Shown here: piece by piece, positions 1-64,000 of the stretch | Layout: every line of letters begins with the position of its first letter | Numbering within the stretch: position 1 is the stretch's first letter | Source of the DNA: Cyanophora paradoxa CCMP329 | Taxonomy: Eukaryota > Plantae > Glaucophyta | Assembly: GCA_004431415.1 (NCBI GenBank) | Contig: QPMI01000437.1 | Location: forward strand, 248,001-312,000 | Direction of reading: 5' to 3' | DNA length: 64,000 bases | The notes under the pieces: model-generated | Databases searched by the model: none | Seen by the model: only the letters and a program-made list of their open reading frames with translations | Told to the model about the DNA's origin: nothing | Translations under genes and position numbers: made by a program

Positions 1-3000
1 AGGGCGGCGAGGCGGAGGTCGCGGTCGGCGGCGAGGTGCGCCACCAGCTGCAGCGAGTCCGCGTCGATCCTGCCCAGTGTTTGGTTAAGTTAAGTTGAGT
101 TGAGTTAAGTTTAGCTAAGATGTTTAGTTAGTTAGTTCGGTGTAGCTAAGATGTCCGAGCCGCGGGCGGACGGACGGGCGGGCGGGCGCACCACTGGCAG
201 TCGTCGACGAAGAGGAGGAGTGGCTTTCCCTCCAGGGCGCCAGCAGCCGCACGCAGCAGCGCCGTGAACACCTAAAGGAGAGAGAGTTCATTAGTTAGTA
301 GCAAAGTCGGTTTGAGCAGTTTAGCTTAAAGCAGTTAGTTAGTAGAGTCCAGCTTGTATCAGTTATTAGTAAGAGAAGTAAGAGAGTTTATTAGTATCAG
401 TTAGTTAGTAGAGTCCAGCTTGGTTCAGTTTAGTTAGCTTGGTTCAGTTAACGGCGCGCGCACCCAGCAGAAGCGGGCGCGGGTCTCGGCGGGCGGGAGG
501 GGCATGAGGGGCGGGTGGTCGGCCCCGACGAGGAGCCGGAGGGAGGGGACGGCGTCCGTCAGGAGGCGCGCGTTGCGGCCAAGGGCGCCCCGCACGGCCT
601 CCTGCACGGCGCTGCGCGCCGGCTCCCCGCACGCCAGCGTCTGCGGGCGCGAGGCGCCGCGGACCGGTCAGGCTTTGCTTGGTGGAGGGGCAGGCGGGGC
701 AAAGAGAAGCCGAGGCCGAGGCGGCCTCTTCAAAGCCAGGGCGGCGGGCCCGGCTCGCGGGAGGCTCTAAGCTTGGAAGCGGGATGCTCGCGAGCTGGAG
801 CTTGGAACGGCAGCGGAGGGCTAGCTAAATAGCTAGTCTGGCTGGCCCGGCCCCAGCCTGGCGTGACTCACGGCGACGACGAGCTCGTGGGCGGCGGCGA
901 AGAGGGGCCCGTACGGGCTGCGATTGTACTGGTCCACCTGCGAGTTTCAAATTCAAAAATTCAAATTCAAATTCAAATTCGGGTTCAGGTTCAGGTTCAG
1001 GTTCAGGTGATCGGGCGGGCTCGCCTTTCCGGTGAGGAAGAGGCTGGCGATGCCTTCTGAGAGGGCCCGCTGGCCCACCGCACGAACCAGGAAGCTCTTG
1101 CCTGCGAGCGGCCAGACATGAGATCGAATCGAATCAGAGATCCTGCAAGGGGAGGGGAGGTATCTAATAGCGAGGAATCTAGATCTTACGGAGCCCAATA
1201 ACAGACTGATCTAGAATCTAACAAGGCCCCGATAAGAATCTTATCCAGAAACAAGAAACCGAGCAAGGGGAGCCAGTGGGGCGGGTCGGGCGGGCCGGGC
1301 TAGGCCGCGCGCGGGGAGCTAGAGATCACGCAGGTTGGGCCGGTGGGCATGTGGGCGTGCTGGGCGGGCCGGGCGGGCCGGGCAGCGCACCGGCGCCGGA
1401 GGTGCCGGCTACAAAGACAACGGCGGATCCGGAGGAGGAACGCGGTCCCTCTGGGGCCGACCCCGCCGCTCCCGCCGCCGCAGCCGCCCCCGCCCCCGCT
1501 GCGGGGCCGTCCGGGGCGCCCTCGGGGGCGGGGGCCGGCCCTTGGTCGACCCCGCGGCACACCTGCGCGCCGCAATCAAACCGAGAAGACAACGGCCTCG
1601 CTAATGCTGCAAGATAGATGATAGTCTTGAGGCAATCCCGATAGCTTTTTATAGTTGCGTCCTAGAGAAAGGCGATCCAAGCGAAAGATGGGCGGGCGGG
1701 GGCACCTAGTTCTAAGGCTTTGATAGAGGTTCAAGCCCTTTATCAGCTCGCTCGCTCGCTAAGACAGTTCTGTAAGGCAATCTAATATGGAGCCGTTGGG
1801 GCGGGCGTACCTCGAGGGCGGCCTGGAGCGCGGCCTCGCGGCCGTAGAGGCGGTCCGGCACGGCGAAGGGGGCGGCCCGGTCCCGCTCCCCCAGGGCGAA
1901 GTCTGAAGCCAACCGGCAAGTTTAGAGGTGATAGGCGGGTCTACAGTTGAAGTTTAGAGGGGAGGCGCGGACCGAAGGAGAGGTCGCCGGGCGGGCCCGC
2001 CGCGAGCCGCCGCAGGTCGTGCGCAACGCCCGCCGCGCTCGCGTAACGCTGCGCCGAGAGCGCGCGCGCGTCAACGTCGGAAAGGGGCGAGGGGTAGGGG
2101 GTACAGGGACGGACGAACGGACCTCGTCGGGGTTCTTGGCCATGAGCTTCCGGACGATTCGGTCCAGAACCGCTGCGGGGCGAAAGGGCGGGTCGGTGGG
2201 AGGCTCAAGCTCGTGATCTACAGCGTAAGAGAGCTTAGAGAGCTCGGCTCAAGCGTACAAGCTCTAGCAGAAGCTTCAGCCTTGGCTTAAGCGAATTGGC
2301 TCTAGCAGAAACGAAGCTAATAGCGGAAGGCTTCGGCTCAGCTAGCTTTTATTAACCTTAGCTTTTATTAACCTAGCTAAGCTAAGCTAAGCTAAGCTTT
2401 TTTATTAAGCTCAGCTTTGCTTAAGCTTATCTTTGCTTATAGCTTTGCTTAGGGGCGGCGCACGGGGCACGTCGGGGCGGGCGGCGGCCACGCTGGGGAC
2501 CTGCGCGGCCGGCCCGCGGGCGGGCGCCGGGGCTCAGAGACCGACCGGCGGCGCGGGCGGGGCAAACAAATCGATCGCGGCAAAGTTCGCACGGCGGCGG
2601 CGAGGTGGCAGTGGATGTATTCGAGGGGCGTGTTGGCGCGGTAGGGCGGCCTGCCGCGGGCTTCTGGTCAGCGGGCGGGCGGGCGGCGCAGGGCGGTGGG
2701 CCGCAGGCGGGAGGCGGCAGGCCGCGGGCCGGCGGGCGGGCGGCCGCGGCACGAAAGCGTACAGGAGCCAACGAGCTCAAGCTGAAGCTAAGACTTCAAA
2801 GCTAGAGGTGTACGAGCCCCGGCAGGTATAAGAGCCAACGAGCTAAAGCTGAAGCTAAGACTTCTTAGAGAGGGGCGGGGGCGGGGATCCGGGAGCTGAA
2901 GTCAAGACTTCGTAGCTAGAGGCGGGGGGCCGGGAGCTGAAGCTAAGACTTCTTAGCGAGGGGGGGGGGGGGGCCGGGAGCTGAAACTAAGACTTCTTAG

Positions 3001-4820
3001 CGAGGGGGGGGGGGCGGGAGCTGAAACTAAGACTTCTTAGCGAGAGGCGGGAGGCCGGGAGCTGAAGCTAAGACTTCTTAGCGAGGGGGGGGGGGCCGGG
3101 AGCTGAAACTAAGACTTCTTAGCGAGGGGGGGGGGGGCCGGGAGCTGAAACTAAGACTTCTTAGCGAGAGGCGGGAGGCCGGGAGCTGAAGCTAAGACTT
3201 CTTAGCGAGGGGGGGGGGCCGGGAGCTGAAACTAAGACTTCTTAGCGAGGGGCGGGAGGCCGGCCTTCTAGAATGTGACGCTAAAGCTAAAGATAAGACC
3301 TCTAGAGCTAAAGATAAGACCTCTACAGCTAAATATAGGACTTCTAGAGCAATAGATAAGACTTCTAGAGCTAAAGATAAGACATCTAGAGCTAAAGATC
3401 TACGATCCCAATCAGATATAAGCGCCCTGTCTGGGCGCACGATCCGACGAGCATCTCGTAGAACGTGACGCCCAGGCTGTAGAGGTCCGTCCTCGCGTCC
3501 ATCCGCAGCCCCGAGCGGCCCGTCTGCTCCGGCCTGGGGTACAGGATTAGCGGGTTAGGTTGGGTGGGGAGGGACGCCACATATCAGATTGCTGCTAGCG
3601 CTAGACTCCCGCCCGCCCCGGCGCCCCAGCGCCGCGCCGGTCTAGATCTCCAAGAAGGCGGGGGGGGGGGGGAAAGGGGGGGGGGGGGCGGGGGTAGAGG
3701 GGGGCGCCTCATATCAGAATCTTGCTAGATTTAGTAGTTGGGTGGAGGTTATTAGATTCCCGCCCGCCCCGGCGCCGCGCCGGTCTAGATCTATCAGAGG
3801 GCAGGGAGGTGGGGGGGGATGGGGGTGGAGGGGGGGGAGGGGGGGGGAAGGGGGGGGTAGAGGGCTACGGCGCACGACATGTAGGCGAAGGTCCCCGTGA
3901 TGCGGCCGCGGCCGCCGGCGCCCTCGCCGCCCTTGACGGAGCCCTCGCCCGAGTCGGCCGCCTCGGCCGCGTCGGCCGCCGACTCGAGGACCGAGATGTT
4001 GAAGTCCGTCAGCTTGAGCACTAGGGCGCCGCCGCGCCGGGCCACCACCAGGTTCGAGGGCTTCACGTCGCTGAGGAGCGAACGAAGCGTGGGCGGGCGC
4101 GCCAGGGCGGGGCGGGGCGGGGCGGGACGGGAGGGGGGTACACGCACCAGTGGACGACGTCGGCGGCGTGGACGTGGGCCAGCGCGTCTGCGGCCTGTAC
4201 GGCGAGCTCCAGGAAGGCGGGTACGACCAGCGGACCCTCCCGCGCCAGCCTGGCCCGCCCGCATGGTCAGCGCGCAGCGGCGGCTCGCGCGGCGGTGCGC
4301 GGCGCGGCGCGCACATCTCTTTGAGGCTGTCGCCGCCGTCCTCCATACAGACTATCGATTGACCGCAGTACGTGAACGGCTCCTCTAGGATGCGCACGAC
4401 GCCGGGGCCGGCGCAGCGCTGCGCCAGCTGGACCTCCCGTGTCATTCGCACGTGAAGGTGGTCGTTCTCGCCCTCCGTCTCGTAGATCTGGCGCGGCGAA
4501 GTGCGCGGGCGCGTAAGAGTCAACGAGGCGAGGAGCTGGGGGCCCGCAACCGCTCGCCTTTAGTACCACCGGCACGGGGTCGTCCGCGCCCGCGGCAAGC
4601 GACTCCGACCCTTCGCCATCCGCCGAGGCCTGCGGGCCGCCTTGTGGTAGCTTCCTTCTGCTCAGGCGCGCGTTAGTCGTGCAAGGCGCCGATTTGGCGG
4701 ACCGGGTGCGCACAGGCGTGTCGCGCGGACGAGGCTCGAGCCGTGCCCTCGGACGGCGATGATAGCGCGTGCAACGAACCGCGGAGGAAGCGGTATATCG
4801 ATCAGGGGGTTCGCATCCAT
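1..4820 (-). CDS. Multi-exon Ser/Thr protein kinase fused to a STAND/AAA_16-type ATPase (bacterial-like kinase-ATPase sensor architecture); continues beyond the left edge
   Basis: Spliced exons read [10 protein letters not shown] (ATG 4820), [23 protein letters not shown](C)DVKPSN, LKLTDFN, GTFAYMS|[32 protein letters not shown]|[13 protein letters not shown], Walker [11 protein letters not shown]|KS (1375-1405 and ~1100) and Walker [11 protein letters not shown]|IDADS (195-225). Confidence 0.88.
2870..3262. repeat. Intronic minisatellite, ~38-42 bp unit (gggagctgaaRctaagacttcttagcgag + G-run), about 9 copies
   Basis: Directly visible tandem array inside a kinase-gene intron, followed by a ~21 bp array (tctagagctaaagataagac) at ~3283-3400. 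Confidence 0.9.
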
Positions 4821-5904
4821 CCTGTCGCGCGCCTCTAGATGGGCCTGAACGGCGTGGCCCAGCCCGGCCCTGGCCCGCGCGTGCCGGTCGCTACACTTCA
4901 GCCCCGATGCCGTACAGCCTGTACAGCTCAAGAGATCATCATCATATCACTTGATCCGAAGCTTGAAGCTGCTTGCGGAGCTCGCTCGATGGGGCCTGGC
5001 TCGCGGCTGCTTGCGATGTGCGACTTTGCAGCTCGCTGGTCGAACGCGCGCGAGCTGAACGTGCTTTTCGAGCACCCCAAAGGCTGCTGCTGCTCGCTGG
5101 CTGAATCCGGAGCTGCGCCCGGTAAGTGCTGCGGGGGTTGCCTCTCCGGTTCAAGCTGCGGCAGTCGCCGGGTACAGCCTCTCTCGGCCGACGCTCGGCA
5201 TAGCTCGTCGACGTCATATATGCGAGGCCGGCGCTGATGCGGCCATCATGCCATGATGCGGGCGCCGCCGCCGATGCGAGGGCTTTCGGGACGACATTAT
5301 CGCGGCGAGGGAGCGCTAGCGCTTCGAATTCGATCCATGGCCAGCTGCAGGCCGCGCGGGGCGCGGGAGCTATACGCGCTAACGCGCGGGGCGCGGGAGC
5401 TGCAGGCCATGCATATATATGGCGCGGCGCTAGCTAGCTGCAGCAGCCCGGCCAGCGCCCGGCATGGCAGCCCTTCGCTGGTGCACTCGATATCAAGCAA
5501 GCCTAATTAAAGCCATGCAGTAGGATGCCTTGAAGCCCCTGAGCCCCGCGCGGCCGGGGCCCAGCCCGGTGATGGCCGTCCCATACGTACGCGTCGACGT
5601 CGCCCTTGGTGTTCATATGTACATCGCCCCCGAGGAAGCACCCCCGCATACCCGCTCGCAAATCTAGATTTAGCTGCTTTGTTCTTAGATTTGTTGTTAA
5701 GGGACTGTCTGTCTGGCTGACTGGCTGAACGGGGCGACTGCGGAGGCGGGGGCGGGGGTGAGGAGCAGGGGTGGCGGCGGAGGCACGGGGCGTCGGGCGC
5801 GGGAACGATGTGCGGATGCGGACGGGCGCGGAAGGGGCGGTTTCGGCGGAGGAGGGGGAGGAGCGAAAGGGGGGAGGGGCGGGGGGGTAGGATGAAAGGG
5901 TACG

Positions 5905-6828
5905 CTATTGCTCCTTCTTGGGGGCGGGCGTGGGGGCGGGGGCGGGGGACTTGGGGGGCTCGACGACGGAGTACAGGATTATGCCGACGAGGGTGGCGGC
6001 GGCGCCGAGGAGGGTGCGGGGCGTCCAGACGTGGTCGAAGGCGAGGAATCCGATGAGGAGGACGAGGCAGGTCTTGAGGTGGGAGCAGACGGAGAAGGTG
6101 AGGGCCGACGTCTTCGAGATGACGATCGATCCCGAGAGGTTCACGAGGATGGCGACGGTGCCGGAGAGGCATACGAAGGCCAGCGCGCGCCCCGTGAAGC
6201 TGTAGGAGAAGAACCCGGGCTCCATTACGGGAACGAAGGCCGCGATGGAGGCGGCCGAGGCGGGCGCGAGGTAGTAGAGGAGCTGGTAGGACGAGGCGGA
6301 GAGCTCTTTGGACTTGGCCTTGGTGAGGACGTGGTAGCCGACGGTGCCCAGGACGGCCATCGCCGCGTTGAAGGTCCCGACGACGTTCGTGCTGACGTTC
6401 TCGACGGTCGCGAGCATGACGCCGCCGCAGACGAGCGCGAGCGCGAAGACCTCGGCACCCGTGCGCCGCTGCCCGTAGACGACCGTCTCGATGAGCGCGA
6501 CCGCCGGCGTCTGCAGGATCTTCGAGAGCTGGTAGAAGCCGACCGAGTTCGTCTCCAGGCTCAGGTTCAGGAAGACGACCGACGTGCAGAACGAGCCCGA
6601 GAGCAGCAGCACGTCCCGCCACGGGATGCGCTTGCTCTTGAACGCGCCCACGAGCGGGGACGCCTGGAGGTGCACGTAGATCGACGTGAGGCAGAAGTGG
6701 AAACAAGTGAGCGCCATGCTGAACGTGAAGCCGACGCTGACGAACAGCAGCTTGTTCACGAAGACGAGGGTCACGCTCGACGCCACGTTGACGAAGAGCC
6801 AGACATTAACCATCAGCGAGCCCGCCAT
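5905..6828 (-). CDS. Intronless nucleotide-sugar/triose-phosphate transporter family protein (SLC35E3/UXT-like)
   Basis: 307 aa with about 10 hydrophobic helices. Family motifs: SSVTLVFVNK, FLNLSLETNSVGFYQLSKILQTP, QLLYYLAP, VNLSGSIVISKTSALTFSVCSHLKT. Confidence 0.92.
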   Translation of the reverse strand: MAGSLMVNVWLFVNVASSVTLVFVNKLLFVSVGFTFSMALTCFHFCLTSIYVHLQASPLVGAFKSKRIPWRDVLLLSGSFCTSVVFLNLSLETNSVGFYQLSKILQTPAVALIETVVYGQRRTGAEVFALALVCGGVMLATVENVSTNVVGTFNAAMAVLGTVGYHVLTKAKSKELSASSYQLLYYLAPASAASIAAFVPVMEPGFFSYSFTGRALAFVCLSGTVAILVNLSGSIVISKTSALTFSVCSHLKTCLVLLIGFLAFDHVWTPRTLLGAAATLVGIILYSVVEPPKSPAPAPTPAPKKEQ

Positions 6829-7140
6829 CTCGCCCAGCGGCGCCGCGGCCGCAGCGAGCCGGTGCTAGCGGCTACCTGCAGAGCTGGCCGAGGGATGCTG
6901 CCCGTCCTGCGCGCGCGCGCCGCGGCCAGCACGGTTACGGAAGCGAGCGAGCTGGCAGGCTTCGGGATAAGCGCGCGCGCTTACTAGGCAGCTCGCGGAG
7001 TGAGGTCACGCACCAGGGAGATCGGGGGCTCGGGGGCGTCAAAGCCGGAGTCCTCCACTTGAAGTTGCCGTACCCGGTGGCTCTCTGTCCCCCTACCAGC
7101 CAGCTCGGAGGTGCGCGTCCCCGTCGGTTCCGAGGTTCCC

Positions 7141-10100
7141 ATGCGGCCGGGCGAGATGCAATCGTTCGGGGGCCAGCCGGCCGAGTCCGGCAGCCACGGC
7201 CTGGCTCACACCACGACGATGGCGTTCTCGCATGGCATGGCCTTCTGCAACTGCGGCTGCCACCACAAGCACACAAAGCCCGCGGTGAACTCTCTTGACC
7301 GGGTTGACCATCGAGTCTCGGCGTCCTGCGCTGGATCTAACCACCAGACCCGCAGCCCAAGCGGCCAGCCGCGAAGCCGAAGCCGAAGCCGGCGGGCGTC
7401 GAAGTCGGGCCTGTCAAGCCGTTCGATCCGGTCAGCTTCGTGGCCTCCGGCTCGGCCCTCGTGGCGGCTGCGCAGGTCCGCCGGACGCCCGCCGTCCGCC
7501 TTGCGGAGTTTGTAACGCCTGCGCAGATGCTCCCGACGATTACGTTCGGGGACGACGGCTCTCACAAGTGCAGCTGGGACCAGAAGCGGAAGGTACCTTC
7601 CGCGACGCCGCCGCCGGAGCTCCTCCGGTCAATCACTGAAGCAGCGGTCGCCCGGCGGCAGCTGACGCGGGCGGAGCACATGCTCTGGGACGCCGAGTTC
7701 GAGGTTGCCGACCTCAAAAAGGACATCGCGAAGCTTCGGAAGGAGAAGGGAGGCAACATCGACGCGCTGGAGGCCGAGATGGCGTCGCTTCGTTCGCAGC
7801 TGAAGGAGGCCGCCCGCGACCTGTCGCAGACCCGCGCGCGCCTCGAGGACGAGACGTCGGCCCACGCCGAGGCGCGTTTAGCCCGGCCCGCCCTGCCCGA
7901 CCCGCCCCGCCCCGCCCCGTCCTGACTCCGTGACGCGCGCGCGCGCAGACCTCGAACCAGCTCGTGAACGAGTTCAACGAGAACGCTCACCTGCGCGACC
8001 TCCTGCGGGTCCGCCGGGCCTAGACCCGCGGACGCTCCGCCCTCACCTGATCCTGATTCTTCCCCCCTGCAGAACCGCGACGAGGAGCTGGCCGGGCTGA
8101 AGGCGCGCCTGCCCCCCCGCTCCGGCTCGGGTACGGCAAGGCTGGCTTGGCTCACCTGAATCTGAGCGCAGGGCGTCATTTCGGCCCTTGAGGCGCAGCT
8201 GGCGTCCCTCCGCTCCGAGGGCGAGCGACTGCGGGAGGCGCGTGCCGTACCCCCCTCGACTCCTCGATCGCTCGGCCGAGCTTCGTGCGCAGTCGCTCTC
8301 GGCGGCGACTATGGAGAGGGACCGGCTGGGGCGCGACCTGCGGGTCGAGCAGTCGGGCCGGAAGACTGCCGAGGAGAAGGCGGCCTCGCTCGCGCGGGAC
8401 CTCGAGGCGGGGCGGCGCCGCGCGGCGGAGCTGGAGTCGCTCCTCGCCCGGCGGGAGAACGAGCTCTCGGGGACCAAGGCAGCCATGGCCTGTATGGAAA
8501 AGGACTACGCGGCGGCCCGCGCGGAGCTCGGCGCCGCGCAGGACGCGGCAAGGCGCGCCGCCGCCGACGCCGAGCGCAGCGCCGCGCTCGTCAAGGTGCC
8601 CTTGGCCCATTCCATCCCCCCCTTCTCTCCTTCTAAGCCCTCGGCAGACGCGGGACGCGGAGATCGCGCGGCTCCAAGCCGAGCTGGCCTCGCTCCGGGC
8701 CGACGGCTCCGCCGGTTCCGCCGAGCTTGCCGAGCTGCGGGCCCGGCTCGAGGTAAGCGTCGCCGTACCCCCGCCGCTCCCCGCCTCTCCCCGCGCGTCC
8801 CTGCCGGACCGGCCGACGCCGCGTTAGGCGCGGGACGGAGAGATCTCGCGGCTCCAAGCCGAGCTCAACGAGCTTCGGGCCAAGCTGCAGGCTCGCCCCC
8901 CACCCCCCTCCCCCCCTATCCCTTCTCCACTAACAAGCCGGCTCTAGGCACGGGACGGGGAGATCGCTCGACTCCAAGCCGATCTGTCGGCTCTGCGCGC
9001 CAGCGGCGCGGCCGGCGCCAGCGAACTTGCCGACCTTCGGGCCAAGCTCGAGGTTCGCCGCCCGCCGCCCGTCCTCCCTCTCTCTTTTCTCTCCTGACAA
9101 GCCGGCTCTAGGCCCGTGACAAGGAGATCTCGCGGCTCCAAGCCGAGCTGTCGGCTCTCCGCGCCAGCGGCGCGGCCGGCGCCAGCGACCTCGCTGATCT
9201 GCGGGCCAAGCTCGAGGTTCGCTGCCCGCCCTCCCCTCCCTTCCCTCTCCGTTCTCCCCTGACGAGCCGGCCCCAGGCCCGTGACAAGGAGATCTCGCGG
9301 CTCCAAGCCGAGCTGTCGGCTCTGCGCGCCAGCGGCAGCGCCGGCGCCTCGGAGCTCGCCGAGCTTAGGGCCCTCCTCGAGGTGAGTCCCTGTATCCCCC
9401 TTCCTCTTCCCCCCCCCCCGCGAACCTTCCTTATTCCCCCCCCCCCCTCTTCAGGCGGAGCGCGCGTCGGGCGAGTCGCTCCGCGGACGGGTACGGGAGC
9501 TCGAGGGTCTCCTCGCGGTGCGCTTTTTTTAAAGCGCATGAAGCTGGCCGGCGCGCATAAGTATCGACTATATTTAGAAACTGCGCTCGAGCCGTAAAGC
9601 CGTACCCTCCCTCGGCCTCGGCTGACCTGCCGCCCGCCCCGCCCGCCCCCCCGCGCCCCGCCCCGCGCAGGCGCGGCAGAAGGAGTGCGGGCACCACATC
9701 GTGCGCGCGGAGCAGCGGCCGTACCCCCCTCGTCCTCGTTCCACCCTCTTACCCCCCCCCCCCGGCCTCAGGTGAGCGTGGAGCAGTCACGGGACGACAG
9801 CGCCGACGTCGCCCGCCGCGCGAACGCGCTCCTCGCAAAGGTCGGCCCCGTTGCAATTGAAATCCGATGGAATCTGATCCTAATAGAATCTATCGGATGC
9901 CCTTTCTAAAGTCTGCTAGATCCCCCCTTTCCTCTTCTCCGTCGCATCCCTGTGACCTAGATTCTTCATCTCGTCCCGGGCTGACGTCGCCCTTCCCGCG
10001 CAGCTTGCCGCCCGCGGTGGCGCCTTCGCTGCCCTCGCCGCGAACGGCGGCGCGAACGGCGCGGACGGCGCCAGCGGCGCCGGGCAGGGCCAGGCGCTCC

Positions 10101-10321
10101 CGAAGGTACCGGTACCCCCCCTCGCTCCCATCCCCCTCGTGGCCTTACCCCGGGCGGGGCGGCAGGGGGCGCTCCTGTGCGTCTGCGGGAACCCGCTGCA
10201 CACTGTCCTCACCGAGGGCGGCGCCGAGATACCGGTCGTCACCTGTGCGCACCCCCCCTTTCTCTTCCCGTTTCTCCTTTGACGCGCCGCGCCGCGCCGC
10301 GCCGCCGCAGCCGTGCACTGA
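7141..10321 (+). CDS. Multi-exon long coiled-coil protein of unknown function
   Basis: Phase-consistent exons with heptad-rich peptides (EVADLKKDIAKLRKEK, repeated RDxEIxRLQAEL). Final exons GALLCVCGNPLHTV..SVH*, stop at 10319-10321. The start codon is uncertain. Confidence 0.72.
8648..9381 (+). repeat. Tandemly duplicated exon-intron units (four 105-nt exons and one 63-nt exon)
   Basis: Exons 8648-8752, 8828-8890, 8948-9052, 9112-9216 and 9277-9381 are all phase 0 and encode variants of ARDxEISRLQAELSALRASGAAGASELADLRAKLE. Neighbouring introns are also similar. Confidence 0.9.
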
Positions 10322-10716
10322 ACCGAGCGCGACCGCGACCCGCGCGCCTCGCTTGCTTCCGGTCCGCCTGCAATTGTCCGCACGTAGTTTCCCGCGCCTC
10401 CGTACCCCTGCCGGCCGCGGCCCGGAGGCGCACTGTAGAGTAGTCCTTCCCGTCGCTTTCCCGACCCCGCCGCATGGGGTATTCGGTATTGTGCAGCCTC
10501 CGTCTATTTCGGTATTGTGCAGCCTCCGTATTGACAGACCGCGGCCGGTCATTCCGGAGGCCGGGCCCGCCTGTAAACTATTTTGCATCGTCGTCCCTCT
10601 CCGCGGGCGCTTTTCGCGTCCATTTCATCGCGGCTTCTCAATTCTCGTGTTGATAACTTGTATACTATGATAATGAATTCCGAATTCGAAGCTTAAGCTT
10701 TAAAAGATACTTAACT

Positions 10717-13700
10717 TCAGCTGCCGGGGGCGGCTGGGAGGCGAGCCCGGAAGACCCGCGCGGCCCGCGCGAAGAAGAGCTCGGCGTTGGCAGCCGCCAC
10801 TCGCTCCGCAATTTCCAGCGCCGCGGCCGGCGAGGGGACCGGTCCCGCGGGCCGCGGGCCCCGGCCCAGGAGGCGGAGGCGGCCCCAGCGGGGGATCGGC
10901 CGGGGGTACGTGCCATCCTGCGAGTGGGCGGCCAGGAGCAGCAGGGCGAGGACGCAGTCGCGGGGGTACAGCGCCCGGTCGTTGCCCGTGGGGCCCTCGC
11001 CCGCCCCGCCCCGCGCCGCGGCCGCCGCAAAGCACTCCACCGCCTGCCCGCGCCGCCCGTGGGCGCTGTGGGCGATTCCCTCTCCGATCCGCCGCATCCC
11101 CTCGATCTGCGGCGCGCGGGCGGCCGCCTCGAGACCGAAGGGGGGCCGGGCCGCGCCGTGCATGCAGGGGTACACGCACAAGCTCGTTTCGCCGCTGCCG
11201 TTGGAGGCACTTGACGCCCAGGTCGAGCGCGGCCACGAGCCGCGCGGGGGGGTACGGCGCCCCGGCCCCGGCCGGGGTACGCGAATCGCCACCCTCGCCG
11301 GCGTCCGGCGGCTTGGCCCCCGGGCCGGGTAGCAGAACCTCGATCAGGACGGCCGCGGGGTGGCCGGCGCCGTCGGGGGGGTACGCCGCCCGCAGCCACG
11401 CGAGGAACAGCACCAGCATCGAGTCGACGACCATGTCCGCCGCGACCTGCGGCCGGCTCCTAGGAGGCGAAGGGGGGTACAGGGCAGGCCGGGGGTACGG
11501 TACCACGGAGGTGGTGTCGGGGTCCGACCGCACGACGTCCAGCGTTGTCAGAGCGGTCTGGGGGTACCGGGTCAAAGGGCGGGCGGAGGATGAGGGGTGT
11601 GAAGTACTCGTACCTCGACTGCTGTCTTGCGGCAGGAGGGGGCCCGCCTATCGAGCCCGAGAGAGCGCGCGGTAGCCTGCGGCGAAAACGAGTGAGACGC
11701 TTTTCGAAGGGCCCCGCAGAGGCTCCTAGGACCCGCCTGGGTCAGGACTCCGTAGAGGAAAGAGCGCAGCCAGCCAACGACGCCCGCTGGAGGCGGGTAC
11801 GCGATCAGATGAGAAGGAAAAAATAGAGAGCCGGCACGGAGCCGAACCTGCGCTCGCTGCAACGATCCGATCGACACGCTCGAGCGCCCGCTGGGACTGG
11901 TCCTGAAGGGGTATCAGGAAAAGGGCGGGGGAGGACAGGGAGCCGGGGAGGGGTACCCCGAAAAGGTCGATGAGGGCCAGGGCCGTGGGGGCCAGGACCT
12001 GCCTGGGCCGTGAGTCACGCAGCAAATTCGGCACCGGGGGGTACGTATACGGCACCGAGTAGAACTCGTCGCTCCGGCCGAGCGCCTCTCCCGCCCGAGC
12101 CTTCTCCAAAGCGCCCTGAAAGAGAGGGATGAGGGGGGTACGGGGGTACGGGTAAGAGGGGGGTACCTCGATGCCGGCGGCGACGACGCGGAGAGCTTCT
12201 GGGGGGCAGGGTCCCCTAAGGAAGGCAGCCAGGCGGTACGCGAACGCGTGGATCGAGTCGCGGTGCGCCCCCTTTTCCACACGTGAGGGGGGTAGAGCGA
12301 GGAATGGGGAGGGGGGGTACACACGACGAGGGCGGCCCGCTCTTCCAGGGCCTGGAGCGTGCGGATCTGGCGGGGGCTCAACCTTGAGCAAAATCTGTTA
12401 GAGCGGGGGGGGGTACGCACCATCTCCTCTACATCCCCTCGCAAGAGGTTCGTGAACGCTATGATCTAATAATAGGTCAGAAAATCGAGCATGGGCGTAC
12501 ATGCACAAGAGAAGCGCGCCTTGTAGACCCGCATGAGCTTCTCGGTACCCACCTCCGCCTCACAGGCCGCCAGAACGCGCTGCGGTCGGTTCGAGGGGGG
12601 TACGCGGCGCGGCAGGATCGGGGCAGAAGGCGGGTACCTTCGTAAGGGTAAGGTAGGCCTGGGCGTGCTTTTTTCCGTTCCTCAGGGCGAGGGCCGTGAC
12701 AGCCTGGGCCTGTACCCCTGCTCAGCGGGGTACGATAATCAAAGGCAAAGACGAGTGACGAACTGCCAGCGCGAGAGCAGCGGCCAGGTTGCTGGGGCTC
12801 ACTTCGTTGTCGAAGCAGTGCGTAATCTTCAGGGGTGCCGCGTGAGTCACGGGCGGAAAAGGGCTCCCGGCTGGTTCGAACCAGGGACGTGGTGGTCATC
12901 GCAGAGAGGAAACGGTCGGCCTGGTTGATCGCGGAGAGCCGCAGGACCTGCCGCACCGCGTGACGTCACGGAGAGGGTTACAGTATTCGGGTCGGGAGGG
13001 GTACAGCGCACGCTGAGGACTCGGGCGATCTCGTCGTTGAGCTGGAGATCGAATTCGAGGGCGGGTTAGGAAACGCGCCTCGCCCGATCAAATTCGGACC
13101 CGGTGCCCAGCGCCCAGCGCCCAGCGCCCTACCTCTCTCTCGTCGTCGCTGGCGGCGGGGCGGCGGGTGAGGACCGCCCTCCCGTCCTCGGTGAGCGCCA
13201 CCGGCTGATCACGGGCGGATCGGGAGTGAGGTTTCGAGCAGGGGGGCGCGGTGGCGCGCCCGCGCACCTCGCGCTTGGCCGCCTTGCGCGCGGCGCGGAG
13301 GGCTCTGAAGAGCATGACGAGGCGGCTCCTGCTCGCTTCCTCAGATATCTAGAGTCGCGAGGGGAGGGGCCCAAAGAGCGCACGAGGGGAGGGGCCTCCC
13401 CAAAAGGCGCAGGGCCGCGTGGGCGCAGTCCGCCGCCCTCGGGTACATGCCTGAGGAGGGCGAGCGTAAAAAAAGGACGAATTAAGGAAAGAGGGGAGAA
13501 ATACAAAGAGCTCAGCTAGGGAAGGGGCTACGTATATACATTAATTTGGGGCAGACGTTAAAGACGGACGGACCGAGCCTGAAAGACGTTAAAGATGGGG
13601 CAGAATTTATTTAGAGGAGAAATTTGAAGAGCGGACCGAGTCGGGAGAGGCACTCTGCGGAGGCGCGGAGCCAGCGGGCGCGGCGGCGCGGCGGCGCCTC

Positions 13701-14935
13701 GCAGCGCGCCAGCAGGTCCTCGTAGTACCGCAGCGCCTGCCGCAGCGCCGGCGCCTTAGGGGGGATGGAGGGGCGGGGAGGGGGGGTTCGGCGCGCCTCG
13801 GCGTTGGCGTAGGAGTCGAAGGCGGCGCGGGCGCAGGCCTCGAGGCAGGGCGCGGCCTGCGCGCCGAAGCTTCTCAGGGGCGGCCTCTTTGTGAATCGCA
13901 GAGCTAGCGAAGCCTAACTCTATTATTAATTTATGCCGTCGAGCCTCTTTTAAGGAATCTTAATTCATCATCTTTTTCAAGGCCGCTTCACGGACCCGCT
14001 GGGGGTCGTCGGCGGCCAGGAGGTGCCGGGCGAGGGCCGCGACCGCCGCCGGGTCGGCTCCCGCCAGCGCCGCTTTGCTTCGGTGGGGAAAGAGAGAGTA
14101 AGAGGAGGGGAGGAAAGGAGAGGAGAGGGAGATATATAGGCACCTCTGGGCGGTCATCTCGCCGCGGAGAGGGGTGGGGGGCGACCGCCCTCCCGCCGCG
14201 TCCGGCAGGATGCGCTCCTCCAGCGACTGGGCGAGCCTGCATGCGTGCGTACCCCCGGCGAGGCTCAGCCAATGGAGGGCGGGGCAAAGCAGGTCGGAGC
14301 AGGATGCCCGTAGAAGGGGGGTCTGTTAAGGGGGAAGGGGGCAGAGCAGGGCAGGACAGGGCAGGGCAGGTCGGGAGGGGAGCCTGGCGGGGGGGCGGCG
14401 GGGCGGGGCAGGTCGGAGCGGAGCTATTGAGGGGCAGGTCGGAGCGGAGTGAGGGCGGAGCAGAGCAGATCAGAGTAGGAGGTCCTTCGTTAAAGGGGTC
14501 TTAAGGAGGCTGAGCCAAGAAAAGGCAAGTTCTTGGCGATAGCTAACTAAGGGGTACAGGCCAGGCCTGAGGGCGGGGCGGGGCGGGGCGGGGCGGGGCA
14601 CCGCCTGTGCAGCGCGCGGCGCTCGCCGAAAGGAAGGAGCGCGTACGCGACCTCCCGCATCGAGGAGAGGCCTGAGAGGGGGGCGAGCTTAGGAGGGAGA
14701 GGAGAAAGTGCGGGGGGGGCGGGGGGAGGGGGGTACGCGCGCACCGAAAGCGTACGCGGAGCCGTCGGTCCCCTCCTCGCGCTGCGCGCGCCGCGCTCGA
14801 GTCAGAAGGAAGAGAGAACAGAGAGGAGGAGGAAGAAAGGGAGGAAAGAAGGAAGGGACCGCAGATGGGACCGCGGGCGGACCACAGAAACCGCAGAAAG
14901 AGAGGGAGGGAGGGAGCGCGGGCGGGCGGCGCGGG

Positions 14936-14978
<43 letters not shown>

Positions 14979-17900
14979 CGGACCAGGATGCCGAGGTGCG
15001 CGAGGCGGCGCAGGTCGGCGCGGACTCGCCCCAGCGCGTCGCCTTGCGAGCTGGAGGCAGAGGCGGGGGCGGAGGAGGAGGCGGAAGGGCTGGCGGGGCC
15101 GCCCGGCGCAGCTGCCGCCGCCATGGGGTGCAGCGCCGTCACCTGGCCATGGGGATCGCTAAGTGCGAGGCCGGGCGAGGCCGTGTTGCACTTTTGACGT
15201 CGAACCTCGGCGGCCGTGCAGCGCATGCCGACGACGCTCGCGAGCTGCGCAGGTGAGACGCAGGAGGGATGGAGGGAGGGAGGGAGGGAGGGAGCAGCGG
15301 GGCGCCAATCGCGAGGGCTTGCCTTGAGGGTGAGCAGCTCTGAGGGCGCGAGGCGGTCGCAGCGCGAGAGGAGCGCCGCCCGCAGCGCGTCTGCGGCCCG
15401 CCGATACCGATATCGATCAGATTCCTCGTAGGAAGATGGAGATTAGGGATGCCTTCAGCAGCTTTCGCTCACCGGAGGGCTTCGGGATGCGCAGAGCCTT
15501 GAGGAGGGTACAGGCGTGCGTCGCCGAGTCCACCTCGATGAACCCCTCCCTGCGCTATTTTTAGAGCTCTCGTAAGAAGAAAGGGGCGGATTCGAACCGG
15601 AGAAGGCGCTCCGAGACGTCGCGGACGAGGAAGGGTACCCCTCCGCTCTCCTCGGCTTGAAGGGGGAACTTCAGGGAAGTAAGCTCGGGGGGGAGGGGAG
15701 GGGGGTACCGATGAAAGCGAGGACGGCCTGGGGTATCGTGGAGGCGCTCAGGTGCGCCCTCGCCAGAGCCGCGACATCGTCCTGCATTCTATTTTTAGAT
15801 GGGAGGGGGTTGGGGGTACGGCATTCGGACCGGGGGTAGGGAGCGCAGGTCGAAGCGCCGGTCGGCGAGGGCGGATAGGTCCAAGGCCGCCGAAGAGAGG
15901 CGGAAGGCTTTCGCTGCAGGCGGGGGGGGGTACAATTGAGAATCGGGGGTACGGGAATGCGCGGGGGGGGGGCGAACTGGAGTCGGTGGCGGGCTTGGCC
16001 GAGTCGTCCCACTCCGGCCCGCCCGACTCCGTCACGACGAGCAGGAGCCGCGCCTGAGCGAAGATTAAATCAATCAGAGTAAAGACAAATTTAACGATTG
16101 TAATAAAACTTCTTCTAGAGCGAAGTAGAGACAAATTTAACGATTGGAAATCAAAAGGCGCGCCGTTTGGTCGGCGGGCAGTTCCCTGGCCAGTTGCAGC
16201 AGCGCCTCCCGGCTCTGGCTGTCGTAGCCGTCCGCGTCTGGCGCGCGATCAGATTTGGAAGAGGGAAGAGAGGGGGTACTCGTGCCTTCGAATAGGAGGA
16301 GGAGCGGGGGTCCCGTGGCGGCCGACGCGAGCACGAGGCGGACGATGAGGGAGCGAAGCGAGGCCGCCAGCGCGTCCGCGGGGGGTACGGGGCCCGCCAT
16401 CCTCCTGGAGGTGTACCCGACGGGCAGGGGTATGACGCGGGCGGAGTACGAGGGCTCCGCGGCGCTGCCGGGGTACATGCCGCCAATGCCGGCGATTTGG
16501 ACGGAGGCGCTCGTCTCTGTACCCCGGCTCTTGATGTACAGAGCCCGCGCCAGCGCCGGTAGCAGCTTCGCGTCCTCCTGGGAGCAGGCGGGGGGTACCG
16601 CCTCCTCCTGGAGCCCGCCGGGGTACAGCGCCGAGAAAACGGGCCGCCACGCGGAGAGCGGCGCGGCGTCCCCGTCGGCGCCGGAGGCGAGGACGACGCG
16701 CCAGCCCTTCTCCGATGCGGCGGACGCCGCGCGGCGCGCCAGTGCGCTCTTGCCGAAGCCCTCGGCATGGGACGGTACGCCGGCGTCTGCGATATCCCTC
16801 CTAACGAAGAAGTTTAAGAAGCCTGCTTAAAGGGTTGTTCTTAAGAAGCTGAAGAAGCTGAAGGGAGCCCGGGGCGCGCTCCTTAGCCAGGGGGGCCCTT
16901 CGGCATGGGACGGTACGCCGGCGTCTGCGATATCGATGCGACGGTTCCTTAAAATTGAAGCTTGTTTGCTTAAAGCTCAAAGCTAAGCGGCGTCTGGGAA
17001 GCTTGAAGCTTAAATAGAAGATGGTAGATTATGTTTGACATATAATAGCAGTGAAGCTTGAGTTTTCGGCGCACGAGGCCCGGGAAGCCCTTGAGGGGGA
17101 ACTCGCCCGCCCGTTCGGTCGAGACCCGGCCCCCCCTGCTCGCTCGCTTCAGATATAAATAGATCGAGCGGAAGCGAACGAAGGGGGGGGGGGGGTTGCG
17201 CACGCCGCGCGGGCGGTCGGCTCGTCGGCGAGTACCCCGGAGGCGGAGGATTCGGCCTTGGCCATCAGGCGGGCCGCCAGGTTCACGACGCTGCGGCGGT
17301 ACAGTTGAGCGGGGGTCGGGGAGAGAGGGGCGGGGGGGGGGGGGGGGGAGGGGGGGAGGGGGGGGGAGAGGGGGGGGAGGGAGGGAACCTCCCGAAAACG
17401 GCGTATCTGTGACGGGGTCAGAGCGAGGTCGGGCGGAGAAAAGAGGTGGGGGTACGGCGCACTCGCAGCGCCGGGGCCCCCCCACGAACGTGCAGAAGGC
17501 GAGCCTGCGGAGGCCGGTGGGGAGGGGTACGTCGAGCGGAGAGGGGTACGCACCCCGTCGTGACGCCGACGTGGATCTCTACCCCCGCCGCGTCCATCTC
17601 CTCCTGCGGGGGCTTGAACCGGCGGAGCGGAAACGGGCCGCCGGGGATTTCGAACCCGCATCTCGACCGCGGTGAGGAGGCACCTTGCAGGGTCGTCGCT
17701 GTGGGCGACGGGGTACAGCCCGAACACGCCTGGCGGGGTACGCGTCATTCGAACAACCTAAAAATAGAAAGGACGGGGGTACCGATCAGAACGAGGCCTT
17801 TGTCGTCCATCAGAACTTGCCGGAGCGATCCTGGGTACGCGATATATGTGTTTGGCCCAGAACTAGCCAGGAATCTAGAGGTGGGATGAGGCACCCTCGC

Positions 17901-20000
17901 GGGCGTAGAGGCGGGTCTGGAGCGCGCGGATCGCGCTGCGGACGGCGGGGGCGCTGAAGGGGACCGCCGGGTCCGAGGGGTCGCCCAGGGCCCCCTGCCC
18001 TATCTTGGCGAAGAGCACGGAGACCTGTATGGGGGGGAGGGGGGGGGGAGGGGGGGGAGGAAGCGATCGGTTTCGAAGGGGGGGGGGAGGGGAGGGGGAG
18101 GAAGCGATCGGTTTCGAAGGGGGGGGCGGGGGGGGGTTTGGGGAGAGGAGGGGAGGGAAGCGCGAACCGCTCGAAACTCAGAGAGGAGGCGCGCGGGGCT
18201 GGCGCCCGGCCCGAGGGCGGCCAGCTCCCCCATCCTCGCTCGGACCTGCCCGCCAAGCCAAGAACCAACTTCGAAGGCTTTCCAAAGTTCAACGAGGCGC
18301 AGTCTATATTTAGCGCACGGTGTAAGGGACGTAGCACGCCGCGGCGGCCTCCTGCTCCGCGGTGAGGGGCGGCGGGGGGGCCGCCCACGCCAGCGCCCCC
18401 GCCAGCGTCCCTGCCGCACCCATCAGCGAACGGAAACGGAGGGGGGAAGCGGGGAAAGGAAAGGGAGCGCGCCGGAATCGAACCCGAGGTCGCGGATGTG
18501 CTCGGCGAGGCGGGGCAGGAGGGAGGGGTCGACGGCGAGGGCGGGGCCTTGCAGGCCGCTCAGATCTGAGGCGCTGGAGACGGAGGGCCGGGGCTGTGGC
18601 GAGGCGGAGAGCCACCGCTGCGAGGGCGAGCCGTGCGGCGGCGCCAGGAGGGACGTCACGCGGCGCTCGGAGGGGCTTGTACCCCCCTGCAGGGCGGGGA
18701 AGGAGGCGGGGCGGGAGGGGGAGGGCCCCGAGGCGGAGGGGCGCTGGGTGGGGCTAACCCCCGAGGGCTGCTGGGCCCGCGCGGAACCGCCCGCGGGGGT
18801 ACGGGGCGTCGCGTTCGGGTCCTCCTTGGGGTACACGGTGCTTCTCCGCGGCTTTAGCCGCCGCCCCGCGTTCTTGCCTCCCAGGAGGGAGGCCGGTAGC
18901 AGCGCCGCCACGCTCTCGCAGCACGCCACCTCCCTGTACCCCCGGCGTCAGATCCCTGTACCCCGGAGGAAGACGAGGGGGTACCCCGGCTCTACTGCTG
19001 CCAGGCCGTCGCCCGCCTCGACGATGGGGGTACCGGCGACGAAGAAGGCCATGCGGCCTGGGACCGGGGTACCGTCCTCGTTCTCGATCGGCTCGGCGGC
19101 CTCGGGGGGTACGGACGGCGCCGGGGGGGCCGCGGCGCTCCGGAGTACGGCCCAGGGGCCGCCGCCGACCTCCGCGGACGCCGCGGCACCGGCGCCGGCG
19201 CCGGCGGAAAGGAACCAGAGGGGACCGGCGGCGAGGGAGGCCCGGAGCCTGAGGCCGCGTAGCGACGCCCCCGCGCCCTCGAAGCGGGCCTGTACCCGTA
19301 GGGCGCACTCGAGCGCAGCAGCGGCCAGGAGGGGCAGGCCCGGAGACTCGTCGCGATCGCTGTACCCCTCCTCGTCCTCGAAGAAGGGGGATACCGGCCA
19401 CGCGGCCAGGAGCCCGTCCCCCGAGAACTGGGGTACGGGACTCGGGCCGTGGGGTACAGGAGGGGAGGGGGGTACAGCGGACCGAGAGGACGTCGCCGCC
19501 GAAGCTCGCGATCGCGGAGATCTCCTCCTCGAAAGCGCTGTTCACGAGCTCCGAGAGCTCCTGGGGAGGGGGTACGAAAAAGTTAGGGGGTGGGGGGTAC
19601 GGGGGGAGCGACCGCGGGGGGGGGGGGGGGGTAAGGTACGCGCCTCCATGGCATGCTCGGACGTGAATCGCGAGCAGAGGGCAGAGAATCCGACCAGATC
19701 GAACAGGCAGACCTGCACGTTGGGCAGATCACGGTCAGCGCGGCCCACAGCAAGGGCGCCGGCGGCGATTGAGGCGCGGGGCGGGCGCGCGCCACCGCAT
19801 CGCAGTGAGACCGAATCCTGCGGCCTCTGCACTGCTCCTGCACAAGCCTGCGCTCCCTGCCATCAGCGCCCCGTCCCGTCCCGTCCCCGCTGTATGTTTA
19901 AGGCGCCTGGTGCCGGCCGCGGGCGGGCGCACCTCGCACAGAACGCTTGCGTTCCGTAAGGCAACACGTCACGCCCGCCTCCTTCGGCAGCCGGCGCCAT
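10717..20000 (-). CDS. Soluble adenylyl cyclase (ADCY10/sAC-like): two class III cyclase domains + STAND ATPase + helical C-terminal region, multi-exon
   Basis: C1: VCLFDLVGFS, FGGDVLS|FSGDGLLAAW. C2: FLMDDKGLVL, GVFGLYPVAHSDD, IHVGVTTG, AFCTFVGGPRRCE, VVNLAARLM, FPLKG. Walker A-like AEGFGKS (~16745-16765) and Walker B LLLLFE|DAD. Start MAPAAEG at 20000. Confidence 0.88.
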
Positions 20001-21289
20001 CGCCGCCGGCCGGGATGACCGCGCGGCCCCGATTCAGCGGTCGAGGCTAGCGGGCCCCGGGAGTTGTTGCAGAACAGCGGCTGCGAGAGTCGGCGCCATT
20101 TCACGCTTATGACTCCACTAACAACACCGAACTGCTCGGCGGGGCCGCGCGCTCCACGGCAATGTGAACTCCACGACCAGCTGCAGCGGCGGACGAGCGC
20201 GCCTCGGCGCGCTTGCAAATACTAAGAAGATGGGGGCTGATGTTGTGCTCGGGCGCGACGGTCGTCCGCTTCCGCAGGTCGGTCGTTCCGCAGCTTCAGG
20301 TTAAGAACATCAATTTGGAGAGATCTCGCGAGCTGGATACTAGTGCCTATGGAATTGCTAGAACATGCGCAGAGCCTGCGCAAGCGCGGCAGCATGAATA
20401 TGCATATGCGCACGGCCAGCCGGCCAGGATAATGCACTACTGCAGTTTGACGTCTAGATCTGCATTCGAAAGGAGGGAGGGCCTCTGGGCTGGCGCAGCC
20501 CGGCAGCTAGCGCTGCTGTACCCCAGCGACCCTGTCTATCCGTACCCCTCCAACCTTTCGGGGAATCGATATCCGGGATCCGGTGGAAATTGCAAATTGC
20601 AATTCGCCGCTTCGCTGCGGATTGAGCTCTCGCGCGCGCGCTCGCAGTGAAGCCGGTGACGCAAGAGATGGTTGCGGCGGCTCTGCGGGCCCACGCTGGC
20701 CTCCCCTCCGGACCGGGGGCCTAGGCTCCCGGCCATGGCCGCGTGCACGTGCATCGCGATCGCGAAACAGCCGTGACCGCCCGGCCGGGCCGTTTTCTCC
20801 GACGACGTCGACGCTTTCTCTGCTGCTGCAGGAGTCAATGCATATGTCATTTCGTTGAAGTTTCGAACAGTCACTGAGTGTTACTATTTGCGAATGAGAA
20901 CAGTTGTTGTACGTGCATCCGTGCATAGCGCGCAGTGCATATAAATCCATCATCATGGCATCTCATTCAGCTATACTTTCCGTTGATTCGAAATTGCACT
21001 TGTTCTCCCCATCTTCTCAGAGAGTCTGCCAGCCCCCTGCCAAGCTGGGCCGGCCGCCGCACGCGGATCAGCGGATCTAGAGCACTGACTCAGTGATCAT
21101 GAGACCTCCCCACTCAGCCGCCAGCTAAAGCCACTAGCTACCCGGTGACCCCCCCTCCTTCAGCTTGGCTGCACATGCGGGAATCACGATGGCAATTCTT
21201 GAGATATATTCCATTTTCCGTAAACTTCGCCGAGTCGAGATTTAATCTGGGTCGCCCGCGACCATGATCGTGATCGAAGAGGACCAATC

Positions 21290-22095
21290 ATTGAATATGT
21301 GTCCAGAGGAGACGGGGGCCAAGGGCCGCCCGGGCGGCGACGAGGACTGCGGCGAAGAGCCCCGCAAGGGACGTCGTTGGTGCGATGCCCGGCGCCGGCG
21401 CGGCGCCGCTGTAGTAGTACGGCCTGCGGAGGGGGGCGGGGTGGGAGGTCATGATCGCGCGTGAGAGAAGAGCGTCCCTCGAGCTCGTCCGGGTTCATGT
21501 ATACAAGCCGGGGGCGAAAATTCTAATATGTGTGTGTAATCAATGGGATCAACGGTTATAACTACTAGGCTAGGAAATTAAATGGTTCGGACGCGAAACT
21601 TTTAATATGCGTAAGCATTTCTAACTTAGCAATATGCGTGTATAATTAATGGGGTATAACCTTTCGCGTGTATAATTGATTGAGCATGCACGCACACGGC
21701 GGCGACGGGGGAATTCCACGCGAAAGCATTGAAGAAGGTGAAGGTGTCGAAGGCGCCGGTGGAGCTCCGGACCTGGAGGCCGTACCCCTGGCTCGGCGCG
21801 TACGCCGCCCCCTGCACGCGAAGCGGGCTTATAATTAGACGGGCGAAGTGCAGCGCGTCAGCCAGCGCCTTTAGTTTGAATCTGCGGTGCACCGATCGCG
21901 AGAGGGATCGCGCGCGCGCGGCCACGGGCGGCGCAGAGTGAGATGCATATATGTCGGGAACCGCTGCGCAATATTAGTATTTAAAATGAATACGAATGCC
22001 CAGGCCTAAAGCGCACTGAAGCGGATTTCTTCGGCGCTGACGAAGCGGGGGTTGATGGCGGGGCAGCGGACGGTCCCCGAGACGATGTCGATCTG
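21290..22095 (-). CDS. 3' part of a putative secreted/GPI-anchored protein gene; 5' end not identified (possibly cut by the adjacent retroelement)
   Basis: Exon-like segments IDIVSGTVRCPAINPRF, GAAYAPSQGYGLQVRSSTGAFDTFTFFNAFAW and a terminal YYYSGAAPAPGIAPTTSLAGLFAAVLVAARAAL that resembles an omega site plus hydrophobic tail. Confidence 0.35.
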
Positions 22096-22275
22096 CGCCC
22101 CCGGCCCGGCCCGCCGGCGCGGCCGCGTCTCAGGCTGCTGGTCAAGGCGGGCGGTGCCTCGGGCGGCCGGGGGCGGGGCGCACGGCAACGGCTTCGCCGA
22201 AGGAGAAGCCCTCACTAGTTAATCGCGGCCGGGCCACTAGTTAACTAGTAAGGCCAGTCGGGTCAGTCTGCGGCA

Positions 22276-24374
22276 TTGTTTTTGGAAAGTCTGCTGCATT
22301 CGTACACACTTGACAGCAGTCCCCCGCTCCTCGCCTATAGCTACCGGATACTGGGATGCTGACTGCAGGAGGAGATAGATGACAAGCTTAAGAGTGCTAC
22401 AGCTACTAGTCGTGTCGAGCTGGTGCTTTAATTAAATTTATAAATTAGCTGTAGTCTACCGAGTCGCCTCCAGAACATAATATGCGCCGGTCCTCCCGCG
22501 GTGAGCTTGGCATGGTGAGCTGCACGGTCCAAGATGCCCGCTTGATGGCTCGTAAAGCAAGGCCGTGGTGCGCTCTGCCCTATCTAATAGTGGAGGGGGT
22601 GCGGTGGGAGGAAGGGGTCCGCAGTGTCGTCGTGCCCGTCGTCACCGCCGCCGTTCGAAGTCCAGCTCCGACCAGCTTGGCGATCGCGAGACACCGTGCT
22701 CTGAGACCTGCGCCCTCTCCCCACCCATCGCCCCCCCCCCCTCCCCCTCCCCCCCCCCCCCCCCTCGGGCCCCTTCGAGGCTGGCTAGCCTTTGTATTTC
22801 AAGATGCCGTGCCCCGAGGGGTCGACATGGAGAAATTGATATGTACATGTGGCCGAGAGTCGCAGTGATGAGTTCAGAAGCTGGCGAGCGTGCTTGGATG
22901 GGCAGAGCAAGGTCGGGAGATGGGCCGGGCCAGTGGGGGAGATAGCGTCGTGGTGGATGCGGCGGCAGCCGCATATGGCGCATAGGTCTGGGAGGTAGTG
23001 GAGTATGCTGCGGGGCTTTCGAGGGTTGCGGGGCTTGGCGGGGTGCGGAGCTGTCGGCGTTAGCGGCGGTGGCGGCGGCCGGGGCAGCGGAGGCAGTTCT
23101 TCCAGTCGGGCTGGCTGCAGCTGGCGGCGGCGGAACGTTTTTCGGGTTTTTGAGGGAGCCTGAGCTGCAGGGATACGGGTGCTAGGTGGGCGCGCCGCGG
23201 CTGCCGCCATCGGTTTCCATTCGCCGGGTGCAAAGAATTTAAAGATGGAGTCCGCAGGAAGCCCTGGGCTGGGGTCCGGTGGGGGGCCAGAGGCGGCGCG
23301 CTTGCCGCGTTTCTGTCCTGGAGGTTTCCGCGGGGCCGGGACGTCTTTGCGTTTGCTGCTCGGCGCCTCTGACGTTGTTGTCCCTGGGCGACGTTTGGCG
23401 TTGGGGGCTGGGGTTGCATCTGCTCCCTCCGCTGTACGTTTGGAGCCAACTGGTGGGGGTCTGCCAGTGGGTGGTGGCGGGTGCTGCGGGGCGCCGTGCT
23501 CGTTTTTGGAGCGTTTGGTTGATGTGGGGGGCGCTGCAGGCGTGACCGCAGGTCGTTTCGCTGCGCGGGCTGGGGGCTGCGGCGGGTAGAGGATCCGGAG
23601 GGGTAGTTCGAGCTGGGTCATCGAGGACGTTGGCTGGGGGGGGCTAGGGTTACGGACTAGCTGGAATCCCACCCCTGCTGCGATGTCGAATTCGAAGCAG
23701 AGGCCCGTGGCCAGGTGGCGTAGGCACAGGCGGGTGGAGGCAAAGCTTGCTCCGCAGGTGTCGCAGCGAGGGCGTCGCGCTTCTAGTTTGTGAAGGCGGG
23801 CGCTGCGGCGGAGGGGCTGGTTATCCTGATGCTGAGCTGGGTGCTGACCGGGTTCCTTCGCTGGTTTCCTCCAGGTGAACGGCATCAACTCGGCTTCCAA
23901 GGCGGGAGCTGCCCCACCGATATATTCCGTAACCGTGACTTGCTGGCGTTCGAGCGAGGGGCATCGGGTAGTAGGGTTGAGAGGAATTGGTGCCGGGGAC
24001 GGCATGGTGGATGCCTTAGCGGGCGTCGGGGCCTGGGCCCGCTTAGTACGCTTTTTTCCTGACGTGATGCCGTGCTCCTGTTCCCAGGCAATGACTGCGT
24101 CGCAGCGAGTTTTCCAGATGGCGCGCGCGTGTTCGTCCGCCAGCTGTGCTAAGCCGTTCACTGCTTGTTGCGAGGCTGTGGCGAGGGCTCGGACCCCGAA
24201 CGCTCGGAGTAGGGCGTGGATGCCTTGCGGTGCAACAAGCTGGAAGAGAGCTCGGAATTCAAATTGGTGCAATAAGTCAGCGGCTTCGAGAGTTGCTAGT
24301 TTTTGGCCCAGTGGGCAATCTGGGCAATCCAAGGCGGCGATCGCGAGGAATGCTAACGTAATTTCTGAATACAC
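22276..24374 (-). mobile_element. 5'-truncated non-LTR retrotransposon (family A, copy 1); 529-aa ORF resembling the C-terminal part of a LINE ORF2 with Cys/His motifs
   Basis: ORF 22785-24374 contains AIWKTRC..WE, C2H2-like CDTCG..CLRH and CAICGC..HH. The A-rich 3' end is at ~22276-22283. The last ~900 bp match 50631-51522 in inverted orientation. No RT or endonuclease domain lies in the window. Confidence 0.72.
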
Positions 24375-24440
24375 AATGTGAATGGAACGTGTTGATGTTG
24401 ATTTTAAGGATCGGATTTCTTAATGTACGTATATGCGGAC

Positions 24441-24517
24441 CTGCGAAGAGGGCGAAGGCGGCGAGGAAGGAAGGGGCGAGAACCGTCGCCACCTCCGCCG
24501 GGCGCCGTCGGGCAGAG
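24441..24517 (-). pseudogene. Orphan frameshifted exon resembling an ABCG/PDR transporter transmembrane segment
   Basis: Bounded by cag| and |gtccgc. Reads LCPT(fs)AEVATVLAPSFLAAFALFAG. No neighbouring ABC exons were found. Confidence 0.4.
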
Positions 24518-25265
24518 CTGCGTGGGCGCACGCGCCCCGGGCTCCGGTCAGGGGGGCGGGGTAGGGAAGGGGAGGCGGGGGGTGGGAGGAGTGGAGGCGG
24601 GAGTAGCTATATAGGACGGGTAGAGGGGGCGGGGGTAGGGGGAAGGAGGAGGCCCAGGGCTGCGGTTCAGGGCGGCCGGGGAGGGGGGGGGGGAACATCT
24701 AGAGGGGGGGGTTTATAAATTAGGAGCAGAGTGTGCACGTGTGAGGGTGCCTTCGTCATCAGGGGCTTTTCATTACGGGAGGCGGGGGTAGGGAAGGGAT
24801 ACATAGATGGGATCAATCGGGCGGGGAAGGAGTGGGAGGGGGGGAGGGGGGCGGGGGGAGCTTTGAGATATCAGGATGCTCAATTATATGGCCCATGGGG
24901 AGCTAGGAGGGGGGTGGAGGGGGGGCCCAGCGAGGCCCAGCGACGCTCGATCTAGCTCCTCATGCAGCTAGGGCTCACAGCCAGGCCCCCGCAGCTCTAC
25001 AGTCCGACAGCCGCCGCACGCGCCATCATGCAGCAGACGCCCAATCGCGAGCTCAGCCAGAATTCGAAGCTGCAGTGCGCCGGCTACCCGGACCTCCGCC
25101 CCGACAGACGGACTACGACAGGCGGATGACGAGCTTTAATTTCTGCGGCGCGAAGCTTCGCGCCGAGCTCCATATCCAAGAGCAGAAATTTCGAGGTGGT
25201 TCAACGGTTCGACCGAATTCGAAGCTCACTTCTACAGCTTTCCGCTAGCGGGCGCGGAGGCACGA

Positions 25266-28200
25266 CCTGCGCATACAGCACGAAGTCCAATCGAAGTCGA
25301 GGCGCGCGAGGAAGGAGCTCGGCGCCGCCGGCGTGCGCGAGCGCACCGATGCAGCGCGCGAACTGCGACGGGTCGACCTCGCCCTTCCGCAGGCCTAGGC
25401 CTAGGGCATCAAAGAGCCAGCGCTCGACCAACGCTCGATCCTGCGGCCTCGGCGCGGTTGGCGAGATCTAGAAACAAATTTTGGATATTTGCGACGTCAC
25501 CTCCGCTAACTGACGCCAGTCACTGAGTCCTCATGGAATCTCAGCTGCGAGCAGAAATTAAAAATTGCCATGGCCAGTCGGAAATATTCGAATGTAGGAG
25601 ATCGCGCGTTCAAAATGGGCGCAGCGCACATTGGCGACGAGCTCGAGCGTCTCGATCGGCCATCCACGCGCGGCCTGTGCACGCGTCGAAGTCCGCACTA
25701 GATCGAGGCGCCGGCGGAGGCAGCGGCGCCACCGCCGGCGCCGTGTGCACCGTACCTCTATAGCTAACTAGTAATCGCCGTGTGCACCGTCGTCAGTGCG
25801 CAGCAGCCCATGCATATGGCCAACGGCCTCGCGATCGAGCGTACACCCCCCCCTCGAGCTCCTCCCCCTTGTCGCCGCTGCTGCGCGCCGAGCCGCCGCG
25901 ACTCCGAGGCTCACGACCGACAGCAAGGGCGGGGCGGCCGCAGGTCTAGGCCTAGGCCCGGGCCTTCGATCTAGAAGGGGACGTCGAAGTCCGGCCCGCC
26001 GCCGTCCCTCTCGGCCTTCGCGGTGGCCTTCAGATTAACAATGCAACTCGCGATCGGCGATATTCTCGTGTGTGAGAGCTTTGCAAAGTTCACGATTTGT
26101 GACTGCCCCGCCCCATATGCATGACAGCAACTTGGCAAGGCCCGGGCCTATTCAATTAAATTTAGAAGGGTACGTCGAAGTCGGGCCCGCCGCCGCCGTC
26201 GCCGTCGTCGCGGAACATGGAGAGGGCCACCGCAAAGGCCGAGACGGCGAGCGAGATCAGGGAGCGGAAGAGCGCGAAGTCCATCCGCATCCCCACCTGA
26301 CGCGGTCCGGATCGATCAGTTCTTGCGGAAGGTCCTATAGAACAGAGATCGAGGCAACAATTTTTCTAGCAGTCAACTTTCTATGAGTCAGATCTAGATC
26401 TTAGATAAAGAGATCTTATATATAAAGACGTTCATTCTAGCGGTTCTCAGAAGGCACACGAACCACCTCGACGGGGCGGAGCCGGTCCTCCATGTCGAGC
26501 GTCGCGAGCGCCAGGTCCAGGCTCCGCTCGCAGGCGCACCCGGGCTCCCCCGCCCCGCACAGCGCGCACGGGCCGGGGCCTGGCCTTGCCGGGGCCGAGG
26601 CCCGCGGAGCCTTGAAGGAGTAGCTCGGGCCAAGGCCGAGGACCGCGGCCGGGGCGGCGGCGCCGCCGCCCGGCATGGAGGAGCGCTGCCGCAGGGAGGC
26701 GGACGACTCGTCGGGGGGCGAGGGCGAGGGCGAGGGCGGCGGGGCGGGCCGCGCGTGCAGGGGCGACTGGAGCCTCCCCTCCTCGATCCGCGTCTGAGGC
26801 GTCTGAGTCGTTGCGGGGGCGGGGGGGGGGGAGCGGGGGGAGCGGGGGGAGGGTGGGAGGGGCGGGGGGGAAGGGATGCGGGGGGGAGCAACCTGCCTTT
26901 ATCTGGAGCACGATGTACTGGTGCTCTGTACATGTGGAGAGATTGTTCGCCTGCGCCCAGAAGTCACTATAGCTAAGATCTCGTAGACATCGAAGAATAA
27001 ATTCATTTCAGCGTCTCGTCTAATCTAGAGCGGACAATAGCGGACAAGAACGTTGACGTTTAACGGACCTTGGCGCCGTAGAAGATGCAGACGAGGAGGG
27101 AGCCGCCGAAGAGGGCGAGGTCGTAGGCGATGTAGACGTAGACGAAGGGCGGCACGGGCGCCGATGCCGCCGCGCTCATCTGCGAGAGCAGCGTCTGGGG
27201 GAGGGCAAAAGGCGGGGAGGTCAGCAAGGAAGGAAGGAAGGGCACGGGAGCCCCTTCGGCACGTGGCTCTAGTTCTAGATTGGAGCTTTTAGACCCCAGG
27301 AAAGTCTTGAAGAAGTCCTTTCGAGACTCTAACCGTCCTAGCACAGCCCATCAAGATCAAATTCATGTCGTGGCCGACGCCGGCACCTTGTAGATGAGGA
27401 AGGCGATCTGGCCGGCGAGCACGACGGCGAAGCTCGAGATGAAGAACTGCCCGCGAAGATGAAATGAGAACATGGATCCGGAGCTAGAGGAATCTCTCTC
27501 TAAATATATACTATATGTGCGGACCTGGATGCGGAGGTGGAAGGAGCGGCCGACGTCGGAGAGCCACTGGCGGGCGCGGAGCCAGGCGATGGGCGCCCCC
27601 GCCGCCCGCAGGTCCAGCGAGAGAGGCGCGGGGCCGCTGGGGGTGCACGCCCCCGCCCCGGCCACCTGCGAGGGTGGGCGGGCCTCGGTCTTAGGAAATC
27701 CGCACAGAAAGTCTCGCGGACTCTCATGAAGCGGTTCATGATCATGAAGCCTTTCAAACTCCTAAGAAAGCTTATAAGCTTATCTGGATTTATGACTCCT
27801 AGGAATTCTAATCTCTCAAACAGAGCGCCCACCTGCGAGAAGGAGCAGGGGATGACCGCGCGCCCCGCGCAGAGGAGCCGCCCCGCCGCCTCGAGCCACC
27901 GGAAGCGCCGGTAGTAGTCCGTCGCCGCCGCGAACATAAAGGCAAGGATGAAGGCGCTGGGGGGGATGGGATGGGAGGGGGTACACGTCAGGGAAGGGGT
28001 GGGGTGGGGTGGGGTACGTGGTTATCTATTTATAGAAAGGGCGCACTGCATAATGAGGTACTGAATGACGAGGACGGACACAGTGAAGGCGGAGAGGGCG
28101 GGCCTGCTGAACGCCAACGCCCGCTGCAGCGGCCCGGCCCCCGTCCCCGTCGGACCCGGATCAAACTGGACTTGGAGGAATCGAAGAAAGAAAGCTCGCC

Positions 28201-28349
28201 TGGTCCGCAAAGAAGTAAGGGATGGCGCAGTGGAGGGCGGCCGCGAGGGCCTTTGGGACTTCCAGAAGCCGGAGGAGCACAATCCGGCGCGTCGCCCCGG
28301 GCTGAAGAGGCGCGGATCAAATTTAAATCGGGCGGGGCGGGGCGGGGCG
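25266..28349 (+). repeat. Segmental duplication, copy 1 (direct repeat of 53739-57003)
   Basis: Near-identical for ~3.1 kb. Matching ORFs, e.g. 25533/54012, 25796/54269, 27060/55512. More diverged toward the right end. Confidence 0.95.
26162..28330 (-). pseudogene. 5'-truncated duplicate of the PHTF/GRL-like membrane protein gene
   Basis: Contains only the 3' exons of the gene at 54629-58604. Homology stops in an intron at ~28349. Confidence 0.8.
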
Positions 28350-30300
28350 TGTCTCTTTGCCCTGTGTCGGCTCCTCGTTTCGAAGGCAAACATGTGCAAT
28401 CAGCGTGTCGAGCTTCACAAGGAGTCCACCTGCGACAGTTCGGTGTCTATCCAGCTCTTGCGACCGATATTCGAGCCAGCCGTGAAGACCGGGCTTCTGC
28501 TCCAACATTGCTTCTGTGATTCCGAGCTCCACACACTGTTTGCTGGGTCAAACAAGAAGTGCAGGGCGTGCTCGTGAGAGCATACCTGTTCAGAAATTGC
28601 AGCTGACTGTTGCTGCGGCTGTCGGTTGTCTGCGTTGTTCGGGGTCGCAGCTGTGGCATTGGGCGCTTCTGCCGCTGCTTGAAATGGTGTGCCATCTGCA
28701 TTAAAATAAAGACCGTGGAAAATCGGACCCGCCTAAGTTAAATTAAAATGTGTTCAGTACAAAGAAACAAAAGATTAGCTATAGGATGGGAAAATGTGCG
28801 TACATCGTCCTTCAGCCATTTATGCAGTTGACCCACTGCATGCCGTATACGTAGAGTGGCTTGATTAGATCGAAGCGAAGGGGTGTAGGGGTACGAAGTG
28901 ATATGTTGTGGCCTGAAGGGTGCACCCGTTGCTTGGGCAAGCTCCTCTGCGTCAAAAAACTTGCAAGGTTGACGTCATGCACGCGTAAGAGCTCAGATAA
29001 CAGCCAGTACCAAGAGGAACACACCTGGTCACAGTAGTCAAGGAGTTCCAAAAAAACCTCTCGATCGCTGGCAAGAGTTATCGTGGAAGCAAAGAAGAGC
29101 TGCAGAGCCTCTGGCGACAGGTTGGCCATTCCCGCTGAGAATGCTACAACACGCTGTGCTGGTCTTGACAATGCTGGGGTTGTCACCGGATCCGGAGTTT
29201 GAGCCTCTGGAGACGGACCACCAGGTTGCACACCCTCATTGCCATCATCTGTCACGAGATTAGCCACCAGACTGCGGCACGATCTTGGAAAAATGTGTGT
29301 ACCCTCATCAGACATCGACGCAAGAGTCTCATCATCGGCAATGTCGTCAAATGGATAAGAGTCTGCAGAAAAACAAATAGGCACCATTGTCGGAAGCTGC
29401 GACTGGGGGGTACACGTGCGGCACTGGCGTACCCGGATCGCCTCCACCATTCCCCCTCCCGGCCGACCTCTCTGCACCACCAGAGAGCCCTGCCGCTGTC
29501 GCTTCTGGCGGCGCGTCTGCACCTGCAGCGCCGTCGGAAGCTGCGAGTGGGGGGTACACGTGCGGCGCCGGCGTACCCGGATCGCTGCCGCTCCCCCTCC
29601 CGGCCGACCTCTCCGCCCCACCGGGACGCCCTGCCACCGTCGCTTCTGGCGGCGTGCCTGCACCTGGAGCCCCGTCGGAAGCTGCGAGTGGGGGGTACAC
29701 GTGCGGCGCCTCGTCTTCTCCGTTCCCCCTCCCGGCCGACCTCTCCGCCCCACCAGAAAGCCCTGCCGCTGTCGCTTCTGGCGGCGCGTCTGCACCTGGA
29801 GCCCCGTCGGAAGCTGCGAGTGGGGGGTACACGTGCGGCACCGACGTACCCGGGGGAGACGGGTACGAGAAAATTTCCCACCGCGTCGGCGCGCGGCTGG
29901 CTGCGGCCCGCGGCCGTCCATGGCGCCGCCGCTGTCGCTCAGCGTGACCAGCGTGAGGTAGGCGGCTGGCGCGCCGAGCGGCGGCGCGAAATGGGCGTCG
30001 AGTTGGCGCCTCGGCAGCCGGCCTTGTCGCCGGCCATTCCGCAGGAGATTCAGGAGCACGCGCGTCAGGGGTTAGCTTCTATGATGTCTCCGGCTCGGCG
30101 AGGAGTGCCGCGGGAGCGGTCGCGGCGACGTCGGCTGGCCGCAATGTCGGCCAGCTTTCGCGCAAAGCCCACGCCGCCATGCGCCGCAGCGTTAGTGAAC
30201 GCGCGGTAGCCGTGGCGTGGCACACTGGCGCGGCGACGTGTTCCGTCAACACGCGGACGGCGCCCGGCCCCCGCTCCCTTGCTTGGCAGCTGGGGCTCAT
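28350..30300 (-). CDS. Unknown low-GC multi-exon gene or gene fragment with an internal repeat; 3' end abuts the duplication breakpoint
   Basis: Protein-like stretches such as DSYPFDDIADDETL, REVFLELLDYCDQVCSSWYWLLSELLRVH and ELGITEAMLEQKPGLHGWLEY. No recognisable domain. Confidence 0.35.
29388..29852. repeat. Tandem repeat, ~130-145 bp unit, ~3.3 copies
   Basis: gtcggaagctgcgagtggggggtacacgtgcggc recurs at ~29389, ~29533, ~29674 and ~29806. On the minus strand it encodes PHVYPPLAASDGAPGADAPPEAT repeats. Confidence 0.88.
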
Positions 30301-30868
30301 CGGCGCTCTCTCATTTCGTTCCGCTCCTCATCTCCTCGCAGTCGAGTCGCTAGATGGCGGTTCTTTTCCACATGCAGGGAAGCTCAGGTCTTTCCGTCGA
30401 CCTTTGCTTGTCAGGTGTAGTGCCTTTCTTGCCCTCCGCTAGCAAGGTTTCTCGTTTTCCGATAGCCTCTCTCTTAGGGTGGGCTCATGGCCAGCTGTTT
30501 TGCTACTTTCTACTTCGTAGTGAGGCAGACTGGTAAACTTCGGTTTAGGTAGACTCGACTTGTCTACTTTCGGAAGGGCCCGATAGATTGATGTGGTAGT
30601 GCCATCAATATATCGTCATTTTCGCAAAAAAAAACCTTTCTTGCCCTCCGCTATACGTGGGTCTTCCCTAGGGCGGACTTCCACGTCTGGAGGGTGTTTG
30701 CGCGCTCTGTTTGCCTTCATCGGTCTGCGTAGGGCGCTGGGCTTTTTCTGCAGGTGTATCTTTCGGCCTCTCGCCCCATTTGTAGATATAGGACGTACTA
30801 CGGTAGATAGAATTTCTCATCACTTAGACAGAGCACAGCACTCGACGGTCCTCAGTGTTATCTAGTCG

Positions 30869-30928
30869 GAGAGATAAATTGGGCGATGTGAAACTCCTAG
30901 TAGTTGTTGTTGTGTGCTAATGCAAATC
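30869..30928. repeat. 60-bp dispersed module, copy 1 (identical direct copy at 39292-39351)
   Basis: gagagataaattgggcgatgtgaaactcctagtagttgttgttgtgtgctaatgcaaatc occurs twice with unrelated flanks. Confidence 0.92.
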
Positions 30929-31683
30929 CTCCACCCCACCTCGGGCCCCCGTCGCCCAGACGCCGCCGTACCCCGCGAGCGAGATGCGCAGCGCCCTCTC
31001 CCCTCGCGATCTTGCCCGTGAAGGCCTCTCGCCGCCTGCGATGCGCATGCGGGGCGCGAAGGCCCGCACCGTCCAGGCCCCCGCAGGGCATGCACCTGGC
31101 AGGGCACGTTGGCCCATAATTATAAGCATGGCAGCAATTGTTTCCGAAATCTCGTTCCAACAAACTTTGCCCTATGAAAGAGAGATACTATGATATATGA
31201 GGCTTGTTTAAGCCTTTTTATGCAATATAAATGCGATTCTTACTTGTTAATTAAGTCACCCACCGCGGTCAGTTTTCATGATGACAGAGCTCATGCATAT
31301 GTTGGGTACTTATTGGGTATGTGAGCTCATCAGACGATTCGGCGGCATCTTGCGGGATCGGCTAATTCAATGATTTGCGAGTCCCGATCTTTGCATATAT
31401 CCAGAAAACCCTTTGTATTGTCGTTCTCATGATACCCTCAGATCAAATATACCTGCATGGATTGCATGCACATGCGTTACGGATGCATTCTACATGCGTT
31501 GCACATACGTCGAACGTGCATTGAACGTGCATTGAATAATACCTCTACATATTTCTACTCTTGCCAGGGCCATCGGCTGGCGGGGAGCGCGGCCCGAAGC
31601 TCGAACCAGGGGTACGGGGTTCAAGGGGAGGCGGGGGCAGGGGGGGTGGGCCCCTGCGCGCGCAGCAGTCAGATCCAGGCCGC

Positions 31684-31990
31684 ATTCGATGCCAGGATGA
31701 GAGCGACGGCGACGGCGCGCGGGGTCCGCCACTAGCGCGCCCGAGGGGCCGAGCCTAGGGGGGGACCCCGGCCGGGAGCGCCCAAGGGGGGTACCTGGTT
31801 GCGGGGCGGCCGGGGGGCAGGGGGGGAGGCTCACTGCGGCCGGGAATTCGATGCCAGGATAAGAGCGACGGCGACGGCGCGAGGGGCCCGCCGCTAGCGC
31901 GCCCGAGGGGCCGAGCCGAGGGGGGAACCCGGCCGGGAGCGCCCAAGGGGGGTACCTGGTTGTGGGTACCTGGTTGCGGGGCGGGGGGCA
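31684..31990. repeat. Two-copy ~162-bp GC-rich tandem repeat
   Basis: attcgatgccaggat..agagcgacggcgacggcgcg..ctagcgcgcccgaggggccgagcc at ~31684 and ~31846. Confidence 0.8.
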
Positions 31991-32225
31991 GGCCTAGGGA
32001 GAGGGGGGGCGGGCCCGCTGCGGAGGGGTTTTTAAGAGAAGGAAGCAAGGAAAGTATTTAATTAGTACCGGCATGCATCTTAGTTCTTTGGTTGATCGCG
32101 TTGCGCCGTGAAATGGCTTGCTTGTCTGTTCAGCTGCTGTGTGGCCAATTGGCCGCACGCCACAAAGAGCGATTGGATTAGTGCTGCGAGCAAGTTAGGC
32201 GGTTTATATAGCTTCAAAAGAATCG

Positions 32226-32290
32226 CACGTAGAACATTGATACATGTGCCGTGGTGTATCAATGCGACGTCCACTTTTGCAAAAACAAAA
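32226..32290 (+). mobile_element. 65-bp extremely 5'-truncated retroposed insertion (family B 3' end) with a 17-bp target-site duplication
   Basis: Flanked by tagcttcaaaaGaatcg (32209-32225) and tagcttcaaaaTaatcg (32291-32307). Ends in caaaaacaaaa. The same sequence is at 33414-33477. Confidence 0.85.
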
Positions 32291-32439
32291 TAGCTTCAAA
32301 ATAATCGAGAGAGGCTTCGCGTGTAGCTAATATAGATTCCTCATGCTGTATACAAGCTCTAGCTACCTCGGCTTGTATTCTAGCTACCTCGGCTGCGTAT
32401 TCTATAGCTAGCTACCTCGGCTGCGTATATATATTCTTC

Positions 32440-33477
32440 CTCTGCCGCCGTCACGCCTCCAGTTGCCGTTGTAGCATGCCAGACCTGCGGGACGCGCCGG
32501 GGGTGAGGGGCGGCGCGCCCGCCGCTTCGCCCCCCGCCCGGCGAACGACGTACCTCCCTGCAGCGGTGCTCGGCGCTTGGCGCCATGCGGGCCGGAGCTC
32601 GAGCCCGCGGCGGCGACGGGACGCCTGCTGAGCCCGTCGCGCGTCAGCCCGGCCTCCGATCCGGCGCCCCCGACCCGGTCTGGAGTCTGGACCGGGCCGG
32701 CCGGCTGGAGGGGCGGGGGGGAGGGGTACGCGCCTCGGAGCTGGCGACGCGAGGTCCCCGCAGGGAGAGCTAGCAGCCGCGGCCGCCGTCACGCCTCCAC
32801 TGGGCCAGTTGCCGTCGTAGCATGCCAGACCTGCGGGACCGTCGGACGCGCCGGGGCTCGGGGGCCCGGGGTGAGGGCGAAGCGTAATTCGATTCCCTGG
32901 TACCGAAGTACCATATATATACACGTACCATATACCGTCTGACAGCGTCTGTGGCCCAGTGGGTTAGACTGTGGGGCCCCGCCGCCCCGGCCGACTCCGG
33001 ATCCCGCGCGCGTTGTAAAGCCGCGTGTAATATTAATGTTGCGCCGCGGATACACTGTCGTCATACACTGTGATACACACTGTGACAGTTGTGCGACCCT
33101 TACGTATACGGTAGGACTCGTAGGAGGCGCCACCGCCGCGCCAGCGCTAGCCGCCTCGAGCTCCAGCCTGGCAGGCTCCGCCACTGGACCGCCAGGGCCG
33201 CCGGCGCCAGGCGGCGTCATCTCGAACTTGGAACAGGGCTCATGAGGGATGGAGGAGTTGATCAAGGGGTGGGCGCGCGGGTCTGGTTACGGCTATCACC
33301 GAAAACCATGGCTCCCCCACTCAGGCGAACCTCCCATATTGAGCGACCCATGGCCGGCACCTAGCTAGCATCTTCAGCTAGACAGATGACCGGTCGGAAG
33401 GGCACGTCGACGTCACGTAGAACATTGATACATGTGCCGTGGTGTATCAATGCGACGTCCACTTTTGCAAAACAAAA
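32440..33477 (+). mobile_element. Longer degenerate copy of retroelement family B
   Basis: The 3' 64 bp match 32226-32290, including the stem-loop and A-tail. There is an internal duplication (32444-32510 vs 32783-32880) and weak similarity to families A and C. No TSD was found and the 5' limit is approximate. Confidence 0.55.
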
Positions 33478-33491
33478 GTCAGCTCGAACTT

Positions 33492-33570
33492 GGAAGTACC
33501 TGTAAAAAAACAGGAAGTACCTGTAAAAAAACCAGGAAGTACCTGAAAAAATACAGGAAGTACCTGTACA
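33492..33570. repeat. ~21-bp tandem repeat ggaagtacctg+A-run, 4 copies; one inverted copy at ~46922-46940
   Basis: Directly visible. Resembles DNA-transposon subterminal repeats. Confidence 0.75.
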
Positions 33571-34061
33571 AGAAACAGAGACTCGCGAGTCGCGACGCCG
33601 GCGCCGGACGCGCTCTCAGAGTCTGTTTGCCAAGTTGCGCATGCCAGCGCTAGCTATAGCGCTAGCGGCTAGCCTAGTAGCCTGCGGCCCGGCCGCCGGG
33701 CCTTGGGGGCTCAATGGGGAGTCATAAGTTACTTACTACTAGGCTACTAATTATAAGTTAGCGGCGACTTGGCGCCGCAAATTGCCTGCAATGCACTGCG
33801 GCACTGCGGCACAGCGCATGCGGGCCTGCGGCAGCCTGCAGCAGCAGCTCACTGACTCAGTGAGTCAGTGAGTCATGATCAGCGAGTCTCATCAGTCTCT
33901 CAGATCTAGATCTAGAGTCTGCGCGACAACATTAACAACACTGTGAGAGCGCTCATGATCAGCGGCTAGCTATCCGCTGCGCACCGGTACCGTGAGTCCG
34001 TGTGTATACGTACAGCCTGGCAGCGCTATAGCTAGTTACGGTACAGCAGCAGCCTGGCAGC

Positions 34062-37000
34062 ATGCATACGGCGCACTTCCTAAGGGGGCTCTGCGTCGCC
34101 CTCGCCCTCGCTGTAGCCTTCGCGGTCACGAACAACGGAGGCGTCGGACCTGGCGTCTACACTGCAAACTCGACCGCAACGGCGTTCAACGTGAACGTCG
34201 CATTCAATCGGCCCGAAGTGGTGATCTGGTTCGTCCGAGGACTGCAGCTGTTCGCCGCCGGGCCGCTGTGCATGCGCATGCGTGATCATATGCATGCATG
34301 TGAGTGCTGACCGTCGGATCCCCTGAACGCGCGATCGCTTGTCGCCCGCAGGACCATTAAAGCGGCTACTGCGGGGGACCGCGTCCAGCTGGAGTTCTCC
34401 TCGTTCACCTCTGGGCGAGCATCCCTGCGGGTTTGTACCGATCATCGGATCGCGACATATTCGTGATATGCATATCCTAGTAGCTCTGTAATTATAATTT
34501 ACAAAAGCGATATCGCTTGGCCTCCTCCCACTGAGCTCCTCCTTGCAATTGCCAGGGCCTGGCTTGACGTCGACAATTCTGCGCAGATTATTGACCTCGG
34601 CGTATCGCCACCTACCCTCCTGGCTCAAGTCATCAGCGATTCGGTGAAGTACACGAGCGCGTCCGACACATTGCTCGTACTTGGATCTCGTGCAGCCACA
34701 GGATTTGAATTTAGCGCAACGTACAAGAGCGTTCCTTCCAGTGGTGCGCTCATCCAGTGGCAAAAGTACTAGCTAGAAGTATACGTCAACGTTGACGCTC
34801 TGGTTCTTCTGCAGAGCCAGCCAGCAGTAAAATTAATCCGATTGATCCGAATGCTGAGACCGACACTGATAGGCTCCTTGTTTTCGACTCTTCGGTGGTC
34901 ATTGCCTCCACGGACTCCCCTTGTGTGAAGACGGAGCTCACCCTGCCCGGACCCTACGACTACTCGCTCCTCCGCCTCTGGTCCGGTTATATAATACACA
35001 CATATATCCGATGATCGCGTGCATGCGCACCGTGGCACGGTCCAATGCATGCAATGTGAGCGCAGGTATGTAAAAGCGGCGCCGGCGGTTCCGCCTGGCT
35101 ACGTAGGTAAAAAGCAAATCTCCCTCACGGTGTCTTCGCGCCTTATAGATGCGACTTGGGATTTTCTTTATGTAAGTTGTCGTGGTAAAATTTGAAATCA
35201 CACCCTAGAAATTATATAATTAGGTAGATCAAAAACATTGAGGTTTTGCGTGCACACGCAGATCTATGCCTTGAACGTAACCACTCCTGGAGACAATGCC
35301 GTATCCAAGCTTGACGCCTTGAATGGCGCAAGTACCAGCGCCGTCAATTACGCGATTGATACCAGCAATGAGATGCTCGTCATATTCTTGTCGAGGAGGT
35401 CCACTGTTTCTTCCGGAGGCGGCGGCATGAACGCGACGGCTACATTTGACAATGGTGTGCACATAATCATGATTGCGATCGCTGCTCTTTCGAAATTCTT
35501 GTCTGATCATAACCTTTGCAGGTTGCACCGTAACCCCATCACCCTCGCCCTCCCCATCGATGTCACCCTCGCCCTCCCCATCCCCCTCGCCCTCCCCATC
35601 CCCCTCGCCCTCCCCATCCCCCTCGCCCTCCCCATCCCCCTCGCCCTCCCCATCCCCTTCACCCTCCCCATCCCCGTCCCCATCCCCCTCGACATCTTCA
35701 ACGTAAGCACCGCATTTATATATGACAATCCGATGATCCCGTCCCCTCTAGATCTCGATTTCCCCATGAAACCTTGACATCATTGCAGCCTGTCCGGATC
35801 CCCCCCCCCTTCCCTTCCCCCTCCACCAGGTCCGCCACCGCTCAAGCTAGCTAGCTCAGTCAATGTCAAGCTTGCGACTCCAGCCCCAGCCCGCGGTACT
35901 GGTTTCACCTGACCCGTTGCCCCCGACCCTTTCCCCTCTCGCATGCATATGCGCAGCGGCAACCCATCTCCTCTCCCTCTCCCACCGCTGGTTTGTGCTG
36001 CCGGCGTCATTGAAATTAGTATTCTCAATATTCAATGCGACCGGCGCGGCGGCGGATGCTGACCTGCCGCCCACTCAGGACGTCCTCAGAGAGTCGACCA
36101 CGGCTGTTGCCTTGGTCGTGAGCAACATGCCGGTGCGGCCCGGGGCGCCTCGCGATCGAGATTACGATCCATATTTTCGATAGTACAAATGATGACCCGG
36201 GGCGTCAATATTAATCGCGACGGTGCCCGCTTTCCGCAGTTCAACGTCTCGTCTTTCACGAAGACCATAGTGCGTAATATAACGCGTGCCACACTCAAAT
36301 TTCTCATTTTCGGGCTTGAATTCGTTGACGTCGCCTCTGTATACGTGCACGTAGGAGGATGGCATGGAAGTTTACGTGCTCACCTTCGCGACCGGGAGCC
36401 CCGCTTTGTCCGCCAAAGAGGTGAGATTTAGGCGCAAGTTGCTCTGCTCTATCTAATTATAGGTCTCTCGAGCTCTTCTTCTCCGGGTAATGATCGGTTT
36501 GGGGATATGCAGGACCGGGCATTGGTATCACTTATCATCAGGGGCACCGGTATCTCCGTGCGTGCACGTGGAATTAAGCTCAAGATCTAGATCGAGATGT
36601 AGATGCACTCTTAATCTCTCTGAGCGGCACTCGTGTGCGCGCCGTTGCACGCGCAGGCCAGCCAGCAGGTTCGGGTGTACATTACGGACGATTCGGGGAG
36701 CCGGTCGCCCGCCTCCAACGTCTCTGTCGTCGCATCGGGCTTGGACGTTATCCTCAAATTCAGTACGTGCACGGCCGCGACAAATTAAGTATACGACCTG
36801 TATTATTCCAAGTCCTCACAGGGCGCTGCAGCGGTGCCCCCCATGAAATCCCGCAGGCAACTCCTTTTCACCGCCAATACTCCGGTCTGCACTCGATTCA
36901 CGATCACACCTAAATTAGAACCTCGAATATTGACGCATCGCGAAGTACAACATCCGCATCGAGCCCGACGGCAACGCCCCGTTCATCTTAAAAAACGTGC

Positions 37001-37358
37001 GTCCAATTTCTAGCAGGGACGTTCTCCAGGACGCCGTGACGGTCCTATAGCTATAGCTAGCGCATTGCGACCTTATTCTAATTAAGCTTCTGCAGGCATT
37101 CCAATGGGCTCCCGCGACCGGCTCAAGTACTCTTACGTACACTGCAAGCGTTCCAGACTTGCGCAGCGCCGCGACAGCCGTTCCTGCGGTGCGACGCCAT
37201 CGCATATATAGGATATATACGTACACAACCGCATTTGCGCAACGCGCTGATCATGAGGTCGTCCGATTTTGGCGCAGACCCACTTTTTAGTCAGCTTCCT
37301 AGGCCTGCTCGGCTTCTTCGCGGCCACGCGCCTGGCGGCACACCCGGACAAGTACTAA
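34062..37358 (+). CDS. Multi-exon secreted/cell-surface protein with a (Ser-Pro)n stalk and C-terminal hydrophobic segment; possibly decaying
   Basis: Signal peptide-like MHTAHFLRGLCVALALAVAFA, beta-rich exons, an (SP)n tract at ~35533-35690 and terminal HFLVSFLGLLGFFAATRLAAHPDKY*. GC is lower than in the flanking genes. Possible frameshift near 36940. Confidence 0.55.
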
Positions 37359-38117
37359 TGAATATACCAGTCTGAAAGCCCTGGAGGACCTTTTAGGCCA
37401 TGTATACGTAGCTGTAGGCCTCTTTCGTCGTGTTTCATCATGATCATCTTTTGAGTAGCTACGGTTTTTCGAGATAATACCGGCTCGACAGGTGGATCCG
37501 GACCACGTTCGCGAGCTGTATCGCTGTGCTATATATTACAAATAAATCCGGCCGTGGCCTGGCGCTCGACGCTCGTCCGTTGCCGTTACAGGGCGCAATA
37601 CGGATACCAGGGGCGATCGCCTGTACCCGGCCCCGGCCGCGGCCCCCCGCCCACCGGCCCCCCGCTCACCAGATGGTGTACCCCCTGGAGTCCCTCGTCG
37701 CGAACGAAGTGCAGGGGCAGACATTCCGAAGTTCCATACTAAGTTATAACTTATTACTTAAGACGCAAGCGGACACTTGCGAAAAAAATCGGGTTAACAC
37801 GGCCGGCTGAGCTTGCAGTTTCGATTCAGTTCCCCGTTTTGTCGCACCCAATATGAACCCTCATGTGCGAACACGTCGAGTGTCGACATCGGCGTAGACC
37901 CGAGTCACCCGACCTCACCCCGACAGCTGCCGCAGCCAGAGTAACCGGTATAACGTTGTAACCGGTATGCCGCAGTGCCACCGTTAACGTTGTCACGGCG
38001 TGCGGCGCGAGGCCGCGCGACTCGCGGACCAGAGTCGCGGTGCGCGCGCGCCGGCGGTGGCGCGCGGACCGGACCCGGACCGTCGGACTTCCGTAAAACA
38101 CATAAACACCGCGCCCA

Positions 38118-38345
38118 CTTAATTACCGCGGTACCAAAATTACCGCGCCAAAAGTTTGTAAAAACGCGGTAATTTGGTACCGCGGTAATTACCTGCTGAG
38201 AAGTCTTTTTTTTGATGAATTACCGGCCACAGTCTCTAGACACTGCTGAGAAGTCGCCCCATACACATTACCCCCCAAAATAACCGCCTCATAGAAACCT
38301 TCAATTTTAAAACGCGGTAATTTGGTACGTATACCGCGGTAATTT
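38118..38345. mobile_element. Cluster of direct and inverted (A)TTACCGCG motifs; DNA-transposon end or MITE-like; related inverted copy at 46497-46725
   Basis: taccgcggtaccaaa(a)ttaccgcgcc..tttgtaaaaac.cggtaatttggtaccgcggtaa is shared in reverse complement between the two sites. Confidence 0.6.
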
Positions 38346-39291
38346 ATTTCTGATTGCGATCATCGGATATCGATCGACGAACGTAGTTCCCCAAAACGAC
38401 GTCGTTCCCCAAAACGCTAGATTTTGACATCGTTTGCAAACGGAGACTACGTGGCGGATTATCCGCGGATGACGTCGACGGAACTTGGCGGATATGGCGG
38501 ATAGTAGTAACGGAAAGTAACGGAAAGTAACGGAAAGAAACTACCCGGGGTAGTGACTTGTACTGCAGTGCAGGGCAGCGCATGCGCATGCGCAGTGCAT
38601 GCGGCAGCTGCAGCTGCAGTTTCTGTACATGTGCGCATGCACAGTGCACGCGTACGTGGCTAGCGCTAGCAAAGGCGCTAGCGCTTGTCGTAAAGGAGCA
38701 CATCAGCAGCTGCATGCGGAGTCAACGCAGCCTCCGGATCCTGATCATCTCGAAGGCTAATCGAAGACGCAGCTTTAAGCTGAGGAAAATTATTCTTTTG
38801 CCTCATGATCATGCATGATCAGTGCCCTAGGCCTGCAGCTACAGCTGAAAAAGTCTAGATCTGGCATTTTTCAGAGATACTGTGCGCAATTCGGCGATCG
38901 CGAACCCCCCGTGTACAGCTAGAGCTGCCCGCCACGATTTAATATTAATGTTGCAAACAGCAGCTTTTGCAATGTTGCAAACAGCAGCAGCTGGATCCAG
39001 AGTTCGCAAGGTTACTAACTATAAGTTATAGATTACTCGCGAGATTAGTTTGCGATTCATTGTTGAAGGCACTGCGGCACGTGCACCGAGACCAACTTAT
39101 ATTTGATTACCCAGCAAATGCATCGACTCGGCGATGTCAGAAAACATCAGAACGATTATTAAATGGGGGGGTGCGGGGGGGCTTGCCCCCCTGCTTGTTA
39201 CTAGTACTAGTGCTTCCCCAGGTACGTATACGCCGGCGCCTGGCAGATCGAGATAAGATAAATTGGGCGCCTGGCAGAGGAGTTTCACATC

Positions 39292-39351
39292 GAGAGATAA
39301 ATTGGGCGATGTGAAACTCCTAGTAGTTGTTGTTGTGTGCTAATGCAAATC
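39292..39351. repeat. 60-bp dispersed module, copy 2, forming a 15-bp perfect hairpin with 39278-39292
   Basis: aggagtttcacatcg (39278-39292) pairs with cgatgtgaaactcct (39307-39321), followed by AG to give CTAG. Confidence 0.9.
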
Positions 39352-39919
39352 GTCAGGTCCCCGACCCCTGCAAAACCCGGGCCGCGCGGTACTACCTGAA
39401 AGCGCATCCCCAGGGGACCCCGAAACCATGTCTCTCGATCCCGTCCGACCAAAGGGTGATCCAGGAACAGGCACCAACACCCGGGACAAAAATGGGTCCA
39501 GCTACGCACAGGGAGCAGATATACGGGCCAGATCTAGATCGAGACCAGTTCGAGGTCGTTGCGCGCATCAAATCCGACATTCCGTACTGCAAGAGCGAGG
39601 CCGGGCGCGAGCGCGGTCGCGTGGGAGGACGCCGCGCGCTCTAGCCAATCACATTGGAGAGTGCGTTAACTTACCCTGCAGCTGAGGAAAGTCTTTTTAC
39701 GGACCCCCCCGGCAGCTTTCCCCCAGGCACTGCGGCAGGCACATGGCTAAGCCTAACGTTAACGCAGCGCCGCGCGTGCGCGGCCGGCCACGCCTCTCGT
39801 GCGCGCGGCAGTTTGCTGTGGCTCACGCCTCTCGCGCGCGGTCACGCCTCTCGTGCGCGAGGCAGTTTGCTGTGGCTCAGCTGCATGCGCAGCCTGGCAG
39901 CGGCTAGCCGCGCCAGCCG

Positions 39920-41245
39920 TGCACGCTTCACCCGCGCCACTGGGCCGGCTCCGCCTTGGACCCCCCGGCCCCGGCCCCGGCCTCGCCGGGCGCCGGGGCG
40001 CCCCCCGCCAGGGACCGCTGGACGAGGGCTCGCAGGGCGCGCTGCATCTCCCTGCGAACGAAGAGGAAGGAGCTCGTACCCGTCCCGTACGAAGAAGAAG
40101 CTCGAAGGAGTCCGAGAGGGGGCGGGGGCGGGGCGCACGAGGGGAGGATGGGCGCGTCGAGGACCTCGATCGCGGTGAAGACCGAGGCCGGCAGCTCCTC
40201 CCTGCGAACGAAGGGGCTGAGCTGAGCGGATAGATGGGGGTACAGGTTAGGGGGCACGAGAGGGCGGACGGCTTGGGGGAGGAGGAGGCGGCGGCGGGGC
40301 CGGTCTCCTCAATAACGCAGGAGACGAGGAGGAGGGCGACGTAGGGCGCCCCCGCCGGGCGCGGCGCCCCGCCCCGCCGGCCGCAGCGCCGCCGTGATCG
40401 CCGCGGCAGCGCGCACCGCGTCGCGCCGCCCGAGGGCCAGCACGAAGAGGGGCCCCGGCCCGCGGCCGGGACGCCCCTCTGCTGCCCCTTCGACAACGAC
40501 GCGGGCGAGGAGTGCGGAGAGCTCGAAGGCGGGGGAGGGGGCGGCGCCTAGCCAGGCGGAGAGGTAGGAGGAGGCGGCGGCGGCCGAGCAGGCAAACTCG
40601 GGGCAGACGACGGGGAAGACCTGGCGCGGAGTTAAGCAAGGCAGAACAGATTAGATTCTTCAATGCTTGTGTTCTTGGAGCAGATTAGATTTATGTGTTC
40701 TTAGATTAGGCCCGGCGAGGTGCTAGCTATAGGCGACGAGATCTCATCTATAACTCTTCTTGTTCTTAGAACAGATCAGATTATTGTATTAAATCTTAGT
40801 CAGAGCGGGGAGAGGGCGGGCACCTCGCGGCCCTCAGTGGCGGAGCTCGAGGCGGAGAGGCGGCGCGAGGCCGGCGGCCGCGGCGCCGACTCGTCGCCCT
40901 CCTGCGCCCCGCGGCGCGGGGTAAGCAATCAAGCAGGCAGCTGCAGGCGGCCTAGTCCTAGGCCTAGGGCGGGGCCTAGCAGGCTGGCCCAGCTTACAGA
41001 GCCAGCCAGCCAACTGGGCCAAGCTTAGAAAGTGTGCTCGATCAAGCTCTCTAGCACCGGGAGGCCGAGGACCGATTGCAGGCGCTAGCCGGCTGGCTGC
41101 CTGGCTGGCCGTCCCTACCTAGTCGGCGCTGGCTTCCAAGCCGTCAAGGAAGCTTTCAAGCACCTGGAGGCCGAGGGCGATCACGGCGTGGAAGGTCAAG
41201 CCGGCGCCCTCGACGCTCTCCACCCCCACGCTCCCCTCTGCAGGC
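39920..41245 (-). pseudogene. Hybrid histidine kinase remnant (end of HATPase_c plus linker exons)
   Basis: EGSVGVESVEGAGLTFHAVIAL matches the G2-distal HATPase_c motif. Exon REMQRALRALVQR..GSKAEP (39945-40055) is paralogous to 52205-52315. Confidence 0.55.
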
Positions 41246-42542
41246 GGGGAGGGGGCGGGTCGGACGGAAGCGGAGGGGGAGGAGAAAAGCGAGGTAGAGC
41301 TGCTGGTGCAGAAAAGCAAGGCACAGCTGCTGGTCCGGACCGCAGAAAAGCGAGGCAGAGCTGCTGGTCCGGACCGCATCACAGTCCGACAGTCCGACAG
41401 TCACAGAGCTCAAATGGGCCCCAAAATTCTTAAGCTTCATGCACCCTCAGGGCCTCGAGCTCCACTTGGCAATCGCAACCTCAAAACTCGAGCTCGCGAT
41501 TAAGAAATATTGGCCGCGCGCGGATCCAGTCTCCACGACATGCATCAGTGACCGTGCACGTCAGCCTATTATGAGCTGGAGGATTGCGCCCCTTCGTTTT
41601 GATTTTTTTCGGACAGACTCAAGCTTGGTATCGGTTCGGTTCGGCCCGATTAAACTATGGGGAGCGATTGGCAAGAGACCGACGCGCTGAACACGTGCTA
41701 GTACGCATCTTAATGCATGTCTAATGCTCAGTCTCTCGCGGACGCGGTACAAAAGTTTCCTAGATGTATGGCCATAAAAAGGCGACGAGGAAAAGGTCAG
41801 TTTCGCGGCGAGCTAGCCGAGCTAGCAGTGCGATCGACCGGCGTCTTATTGCTCCAGCGGTCGAGCCCGGGAAGGGAAGATTGGGGGAGCGGGGGGGCTT
41901 GGGCGGGGGGGCCTGTCGAGCGCTGTCCGACAGCGCTGTCGAGGACTGAAGAGGGGGCCGGGGAGCAGCGACCTCCGAGGCCAACTTTCGCGCGGCGAGG
42001 TTCTGGCGGGAGACCAAAATGTTTCAAGTTTTTCATCTCGGCTGATCTAAAATGCACTTCGTAATTCCTACGTGCCCGGTCTCGCGCAAGTCACTCGCTG
42101 TGCTCCGCTTTATTTAATTTCGGCTGGACTGGTATGGCAAATGTTTCGGAGCGCGTATTATAAGATACGTATATACGTGTGTGTATATACACACACGTAT
42201 ATTCGGAGGCAAATGTTTCGGAGCGCGGATTATAAGATGTATTATAAGATCGAGGGGCCTTCGGCCCGCCCCCGCCCGCTCCCTCCGCCCCCGGGCCCGC
42301 CCGCTCCGCCCGCCCCCGCCCCGGGACCCGTCCCTTTCGGCATCACATGATCATGCCGCCGAACCTCGGAGATCTAGATCGCGCATAGTTCTGACCCAGC
42401 TGCAGGGCCGTGACGTCGCATAGTCTAGGCCTAGGTTTCGCGCTAGAGCTTGAATGCGCGATGTCGGACTCAAGCTTGGTAAATTTTTCGGAGCGCGTAT
42501 TATAAGATACGTATATATATATATATATATACAAGACGGGCG

Positions 42543-44716
42543 AGGATGGGGGGTACGGAAAATTTACGGTAGCGCGACGATTACGGCGGCGCAGCGGGCC
42601 AGGTTTCCCACCCGTGGGTTCCTGATAACGCTGCGTGTCAAGCTGCTCGGAAAGTCGCGCGCCAGCTCCACCCGACCCCCGTAGCCAGAACGCGCTAGAT
42701 AGACCAGCCGGGCGTGCACGGACAGCCGACACGAGCACATCATCACCAATCGCAACCGCCGAAGTCGGTAGCCCGCCCCCGGAGCGCCAGGCAGCCCCGC
42801 CAACCTCGCCGCGTCATCTTTTTTGAATTCCACGGACCCCCGGACCCCACCTGCGCCCTGCGCGGAGCGCAAAGCAATCGCCCTGCCTCTCCCGATAGAC
42901 GATAAGAGCTCTTAAGCAACTGAACTGCCGCCCAGTCCCCGCGCATTGCGCCCCGATGCTGACACTCACTCACTGCCTGTCACACCGCAGACATGAGCCG
43001 ATCATCCACGGACGACACACCGGATGTCGCCGCCATGCCCGGCGAACGACGTAGACCGTGCTTGCGCGACGCTCGCCGGCGCCCAGGCCCCGCGGGCCCA
43101 CGCCCCCGCCCCCTTTCCCCCGGACTGGGCCCAAAGGGCGCCCACCTGGACTCCTCCCCCCCCGAGGCCGGTACAGAAGCGTGTACGCTCGGACCCCCTG
43201 CCCCCCCGTCCGCAGTCCGAGCCAGACGAGGCCCGCCCGGACCCGGCCTTCAAGCCGGCCCCTGCCCTCCCGCTTCAGCGCCCCGCCCCCGCCCTCCGGC
43301 TCCAGCGCCCCGCCCCGCCCTCCGGCTCCAGCGCCCCGCCCCCGCCCTCCGGCTCCAGCGCCCCGCCCCGCCCCCAGCTCCAGCGCCCGCCCCCCCCCAG
43401 CTCCAGCGCCCCGCCCCGCCCCCCAGCTCCAGCGCCCCGCCCCGCCCTCCGGCTCCAGCGCCCCGCCCCCGCCCCCCAGCTCCAGCGCCCCGCCCCCGCC
43501 CCCAGCTCCAGCGCCCCGCCCCCGCCCTCCGGCTCCAGCGCCCCGCCCCCGCCCTCCGGCTCCAGCGCCCCGCCCCCGCCCTCCGGCTCCAGCGCCCCGC
43601 CCCCGCCCTCCGGCTCCAGCGCCCCGCCCCCGCCCTCCGGCTCCAGCGCCCCGCCCCCGCCCCCCAGCTCCAGCGCCCCGCCCCCGCCCCCCAGCTCCAG
43701 CGCCCCGCCCCCGCCCTCCGGCTCCAGCGCCCCGCCCCCGCCCTCCGGCTCCAGCGCCCCGCCCCCGCCCCCCAGCTCCAGCGCCCCGCCCCCGCCCCCA
43801 GCTCCAGCGCCCCGCCCCCGCCCTCCGGCTCCAGCGCCCCGCCCCCGCCCCCCAGCTCCAGCGCCCCGCCCCCGCCCCCAGCTCCAGCGCCCGCCCCCGC
43901 CTCCGGCTCCAGCGCCCCGCCCCCGCCCCCAGCTCCAGCGCCCCGCCCCCGCCTCCGGCTCCAGCGCCCCGCCCCGCCACCCCTCTAAGTGCCCCGCCGC
44001 CCTAGCGCCCCGCCGCTCCCTCGCGCCCTTCCCCCGTCGCCCCAGCGCCCCGCCGCCCCCCAGTGCCCTTCCCACGTCACCCCTCTCAGCGCCCCGCCGC
44101 CCTAGTGCCCCGCTGCTCCCCCGTGCCCTTCCCCCGTCGCCCCCGGCGCCCTCCGCCCCCAGCGCCCTTCCGCCGCCGCTTCCCCAGGGCCCCGCCCCAG
44201 TGCTCCTCCACCCCTTAGCCCCCCGCCCTTTGCCCCGGCCCCCAGCGCCCCGCCCCGCCGCCCCCAGCGCCCCGCCCCCGCCGCCCTCTAGCGCCCTGCC
44301 CCGACCCTCGGCGCCCCGCCCCGCTCCCGGCCCGTCACCCTCCCCGCCCGCCCCGCCCCGCCCGCCCCCAGCTCCCCGACCCCAGCGCCTCACCCCGCCA
44401 CCCTCCAGCGCTCCGTGTACCCCACTCCCTGCCCTTCTCCCCCTCCCTACGCCTCGCCCCCCGCCGACCCCCAGCACCCCGTGCGCCTCGCCTCCCCCCT
44501 CCCCCCCTCTCTTCCACAGGGCCAAGGACACCAACGCATCAGGCCCTCCTAAAGCTGTAGATCGATAGCTCACAGCTAGGATAAGATAGCAGGACGTCTT
44601 CCTTCTATGCCGCAGAGCATTTGCGCTAGCCTAGGCGCCCCCCCGGTCGACGTCACCGACGGGGCGGCGGTTGTTGTCCTTAATACGAACATTGCCCGGT
44701 TGGGCTTTTGCAAAAA
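42543..44716 (+). mobile_element. Non-LTR retroposed insertion (family C) with a 16-bp TSD and short A-tail
   Basis: atatacaagacgggcg at 42527-42542 and 44717-44732. Ends in gcttttgcaaaaaa. The empty site is visible in the right IR arm (~49576-49591). Confidence 0.88.
43275..43978. repeat. GC-rich minisatellite, ~21-27 bp unit (gctccagcgccccgcccccgccctccg), >25 copies
   Basis: Directly visible array inside the family C insertion. Confidence 0.93.
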
Positions 44717-44953
44717 ATATACAAGACGGGCGTCAGCGCTAGCGGCAGTAGGCCCGATTACGAGCCTTCGGGATCGTCCTTTACAGAGGGAATTCGAAAA
44801 TTATTATGATCAGGACCCATGGCATGTGCATTTCGATTCTAGATCTGCGGCCGCGGCGAGTCGCAATTAGAACTTCGGAACAGCGTTCCCATTCAAGCAC
44901 TACGCGTACGTGCAATTGACATTGCGTACCATGTATACGTAGATCAAAGCGGC

Positions 44954-46040
44954 TTAAGCATCCTCGACGTAGAGAGTGGCCTGGCTGGCCTCTGCAGCGA
45001 TGTCGGCGAGCTCCGCGTCAAAGTCGGCGTCGATGTCGTCGTCGGCGAACAAGAACCCGTCCATATCCTCCTCTGGCATGGCCTACTCGCGATCGGATCG
45101 GGATTCGAAATCAGGTGCGAGTCATTCGCACGGACGCGATATATCTTGATTGCGACTGGCGAGCTATAGCTGTATAGCTACAGCAAGCCGCTGAGATTCT
45201 AGATCTGCATGCGCACCTGGGTCTCCGAGTCCAGCTGTAAGGCAGTACTTGCTTGGTTCAGCTTGTACTTCTCGAAGCCGCTGCGCATATGCATGCAGAT
45301 TAATATATATTCAGATCTAGATCTTGTCATTGAACTGCGGGGAGAGAATCGAATTCTGAGAGAATCACACACGCACTAGTCGTTGAACTGCGGAGAAAAC
45401 GAGCGGGAAGAAGCAGTGTACATGTATCAAGGCAACTGTCACGAATATATATATATATATATATATATTGGGAAGCTCACGAATCCTTTCGACAGTTCCC
45501 AGCAGGTATCAATCAACTTGTTTGGCTGGTGTGGGGCATTGGTGAGTTTCAGGATGTAGCCATTCTCGCACGATGTTTTTGTCCCGTTTGGCAGTGTCTT
45601 TGGCTTGCAGAGCTCTGCGCAACAACGCTAGCATTAGTATACGCGAACCAGACGTCTCTGAAACAAGTTCGGGAGAACGCACCTATTGATTCCGTGGTAC
45701 TATATTCGAAGCACATGCTTGAGAGAGAAGTCTTCATTATGTTGGGGAGCGTCCACCACTTTCCATGTGGACTTGACCCAATGGTTACGTCGAAAAGCTT
45801 TCCCTGGCACTGCGCCCTGTCAAGCGGCCGCGGGCTGCAAAGTTAACGGCGACGAACGAAAACTCGACTCACGTCGGCGTTCTCGAAAAATTGGACTACA
45901 GATAGCCCGTTGTTGTCCGTTACGTCAGAAACACATTTGGCGTCGTATTTAGGCTTCATGACAGCTCCCCCCTGGTAGGTATATAGGACGTTCTTCACAT
46001 ACTTTTCCGGGTTTTGGAGCGCATATTGAGCCATCCTGGA
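44954..46040 (-). CDS. Unknown Cys-containing protein, paralogue L (5' end not resolved)
   Basis: Exons: ..VQFFENAD | CQGKLF..KWWTLPNIMKTSLSSMCFEYSTTESI | ELCKPKTLPNGTKTSCENGYILKLTN..IDTCWELSKGF | FNDY (11-nt microexon) | GFEKYKLNQASTALQLDSETQ | LYSYSSPVAIKIYR | AMPEED..YVEDA*. All are phase-compatible. Confidence 0.7.
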
Positions 46041-47428
46041 CCTGCAGCTGTGCGCGCAGAAATGTAGGCACCCGTCAGCTGCAGCACAAGTTGCGCATCG
46101 ATATCGATGTTATGATTAGCGACTCGGCGCAGGTTTCTTAAGCTTCCGATGTCAGCGCACGCATATGCATGTGCGCACCTGCCGTTGAAAGCTCAGCGGC
46201 TGCACTGCAGCTGACCCGCCTGCTGTGAAGGCTGCAGCTACCGGTGCCGCAGACTGGCCAGTGGTCACTACTAGGCTAGTCACTACGATACTACAAGGCT
46301 ATGATATTGGACCTCACTGGGCGCAGCCCTAGTCGTGAGTCTCGTGAGTCGTGATCATCCCATGCCATATGCATGATGCATGATTTCGATGATCATGAGT
46401 CGTGGCTCGTACGTGATCGTGCCACGCGCGCCGCACGGCGAGTCGTGAATCGTGAATCGTGACTCGACGGTGAGTCGGACTACTGGAGAACTAGAAATAT
46501 TTAGTACCGCCGGGCACTAAATTACCGCGGCATAAATTACCGCGTTTTAAAACCCGGCCTGCCATAGAACAAAATACCGCGGTATCAATTAAATTACCGC
46601 GTTTTAAAAAACTTATAGGGGGTACTGTATATGGAGCAACTTAGCAGCTGGTTTTTACCGCGGTACCAAATTACCGTGTTTTTACAAATTCTCGGCGCGG
46701 TAATTTGGTACCGCGGTACTAGTAATGTGTTCTACGGTACTAGTGGGCTGCATGTTTATAGTACTAAAAAGTTTTTTGGCTATTTATATTTATAGCGCTA
46801 GCATGGCGAGCTTTTCGAACATTAGTACTATTTCGCGTTAAGTAGTACTAGTAGGCTAGCCTAGTAGTAGCCTAGTAGTAGCCTACCATCACCTCTTTGG
46901 AGTAGGCTGCGAGTCTGTGTATTTTTGGACAGGTACTTCCGACATGATCATAAGCACCGACAGCGGCGCCGGCTAGCCGGGCTACTACTAGCCTACTAGG
47001 CTAGCCTAGTACTACTCAGTGACTGTAGGAATCACAGTAGGATTGCTTTTTTAGCCGATGCTTTAAATTGCCGTATATTGCCGAGAGGCCGCATGCAATC
47101 GGCAATTTTAAGACACGGTAGGGCCAAACAGCCGTTTTTGTTTGGCTCTGACATTGGCTCAATAGAAATTCAGAGTTTCGGCAAAATATCGCCATGGCAA
47201 CTTGGCAATGCCGGTTTTGCCAAGTTGGTCCAATTCGGCAATTTAACTAGTCGAGTACGCGGCAATCATTGAATGATCATGAGTCCCCCAATTGCAAGTT
47301 TGCAACTTGGCATTGTTGGCAATGACACGCTGTGTCAGCCTGTGTGTCAGTGTGACACGCCGGCACTAGTACTAGTACTGCCGCGGCAGCATGCAGTAGG
47401 ACTGTAGGAGTCTGTTACCGTCTGTAAA

Positions 47429-47671
47429 CTGTAAAACATGCAATATCCAGCGTCACGTTATTTCGGCAAAACCCGAAAAATGCGCCGAAATTGTGGTTCG
47501 TCAGCATCATATTTTCGGTAACACAGCCAGTCCGCCTAGGCGGCGGGTACATTGTTCCCTCTTCGGGCGAATTCTGCCATACATCTGCACAATTCTGGCA
47601 GATTCAAATATTCGGCGTCGCGAGGCTTAACGCCGAATATTAAGTGCCGCCGGAGATTTCATGTTTTACAG
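47429..47671. mobile_element. MITE-like element with imperfect ~20-bp TIRs
   Basis: ctgtaaaacatgcaatatcc ... ggagatttcatgttttacag. Non-coding interior with repeated ttcggc/gccgaa motifs. No clear TSD. Confidence 0.5.
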
Positions 47672-48398
47672 TATACGTACTGACTCTGCACTGAGTCTGC
47701 AGCCAGTACTACGGTAGGACCCTACCGTATAATACAATAATATGACGGGCACTTTACTATTTCGGTACCAAATTATGTCGCTTCGGACGCGAAACAACGA
47801 CATAATTTGGGACCATCATAGTAGGGCACGCTCAGTGGTACCCCATCAAATTTACCGTCCCATACAAGCCTGAAAATTATATGACGACATGATTTGGGGC
47901 CGTCAAGAGAAGGGTCAAGTTGTTTTACGACATATATGCATATAAATATCATAGTAAATTTTAAATATGTCCGCAATATTTTTGTGTTACACGGCCGTGG
48001 GGCGGCGTGGCCCATTGGGCCCGTGACGTCGACCGCGGCCGGTGGTCCGTACTACTCCGTAGTAGCTTACTATAGTAGAGTCCGTACGCGTAGTCGCAGA
48101 CTCGCCGAGTCGCACAGACTCAGAGACTCGCAGCACTCACTGAGTCAGTGACTGTCGCACTGTCACAGGCTGTCGCAGTGCTGAGCCTCGGAGAGTCCTA
48201 GTCACCGAGTAACTTAGTAACTTAGTAACGGGCCGGATCATCGGATCGTTGGAAGTCGATCGATATATATCGTGGCCGGACTGCAGCTGAGCAGCCTGTC
48301 ATTTTTGAAGGTGCGCGCAGAAAAGCCGTTCATGATCAGCGCCAGCGCGGCCGCGGCTAGCGCTGCCGCGCGCAGTGCCGCGCACTGCATGTGAGCAG

Positions 48399-49361
48399 CA
48401 TCTCAGTGTCTGAATACGGGTGCCAATGCCCAGAGTTTTCACGAATGGCCTCCGCCAGATTCTTCACGGATGCCGACGTGAGTTATCCCAACTTTTCTTG
48501 TTCAGTCAGCGCGTGGGACTCTTGCTCAGTCAGCGCGCGCAGCAAAAAGGGACGCAGGAGGTTTACCAGGATCAGGAGAAAGGATGGACCGATCTCAGCG
48601 ATTCTCTCAAGAAAAACGTGAGCTCCTTCTGTGCAGGCGCGAAGGACAAAATCAGTGCGTTAGCGCCCGCCGTCATCATGCGTGCAAGCTGTTGTCTGAT
48701 CCGGATCCGTCGATTCCGCAGCTCTTTGCAAACCTGCCTACGTCGGCAAACGCACCATAGTTGATGGTCGGGGCAACCAGACGGTGGAGGATATCTGGAC
48801 AGCTTGCGAGGACGGGATAACCAAGGCTCTTGAAAACACACGTACAGGGTGGCTGTCGCAAAAGTGCGAAAACCTGACAGGCTCGGTGCGCACCCCGAGC
48901 TCGAGGGCCCTGGGGCCTTCACAGCTCGCGATTGACGATCTCCCTGATACAAATGCATGCCATTTAATCCAGGACAACGATTCGTACGTCTTCGTTTACA
49001 TTTGCCCATCTTGAGCCACTTGTTCATCGTTCAAATCACTGAATTGTCTCAGGTACGTAAAGTTCAAGATTGAACAAATTCAGCTGCTGGACTCGGAGAC
49101 CCAGGTGCAGATCTAGAATCTCAGCGGCTTGCTGTAGCTATACAGCTATAGCTCGCCAGTCGCAATCAAGATATATCGCGTCCGTGCGAATGACTCGCAC
49201 CTGATTTCGAATCCCGATCCGATCGCGAGTAGGCCATGCCAGAGGAGGATATGGACGGGTTCTTGTTCGCCGACGACGACATCGACGCCGACTTTGACGC
49301 GGAGCTCGCCGACATCGCTGCAGAGGCCAGCCAGGCCACTCTCTACGTCGAGGATGCTTAA
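48399..49361 (+). CDS. Unknown Cys-containing protein, paralogue R (5' end not resolved)
   Basis: Exons: ..ARFFTDAD | QKGTQ..KGWTDLSDSLKKNVSSFCAGAKDKI | TLCKPAY..WTACEDGITKALEN..LSQKCENLTGS | LAIDD..QDNDS | YVKFKIEQIQLLDSETQ, then the same last two exons as paralogue L. Stop at 49359-49361. Confidence 0.7.
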
Positions 49362-50039
49362 GCCGCTTTGATCTACGTATACATGGTACGCAATGTCAAT
49401 TGCACGTACGCGTAGTGCTTGAATGGGAACGCTGTTCCGAAGTTCTAATTGCGACTCGCCGCGGCCGCAGATCTAGAATCGAAATGCACATGCCATGGGT
49501 CCTGATCATAATAATTTTCGAATTCCCTCTGTAAAGGACGATCCCGAAGGCTCGTAATCGGGCCTACTGCCGCTGACGCCCGTCTTGTATATAAATATAT
49601 ATATATATATACGTATATACGTATCTTATAATACGCGCTCCGAAAAATTTACCAAGCTTGAGTCCGACATCGCGCATTCAAGCTCTAGCGCGAAACCTAG
49701 GCCTAGACTATGCGATGTCACGGCCCTGCAGCTGGGTCAGAACTATGCGCGATCTAGATCTCCGAGGCTCGGCGGCATGATCATGTGATGCCGAAAGGGA
49801 CGGGTCCCGGGGCGGGGGCGGGCCCCGCACGGGGGGCGGGCGGAGCGGGCGGGCCCGGGGGCGGAGGGAGCGGGCGGGGGCGGGCCGAAGGCCCCTCGAG
49901 GGGCGAAGGCCTAGGGCCAGGGGCGCGGCGATCTTGCATAGAGTACAGGGATCTTACATTTATAACTCATTTCATTGGCTAGAGCTCTAGAGCGGCCTCG
50001 GCGGGGCGGGGCGGGACGGGCCGGGGCGGGGCGGGGGGC

Positions 50040-52315
50040 ACCGTCGGCGTCGAGGCTGAAGCACTGCTCGGCGGCCCCCGAGATGGCGTTCGCCGTCTGC
50101 GCGGGCGGACGGGCGGGGGGGGGGGGGGAGGGGGGGGGGAGGGCGGGCGGGGTGCCGGCTAGCGCCCGATCGGAATTTTATCTCGGTCTCGGCCTCTCGA
50201 CCGACTCGATCGGACCATTGTAAAATATCTTGGGCGGGGCGGGGCGGGGCGGGACGGAGCGGGGCGAGACGTTGGATCTTTTAGCTCCTTTTATCCAGGG
50301 CCCTTAGCTCCCTTTATCTATCTTGGACGGGGCGGAGCGGGGCGGGGCGGGGCGGGACGGGGCGCGCGGGGCGGGGCGGCTCGGACCATGAAGACGATGG
50401 GGATGCGGCGGCGGGGCCGCGCCCCCGCCTCGGCCTCCGGATCCAGCCCCCGAATCTTCCGCGTCGCCTCCCGCCCGTCCATCTGCAGAGGCGGTTTGAA
50501 ATTCCGAGTTCGATCCACCAGGGCCCTTGGCACCCTTTATCTATCTTAAATTAACCGGAACCTTCAGCTCTTTTTATCTCAAATGTAAAAGAGCCCTTAG
50601 CACTAGAGACCTTAGCTCCTATGATCTTAAGCAGCCGCGGCGCGCCCACCTAGCACGCGTACCCCCGCAGATCAGCTGCAGGCTCCCTCGAAACCCCGGA
50701 AAACGCTCCGCCGGCGCCAGCCAGCCCGCCTGGAAGAACTGCCTCCGCTGCCCCGGCCGCCGCCACCGCCGCTAAAGCCGACAGCTCCGCCCCCTCCCAA
50801 GCCGAGCAACCCCCGAAAGCCCCGCAGTATACTCCACTATCTCCCAGACCTGTGCGCCATATGTGGCTGCCGCCGCATCCACCACGACGCTATCTCCCCC
50901 ACTGGCCCGGCCCGTCTCCCGACTTTGCTCTGCCCATCCAAGTACGCCCGCCAGCTTCTGAGCTCGTCATTGCGTCTCTCAGCCACATATCACTTTCTCC
51001 ATGTCGACCCCTCGGGACACGGCATCCTGAAGTACAAAGGCTAGCGAGCAAGCCTCTAGGAGGCCTGGGGGGGGGGGGGGGGGGGGGGGGAGGGGGGGGC
51101 GGGGATGGGAGGGGAGGGGGCGCAGGTCTCGGAGCCACGGCGTCTCGCCAAGCTGGTCGGAGCTGGACTTCGAACGGCGGCGGCGACGACGGGTACGACG
51201 ACACTGCGGACCTCTTCCTCCTACTGCACCTCCTCCATTAGTAAATAGAGCCGAGCGCACCACGGCCACGCATTAGGAGACATCAAGCGGGCATCTTGGA
51301 CCGTGCAGCTCACCGTGCCAGGCTCACTGCTAGAGGACCGGCGCATATTATGTTCTGGAGGTGACTCGGTAGACTACAGCTAAAGCCCCAGCTCGACACG
51401 ACTAGTAGCTGTAGCACTCTTGTCATCTATCTCCTCCTGCAGTCAGCATCCCAGTATCCGGTAGGCGAGGAGCGGGGGACTGTTGTCAAGTGTGTACGAA
51501 TGCAACAGACTTTCCAAAAAAATTAGCTCCTATGATCTTAAATTTACTGGATCCCTTGGCTCCTTTAATTTTATCATCGAATCTTGCGTGGCGCACGACG
51601 GGCATCTATCTCCTGGTCCATGAGGACGGGGCGCACGAGGGCGAAGCCACGTCTTATCCTAGACCCCTCTATCTTAGATTCGCTGGGTCCCTTAGCTCCT
51701 TTTATCTTTGATTCTCATAGGGCGCACGAGGGGCATTTCTTGGTCCATAAGGACGAGGCCGAAGGCGGCGGGGTCGGCGGCGTAGGCGCGCAGGCCCTCG
51801 AGCCCGTTGCCCGCCACCGTCACTTTGTGGCCCGCAGCCTCCAGCATCCTCCGCGCCACCAGCACGCTGCGGGGCGGGCCGCGGGGCTCAGTTGAGGCTT
51901 CTAAGACGTCCAAGACTTCTAAGACTTCTTAAATATCAGATAGCCGTCGGATACGAGCGCCCTGCTAGGGTGCACTGGCCATGGGTGGCGTTGTCCTCTA
52001 AAAGACTAATTATAAGACTTCTAGACATCTAGGCTAAGATCGATAGAAATCAGGTAGATAGCTAAGATTCGGGATCAATTCGCACTTTGTGGCGTTGTCC
52101 TCGACGAGGAGGACTGAGACGGGCTCGCGGGCGCGCGGCGGGGCCGCCGATCGCGAGCGCCGGCCCCGCACCGCCGCCTCCGCCGCCTCCGCCTCGGGCT
52201 CGGGCTCTGCCTTGGACCCGGCCCCGGCCTCGCCGGGCGCCGGGGCGCCCCGCGCCAGGTCCCGCTGGACGATCGCGAGGGCCTGCCAGGCTGCAGCGCC
52301 CGCTGCATCTCCCTG
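50040..52315 (-). pseudogene. Response-regulator receiver-domain exons of a hybrid histidine kinase; frameshifted and lacking upstream exons
   Basis: VSVLLVEDNAT, VARRMLEAAGHKVTVAGNGLEGL..LVLMDQEMP, MDGREATRKIR..IPIVFM, TANAI..EQCF. Frameshift near 52285. A retroelement sits in one intron. Confidence 0.75.
50631..51522 (+). mobile_element. 5'-truncated non-LTR retrotransposon (family A, copy 2) with a perfect 19-bp TSD
   Basis: ttagctcctatgatcttaa at 50612-50630 and 51523-51541. A7 tail at 51516-51522. Homologous to 22276-23205 (inverted). Confidence 0.92.
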
Positions 52316-52766
52316 CGAACGAAGGCGAAGAAAAAGCTCAGAGGCGAGGGGGAGGGGGAGAATTAACCGTTTCTGAGTAGGATGTACGAACATCCGATCC
52401 GATGATCGATGTCAGTATACGTACTAGGGGCCCGGCCGCGTTTGGCGCGCCGGGGGTCACCGGGTGCAAGGGGGGAACCGGGATCTAATGAAAGAGTCGT
52501 AGTGGCACGGACATGCACGGGGCAGATCTAGATCGACCCCGGCCCAGCGCGCGCGGCAGGTTGAAGTGTAAAGGTACACACAGAGTATATATGATTGAAA
52601 AAAATAGAAAAGGCCCATTAAGCAGATGGTGCGATCAAACGGAATAAAGAAAAGCCTGAATGAAAGGCCAGATTCAGCGCACTGTATATGAAAGATTGTT
52701 CTGGAGCGGAAAAACGCTGCACATGAACCGTGTTCGCACGGCCTACCGCTAACCCTGTACAGCTGG

Positions 52767-53935
52767 CTAAAAGATGATGGTGCTGTCTGCAGAGGGCTCG
52801 CCGTAAACATAGGCGATCCAGGCCTTCTGGAGGGGGTCGGGGCGGAAGTCGAACATGGGGGTGAGCGGCAGCCAGCGGCGCCGGTCGTGAAGAGAGCCGT
52901 CCTGCGAGAGCATGGTGAGGCGGCCCGCCGGCGCCGCCTCGAGCGCCCGCAGAGCCACGCGGCTGGCGCGCTGCTCGCTCCCGCCGCGCATCTGGTAGAC
53001 AAGGTCTTGAATTTCGATATCCGCGAGGCCGGCGTCACGGAGGCGCTTGAGGACTCCCATGTGGAGGTCCTCGATCGCAGGCCTGCCGTGGCAATCATGA
53101 ACAGAGGTCAGCTATGGGCGGTCCACTTGAATGAATTTTCGCGCACCCGACAAAGCGAACGACGAAGCGATGCTGCCGCGCAGCCGCGAGTGCTTCGACG
53201 GTCGCTAAAGCGAAGGCGACGGCTTGCTCGCGCGTGGGGGGGAAGCCAGCCCGGTCGGCCGCGGGGAGCTCGCGGACGACGATGAGCAGCGGCGTCTCAG
53301 CCGCTCCGAGCACGGACACGAGACCGCCGACGTCGGGGGCCGCTCCAGACGGCCAGGTGGACGCGGCGTGCCGGTATCCGTCCGGCGGGAGCACACACGC
53401 GACGGCGCCCGCACAAAGCCGGCCGCGCGCGAGGCCGAGCCAGGAGGCGGCCGCGCGCGAGGCCGAGCCAGGAGGCCAATTTCAAGTTTGTAAAAAGTCG
53501 CGAAACCAGCTCACTTGGACACACAAACGCGCGCTTCGCGGATCGCCAACTGAAGGCTGGGCACGCATTGCTGTGTTCGAACTCCCCTGCGTGGCGGTGA
53601 ATACGTGCGTTAGCTGCTGCGTTTTTGCGAGCGTGCGCGCGGCTCGATGGAAACTGCACGAACTCGAGCGCTGCGACCGTGTTGCCGGACATGACGAAAC
53701 AAGCTCTGGCGCCAGCAGATGTGTTCACGGGCTCCGTCCCTGCGCATACAGCACGAAGTCCAATCGAAGTCGAGGCGCGCGAGGAAGGAGCTCGGCGCCG
53801 CCGGCGTGCGCGAGCGCACCGATGCAGCGCGCGAACTGCGACGGGTCGACCTCGCCCTTCCGCAGGCCTAGGCCTAGGGCATCAAAGAGCCAGCGCTCGA
53901 CCAACGCTCGATCCTGCGGCCTCGGCGCGGTTGGC
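52767..53935 (-). CDS. Unknown protein gene (exon limits uncertain)
   Basis: Protein-like exons ERWLFDALGLGLRKGEVD.., VGGLVSVLGAAETPLLIVVRELP.. and EDLHMGVLKRLRDAGL..KAWIAYVYGEPSADSTIIF*. No family recognised. Confidence 0.4.
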
Positions 53936-56900
53936 GAGATCTAGAAACAAATTTTGGATATTTGCGACGTCATGATCACCTCCGCTAACTGACGCCAGTC
54001 ACTGAGTCCTCATGGAATCTCAGCTGCGAGCAGAAATTAAAAATTGCCAGTCGGAAATATTCGAATGTAGGAGATCGCGCGTTCAAAATGGGCGCAGCGC
54101 ACATTGGCGACGAGCTCGAGCGTCTCGATCGGCCATCCACGCGCGGCCTGTGCACGCGTCGAAGTCCGCACTAGATCGAGGCGCCGGCGGAGGCAGCGGC
54201 GCCACCGCCGGCGCCGTGTGCACCGTACCTCTATAGCTAACTAGTAATCGCCTTGTGCACCGTCGTCAGTGCGCAGCAGCCCATGCATATGGCCAACGGC
54301 CTCGCGATCGAGCGTACACCCCCCCCTCGAGCTCCTCCCCCTTGTCGCCGCTGCTGCGCGCCGAGCCGCCGCGACTCCGAGGCTCACGACCGACAGCAAG
54401 GGCGGGGCGGCCGCAGGTCTAGGCCTAGGCCCGGGCCTTCGATCTAGAAGGGGACGTCGAAGTCCGGCCCGCCGCCGTCCCTCTCGGCCTTCGCGGTGGC
54501 CTTCAGATTAACAATGCAACTCGCGATCGGCGATATTCTCGTGTGTGAGAGCTTTGCAAAGTTCGCGATTTGTGACTGCCCCGCCCCATGACAGCAACTT
54601 GGCAAGGCCCGGGCCTATTCAATTAAATTTAGAAGGGTACGTCGAAGTCGGGCCCGCCGCCGCCGTCGCCGTCGTCGCGGAACATGGAGAGGGCCACCGC
54701 AAAGGCCGAGACGGCGAGCGAGATCAGGGAGCGGAAGAGCGCGAAGTCCATCCGCATCCCCACCTGACGCGGTCCGGATCGATCAGTTCTTGCGGAAGGT
54801 CCTATAGAACAGAGATCGAGGCAACAATTTTTCTAGCAGTCAACTTTCTATGAGTCAGATCTAGATCTTAGATAAAGAGATCTTATATATAAAGACGTTC
54901 ATTCTAGCGGTTCTCAGAAGGCACACGCACCACCTCGACGGGGCGGAGCCGGTCCTCCATGTCGAGCGTCGCGAGCGCCAGGTCCAGGCTCCGCTCGCAG
55001 GCGCACCCGGGCTCCCCCGCCCCGCACAGCGCGCACGGGCCGGGGCCCGGCCTTGCCGGGGCCGAGGCCCGCGGAGCCTTGAAGGAGTAGCTCGGGCCAA
55101 GGCCGAGGACCGCGGCCGGGGCGGCGGCGCCGCCGCCCGGCATGGAGGAGCGCTGCCGCAGGGAGGCGGACGACTCGGGGGCGAGGGCGAGGCGAGGGCG
55201 GCGGGGCGGGCCGCGCGTGCAGGGGCGACTGGAGCCTCCCCTCCTCGATCCGCGTCTGAGGCGTCTGAGTCGTTGCGGGGCGGGGGGGGGGAGCGGGGGA
55301 GCGGGGGAGGGTGGGAGGGGCGGGGGGGAAGGGATGCGGGGGGGAGCAACCTGCCTTTATCTGGAGCACGATGTACTGGTGCTCTGTGGAGAGATTGTTC
55401 GCCTGCGCCCAGAAGTCACTATAGCTAAGATCTCGTAGACATCGAAGAATAAATTCATTTCAGCGTCTCGTCTAATCTAGAGCGGACAAGAGCGGACAAG
55501 AACGTTAACGTTTAACGGACCTTGGCGCCGTAGAAGATGCAGACGAGGAGGGAGCCGCCGAAGAGGGCGAGGTCGTAGGCGATGTAGACGTAGACGAAGG
55601 GCGGCACGGGCGCCGATGCCGCCGCGCTCATCTGCGAGAGCAGCGTCTGGGGGAGGGCAAAAGGCGGGGAGGTCAGCAAGGAAGGAAGGAAGGACACGGG
55701 AGCCCCTTCGGCACGTGGCTCTAGTTCTAGATTGGAGCTTTTAGACCCCAGGAAAGTCTTGAAGAAGTCCTTTCGAGACTCTAACCGTCCTAGCACAACC
55801 CATCAAGATCAAATTCATGTCGTGGCCGACGCCGGCACCTTGTAGATGAGGAAGGCGATCTGGCCGGCGAGCACGACGGCGAAGCTCGAGATGAAGAACT
55901 GCCCGCGAAGATGAAATGAGAACATGGATCCGGAGCTAGAGGAATCTCTCTCTAAATATATAATATATGTGCGGACCTGGATGCGGAGGTGGAAGGAGCG
56001 GCCGACGTCGGAGAGCCACTGGCGGGCGCGGAGCCAGGCGATGGGCGCCCCCGCCGCCCGCAGGTCCAACGAGAGCGGCGCGGGGCCGGGGCCGCTGGGG
56101 GCGCACGGCCCCGCGCCCGCCACCTGCGCCCCCGGCAGTTGCAAGGGCAAACTCCTTAAGACTCCTAAGAAAGACTCCTAAGAAAGACTCTATGACTCTT
56201 AGGCCGCCCGCAGGTCCAGCGAGAGCGGCGCGGGGCCCCCGGGGCCGGGGCCGGGGCCGGGGCCCCCGGGCGCGCAAGCCCCCGCCCCCGCCGCCTGCAG
56301 GGGAGGGCCTCGGTCTAACGAAATCCGCACAGAAAGTCTCGCAGACTCTCATGAATGAAGCGGCTCATGAAGCGGCAGTCGCAAGGGCAGACTCCATAGA
56401 GAGCCTCTAAGACTCGTAAGAAAGCATCTAAGCTTATCTGGATCTATGACTCGGGGCTCCTAGGAATAATCCTCCTAATCTCTCAAACAGAGCGCCCACC
56501 TGAGAGAAGGAGCAGGGGATGACGGCGCGCCCCGCGCAGAGGAGCCGCCCCGCCGCCTCGAGCCACCGGAATCGCCGGTAGTAGTCCGTCGCCGCCGCGA
56601 ACATAAAGGCCAGGATGAAGGCGCTGGGGGGATGGGATTGGAGGGGGGTACACGTTAAAAAGGGGTGGGGTGGGGGTACGTGGTCATTTATTTATAGAAA
56701 GGGCGCACTGCATAATGAGGTACTGGATAAGGAGGACGGAGACAGTGAAGGCGGAGAGGGCGGGCCTGCTGAACGCCAGCGCCCGCTGCGGCGGCCCGGC
56801 CCCCGTCCCCGTCGGACCAGGATCAAATTGGACTTCGAAAAAATCGAAGAAAGAAAGCTCGCCTGGTCGGCGAAGAAGTAAGGGATGGCGCAGTGGAGGG

Positions 56901-57003
56901 CGGCCGCGAGGGCCTTTGGGACCTCCAATAGCCGAAGGAGCACGATCCGGCGCGTCGCGCCGGGCTGGAGAGGCGCGGATCAAATCTTCATCGGGCGGGG
57001 CGG
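53739..57003 (+). repeat. Segmental duplication, copy 2 (probable source locus)
   Basis: Matches 25266-28349. Here the membrane-protein gene continues upstream, unlike in copy 1. Confidence 0.95.
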
Positions 57004-58604
57004 CGCGGGGCGGGGCGGGGCGGGGCGGGGCGGGAGGGGCGCCTTCTGAGGGCCGTCCGCAGGGGCGGCGAGAGAGGCGGCTGCTCCGCCGCTCGCCGCC
57101 CGCATTCGGAAGGCTGGGCTGGCCTCCAAGACCTGGAGAAGGATCAGGTGAGCGGGGGGGGGGGGGAAGAAGCGGGGGGTACGCGCCTGCTGGAGGACCC
57201 AGAGGCGGGCTGGAGCGGAAACGCAGGGTCCCCCCGGGGCTTCTCCCCCCCCGAGCTCGTCCTCCCCCACCGTCCTCACCAGCTTCGCGTCCTCCGGCCG
57301 CACCTGTACCCCGCTCCGAATCGCCCGGGTTCAAGAGGGGGATGGGGCCAGAGGGGGTACCGATATTGCGAGCTGCAGCGCCTTTTGGACCTGCGCTCCG
57401 AGCTTAGAGAGCGGGGGTTGGGGGGGGGGGGGAAGGGGTGGAGCTGGTGGGGGGTACAATGCACGTCAGAGAGGCTGGCGCGGAAGTGGAGGGGGAACTG
57501 CGGCTCCAGCCCCTCTCGCGCGCACGCCAGATCCACCTGTACCCCCGGAGGCTCGGGGGGGGGGGGCGGAGGAGGAAGAGCAGGGGTACGCGGACCTCCC
57601 GCTGGGACGTCATGTAGCGGAGGGAGTACCACCTGCGGAGCTTTCGGGCGGAGCGGGAGGGGTACCATGCGGGGGCCGGCGTACCCCCCTATGACCTCCT
57701 CGCTGCGCTGCTCGTACGAAGTGAGCTCCCGTTGCGCGCTCTTCTCGAGGAGCTCGGGGGTACGGTCTGGATTATGGGGGTACAGGATTCAGAAGAGGGA
57801 CGGGGGCGGAAGAAGGGGTACGCACATCCGTACTTGACGGCGATCATGAGGGCGCGGATGCTCGAGACGCCGAAGAAGACGAGGAACTCGGGGGCCTCGG
57901 GTTCGAATCAGGAGGCGGAGGTTTCTCACGTTTGCGGGGGCGGGGGTGGGCGCCGGGTCCCACCTTGGCTTGGCGCTCGTGGTGATCGAAGACGAAGAGA
58001 AAGAGAGCCACAGCGAACCAGAATCCGACGCAGGCGACGAAGTTCAAGACGCCAGGGATGCTGCGGGCAGGAAGCGTGAAGCGTCAGGGGCGTGCACGGG
58101 TATTTGTAAGGGGAGGGGTACGGGAGGGCGGGCGCGCCTCGCGTCGAGGAAGGAGTGGTTGCGAGCGGCGAGGCGCCCCTCGAAAAGGAGCAGGAACGGG
58201 AGGCTCAGGGGGTACGCGAGATGTCTGCGGGTACACGTGCGTCAGTCAGTATGAGAGCCGAGGCGCGCGGGGGCCGCGGGGCGGACACGAGGAACTCCTT
58301 TGCGGTGAGGAGGGCGTTCAGCGGAAGGCCGTGCTTGCTGTTCCACCCCACCGCCTCCGCCGCCTGCGCGGAGGCGAGCGGCGGGGCGCGAGGACAAATC
58401 TCAGCTGCAGCTTCCAGCGGCCGCGCCGGCCGCGGCCGAACGGAAGGGGCGACGCGCCTGGGAGCGCTCTCGCTCGATCCAGACGCTCTTCGAGAGGTTC
58501 GCGTGCGCGTACGCCGATGAGGAGGCGAGGCCGCTCTCTGCGGGCTCGCCCTCGAGCTCGCCGTATGCGTGCATCGAGGAGCTCCGGAGCGGGTTAAAGA
58601 ACAT
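54629..58604 (-). CDS. Multi-exon multipass membrane protein, PHTF / gustatory-receptor-like (7TM ion channel superfamily) candidate
   Basis: Several TM exons. Motifs LDLR..IAWLRARQWLSDVGRSFHLRIQ, YDLALFGGSLLVCIFYGAK and C-terminal LDMEDRLRPVEV|VGMRMDFALFRSLISLAVSAF resemble the PHTF/GRL pattern (W..LR..L...G; P..(L/V).G..M...L). Family assignment is by motif recall only. Confidence 0.6.
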
Positions 58605-58970
58605 GTCGCTTTGTTGCCTTCCGATCGGCGGGAAAGCTGAAAGCGGCCGGGGCGAGCCCGGTCACCGCAGCCGGCGGCGATGAAAGTCGAGCCCAGCGGC
58701 GGCGATCGAAATGCGATCACAAGCTATGCAACGCTATGCATGCGAGTGCGATGCATGCAACGCGCGCCGCTGCACCGGATCGATCCGGACGACTAGCTGC
58801 GCTTTCGACACTGGAAGAGGAGCTGCAGGTGTAGGCGAGGCCGAGAGCGCTGCAGCTTGAACTCGGAAATCTACCGCACTATCGATGTCGATGAAGGCGC
58901 CGGCGCGGCTCGGTGGATCGGCGGAGCCAGCGTAAACGCGTACCCGAGCAGATCGCGGCCATCGCCGAAA

Positions 58971-61900
58971 ATGCTCGCCCTCCGGGCCCCCCGAGCGCTG
59001 CGGGAGATCTCAAGCGCGGGAAGATGCCTCAGGAGGTCCCTCGCCAGCGCCGCGGCGTCCCAGTCTGGCGCCGGCTCGAGCGTCTTTGGCTTCGGGTACG
59101 CGGGGCACGGCCAGCTCGGCCAGGGGAACCGCGAGCCGCAGGTGCGCGTCGCCGTGTCGCAGCGATCGTGAGGAACGACTCCGGTCGACGCGCCGCAGGA
59201 CCTCCCGACGCGGATCGACGCGCTGCAGGGCAAGCGCGTGACGGCGCTCAGCGGCGGCCACTTCCACGCCTGCGCGATTGCCGAAGGCGGGCGCGGAGTG
59301 TACGCGTGGGGCCGGGCGGCGGAGGGCCAGCTGGACGGAGAGGCGCGCGTCGACGACGCTCTGGTGCCGGAGCGCGTGCGCGTGGACGCCGCGCGCGAGG
59401 GGGAAGCCCCGCCTCTCTTCGTTCAGATCTCCTGCGGCGGCTCCTACAACGCCGCCGTCGCCGAAGGCACGTGCTTGCTTGCAATTCATGCCGATCGTAT
59501 TTCAAATTTGGGGTCTCTCCGCGGCGAACGCACGCTGACGCCGGCGCGTGCGCGCGCAGACGGCTCCGTGTGGATCTGGGGTAGCATGAAGCGGGGGCAG
59601 GCGGGCGCACCGGGACCCGCGCTGCAGCGGCCGGCGCGCGTGCCGGGCCTCCCGCCGGCCGCGAAGGTCAGCTGCGGCTGGGGGCACGTCCTCTGCCTCA
59701 CGCGTGCGCTCCCGAAAGCTTCGCAGCGCGCCACACGCGCATGTACACGATCGTGACGCGCCTCCGCAGGGTCCGGCGAGGTGTGGAGCTGGGGGTGGGA
59801 CGCGCACGGCCAGACGGGCCGCGGCGCGGGGCCGCCACCCACGTCCACGAGCGAATGGAAGGGCCCGCCGCTGCTGCCGGGGCCGGTGCTCAGCGGCGAC
59901 CTGCGCGGCCACAGAGTCTCCGACGTCGCCGCGGGGCTTGACCACAGCCTCGCCCTCGGAGGTTGTACCCCCCCGCGCTTCCCACCCCCCGCGCTTCCCC
60001 CCCTCCCCGTCGATGGCTGAGACTCCTCCCGCAGTGGACGGGACCGTGTTCTCTTGGGGCGATAACCAGGCTCGTGTACCCAACTTTAACTGCCCCGCGG
60101 TCGGAGCGCGCGTGTTGAATGCTGTACCCCCCTCGTTTCGTTCGCAGTTCGGGCAGCTCGGCCTCGGGCACGCGCGCTCGGTCGGAGAGCCCCGGGCCGT
60201 CGCAAGCGTCAGAGTACCCGTCTCCTCGGTGCCCGCCTTCGCCGTACCCCTCCCTCCCTTCTCGTCGTACCCCTCCCGAACGCGTGCGCGGCCTCGATCA
60301 GATCGCGACGGGCTGGGCGCACTCCGCCCTCATCACGGGTACCCCATTCCCCCCCCCTCCCCCCCGCGCCCCCCTTCCCTCCTTCCCCCCTTCCTCCCCC
60401 ACCCCTCATTTTCGGCGCAGCGGACGGGGCGGTGCTGGCGTGCGGGTGGAACTCGGACGGGCAGGTCGGCGTCGGGGCCGACGGCCCCAAGCAGGCGAGT
60501 ACTAGTCTGACTCGAGCGGCGGCCGGCCGGCCCAGGGGATCGACATCGATTGCGATGCAAAGAATCCAATCTAATCTAAAGAATAAAGAATCTAGAACTC
60601 TGATAGAGGTGCTTAAGAGGGGCCTCAGCCCTCTAAGATTCTTAGAGGGCTCTTACAGCTCCTCGCTGAGCTTTGATTCGATGATCATGAGTCCTCGCCC
60701 GACATCGCCCGCAGGTGCTGGAGCCGCGCCCCGTGCAGGACGCCGGCTGCGGCCTGCGGGGCCGCCTCCCCGTCCAGGTGCCCGCCGGTGCCACGCGTCC
60801 CCAGTGACCGCTCTAATATCTATAGGTAGATAGCTATAGGAGATAGCTATAGGAGATAGCTATAGGAGATAGCTATAGGAGATAGCTATAGGAGATAGCT
60901 ATCCTAAGAGGTCCTAAGATAGCTAGAGGAGGCCGCCACTCCGGTCCGCCCAGGAGCGCTGGCGCTGGCCGCCCGCGACGTATAACGTTCGAGTTGATTA
61001 AGGACACCGAACGCGTGCCAGGCACGCGTGCCTGCCGGGCACAGCCTAGCCTTGACTCTCCGGTGCCTCGCGCCGGTGCCACGGGTCCCCAGTGACCGCC
61101 ACTCCCCCTAGCGCCTAGCCCCTTCTCTCCGCTTCGCGCTACGCGTCAGTGAGCCCCTACGCGTCAGTGAGCCCTAATATCTCGGGGGCCGGGGCCGCCT
61201 CACCCTCTTAGGACATCCACGCACTGCCACACCTAATCCACCGGCTCCCCGTCCAGGTCGTCTGCGGCCGCATCCACACCCTCGCCCGCACCGGTGCCCG
61301 CCGCCCCGCCCCGCCACGCCACGCCACGCCCCGCCCCGCCCCGCTTCTAACGCTCGAACGGAGGCTCGCCTACTAGGCTAGCTAGCCGTTGACCTAGATC
61401 CTGCGATCTAGAATTCTACCTGCCGCTCGCCTGCAGCTGCCTTCGCCCCGCCCCGCCCCTTGGCTGATCGGAGGCCCTGAGGAGCAGAGGACCAACTGGT
61501 CTTCGGCTGGGGCTCGGGTCAGCACGGGCGGCTGGGGCGGGGGGACGACCGGCCCAGCCCCACCGTGCGCCCCTCTCCTCTCCTATATATTAATGAATTT
61601 AGCGCTCCTGGGCCTGGCCCCCCCCCCCCCTCCCCTCCTGCCCCCCCCCCTGCCCCCTTTGGCCCCGGCCCCGGCGGGGCTCCCCTCTCCGATCCCTCAA
61701 CCCCCGGACCCCCGCTCCCGACCCCCCGCCCGGCCCCGACCTGCAGCTTCTAGATCTCTCGTTCGCCCTTCAATTTTTCGAGCCCCAGCTCGGGGCTTCT
61801 CGATATCGGCCCCCCCGGGGCTTCGAGCTTCGCCCGGACTCTCCGAGGCCCTAAGGCCGCCGGGCCTCCGCCTTGGCTCCGGCTTGCTCCTCGAGCTCGG

Positions 61901-62124
61901 CGGCTCTTAAGCTGAATTAGCTTTCTCCTGCTCGGGCTTCTCGGGGCCCGCTCCCCTAGCCATGGCCATAGGCCCCGCCGCGACCCGAGGCCCGCGCGCG
62001 CGCGCGGTCGGCCCCGACCGCGAGCTCGCAGGCGGCGCGCGTGGAGGCGTTCGAGGGCTCGCTCGGGGTGCGGGCGATGGCGGCCGGACTCGACTTCTCC
62101 CTCGTACTCACCGACGAGCTCTAG
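58971..62124 (+). CDS. RCC1-repeat (beta-propeller) protein with a predicted mitochondrial presequence (RCC1L-like)
   Basis: Arg/Ser/Ala-rich N-terminus MLALRAPRALREISSAGRCLRRSLAS. Repeated blades VFGFGYAGHGQLG, SGGHFHA..VYAWG..GQL, SCGWGHVL, VAAGLDHSLAL, VFSWGDNQ|FGQLG and MAAGLDFSLVLTDEL*. Confidence 0.9.
60828..60903. repeat. Intronic 13-bp tandem repeat (agatagctatagg)n, ~6 copies
   Basis: Directly visible. Each unit contains TAG-CTA-TAG. Confidence 0.9.
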
Positions 62125-62539
62125 GCTCGGATCGAAGCTTTAAATTTGGGGAGCTAGCGCTAGCGCTAGCAGATTTCTTTAAAGGCCCAGATTCTCATGA
62201 ACCAAGCGCGAGCTCGATGGCGTTACGGTAGGCGTCGGTACCGGTATACCGGTCTACGTAGGCGTCGGTATACCGTATACGTAGCGCACCCTTGGTTCTT
62301 TTCGAAAAGAATCCGCTCACCGGTACCCTGGATCCCGTATTCGAATCCCCAGGCGGCCCCATTATTCGCGACGACCATGCCGCGCGACGCCGGCGCCTCT
62401 GTCGGCGTCCTAGAGATCGTTTGTACCAGAGGAGATGCACAAGCGTCAGCGCAGCAGCTCGGCAGCCGCCGGCGTGGCGGCCGACGCCGACACACACGCG
62501 AGCCGACGCGAGGCCGCCTCCGACGCCGCCGCCAAAGCA

Positions 62540-64000
62540 ATGGTCGACCTGCAGCAGCTGTCCTCTGTGGCTAGCTTCGACTCGCTCCCAGACGAGCTCG
62601 TGCGCCACGTCTTCTCCTTCGTCGACGCCGCGGAAGCCCTGCAGAAGCTGCCCGCCGTCTGCACACGCTTTCGGTGCAGCATTCCCGCGCTTATCACTTC
62701 ATCCAAACGCGCCTGAACGCACGCGTGCGGCAGGGAGCTCTTGCCCGGAGTGCAGTGGGATTCGATCTCCCTGGCGTTCGACACCAGCGACGGGCCGCTC
62801 GATTACGAGCGCGGGAACGTTTTCGAAGCGTGCGCGAACGCGGAGGGGCTTCTGCGGCTGCCGAAGGACGACGAGGACGCCCCGTCGGTGCGCTGAATTC
62901 GAATTTCAAGCGCCCATCGCCTCGCGTGCGCCAGCGCCGACGCTGTGGCACGCGCAGCGGCCGTGGCGGCGGAGCATGCGGTTCTGGCGGCGGGCGATCG
63001 ACCGCGGACTCCTTGGCCCGCAGTCCTCTCTCGAGCTGGAGCTCCGCGGGCCCTCGGAGCTAGAGCTGCAGTTCGAGCTCGAGCCCAGCGCCGGCGCGGG
63101 CGAGCACCAGCACCAGCAGCAGCAACTGCTTCCGGTCGTCCTCGCGCACGGGCGGGAGCTCGTCCTCGCGGCGCACGGGCTGATGGGCCTCCTCGCCGCC
63201 GCCGCCCGCGCCTCCGCCGACTCCCTCACGTCCGCCCGCCGCTGCCCCTGACTTATTTATCTTACGGATTTGATGTCTCATCTCCGCGGGCCCTCGCAGG
63301 ACCCTTCGCTTGGTCGTCCGCAACCTTGGGCCTGCCGCCGCCTTCCTGGTCCGCCCCGCCCCTGAATCTAGCAAGAATGCAATAACATGAAGTCTTAACT
63401 CATGAAGTGTGAAAAAGAGAAGCCCGGCCCGGCCCGGCCCGGCCCGCGAGCATCCCCTCACGCAACGCGCAGAACGCCGCCGGGGACGCGGAGCTCGGCC
63501 GTGGCGACGCCGCCCGCGAGCGCGAATCCGAGGCCGGCCTCTGCTCAGAGGATCTCGCCCTCCGCGCCGCCGTCGCCCTCGCCCCGTGCCGGGTTCGAGC
63601 CCGCCCCCCCCCCCCCCCCCCCCCCCCGCACGCCTAGGCTCAGACGCAGACCGCCGACCCGGCCCGCTCCTCCCTGCCCGCTCCTCTACTAAAATTTTGC
63701 TAGATTCAAAGAATCATCTTCGAGAATTCTTAAACTTCAAGCTTATTGAGCGCCCCGGGGTTCGCGGCAGCGCCTGGAGACCTTCGACGCGTCATTCGTC
63801 TTCGGAACCGACGGGGACCGCGACGTCCCCGCCGCCCGCCCCGGCCCCCGCTGGGCCGCCGCCTTCGGTTCGCCCCCCCCCCCCCCCCCCCCCTCCTCCT
63901 CCCCCGCCTCCCCTGGCTCGTCCTTCACGGCTCATATAGTCGGGTCCGGCCGCAGGGGCCCTCGGCGGCTGCCTAAGGGACCTCGAGCTTCCCCAGGTGC
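62540..64000 (+). CDS. F-box domain protein, multi-exon; runs off the right edge
   Basis: SFDSLPDELVRHVFSFVDAAEALQKLPAVCTRFR is a canonical F-box at the N-terminus, followed by spliced exons. Confidence 0.8.

Follow-up and report, generated by a model that had tools for sequence, protein, structure and literature searches.

The 64-kb stretch of DNA analysed here (the window), probably from Cyanophora paradoxa, is crowded with short insertions in which a trinucleotide X has become X-rc(X)-X, rc(X) being its reverse complement. These events are probably the excision footprints of one or two CACTA-like families of cut-and-paste DNA transposons, with 3-bp target-site duplications (TSDs) and C...G ends, that left through hairpins formed on the flanking DNA. 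We distinguished two classes: class A, the 6-bp insertion X-rc(X)-X, and class B, the 8-bp insertion X-C-rc(X)-G-X. The preliminary description of this DNA had reported the first, and the signature is stronger than was claimed. With mono- and dinucleotide runs removed, the window contains 320 9-mers of the form X-rc(X)-X against about 28 expected, whereas the control arrangements XXR (61 versus 41 expected) and XRR (64 versus 40) each reach only about 1.5-fold. The raw count is 391; Markov models of order 1, 3 and 5 predict 40, 58 and 129, respectively. The earlier proposal that any trinucleotide can serve as X also holds, since all 30 X/rc(X) pairs passing the filter are in use. Among them, CCC/GGG and AAA/TTT are under-represented, and TAA/TTA occurs at 1.1 times its background frequency.

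A 3-nt X is a specific requirement of this excess. The enrichment is 10.7-fold for k = 3 and 1.9-fold for k = 2; the k = 4 form (14 versus 2.4 expected) consists chiefly of tandem palindromic tetramers and the k = 5 form has two cases, so that neither constitutes a real class. Equal frequencies for 2-, 4- and 5-nt X, which the preliminary description had named as evidence against its proposal, were therefore not found. Junctions keeping a prefix and a suffix of rc(X) whose lengths sum to 3 nt are enriched 11-fold and the remaining combinations about twofold, a stereotypy that fits joining by microhomology. TSD-only XX junctions are scarcely enriched in the window counts. The arrangement X-rc(X)-rc(X)-X, corresponding to overhangs joined without annealing, was also considered; it occurs six times against one expected, mostly in GC-rich repeats, and the signal is too weak to be used.

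The second class is likewise discrete. X-C-rc(X)-G-X is found 76 times in the window against 3.8 expected, and the other 15 base pairs at the C/G positions stay near background. Half-forms, having just the left-hand C or just the right-hand G, number 53, compared with 52 for the mirror controls; mixed forms are thus not enriched. For an excision model this is a difficulty, as it calls either for two separate families of elements or for cleavage that is concerted between the two ends. The window counts contain no two-base CA...TG class. In the class-B event at 52283 the paralogue has a single X, so the pre-insertion state of this class is also X alone. The invariant C and G resemble the terminal bases of an element.

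These properties bear on template switching or snap-back synthesis, in which synthesis during replication, or in end joining of the polymerase-theta type, briefly takes the opposite strand as template for a few bases and then switches back. Such processes do make short inverted repeats, and 8- and 10-bp palindromes are about twofold enriched here as well. However, they predict a spread of lengths, and the effect is restricted to 3 nt; a 3-base primer is too weak for the precision seen, and the constant C...G frame is not predicted. We consider this origin highly improbable.

Paralogous sequences within the window reveal the state before and after insertion. Repeat pairs were globally aligned with MAFFT, and the indels were also tallied by BLAST. 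The form X-rc(X)-X accounts for 12 of the 14 6-bp indels between paralogues in the MAFFT alignments and for 12 of 13 in the BLAST tally, which bears out the excess among 6-bp indels anticipated earlier. Over all sizes the BLAST tally contains 38 indels, 22 of them at least 3 bp long, and this form accounts for 12; TSD-only 3-bp indels are absent. The shorter copy carries X alone, not the hexamer X-rc(X), in all 12 6-bp cases and in one 8-bp case, and in 13 of 13 paralogue-private events the insert reverse-complements the flank beside it. All eleven insertions listed in the preliminary description are present as 9-mers, each with X alone in the other copy, and three further paralogue-private events were found (23115, 50673 and 52283; Table 1). 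The arms of the 507-bp inverted repeat (44717-45235 and 49086-49592) differ at just two places, both of which are such insertions. The two copies of retroelement A have six private events and none in common, fitting gains after the copies had formed. Beside these, a 17-bp insert at 22428 has no clean parsing into nested events.

Table 1. Coordinates of individual insertions and of event-rich regions in the window.
Feature	Class	Position	Sequence	Remarks
CTA-TAG-CTA	A	22335-22343		Retroelement A; other copy (~51464) has CTA only
AAG-CTT-AAG	A	22384-22392		Retroelement A; paralogue without it
CGA-TCG-CGA	A	22681-22689		Retroelement A; paralogue without it
TGT-ACA-TGT	A	22842-22850		Retroelement A; paralogue without it
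CTG-CAG-CTG	A	23115-23123	CTGCAGCTG	Retroelement A; paralogue without it; new here
CCA-TGG-CCA	A	25568-25576		Duplicate at ~54047 without it
CAT-ATG-CAT	A	26114-26122		Duplicate at 54587 without it
TGT-ACA-TGT	A	26927-26935		Duplicate at 55385 without it
Densest 8 kb of the window		32000-40000		82 class-A and 33 class-B events; 9.5% of sequence
CCA-C-TGG-G-CCA and GAC-C-GTC-G-GAC	B	within 32797-32847		Two events
Patch saturated with putative footprints		33600-34100		12 class-A and 13 class-B events; four nested rounds; 35% of 500 bp
AGC-GCT-AGC		44735-44743		One difference between inverted-repeat arms
GCA-TGC-GCA		45207-45215		Other difference between inverted-repeat arms
TGT-ACA-TGT		45417-45425		Copy without the 6 bp in 3 of 4 runs (X1, X6, X12; X17 has zero depth there)
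CGG-CCG-CGG		45825-45833		Forms with and without the 6 bp in the same runs
TAA-C-TTA-G-TAA-C-TTA-G-TAA	B (double)	48210-48228		Runs also hold a copy one 8-bp unit shorter
GAG-CTC-GAG		48897-48905		Forms with and without the 6 bp in the same runs
CAG-CTG-CAG	A	50673-50681	CAGCTGCAG	Second retroelement-A copy only; new here
CGA-TCG-CGA	A	52270-52278		Paralogous stretch at 40023 without it
CTG-C-CAG-G-CTG	B	52283-52293		Paralogous stretch at ~40030 without it
TCA-TGA-TCA	A	53970-53978		Duplicate at 25497 without it

The same comparisons could be read in the opposite direction, namely as the loss of older palindromic hexamer repeats by deletion or slippage, which would turn X-rc(X)-X into X by way of the 3-bp direct repeat. 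The X...X repeat could indeed allow precise loss, runs of the form X-rc(X)-X-rc(X)-X occur, and the number of units differs at 48210. Against this, the shorter copies hold only X and lack the repeated unit that slippage would need, the retroelement-A copies have none of their six events in common, and the origin of about 400 9- and 11-mers where about 40 are expected is left unexplained. Deletion is therefore very unlikely as the general explanation, and some reversion may well go on alongside insertion.

The events are also present in independent sequencing data. Contigs made with another assembler from four separate runs (X1, X6, X12 and X17) reproduce 41 events in 2.8 kb with zero differences. 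The same runs also hold copies without three of the 6-bp events and a copy shorter by one 8-bp unit. This argues against the earlier concern that the pattern might come from assembly. The runs holding this stretch may include the window's own assembly sample, which leaves an artefact of assembly, polishing or sequencing some room; nevertheless, the exact agreement across runs and assemblers, the alternative forms, and the many events that are common to old duplicates or nested in one another make such an origin practically negligible.

An excision mechanism can be formulated that would yield both classes. The element would insert at nearly any trinucleotide X to give X-element-X, and on excision the transposase would cap both flanks as covalently closed hairpins, as in hAT, Transib/RAG and Mutator elements. 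If the host then opened the hairpins at least 3 nt from the tip, the left end would become ...X-rc(X) and the right one would start with rc(X)-X.... Since both flanks carry the same TSD, the palindromic overhangs would end in the same 3-mer; they could anneal through rc(X), and fill-in and ligation would produce X-rc(X)-X every time. In class B, the hairpin tip would also contain the terminal base of the element, a C at the left end and a G at the right end, and annealing would give X-C-rc(X)-G-X. Of the presumed element end, the first base is what class B allows us to infer. The preliminary description had already proposed insertion and excision through hairpinned flanks; with the 3-nt specificity, class B, and the target bias and the depletion in GC-rich DNA described below, this is the best explanation, although the window contains no occupied site, no such element and no transposase.

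We searched the window for the element in several ways. Three kinds of inverted ends were sought in the 64 kb: perfectly matching 11-nt ends flanked by a 3-bp duplication, CAC...GTG ends at 12 or more of 14 matches with a 3-bp duplication, and any ends at 13 or more of 16 matches with a shifted-duplication control. All returned just GC-rich low-complexity pairs. End pairs starting with C number 73 with the duplication against 48 in the control, an unconvincing difference. No filled site was found in the 64-kb window or in the one read overlay, of 5.9 kb. Pfam searches of ten long open frames and then of 150 frames of at least 130 aa in the window gave no transposase or reverse transcriptase; the matches are RCC1, TPT, AAA_16 and similar host domains. 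Regarding individual candidates, the long inverted-end match at 44717-49592 belongs to the interior of a large palindrome and is no transposon; another insertion, which has a 16-bp duplication, accounts for its apparent AAA duplication. The 167-bp insertion at 56129 likewise represents no element but a tandem duplication. Lastly, the high-copy AT-rich block at 46470-47850 contains arrays of motifs and, flanked by TA, a MITE-like piece of 239 bp, none of which matches the expected C...G ends and 3-bp duplication.

A window without element or transposase, together with the extreme uniformity of the outcome, would fit repair that involves no transposon: a host nuclease, for example a domesticated transposase, would make 3-nt staggered breaks with hairpin-capped ends, and X-rc(X)-X would follow. 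However, the target would have to be duplicated and inverted with no integration step, and we know of no pathway that does this. Two discrete cutting modes would be needed as well, and the constant C and G of class B remain unexplained. We regard this possibility as unlikely and retain transposon excision as the preferred reading.

To place the putative element, we compared the events with known excision systems. CACTA/En-Spm (CMC) elements duplicate 3-bp targets of variable sequence and have ends of the type CACT(A/G), beginning with C and closing with G (PMC4423477; PMC6379663), and a 3-bp duplication with C...G ends is also what we deduce here. Of the superfamily's termini, 5'-CACT(A/G)...(C/T)AGTG-3', class B bears on the outermost C and G. 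These two features point to a CACTA/En-Spm-like element, and with no element seen in the window the attribution rests on them. CACTA footprints keep the duplicated target, as do the events here. However, plant CACTA footprints are sparse and varied, with several variants in a single plant (PMC6379663), whereas one junction type dominates each class here. PIF/Harbinger elements, with their TAA/TTA preference and precise excision, do not match, since TAA/TTA is hardly preferred here and bases are added. In mPing, a PIF/Harbinger element, the identical 3-bp duplication on both flanks leads to deterministic repair (PMC4561436), much as proposed here; however, mPing targets TAA/TTA and restores the original site, whereas here any trinucleotide is used and 6 or 8 bp are added.

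The hairpin step has its closest parallels elsewhere. Flank hairpins have been demonstrated for Muta1, hAT and Transib/RAG (PMC5499845). Ac/Ds leaves footprints that repeat the flanking DNA in palindromic form, and repair of its hairpins is steered by microhomology (PMC4561436). Like hAT (Ac/Ds) footprints and the P-nucleotides of V(D)J joining, the events here add the reverse complement of the flank, consistent with off-tip hairpin opening and microhomology-guided joining (PMC4561436; PMC5499845). The differences are that hAT elements make 8-bp duplications and that known hairpin junctions vary in length, whereas the events here comprise exactly the 3-bp target, or the target and one element base on each side. 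A survey of rice (Oryza sativa versus O. glaberrima) likewise regards excision as producing small indels on the scale of the genome, but its footprints are heterogeneous, mostly with deletions and filler DNA, and 8 of 94 excisions were 'perfect' (PMC4423477). In contrast, the junctions here are so uniform that they can be counted by pattern, and excision would thus need unusually deterministic repair. We found no description of the signature in the open-access literature, in keeping with the earlier remark that it was not recognised as a known genome-wide one. To our knowledge, flank hairpins have never been demonstrated biochemically for CACTA elements, and cutting out and break repair have not been worked out biochemically in this superfamily.

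Iterative removal strips about 400 events from the window, where about 40 such 9- and 11-mers are expected; this corresponds to one event per 160 bp or so and to 4% of the sequence. The events are nested and clustered in low-GC intergenic DNA, and their density falls with GC content (Spearman rho -0.56); the GC-rich DNA depleted of events is presumably coding. Such a distribution is typical of repeated insertion near genes. The target preference of class A is symmetric and weak, with C favoured over G at -1 (133 versus 69) and G over C at +1 (144 versus 75), each at P ~1e-5. On balance, we lean towards a putative 3-bp-TSD transposon system, possibly of two families, that has long been active in a glaucophyte-like genome, with hairpin excision and repair so deterministic that it leaves a countable genome-wide signature. 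Its scars would be the main source of indels of at least 3 bp, arise at about 5-8% of the rate of point substitution, amount in some intergenic patches to as much as one third of the sequence, and constantly supply new 6-bp palindromes by genes. If they are excision scars, the genome records hundreds of thousands of excisions of one kind and offers an in vivo view of 3-bp-TSD, probably CACTA-like, excision and break repair. The traffic of transposons, rather than their copies, could then make a sizeable share of non-coding DNA (4% in the window, 35% in patches) and place numerous new palindromic hexamers close to genes. In work on this genome, whether alignment, indel modelling, molecular clocks or gene prediction, each X-rc(X)-X or X-C-rc(X)-G-X should be scored as one event.

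All eleven class A 9-mers (X-rc(X)-X, where X is any trinucleotide and rc(X) its reverse complement) listed in the preliminary description were located where they had been reported, and global alignment of the repeat pairs (see the table) gave a single X in the partner copy for each of these 6-bp insertions. The HK-exon event was likewise borne out by its paralogue. The same alignments yielded two further class A events, and an 8-bp insertion of a second form, X-C-rc(X)-G-X (class B), directly adjoins the HK-exon event; the paralogue lacks these 8 bp. Class A accounts for 12 of 14 (MAFFT) or 12 of 13 (BLAST) six-bp indels between paralogues, and for 12 of the 22 paralogue indels of at least 3 bp, among which no 3-bp indel consists of the target duplication only. 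Two class A insertions are the sole differences between the 507-bp arms of the inverted repeat (44717-45235 and 49086-49592).

The window contains 391 class A 9-mers, where Markov models of order 1, 3 and 5 predict 40, 58 and 129, respectively; when mono- and dinucleotide runs are left out, 320 remain and 28 are expected. As controls, X-X-rc(X) and X-rc(X)-rc(X) occur 61 and 64 times (about 40 expected for each), and plain triplet repeats (XXX) 152 times against 28 expected. Regarding unit length, 2-nt units in the same arrangement reach only 1.9 times expectation, 4-nt units give 14 cases against 2.4 expected, for the most part tandem palindromic tetramers, and 5-nt units give 2 cases in the window. 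The inverted-triplication effect is confined to 3-nt units; neither the lack of excess nor the equal frequency at other unit lengths that the preliminary description had named as contrary outcomes was found. The window also has 1864 6-bp palindromes against 1141 expected, an excess that nearly disappears (1259 against 1093) once palindromes belonging to X-rc(X)-X are discounted.

The junctions were scanned with one base permitted on either flank of the middle triplet, in all 16 base combinations. X-C-rc(X)-G-X was found 76 times where 3.8 cases are expected; the remaining fifteen combinations lie near background. The half-forms X-C-rc(X)-X and X-rc(X)-G-X add up to 53 cases and the mirror controls (G left or C right) to 52; since the half-forms show no specific enrichment, classes A and B are discrete. 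Among junctions that join a prefix of rc(X) to a suffix of it, an 11-fold enrichment is seen only where the two lengths sum to exactly 3; every other combination is enriched about 2-fold, and isolated X-X duplications barely exceed expectation in footprint-rich regions. Template switching or snap-back synthesis would give a range of lengths, but the observed excess is 3-nt only; it also predicts no constant C...G, and is disfavoured. The asymmetric junction X-TA-rc(X)-X and its mirror X-rc(X)-TA-X form a minor class of about 21 cases, with about 1.7 expected, when pure (AT)n runs are left out; AT-dinucleotide slippage inside X-rc(X) could account for some of these cases but not for about a dozen of them. 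Short (CG)4-7 runs are also numerous, and (AT)n runs occur as well, though few. Both share the X-rc(X)-X form (X = CGC/GCG or ATA/TAT), and the footprint process may therefore seed these two self-complementary dinucleotide microsatellites; all such runs were excluded from the footprint counts.

Repeated removal of the two patterns, nested up to five rounds deep, took out 321 and 82 events, compared with 36 and 3 in simulated sequence. The removed events account for 4.0% of the whole window, for 9.5% of 32-40 kb and for 35% of 33600-34100, and intact scars occur at about 1 per 160 bp in the window. Event density falls from 12.8/kb below 55% GC to 2.3/kb above 70% GC (rho -0.56), which fits selection against events in coding DNA, a preference for intergenic insertion, or both. 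Nearly every trinucleotide is usable as X, with CCC/GGG and AAA/TTT under-represented. The context of class A is weak and symmetric (C before, 133:69; G after, 144:75; P ~1e-5), and this bias is not present in class B.

The stretch 44500-50400 was found in seventeen DNA sequencing runs from separate samples, and contigs assembled from four runs are identical to the window over 2.8 kb that contain 41 events. The absence from reads that the preliminary description had also named was thus not observed, and an assembly or sequencing artefact is excluded for practical purposes. The same runs hold copies without the 6 bp at three class A events, a copy one 8-bp unit shorter at a double class B event, and one further difference of another kind (5 bp). 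The copies lacking events are either alleles or paralogues; the published assembly was judged haploid (PMC6704402). The region with variant run copies probably has further paralogous copies elsewhere in the genome. Regarding age, the six events of the two retroelement A copies (86% identical) are all private, with none in common, and the 98%-identical segmental duplication has about 19 in common (16 of class A, 3 of class B) besides four private ones. Events thus build up over time and continue to appear. Slippage of pre-existing hexamer repeats, or their precise loss, may add polymorphism, but it is at odds with the private events of retroelement A and unable to generate about 400 motifs. Dividing the 12 private events by the 158 substitutions of the same alignments gives a rate of about 0.08 events per substitution; from the standing density (0.0057/bp) and the time that an intact 9-mer takes to decay, we infer an independent estimate of about 0.05. 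For three stretches the runs contain variant copies that differ by 1-3% and carry indels, and their depth is about double that of the exact copy.

The simplest account, which spells out the one in the preliminary description, is that these insertions are excision footprints of an element with a 3-nt stagger. The element would integrate to give X-element-X, and excision would leave closed hairpins on the two flanks. Each hairpin would be opened at least 3 nt from its tip, producing the overhangs ...X-rc(X) and rc(X)-X..., which would end in complementary triplets because both flanks carry the same duplicated X; annealing and fill-in would then give X-rc(X)-X. For class B, the hairpin-forming strand would be nicked one base inside the element and the tip would keep that base, so that this element would start with C and finish with G, and annealing would give X-C-rc(X)-G-X. 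The absence of mixed junctions points to two element families or to concerted cleavage at both ends. Every scar would supply two more copies of X and one rc(X) as new targets. Such a mechanism accounts for the restriction to 3 nt, the uniform junctions, the existence of two classes, the strand symmetry and the nesting. Flank hairpins have been demonstrated for Muta1, hAT and Transib/RAG (PMC5499845), and Ac/Ds footprints are palindromic copies of flanking DNA, with microhomology steering hairpin repair (PMC4561436). In mPing, identical 3-bp duplications lead to deterministic repair (PMC4561436); however, that repair restores the site, whereas repair here would add bases. CACTA elements are defined by CACT(A/G) ends and a 3-bp target of variable sequence (PMC4423477). 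Three separate searches of the window gave no credible element with inverted ends and a 3-bp duplication, and no transposase or reverse-transcriptase domain is encoded in any of its 150 open frames of at least 130 aa. A nuclease and hairpin pathway working free of any transposon agrees with the lack of occupied sites found in the window, but it leaves the C...G frame unexplained and is in our judgement unlikely; to our knowledge it has no precedent.

Palindromic excision footprints are textbook knowledge. What appears new is the uniformity of the scars, their two discrete classes, their density, and their share of indels and intergenic sequence. In rice, a genome-wide survey counted only 8 clean cases among 94 excisions, the majority having left deletions or filler DNA (PMC4423477), whereas the scars in the window are uniform. 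The preliminary description did not recognize a described genome-wide signature, and we likewise found none similar for Cyanophora or any other genome in the open-access full-text literature. The genome paper reports ~100 Mb, 67.6% GC and 11.5% 'unknown repeats', and leaves palindromes, footprints and DNA transposons unmentioned (Price et al. 2019, PMC6704402). The window has 64% GC, and contigs total 98-124 Mb per run. Open frames of at least 130 aa gave Pfam domains of RCC1 repeats, triose-phosphate transporter (TPT/UAA), AAA_16, TrAA12-like and DUF7623 only.

The arms of the large palindrome are 98-100% identical and surround 3.9 kb that comprise an AT-rich core (48% GC) and an inverted gene pair whose members have diverged. 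The 2,174-bp insert in the left arm, flanked by perfect 16-bp target duplications and ending in an A-rich tail, looks like a target-primed retroelement insertion. One region reaches run contig depths in the thousands, compared with about 60-70 for single-copy parts, and therefore holds high-copy repeats; its short-motif arrays, in both orientations, recall the subterminal transposase-binding repeats of DNA transposons, and no element ends were defined for them. A 239-bp piece is missing from other genomic copies, in which 46501 joins 46741 with four common bases (TAGT). With flanks read as TA, it has imperfect inverted-repeat ends (GTACCG...), which suggests a Stowaway/mariner-type MITE and not the sought 3-bp-duplication element. 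Lastly, copy 2 of the segmental duplication contains a (GGGGCC)n-like run and repeats 167 bp of the preceding segment in tandem; past ~27670 / 56128 the similarity of the copies drops from 98% to 86%.

Positions within the window of the repeats, events and other features discussed in the text
Feature	Position	Detail
Segmental duplication, aligned pair	25266-28349 / 53739-57012	
Retroelement A, aligned pair	22275-23204 / 50631-51523	inverted
Inverted-repeat arms, aligned pairs	42250-42531 / 49598-49899; 44717-45235 / 49086-49592	
Further class A event	23115	CTGCAGCTG
Further class A event	50673	CAGCTGCAG
HK-exon class A event	52270	paralogue 40023
Class B event	52283	CTG-C-CAG-G-CTG
Class A events lacking in some run copies	45417, 45825, 48897	
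Double class B event	48210	
Other run difference	46200	5 bp
Variant copies in runs	45180-45761, 48180-48507, 48582-49004	
X-TA-rc(X)-X examples	13343, 20402, 31892, 35945, 44629, 52755	
X-rc(X)-TA-X examples	5614, 24604, 45282, 46968, 49982	
(CG)4-7; (AT)n runs	2060, 6909, 6971, 7934, 20631, 21909, 38042, 61993; 42512, 45445, 49595	
Large palindrome	42250-49899	arms 42250-42531 + 44717-45235 vs 49086-49899
Insert in left arm (42527-44732)	42543-44716	target duplication ATATACAAGACGGGCG; tail TTTTGCAAAAA
Tandem array in insert	43255-44500	~27-bp period
Empty site of insert	49577-49592	right arm, single site copy
High-depth region	46470-47850	
Short-motif array	46500-46720	ATTACCGCGG-like
Short-motif array	47060-47650	TTCGGCAA-like
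239-bp piece	46502-46740	
Tandem duplication, copy 2	56129-56295	167 bp
ORF	39759-40496 (-)	sole database relative, EukProt protein tig00020660_g12560.t1
'Retroelement' open frames, e.g.	22788-24419 (-)	no recognisable reverse transcriptase

Follow-up and report, generated by a model that had tools for sequence, protein, structure and literature searches.

Partial gene conversion is familiar from the human gamma-globin genes HBG1 and HBG2, which are direct repeats, similar throughout, in which the converted tract ends at a sharp identity boundary. The var/PfEMP1 genes of Plasmodium combine an N-terminal coding part that is diverged with a conserved, acidic exon at the C-terminal end, the two being joined by splicing. 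Mammalian sex chromosomes carry palindromes in which gene conversion proceeds from arm to arm, as described for human Y palindrome P6 (PMC3723533) and for X palindromes (PMC8981503); the arms of these run from 10 kb to 1 Mb and have whole genes inside them (PMC3723533, PMC8981503), so that the gene copies they hold stay identical.

The locus described here lies in a 64-kb window (the whole stretch of DNA that was analysed) from a GC-rich, intron-rich protist genome, and comprises two homologous genes that lie inverted to each other on the same molecule, divergently transcribed, head-to-head, and 2.4 kb apart. The reading we prefer, to which we would give a probability of roughly 0.7, is that these are paralogues of a lineage-restricted ('orphan') gene, derived from an old duplication, and that their 3' ends have recently been homogenised by gene conversion. 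Between both 5' ends there is a central spacer (46180-48215; like the arms and the insertion below, given without strand) of 49% GC, packed with high-copy short repeats (k-mer depth 50-320, as against about 10 in unique DNA). Rfam and tRNA scans of the window gave no matches, and neither did Pfam for ten long ORFs outside the pair.

At the outer ends of the pair is an inverted repeat, perfect over 474 nt at 100% identity (44736-45209 and 49106-49579), which a gapped alignment widens to 45235-44717 and 49086-49592 and which, with an extra match of about 300 nt (42250-42531 and 49598-49899), makes whole arms of about 815 nt. Each arm takes in the final part of exon 5 and the last intron, then an acidic tail exon of 42 codons, the 3'UTR and a fragment of a downstream retroelement. 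The right arm (49086-49899, about 815 nt) is unbroken, its outer 300 nt or so being a retroelement-like unit with (TA)n at its end. The left arm is split by a retroposon-like insertion of 2.17 kb (42543-44709), situated outside the gene pair and marked by a 27-nt satellite rich in C, a 3' end rich in A and a target-site duplication of 13-15 bp, (ta)tacaagacgggcg; the homogenisation would predate this insertion. The inner part of the left arm (44710-45235, perfect across 44736-45209) differs from the right arm solely in two 6-nt insertions (AGC-GCT-AGC at 44725-44733 and GCA-TGC-GCA at 45207-45215), leaving no substitutions in about 500 nt, while the outer part (42250-42542, compared with 49578-49899), which contains a (TA)n run and G-rich repeats, shows two substitutions in about 300 nt together with three microsatellite indels. 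Given terminal inverted repeats of about 815 nt bounding a 7.6-kb unit, in a genome rich in mobile elements, one might think of a TIR or foldback transposon carrying two genes, but this is highly improbable: there is no target-site duplication at 42250 and 49899 (the flanks, ..tattataaga and ggggcgaagg.., have nothing in common), the arms stop inside the retroelement fragment without defined termini, and the k-mer depth of 8-13 is single-copy-like, against 150-320 in true spacer repeats.

The gene structures can be followed in RNA contigs from three public studies (runs X1, X2 and X3), according to which both genes are transcribed, and are spliced with GT..AG ends on the proper strands. An earlier note on this DNA, made from the letters of the sequence, had proposed that the two genes are spliced at shared intron positions and in shared phases, and the joints in the contigs bear this out. 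There are five coding introns per gene, with phases 0, 1, 0, 2, 0 in both, and six splice positions common to both genes, including those of an 11-nt micro-exon, where the left 5'UTR intron and the position of the left micro-exon are predicted. The exon set first proposed has been amended, by adding the micro-exon in both genes (its left position predicted) and a 5'UTR exon and intron in the right gene. In-frame stops upstream of both ATGs fix both start codons.

In the right gene (plus strand) the 5'UTR exon (48216-48310; 5' end undefined) has in-frame stops and no ATG, and is followed by a 5'UTR intron at 48311-48433, the joint 48310/48434 being seen, with GT..AG ends, in X1, X2 and X3. The first coding exon (48434-48477, between joints 48310/48434 and 48477/48543) has its ATG at 48445, encodes MASARFFTDAD and ends in phase 0; exon 2 (48543-48654, 112 nt) ends in phase 1, and its joints 48477/48543 and 48654/48722 have GT..AG ends in all three runs. 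Exon 3 (48722-48885, 164 nt; LCKP..ACEDG..C) corresponds to contig pieces at 48722-48886. Between this piece (to 48886) and 49053 the contigs have 10 letters, ACAACGATTC, in X1 and X2, the same letters forming a loose end in X3, and these belong to the micro-exon at 48973-48983 (GACAACGATTC, flanks ag/gtacgt). Exon 5 (49053-49104, SYVKFKIEQIQLLDSETQ) is covered by a contig piece at 49053-49105 with the loose end CCATGTCA, and the tail exon with its stop (49233-49361) by a contig at 49231-49335 that begins with exon-5 letters.

In the left gene (minus strand) a 5'UTR intron is predicted from the sequence at 46048-46178 (G|GTGCGC ... CACAG|); contig 9 of X3 ends at 46050 with five unplaced letters. 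The first coding exon (45873-46047; ATG at 46034-46032, 54 codons, ending ..FFENAD in phase 0) is spanned by contigs covering 45873-46050, the ends at the joint 45873/45809 being CT..AC on the plus strand. Exon 2 (45683-45809, 127 nt, phase 1 end) is set by the joints 45809/45873 and 45614/45683 in X1 and X2 contigs, and exon 3 (45481-45614, 134 nt; LCKP..SCENG..C; splice sites ag/gtgagc) by contig pieces. In record 1 of X1 and record 5 of X2 exactly 11 letters between 45481 and 45280 are left unplaced, and we place the micro-exon at 45377-45387 (TTCAACGACTA, flanks ag and gtgcgt) because this is the sole frame-keeping candidate of the form ag-11nt-gt. Exon 5 (45217-45280, ending ..GFEKYKLNQASTALQLDSETQ; contig pieces 45216/7-45280) has its final 19 nt in common with the right gene in the arm alignment; after it the transcript has a loose end reading G+CCATGTCA into the tail exon (44954-45082; 42 codons and stop, AMPEEDMDGFLFADDDIDADFDAELADIAAEASQATLYVEDA), which is identical to 49233-49361. 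These transcripts bear on the idea that the second copy of the 3' end was produced by an error of assembly. Long-read mis-assembly can create perfect inverted repeats, but transcripts from opposite strands splice to the same tail sequence, so that each strand needs its own copy, and an independent short-read contig (record 12) links the left arm to the adjoining retroposon; an artefact is therefore scarcely credible.

The proteins, obtained in full by joining the exons locally, are of 208 (left) and 166 (right) residues, correcting an earlier estimate of about 230, and are soluble, acidic (pI 4.1-4.3) and without a hydrophobic segment. Each has a core, in which four cysteines are conserved, and an acidic/hydrophobic tail of 42 residues that is identical in the two. 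No signal peptide or transmembrane segment was found in either, the highest 19-residue Kyte-Doolittle mean being 0.5, with its peak inside the tail.

The boundary between divergence and identity is abrupt, and falls within exon 5 at GCTGGACTCGGAGACCCAG (..LDSETQ), as the earlier note had claimed, 19 nt before the end of the exon. Upstream of it the proteins align with 31% identity and a BLOSUM62 local score of 74 (z 9.7), matched by none of 2000 shuffles (maximum 55), which upholds the homology proposed for the variable parts, and the claim that there is otherwise little similarity in the DNA was likewise confirmed, the introns showing none of significance (z 0.1-2.2) and the coding sequence being marginal (z 3.1). 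Between the paralogues dN is 0.92, dS is incomputable owing to saturation, and third-position identity is 32%. Downstream, intron, tail exon and 3' flank are free of substitutions between the arms, while the upstream introns are unalignable; of the proposal that identity continues through two introns, the tail and the 3' flank, the part concerning the tail exon and flank stands, and the two introns become one. With amino-acid identity down to 31%, synonymous sites saturated and introns that can no longer be aligned, the inverted duplication is ancient, and the suggestion that it was old agrees further with the dN of 0.92 and with the conservation of all five coding intron phases. The other half of that suggestion, arm-to-arm conversion of a constant region, also holds up, identity reaching into the intron and 3' flank, which rules out protein-level selection as its cause. 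In the sequence of events that we propose, a retroelement would first have landed downstream; next, non-reciprocal gene conversion between the inverted copies would have made the 3' ends near-identical; and later a second retroelement would have split the left arm.

Whether such conversion happened once or repeatedly can be approached through a second version of the locus, known from left and right mRNAs, unphased, in the public runs, which could be an allele, a strain variant or a second locus and which differs from the window by 2-4%. Both of its transcripts have a T variant, GCCATGTCA, at the beginning of the tail, as opposed to GCCATGCCA in either arm of the window; the two transcripts run together into a single tail contig, in which 8 of 105 places differ from the tail of the window, and a T>A difference at 45236 extends the common tract, shifting its boundary by 2 nt. 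That both second-version genes carry the same different tail variant hints at concerted evolution, an argument complicated by one DNA run in which a window-identical arm adjoins second-version gene bodies. It is rather unlikely that there was just one recent replacement of the 3' end, by a single conversion or template-switch event copying about 815 nt, with no continuing exchange. Near-identity across the full 815 nt would suit one event equally well, and the difference between the outer 300 nt (two substitutions) and the inner 500 nt (none) is not significant; nor are the arms enriched in GC (about 51% in their non-coding part, against 39-62% in other introns), and so they give no sign of a long history of GC-biased conversion. 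Against a single event there is the second version, whose differing tail is again common to both genes and whose boundary is shifted, and which calls either for at least two independent homogenisations or for one that preceded the split of the versions and was followed by co-ordinated change. On account of that tail variant and the 2-nt shift, conversion was probably recurrent rather than a single event, a point that is weakly resolved.

Comparison of the versions also gives NG86 dN/dS ratios of 0.47 (left) and 0.18 (right), from small numbers of coding SNPs (21 and 5); both genes are under purifying selection, from which we infer that both proteins are functional. The searches for relatives, and the folding, used single exons. 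In Pfam (E up to 10) the only match was a chance one to Enolase_N, with an E value of 0.24, and the tail had none; PDB sequence searches with exon 3, the tail and left exon 1 returned nothing meaningful, and a word search with right exon 3 within its 104-aa open frame yielded no candidates. A degenerate DNA pattern for DMDGFLFADDD had 0 matches in metagenome and viral contigs, a related-locus search with exon 3 and left exon 1 produced no confirmed relative, and tblastn found only the pair itself in the 64-kb window. Among 1.84 billion representatives, a two-sequence HMMER profile of exon 3 had a lone match, P0001, which proved to be an artefact, made up of 48 repeats that individually scored -2.8 to 1.6 bits. 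For two exons, look-alikes in the ESM Atlas scored 0.77-0.86, which is noise level, and with pLDDT values of 58.8 and 59.5 the AlphaFold models of exon 3 and left exon 1 alone were not good enough for a fold search. The tail's EEDMDGFLFADDD resembles the ending ..DDDMGFGLFD of the ribosomal stalk proteins P1/P2; that identification was rejected, there being no Pfam (Ribosomal_60s, E up to 10) or PDB match, and the motif is followed by 27 further residues and so is not at the extreme C-terminus.

It had also been proposed that the Cys-scaffolded upstream region is a diversified one of the recognition or effector kind, that is, that the genes belong to a family with variable heads and a constant tail, the former under diversifying selection and the latter guarded by conversion. 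The architecture would fit, in that the N-terminal exons have diverged while cysteines are conserved and the tail exon is identical, and differences between the versions do cluster in the gene bodies, where 885 nt have 27 of them, while the roughly 1,800 nt of spacer have about 1 (Fisher p ~1e-12). This is nonetheless very doubtful, given the lack of a signal peptide or transmembrane segment, the dN/dS values of 0.47 and 0.18, the presence of just two visible copies, with no third in the 64-kb window, and the lack of relatives in the collections searched with single exons; moreover, one scaffold cysteine of the earlier model, that of 'NACHLIQ', falls in non-coding sequence, 48886-48972 being an intron. 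Quite unlikely, too, is a wider glaucophyte-specific family in which the tail exon is the constant module, with several palindromic loci combining different N-terminal domains with one docking peptide that local conversion would keep uniform, and with the second version as another such locus. For the orphan pair that we favour, a low-confidence guess would be that the common acidic tail is a putative docking peptide, and that the two copies differ in specificity through their diverged N-terminal domains.

The copying process is already well known, and this locus alone reveals no new mechanism. What it offers is a clean, RNA-validated and probable case, on a small scale, of partial concerted evolution with a homogenisation boundary inside an exon, a possible means of gauging how fast conversion proceeds and how long its tracts are in a protist that has been little studied, an indication that 11-nt micro-exons can survive across a saturated duplication, and an expressed, constrained protein family without detectable relatives. 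With the sex-chromosome palindromes it has in common inverted repeats round a unique spacer, near-identity that includes non-coding DNA, and, on the reading we prefer, intrachromosomal non-reciprocal exchange; its arms, however, are of about 0.8 kb, hold the last exon and a half only and show no visible GC bias, and being so short they leave two old, diverged genes with one 3' module in common. Plasmodium var/PfEMP1 is alike by analogy only, in joining a variable part to a conserved acidic terminal exon, whereas the present genes are under purifying selection and have no transmembrane segment, export signal, visible large family or sequence relationship to it. The HBG1/HBG2 pair likewise combines a homogenised block with an older, diverged one, and has simple-sequence repeats at the end of the tract, but the copies of the present locus are inverted, and their divergence beyond the tract has reached saturation at the DNA level.

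The exon structure of the two head-to-head genes was read from contigs of three public runs, each from a different study and presumed to be RNA; splice joints over the gene pair are present in these three runs and absent from the DNA run X4. In the right gene (+ strand, 166 aa) the RNA contigs give GT..AG joints at 48310/48434, 48477/48543, 48654/48722, 48885/48973 (into an 11-nt micro-exon, whose letters ACAACGATTC lie between placed contig pieces) and 48983/49053, so that the model comprises a 5'UTR exon to 48310, then 48434-48477 (ATG at 48445), 48543-48654, 48722-48885, the micro-exon at 48973-48983, 49053-49104 and 49233-49361. In the left gene (- strand, 208 aa) the joints at 45873/45809 and 45683/45614 read CT..AC on the + strand, i.e. 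GT..AG on the - strand, and its transcript has exactly 11 unplaced letters between 45481 and 45280; the model here is 46047-45873 (ATG at 46034), 45809-45683, 45614-45481, a predicted micro-exon at 45387-45377, 45280-45217 and 45082-44954, with a predicted 5'UTR intron at 46178-46048. Both ATGs have in-frame stops upstream, and both transcripts pass from ..GAGACCCAG into the last, acidic 42-codon exon (the tail exon). Intron phases are 0,1,0,2,0 in either gene, with lengths (left/right) of 63/65, 68/67, 93/87, 96/69 and 134/128 nt. The joints thus bear out the shared intron positions proposed in the earlier note, while correcting its exon model in three respects: 48886-48972, taken as coding, is an intron; the identical part contains one intron rather than two; and the micro-exon had been missed.

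Two side observations may be added. At 45324-45334, an intron of the left gene carries a further, degenerate micro-exon copy preceded by its acceptor (ccgcag, then TTCAATGACAA); having no GT donor, this copy looks like a small tandem duplication within the intron. The gene pair and its spacer (44950-49400) also form a low-GC island (CDS 51-55%, GC3 63-69%, spacer 49%, as against 64% for the window), unusual for genes of this genome, and this may be relevant to where they came from or how strongly they are expressed.

For the homology of the variable parts, i.e. those upstream of the residues LDSETQ in exon 5 (160 aa left, 118 aa right), exons were joined computationally and the joined proteins compared locally. 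The BLOSUM62 score is 74, against 27.9 +/- 4.7 in 2000 shuffles (maximum 55, z 9.7), with 31% identity over 105 aligned codons and four cysteines conserved, so the homology proposed in the earlier note is upheld. At the DNA level, similarity of the coding sequences is marginal (z 3.1) and the introns cannot be aligned (z 0.1-2.2); dN reaches 0.92, dS is saturated and third positions are 32% identical. The duplication is therefore old, and the abrupt step to 100% identity within exon 5, 19 nt short of its end, is genuine.

The palindromic arrangement with identical 3' ends is confirmed by alignment of the inverted repeat. This is perfect over 474 nt (44736-45209 against 49106-49579); gapped alignment widens this inner block to 45235-44717 / 49086-49592 and adds an outer one (42250-42531 / 49598-49899), giving arms of about 815 nt once a 2.17-kb insertion in the left arm is discounted. 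The inner 500 nt or so differ by no substitutions and the outer 300 nt or so by two, the remaining differences being microsatellite length changes and two 6-nt insertions, both in the left arm. Alignment of the arm flanks found no inverted homology outside 42250 / 49899, nor do the two outer flanks share a target-site duplication; GC enrichment is absent from the non-coding arm DNA. Protein-level selection is excluded as the cause of the identity, because this extends over an intron, the 3'UTR, downstream flank and a retroelement fragment; the identical 3' end requires that one arm was copied over its partner. As read from the sequence, a piece of retroelement with a (TA)n end joined the arm first and homogenisation of the ~815 nt came next; the 2.17-kb retroposon arrived after that, as did both 6-nt insertions, the changes in microsatellite length and the two substitutions.

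The insertion at 42543-44709, which parts the inner from the outer block of the left arm, combines a long C-rich 27-nt satellite with a unique 3' part of ~250 nt, an A-rich 3' end and a target-site duplication of 13-15 bp, (ta)tacaagacgggcg; the satellite, A-rich end and duplication give it the look of a retroposon inserted into a pre-existing arm. Its site adjoins (TA)n. In both arms the outer 300 nt resemble 3' ends of an element family that looks related to the insertion and likewise terminates in (TA)n, and so do two more fragments at 42135-42250. All the 6-nt length differences encountered have the pattern X-rc(X)-X, both between arms (AGC-GCT-AGC at 44725-44733, GCA-TGC-GCA at 45207-45215) and between the window and a second version of the genes found in public runs (TGT-ACA-TGT, CGG-CCG-CGG and GAG-CTC-GAG at 45414-45422, 45823-45831 and 48894-48902); with two footprints against no substitutions in ~500 nt of arm, this process seems to outpace point mutation at the locus. 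The spacer between the genes is crowded with short high-copy repeats (46504-46831, 46996-47159, 47324-47979; k-mer depth 50-320 against ~10), contains many small palindromes, e.g. TACCGCGGTA, and may be polymorphic for these insertions, since some DNA contigs, with short anchors, omit 239, 1,314 or 1,663 nt of it.

The second version affects both genes, with the same SNPs in a 2012 DNA run and the RNA runs, the latter additionally containing the window's version of left exon 1. Its left and right transcripts both begin the tail with GCCATGTCA, where both window arms have GCCATGCCA; they fuse into one contig that differs from the window tail at 8 of 105 places, and a T>A change at 45236 lengthens the shared tract by 2 nt. 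This is what concerted evolution would be expected to leave, the two arms agreeing inside each version but not from one version to the other, although the DNA run contains an arm identical to the window's. Recurrent conversion between the arms is therefore rated likely, and no more firmly, as the evidence is contig-based and includes that identical arm. Relative to the window, 21 coding SNPs fall in the left gene, changing 11 amino acids, and 5 in the right gene, changing 2; dN/dS is 0.47 and 0.18 respectively, values that indicate constraint rather than diversifying selection. Of the earlier interpretation, then, arm conversion is supported by identity over non-coding DNA, while the recognition or effector family is not.

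Compared with the window, the gene bodies in a public DNA run show 27 substitutions in 885 nt (45180-46064) and 9 in 413 nt (48582-49004), against 0-1 in spacer contigs (46228-48507, ~1,800 nt) and none in the left arm (44700-45209, 510 nt); in the left gene the exons (21/487) have, if anything, diverged further than the introns (6/320; p 0.07). The island of divergence is thus restricted to the transcribed variable parts, and its possible sources include a second locus, long-standing balanced alleles and ectopic conversion by other copies. The genome of Cyanophora paradoxa is described as 67.6% GC, with a mean intron length of 86 bp, and as probably haploid (PMC6704402); the 64% GC and short introns of the window fit this description. 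In a haploid genome, if that is what it is, the second version would have to come from another locus or from a difference between strains, not from an allele.

Both proteins are acidic (pI 4.3 and 4.1) and soluble; the Kyte-Doolittle mean stays at or below 0.5 in every 19-residue window, and so neither has a signal peptide or membrane segment. In the tail, 15 acidic residues alternate irregularly with F, L and I, and basic residues are absent. Family and structure searches and folding used single exons: no relative was found in Pfam, in PDB sequences, by word search, in metagenome and viral contigs or among ESM Atlas look-alikes, and a profile run exhaustively against 1.84 billion proteins had a single match, which was rejected as a repeat artefact; AlphaFold models were of low confidence. 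A likeness of part of the tail, EEDMDGFLFADDD, to the C-terminal peptide of the ribosomal stalk failed in both the Pfam and the PDB sequence searches. Our best guess would be that the acidic tail serves both proteins for docking, while the small domains that carry it have specialised in different ways.

Exchange of this kind between arms is well known from mammalian sex-chromosome palindromes (PMC3723533, PMC8981503), and the orphan gene pair is a new, well-documented case of a known evolutionary process. It differs from those palindromes in scale, and also in that its arms reach over no more than the 3' module of two diverged genes.
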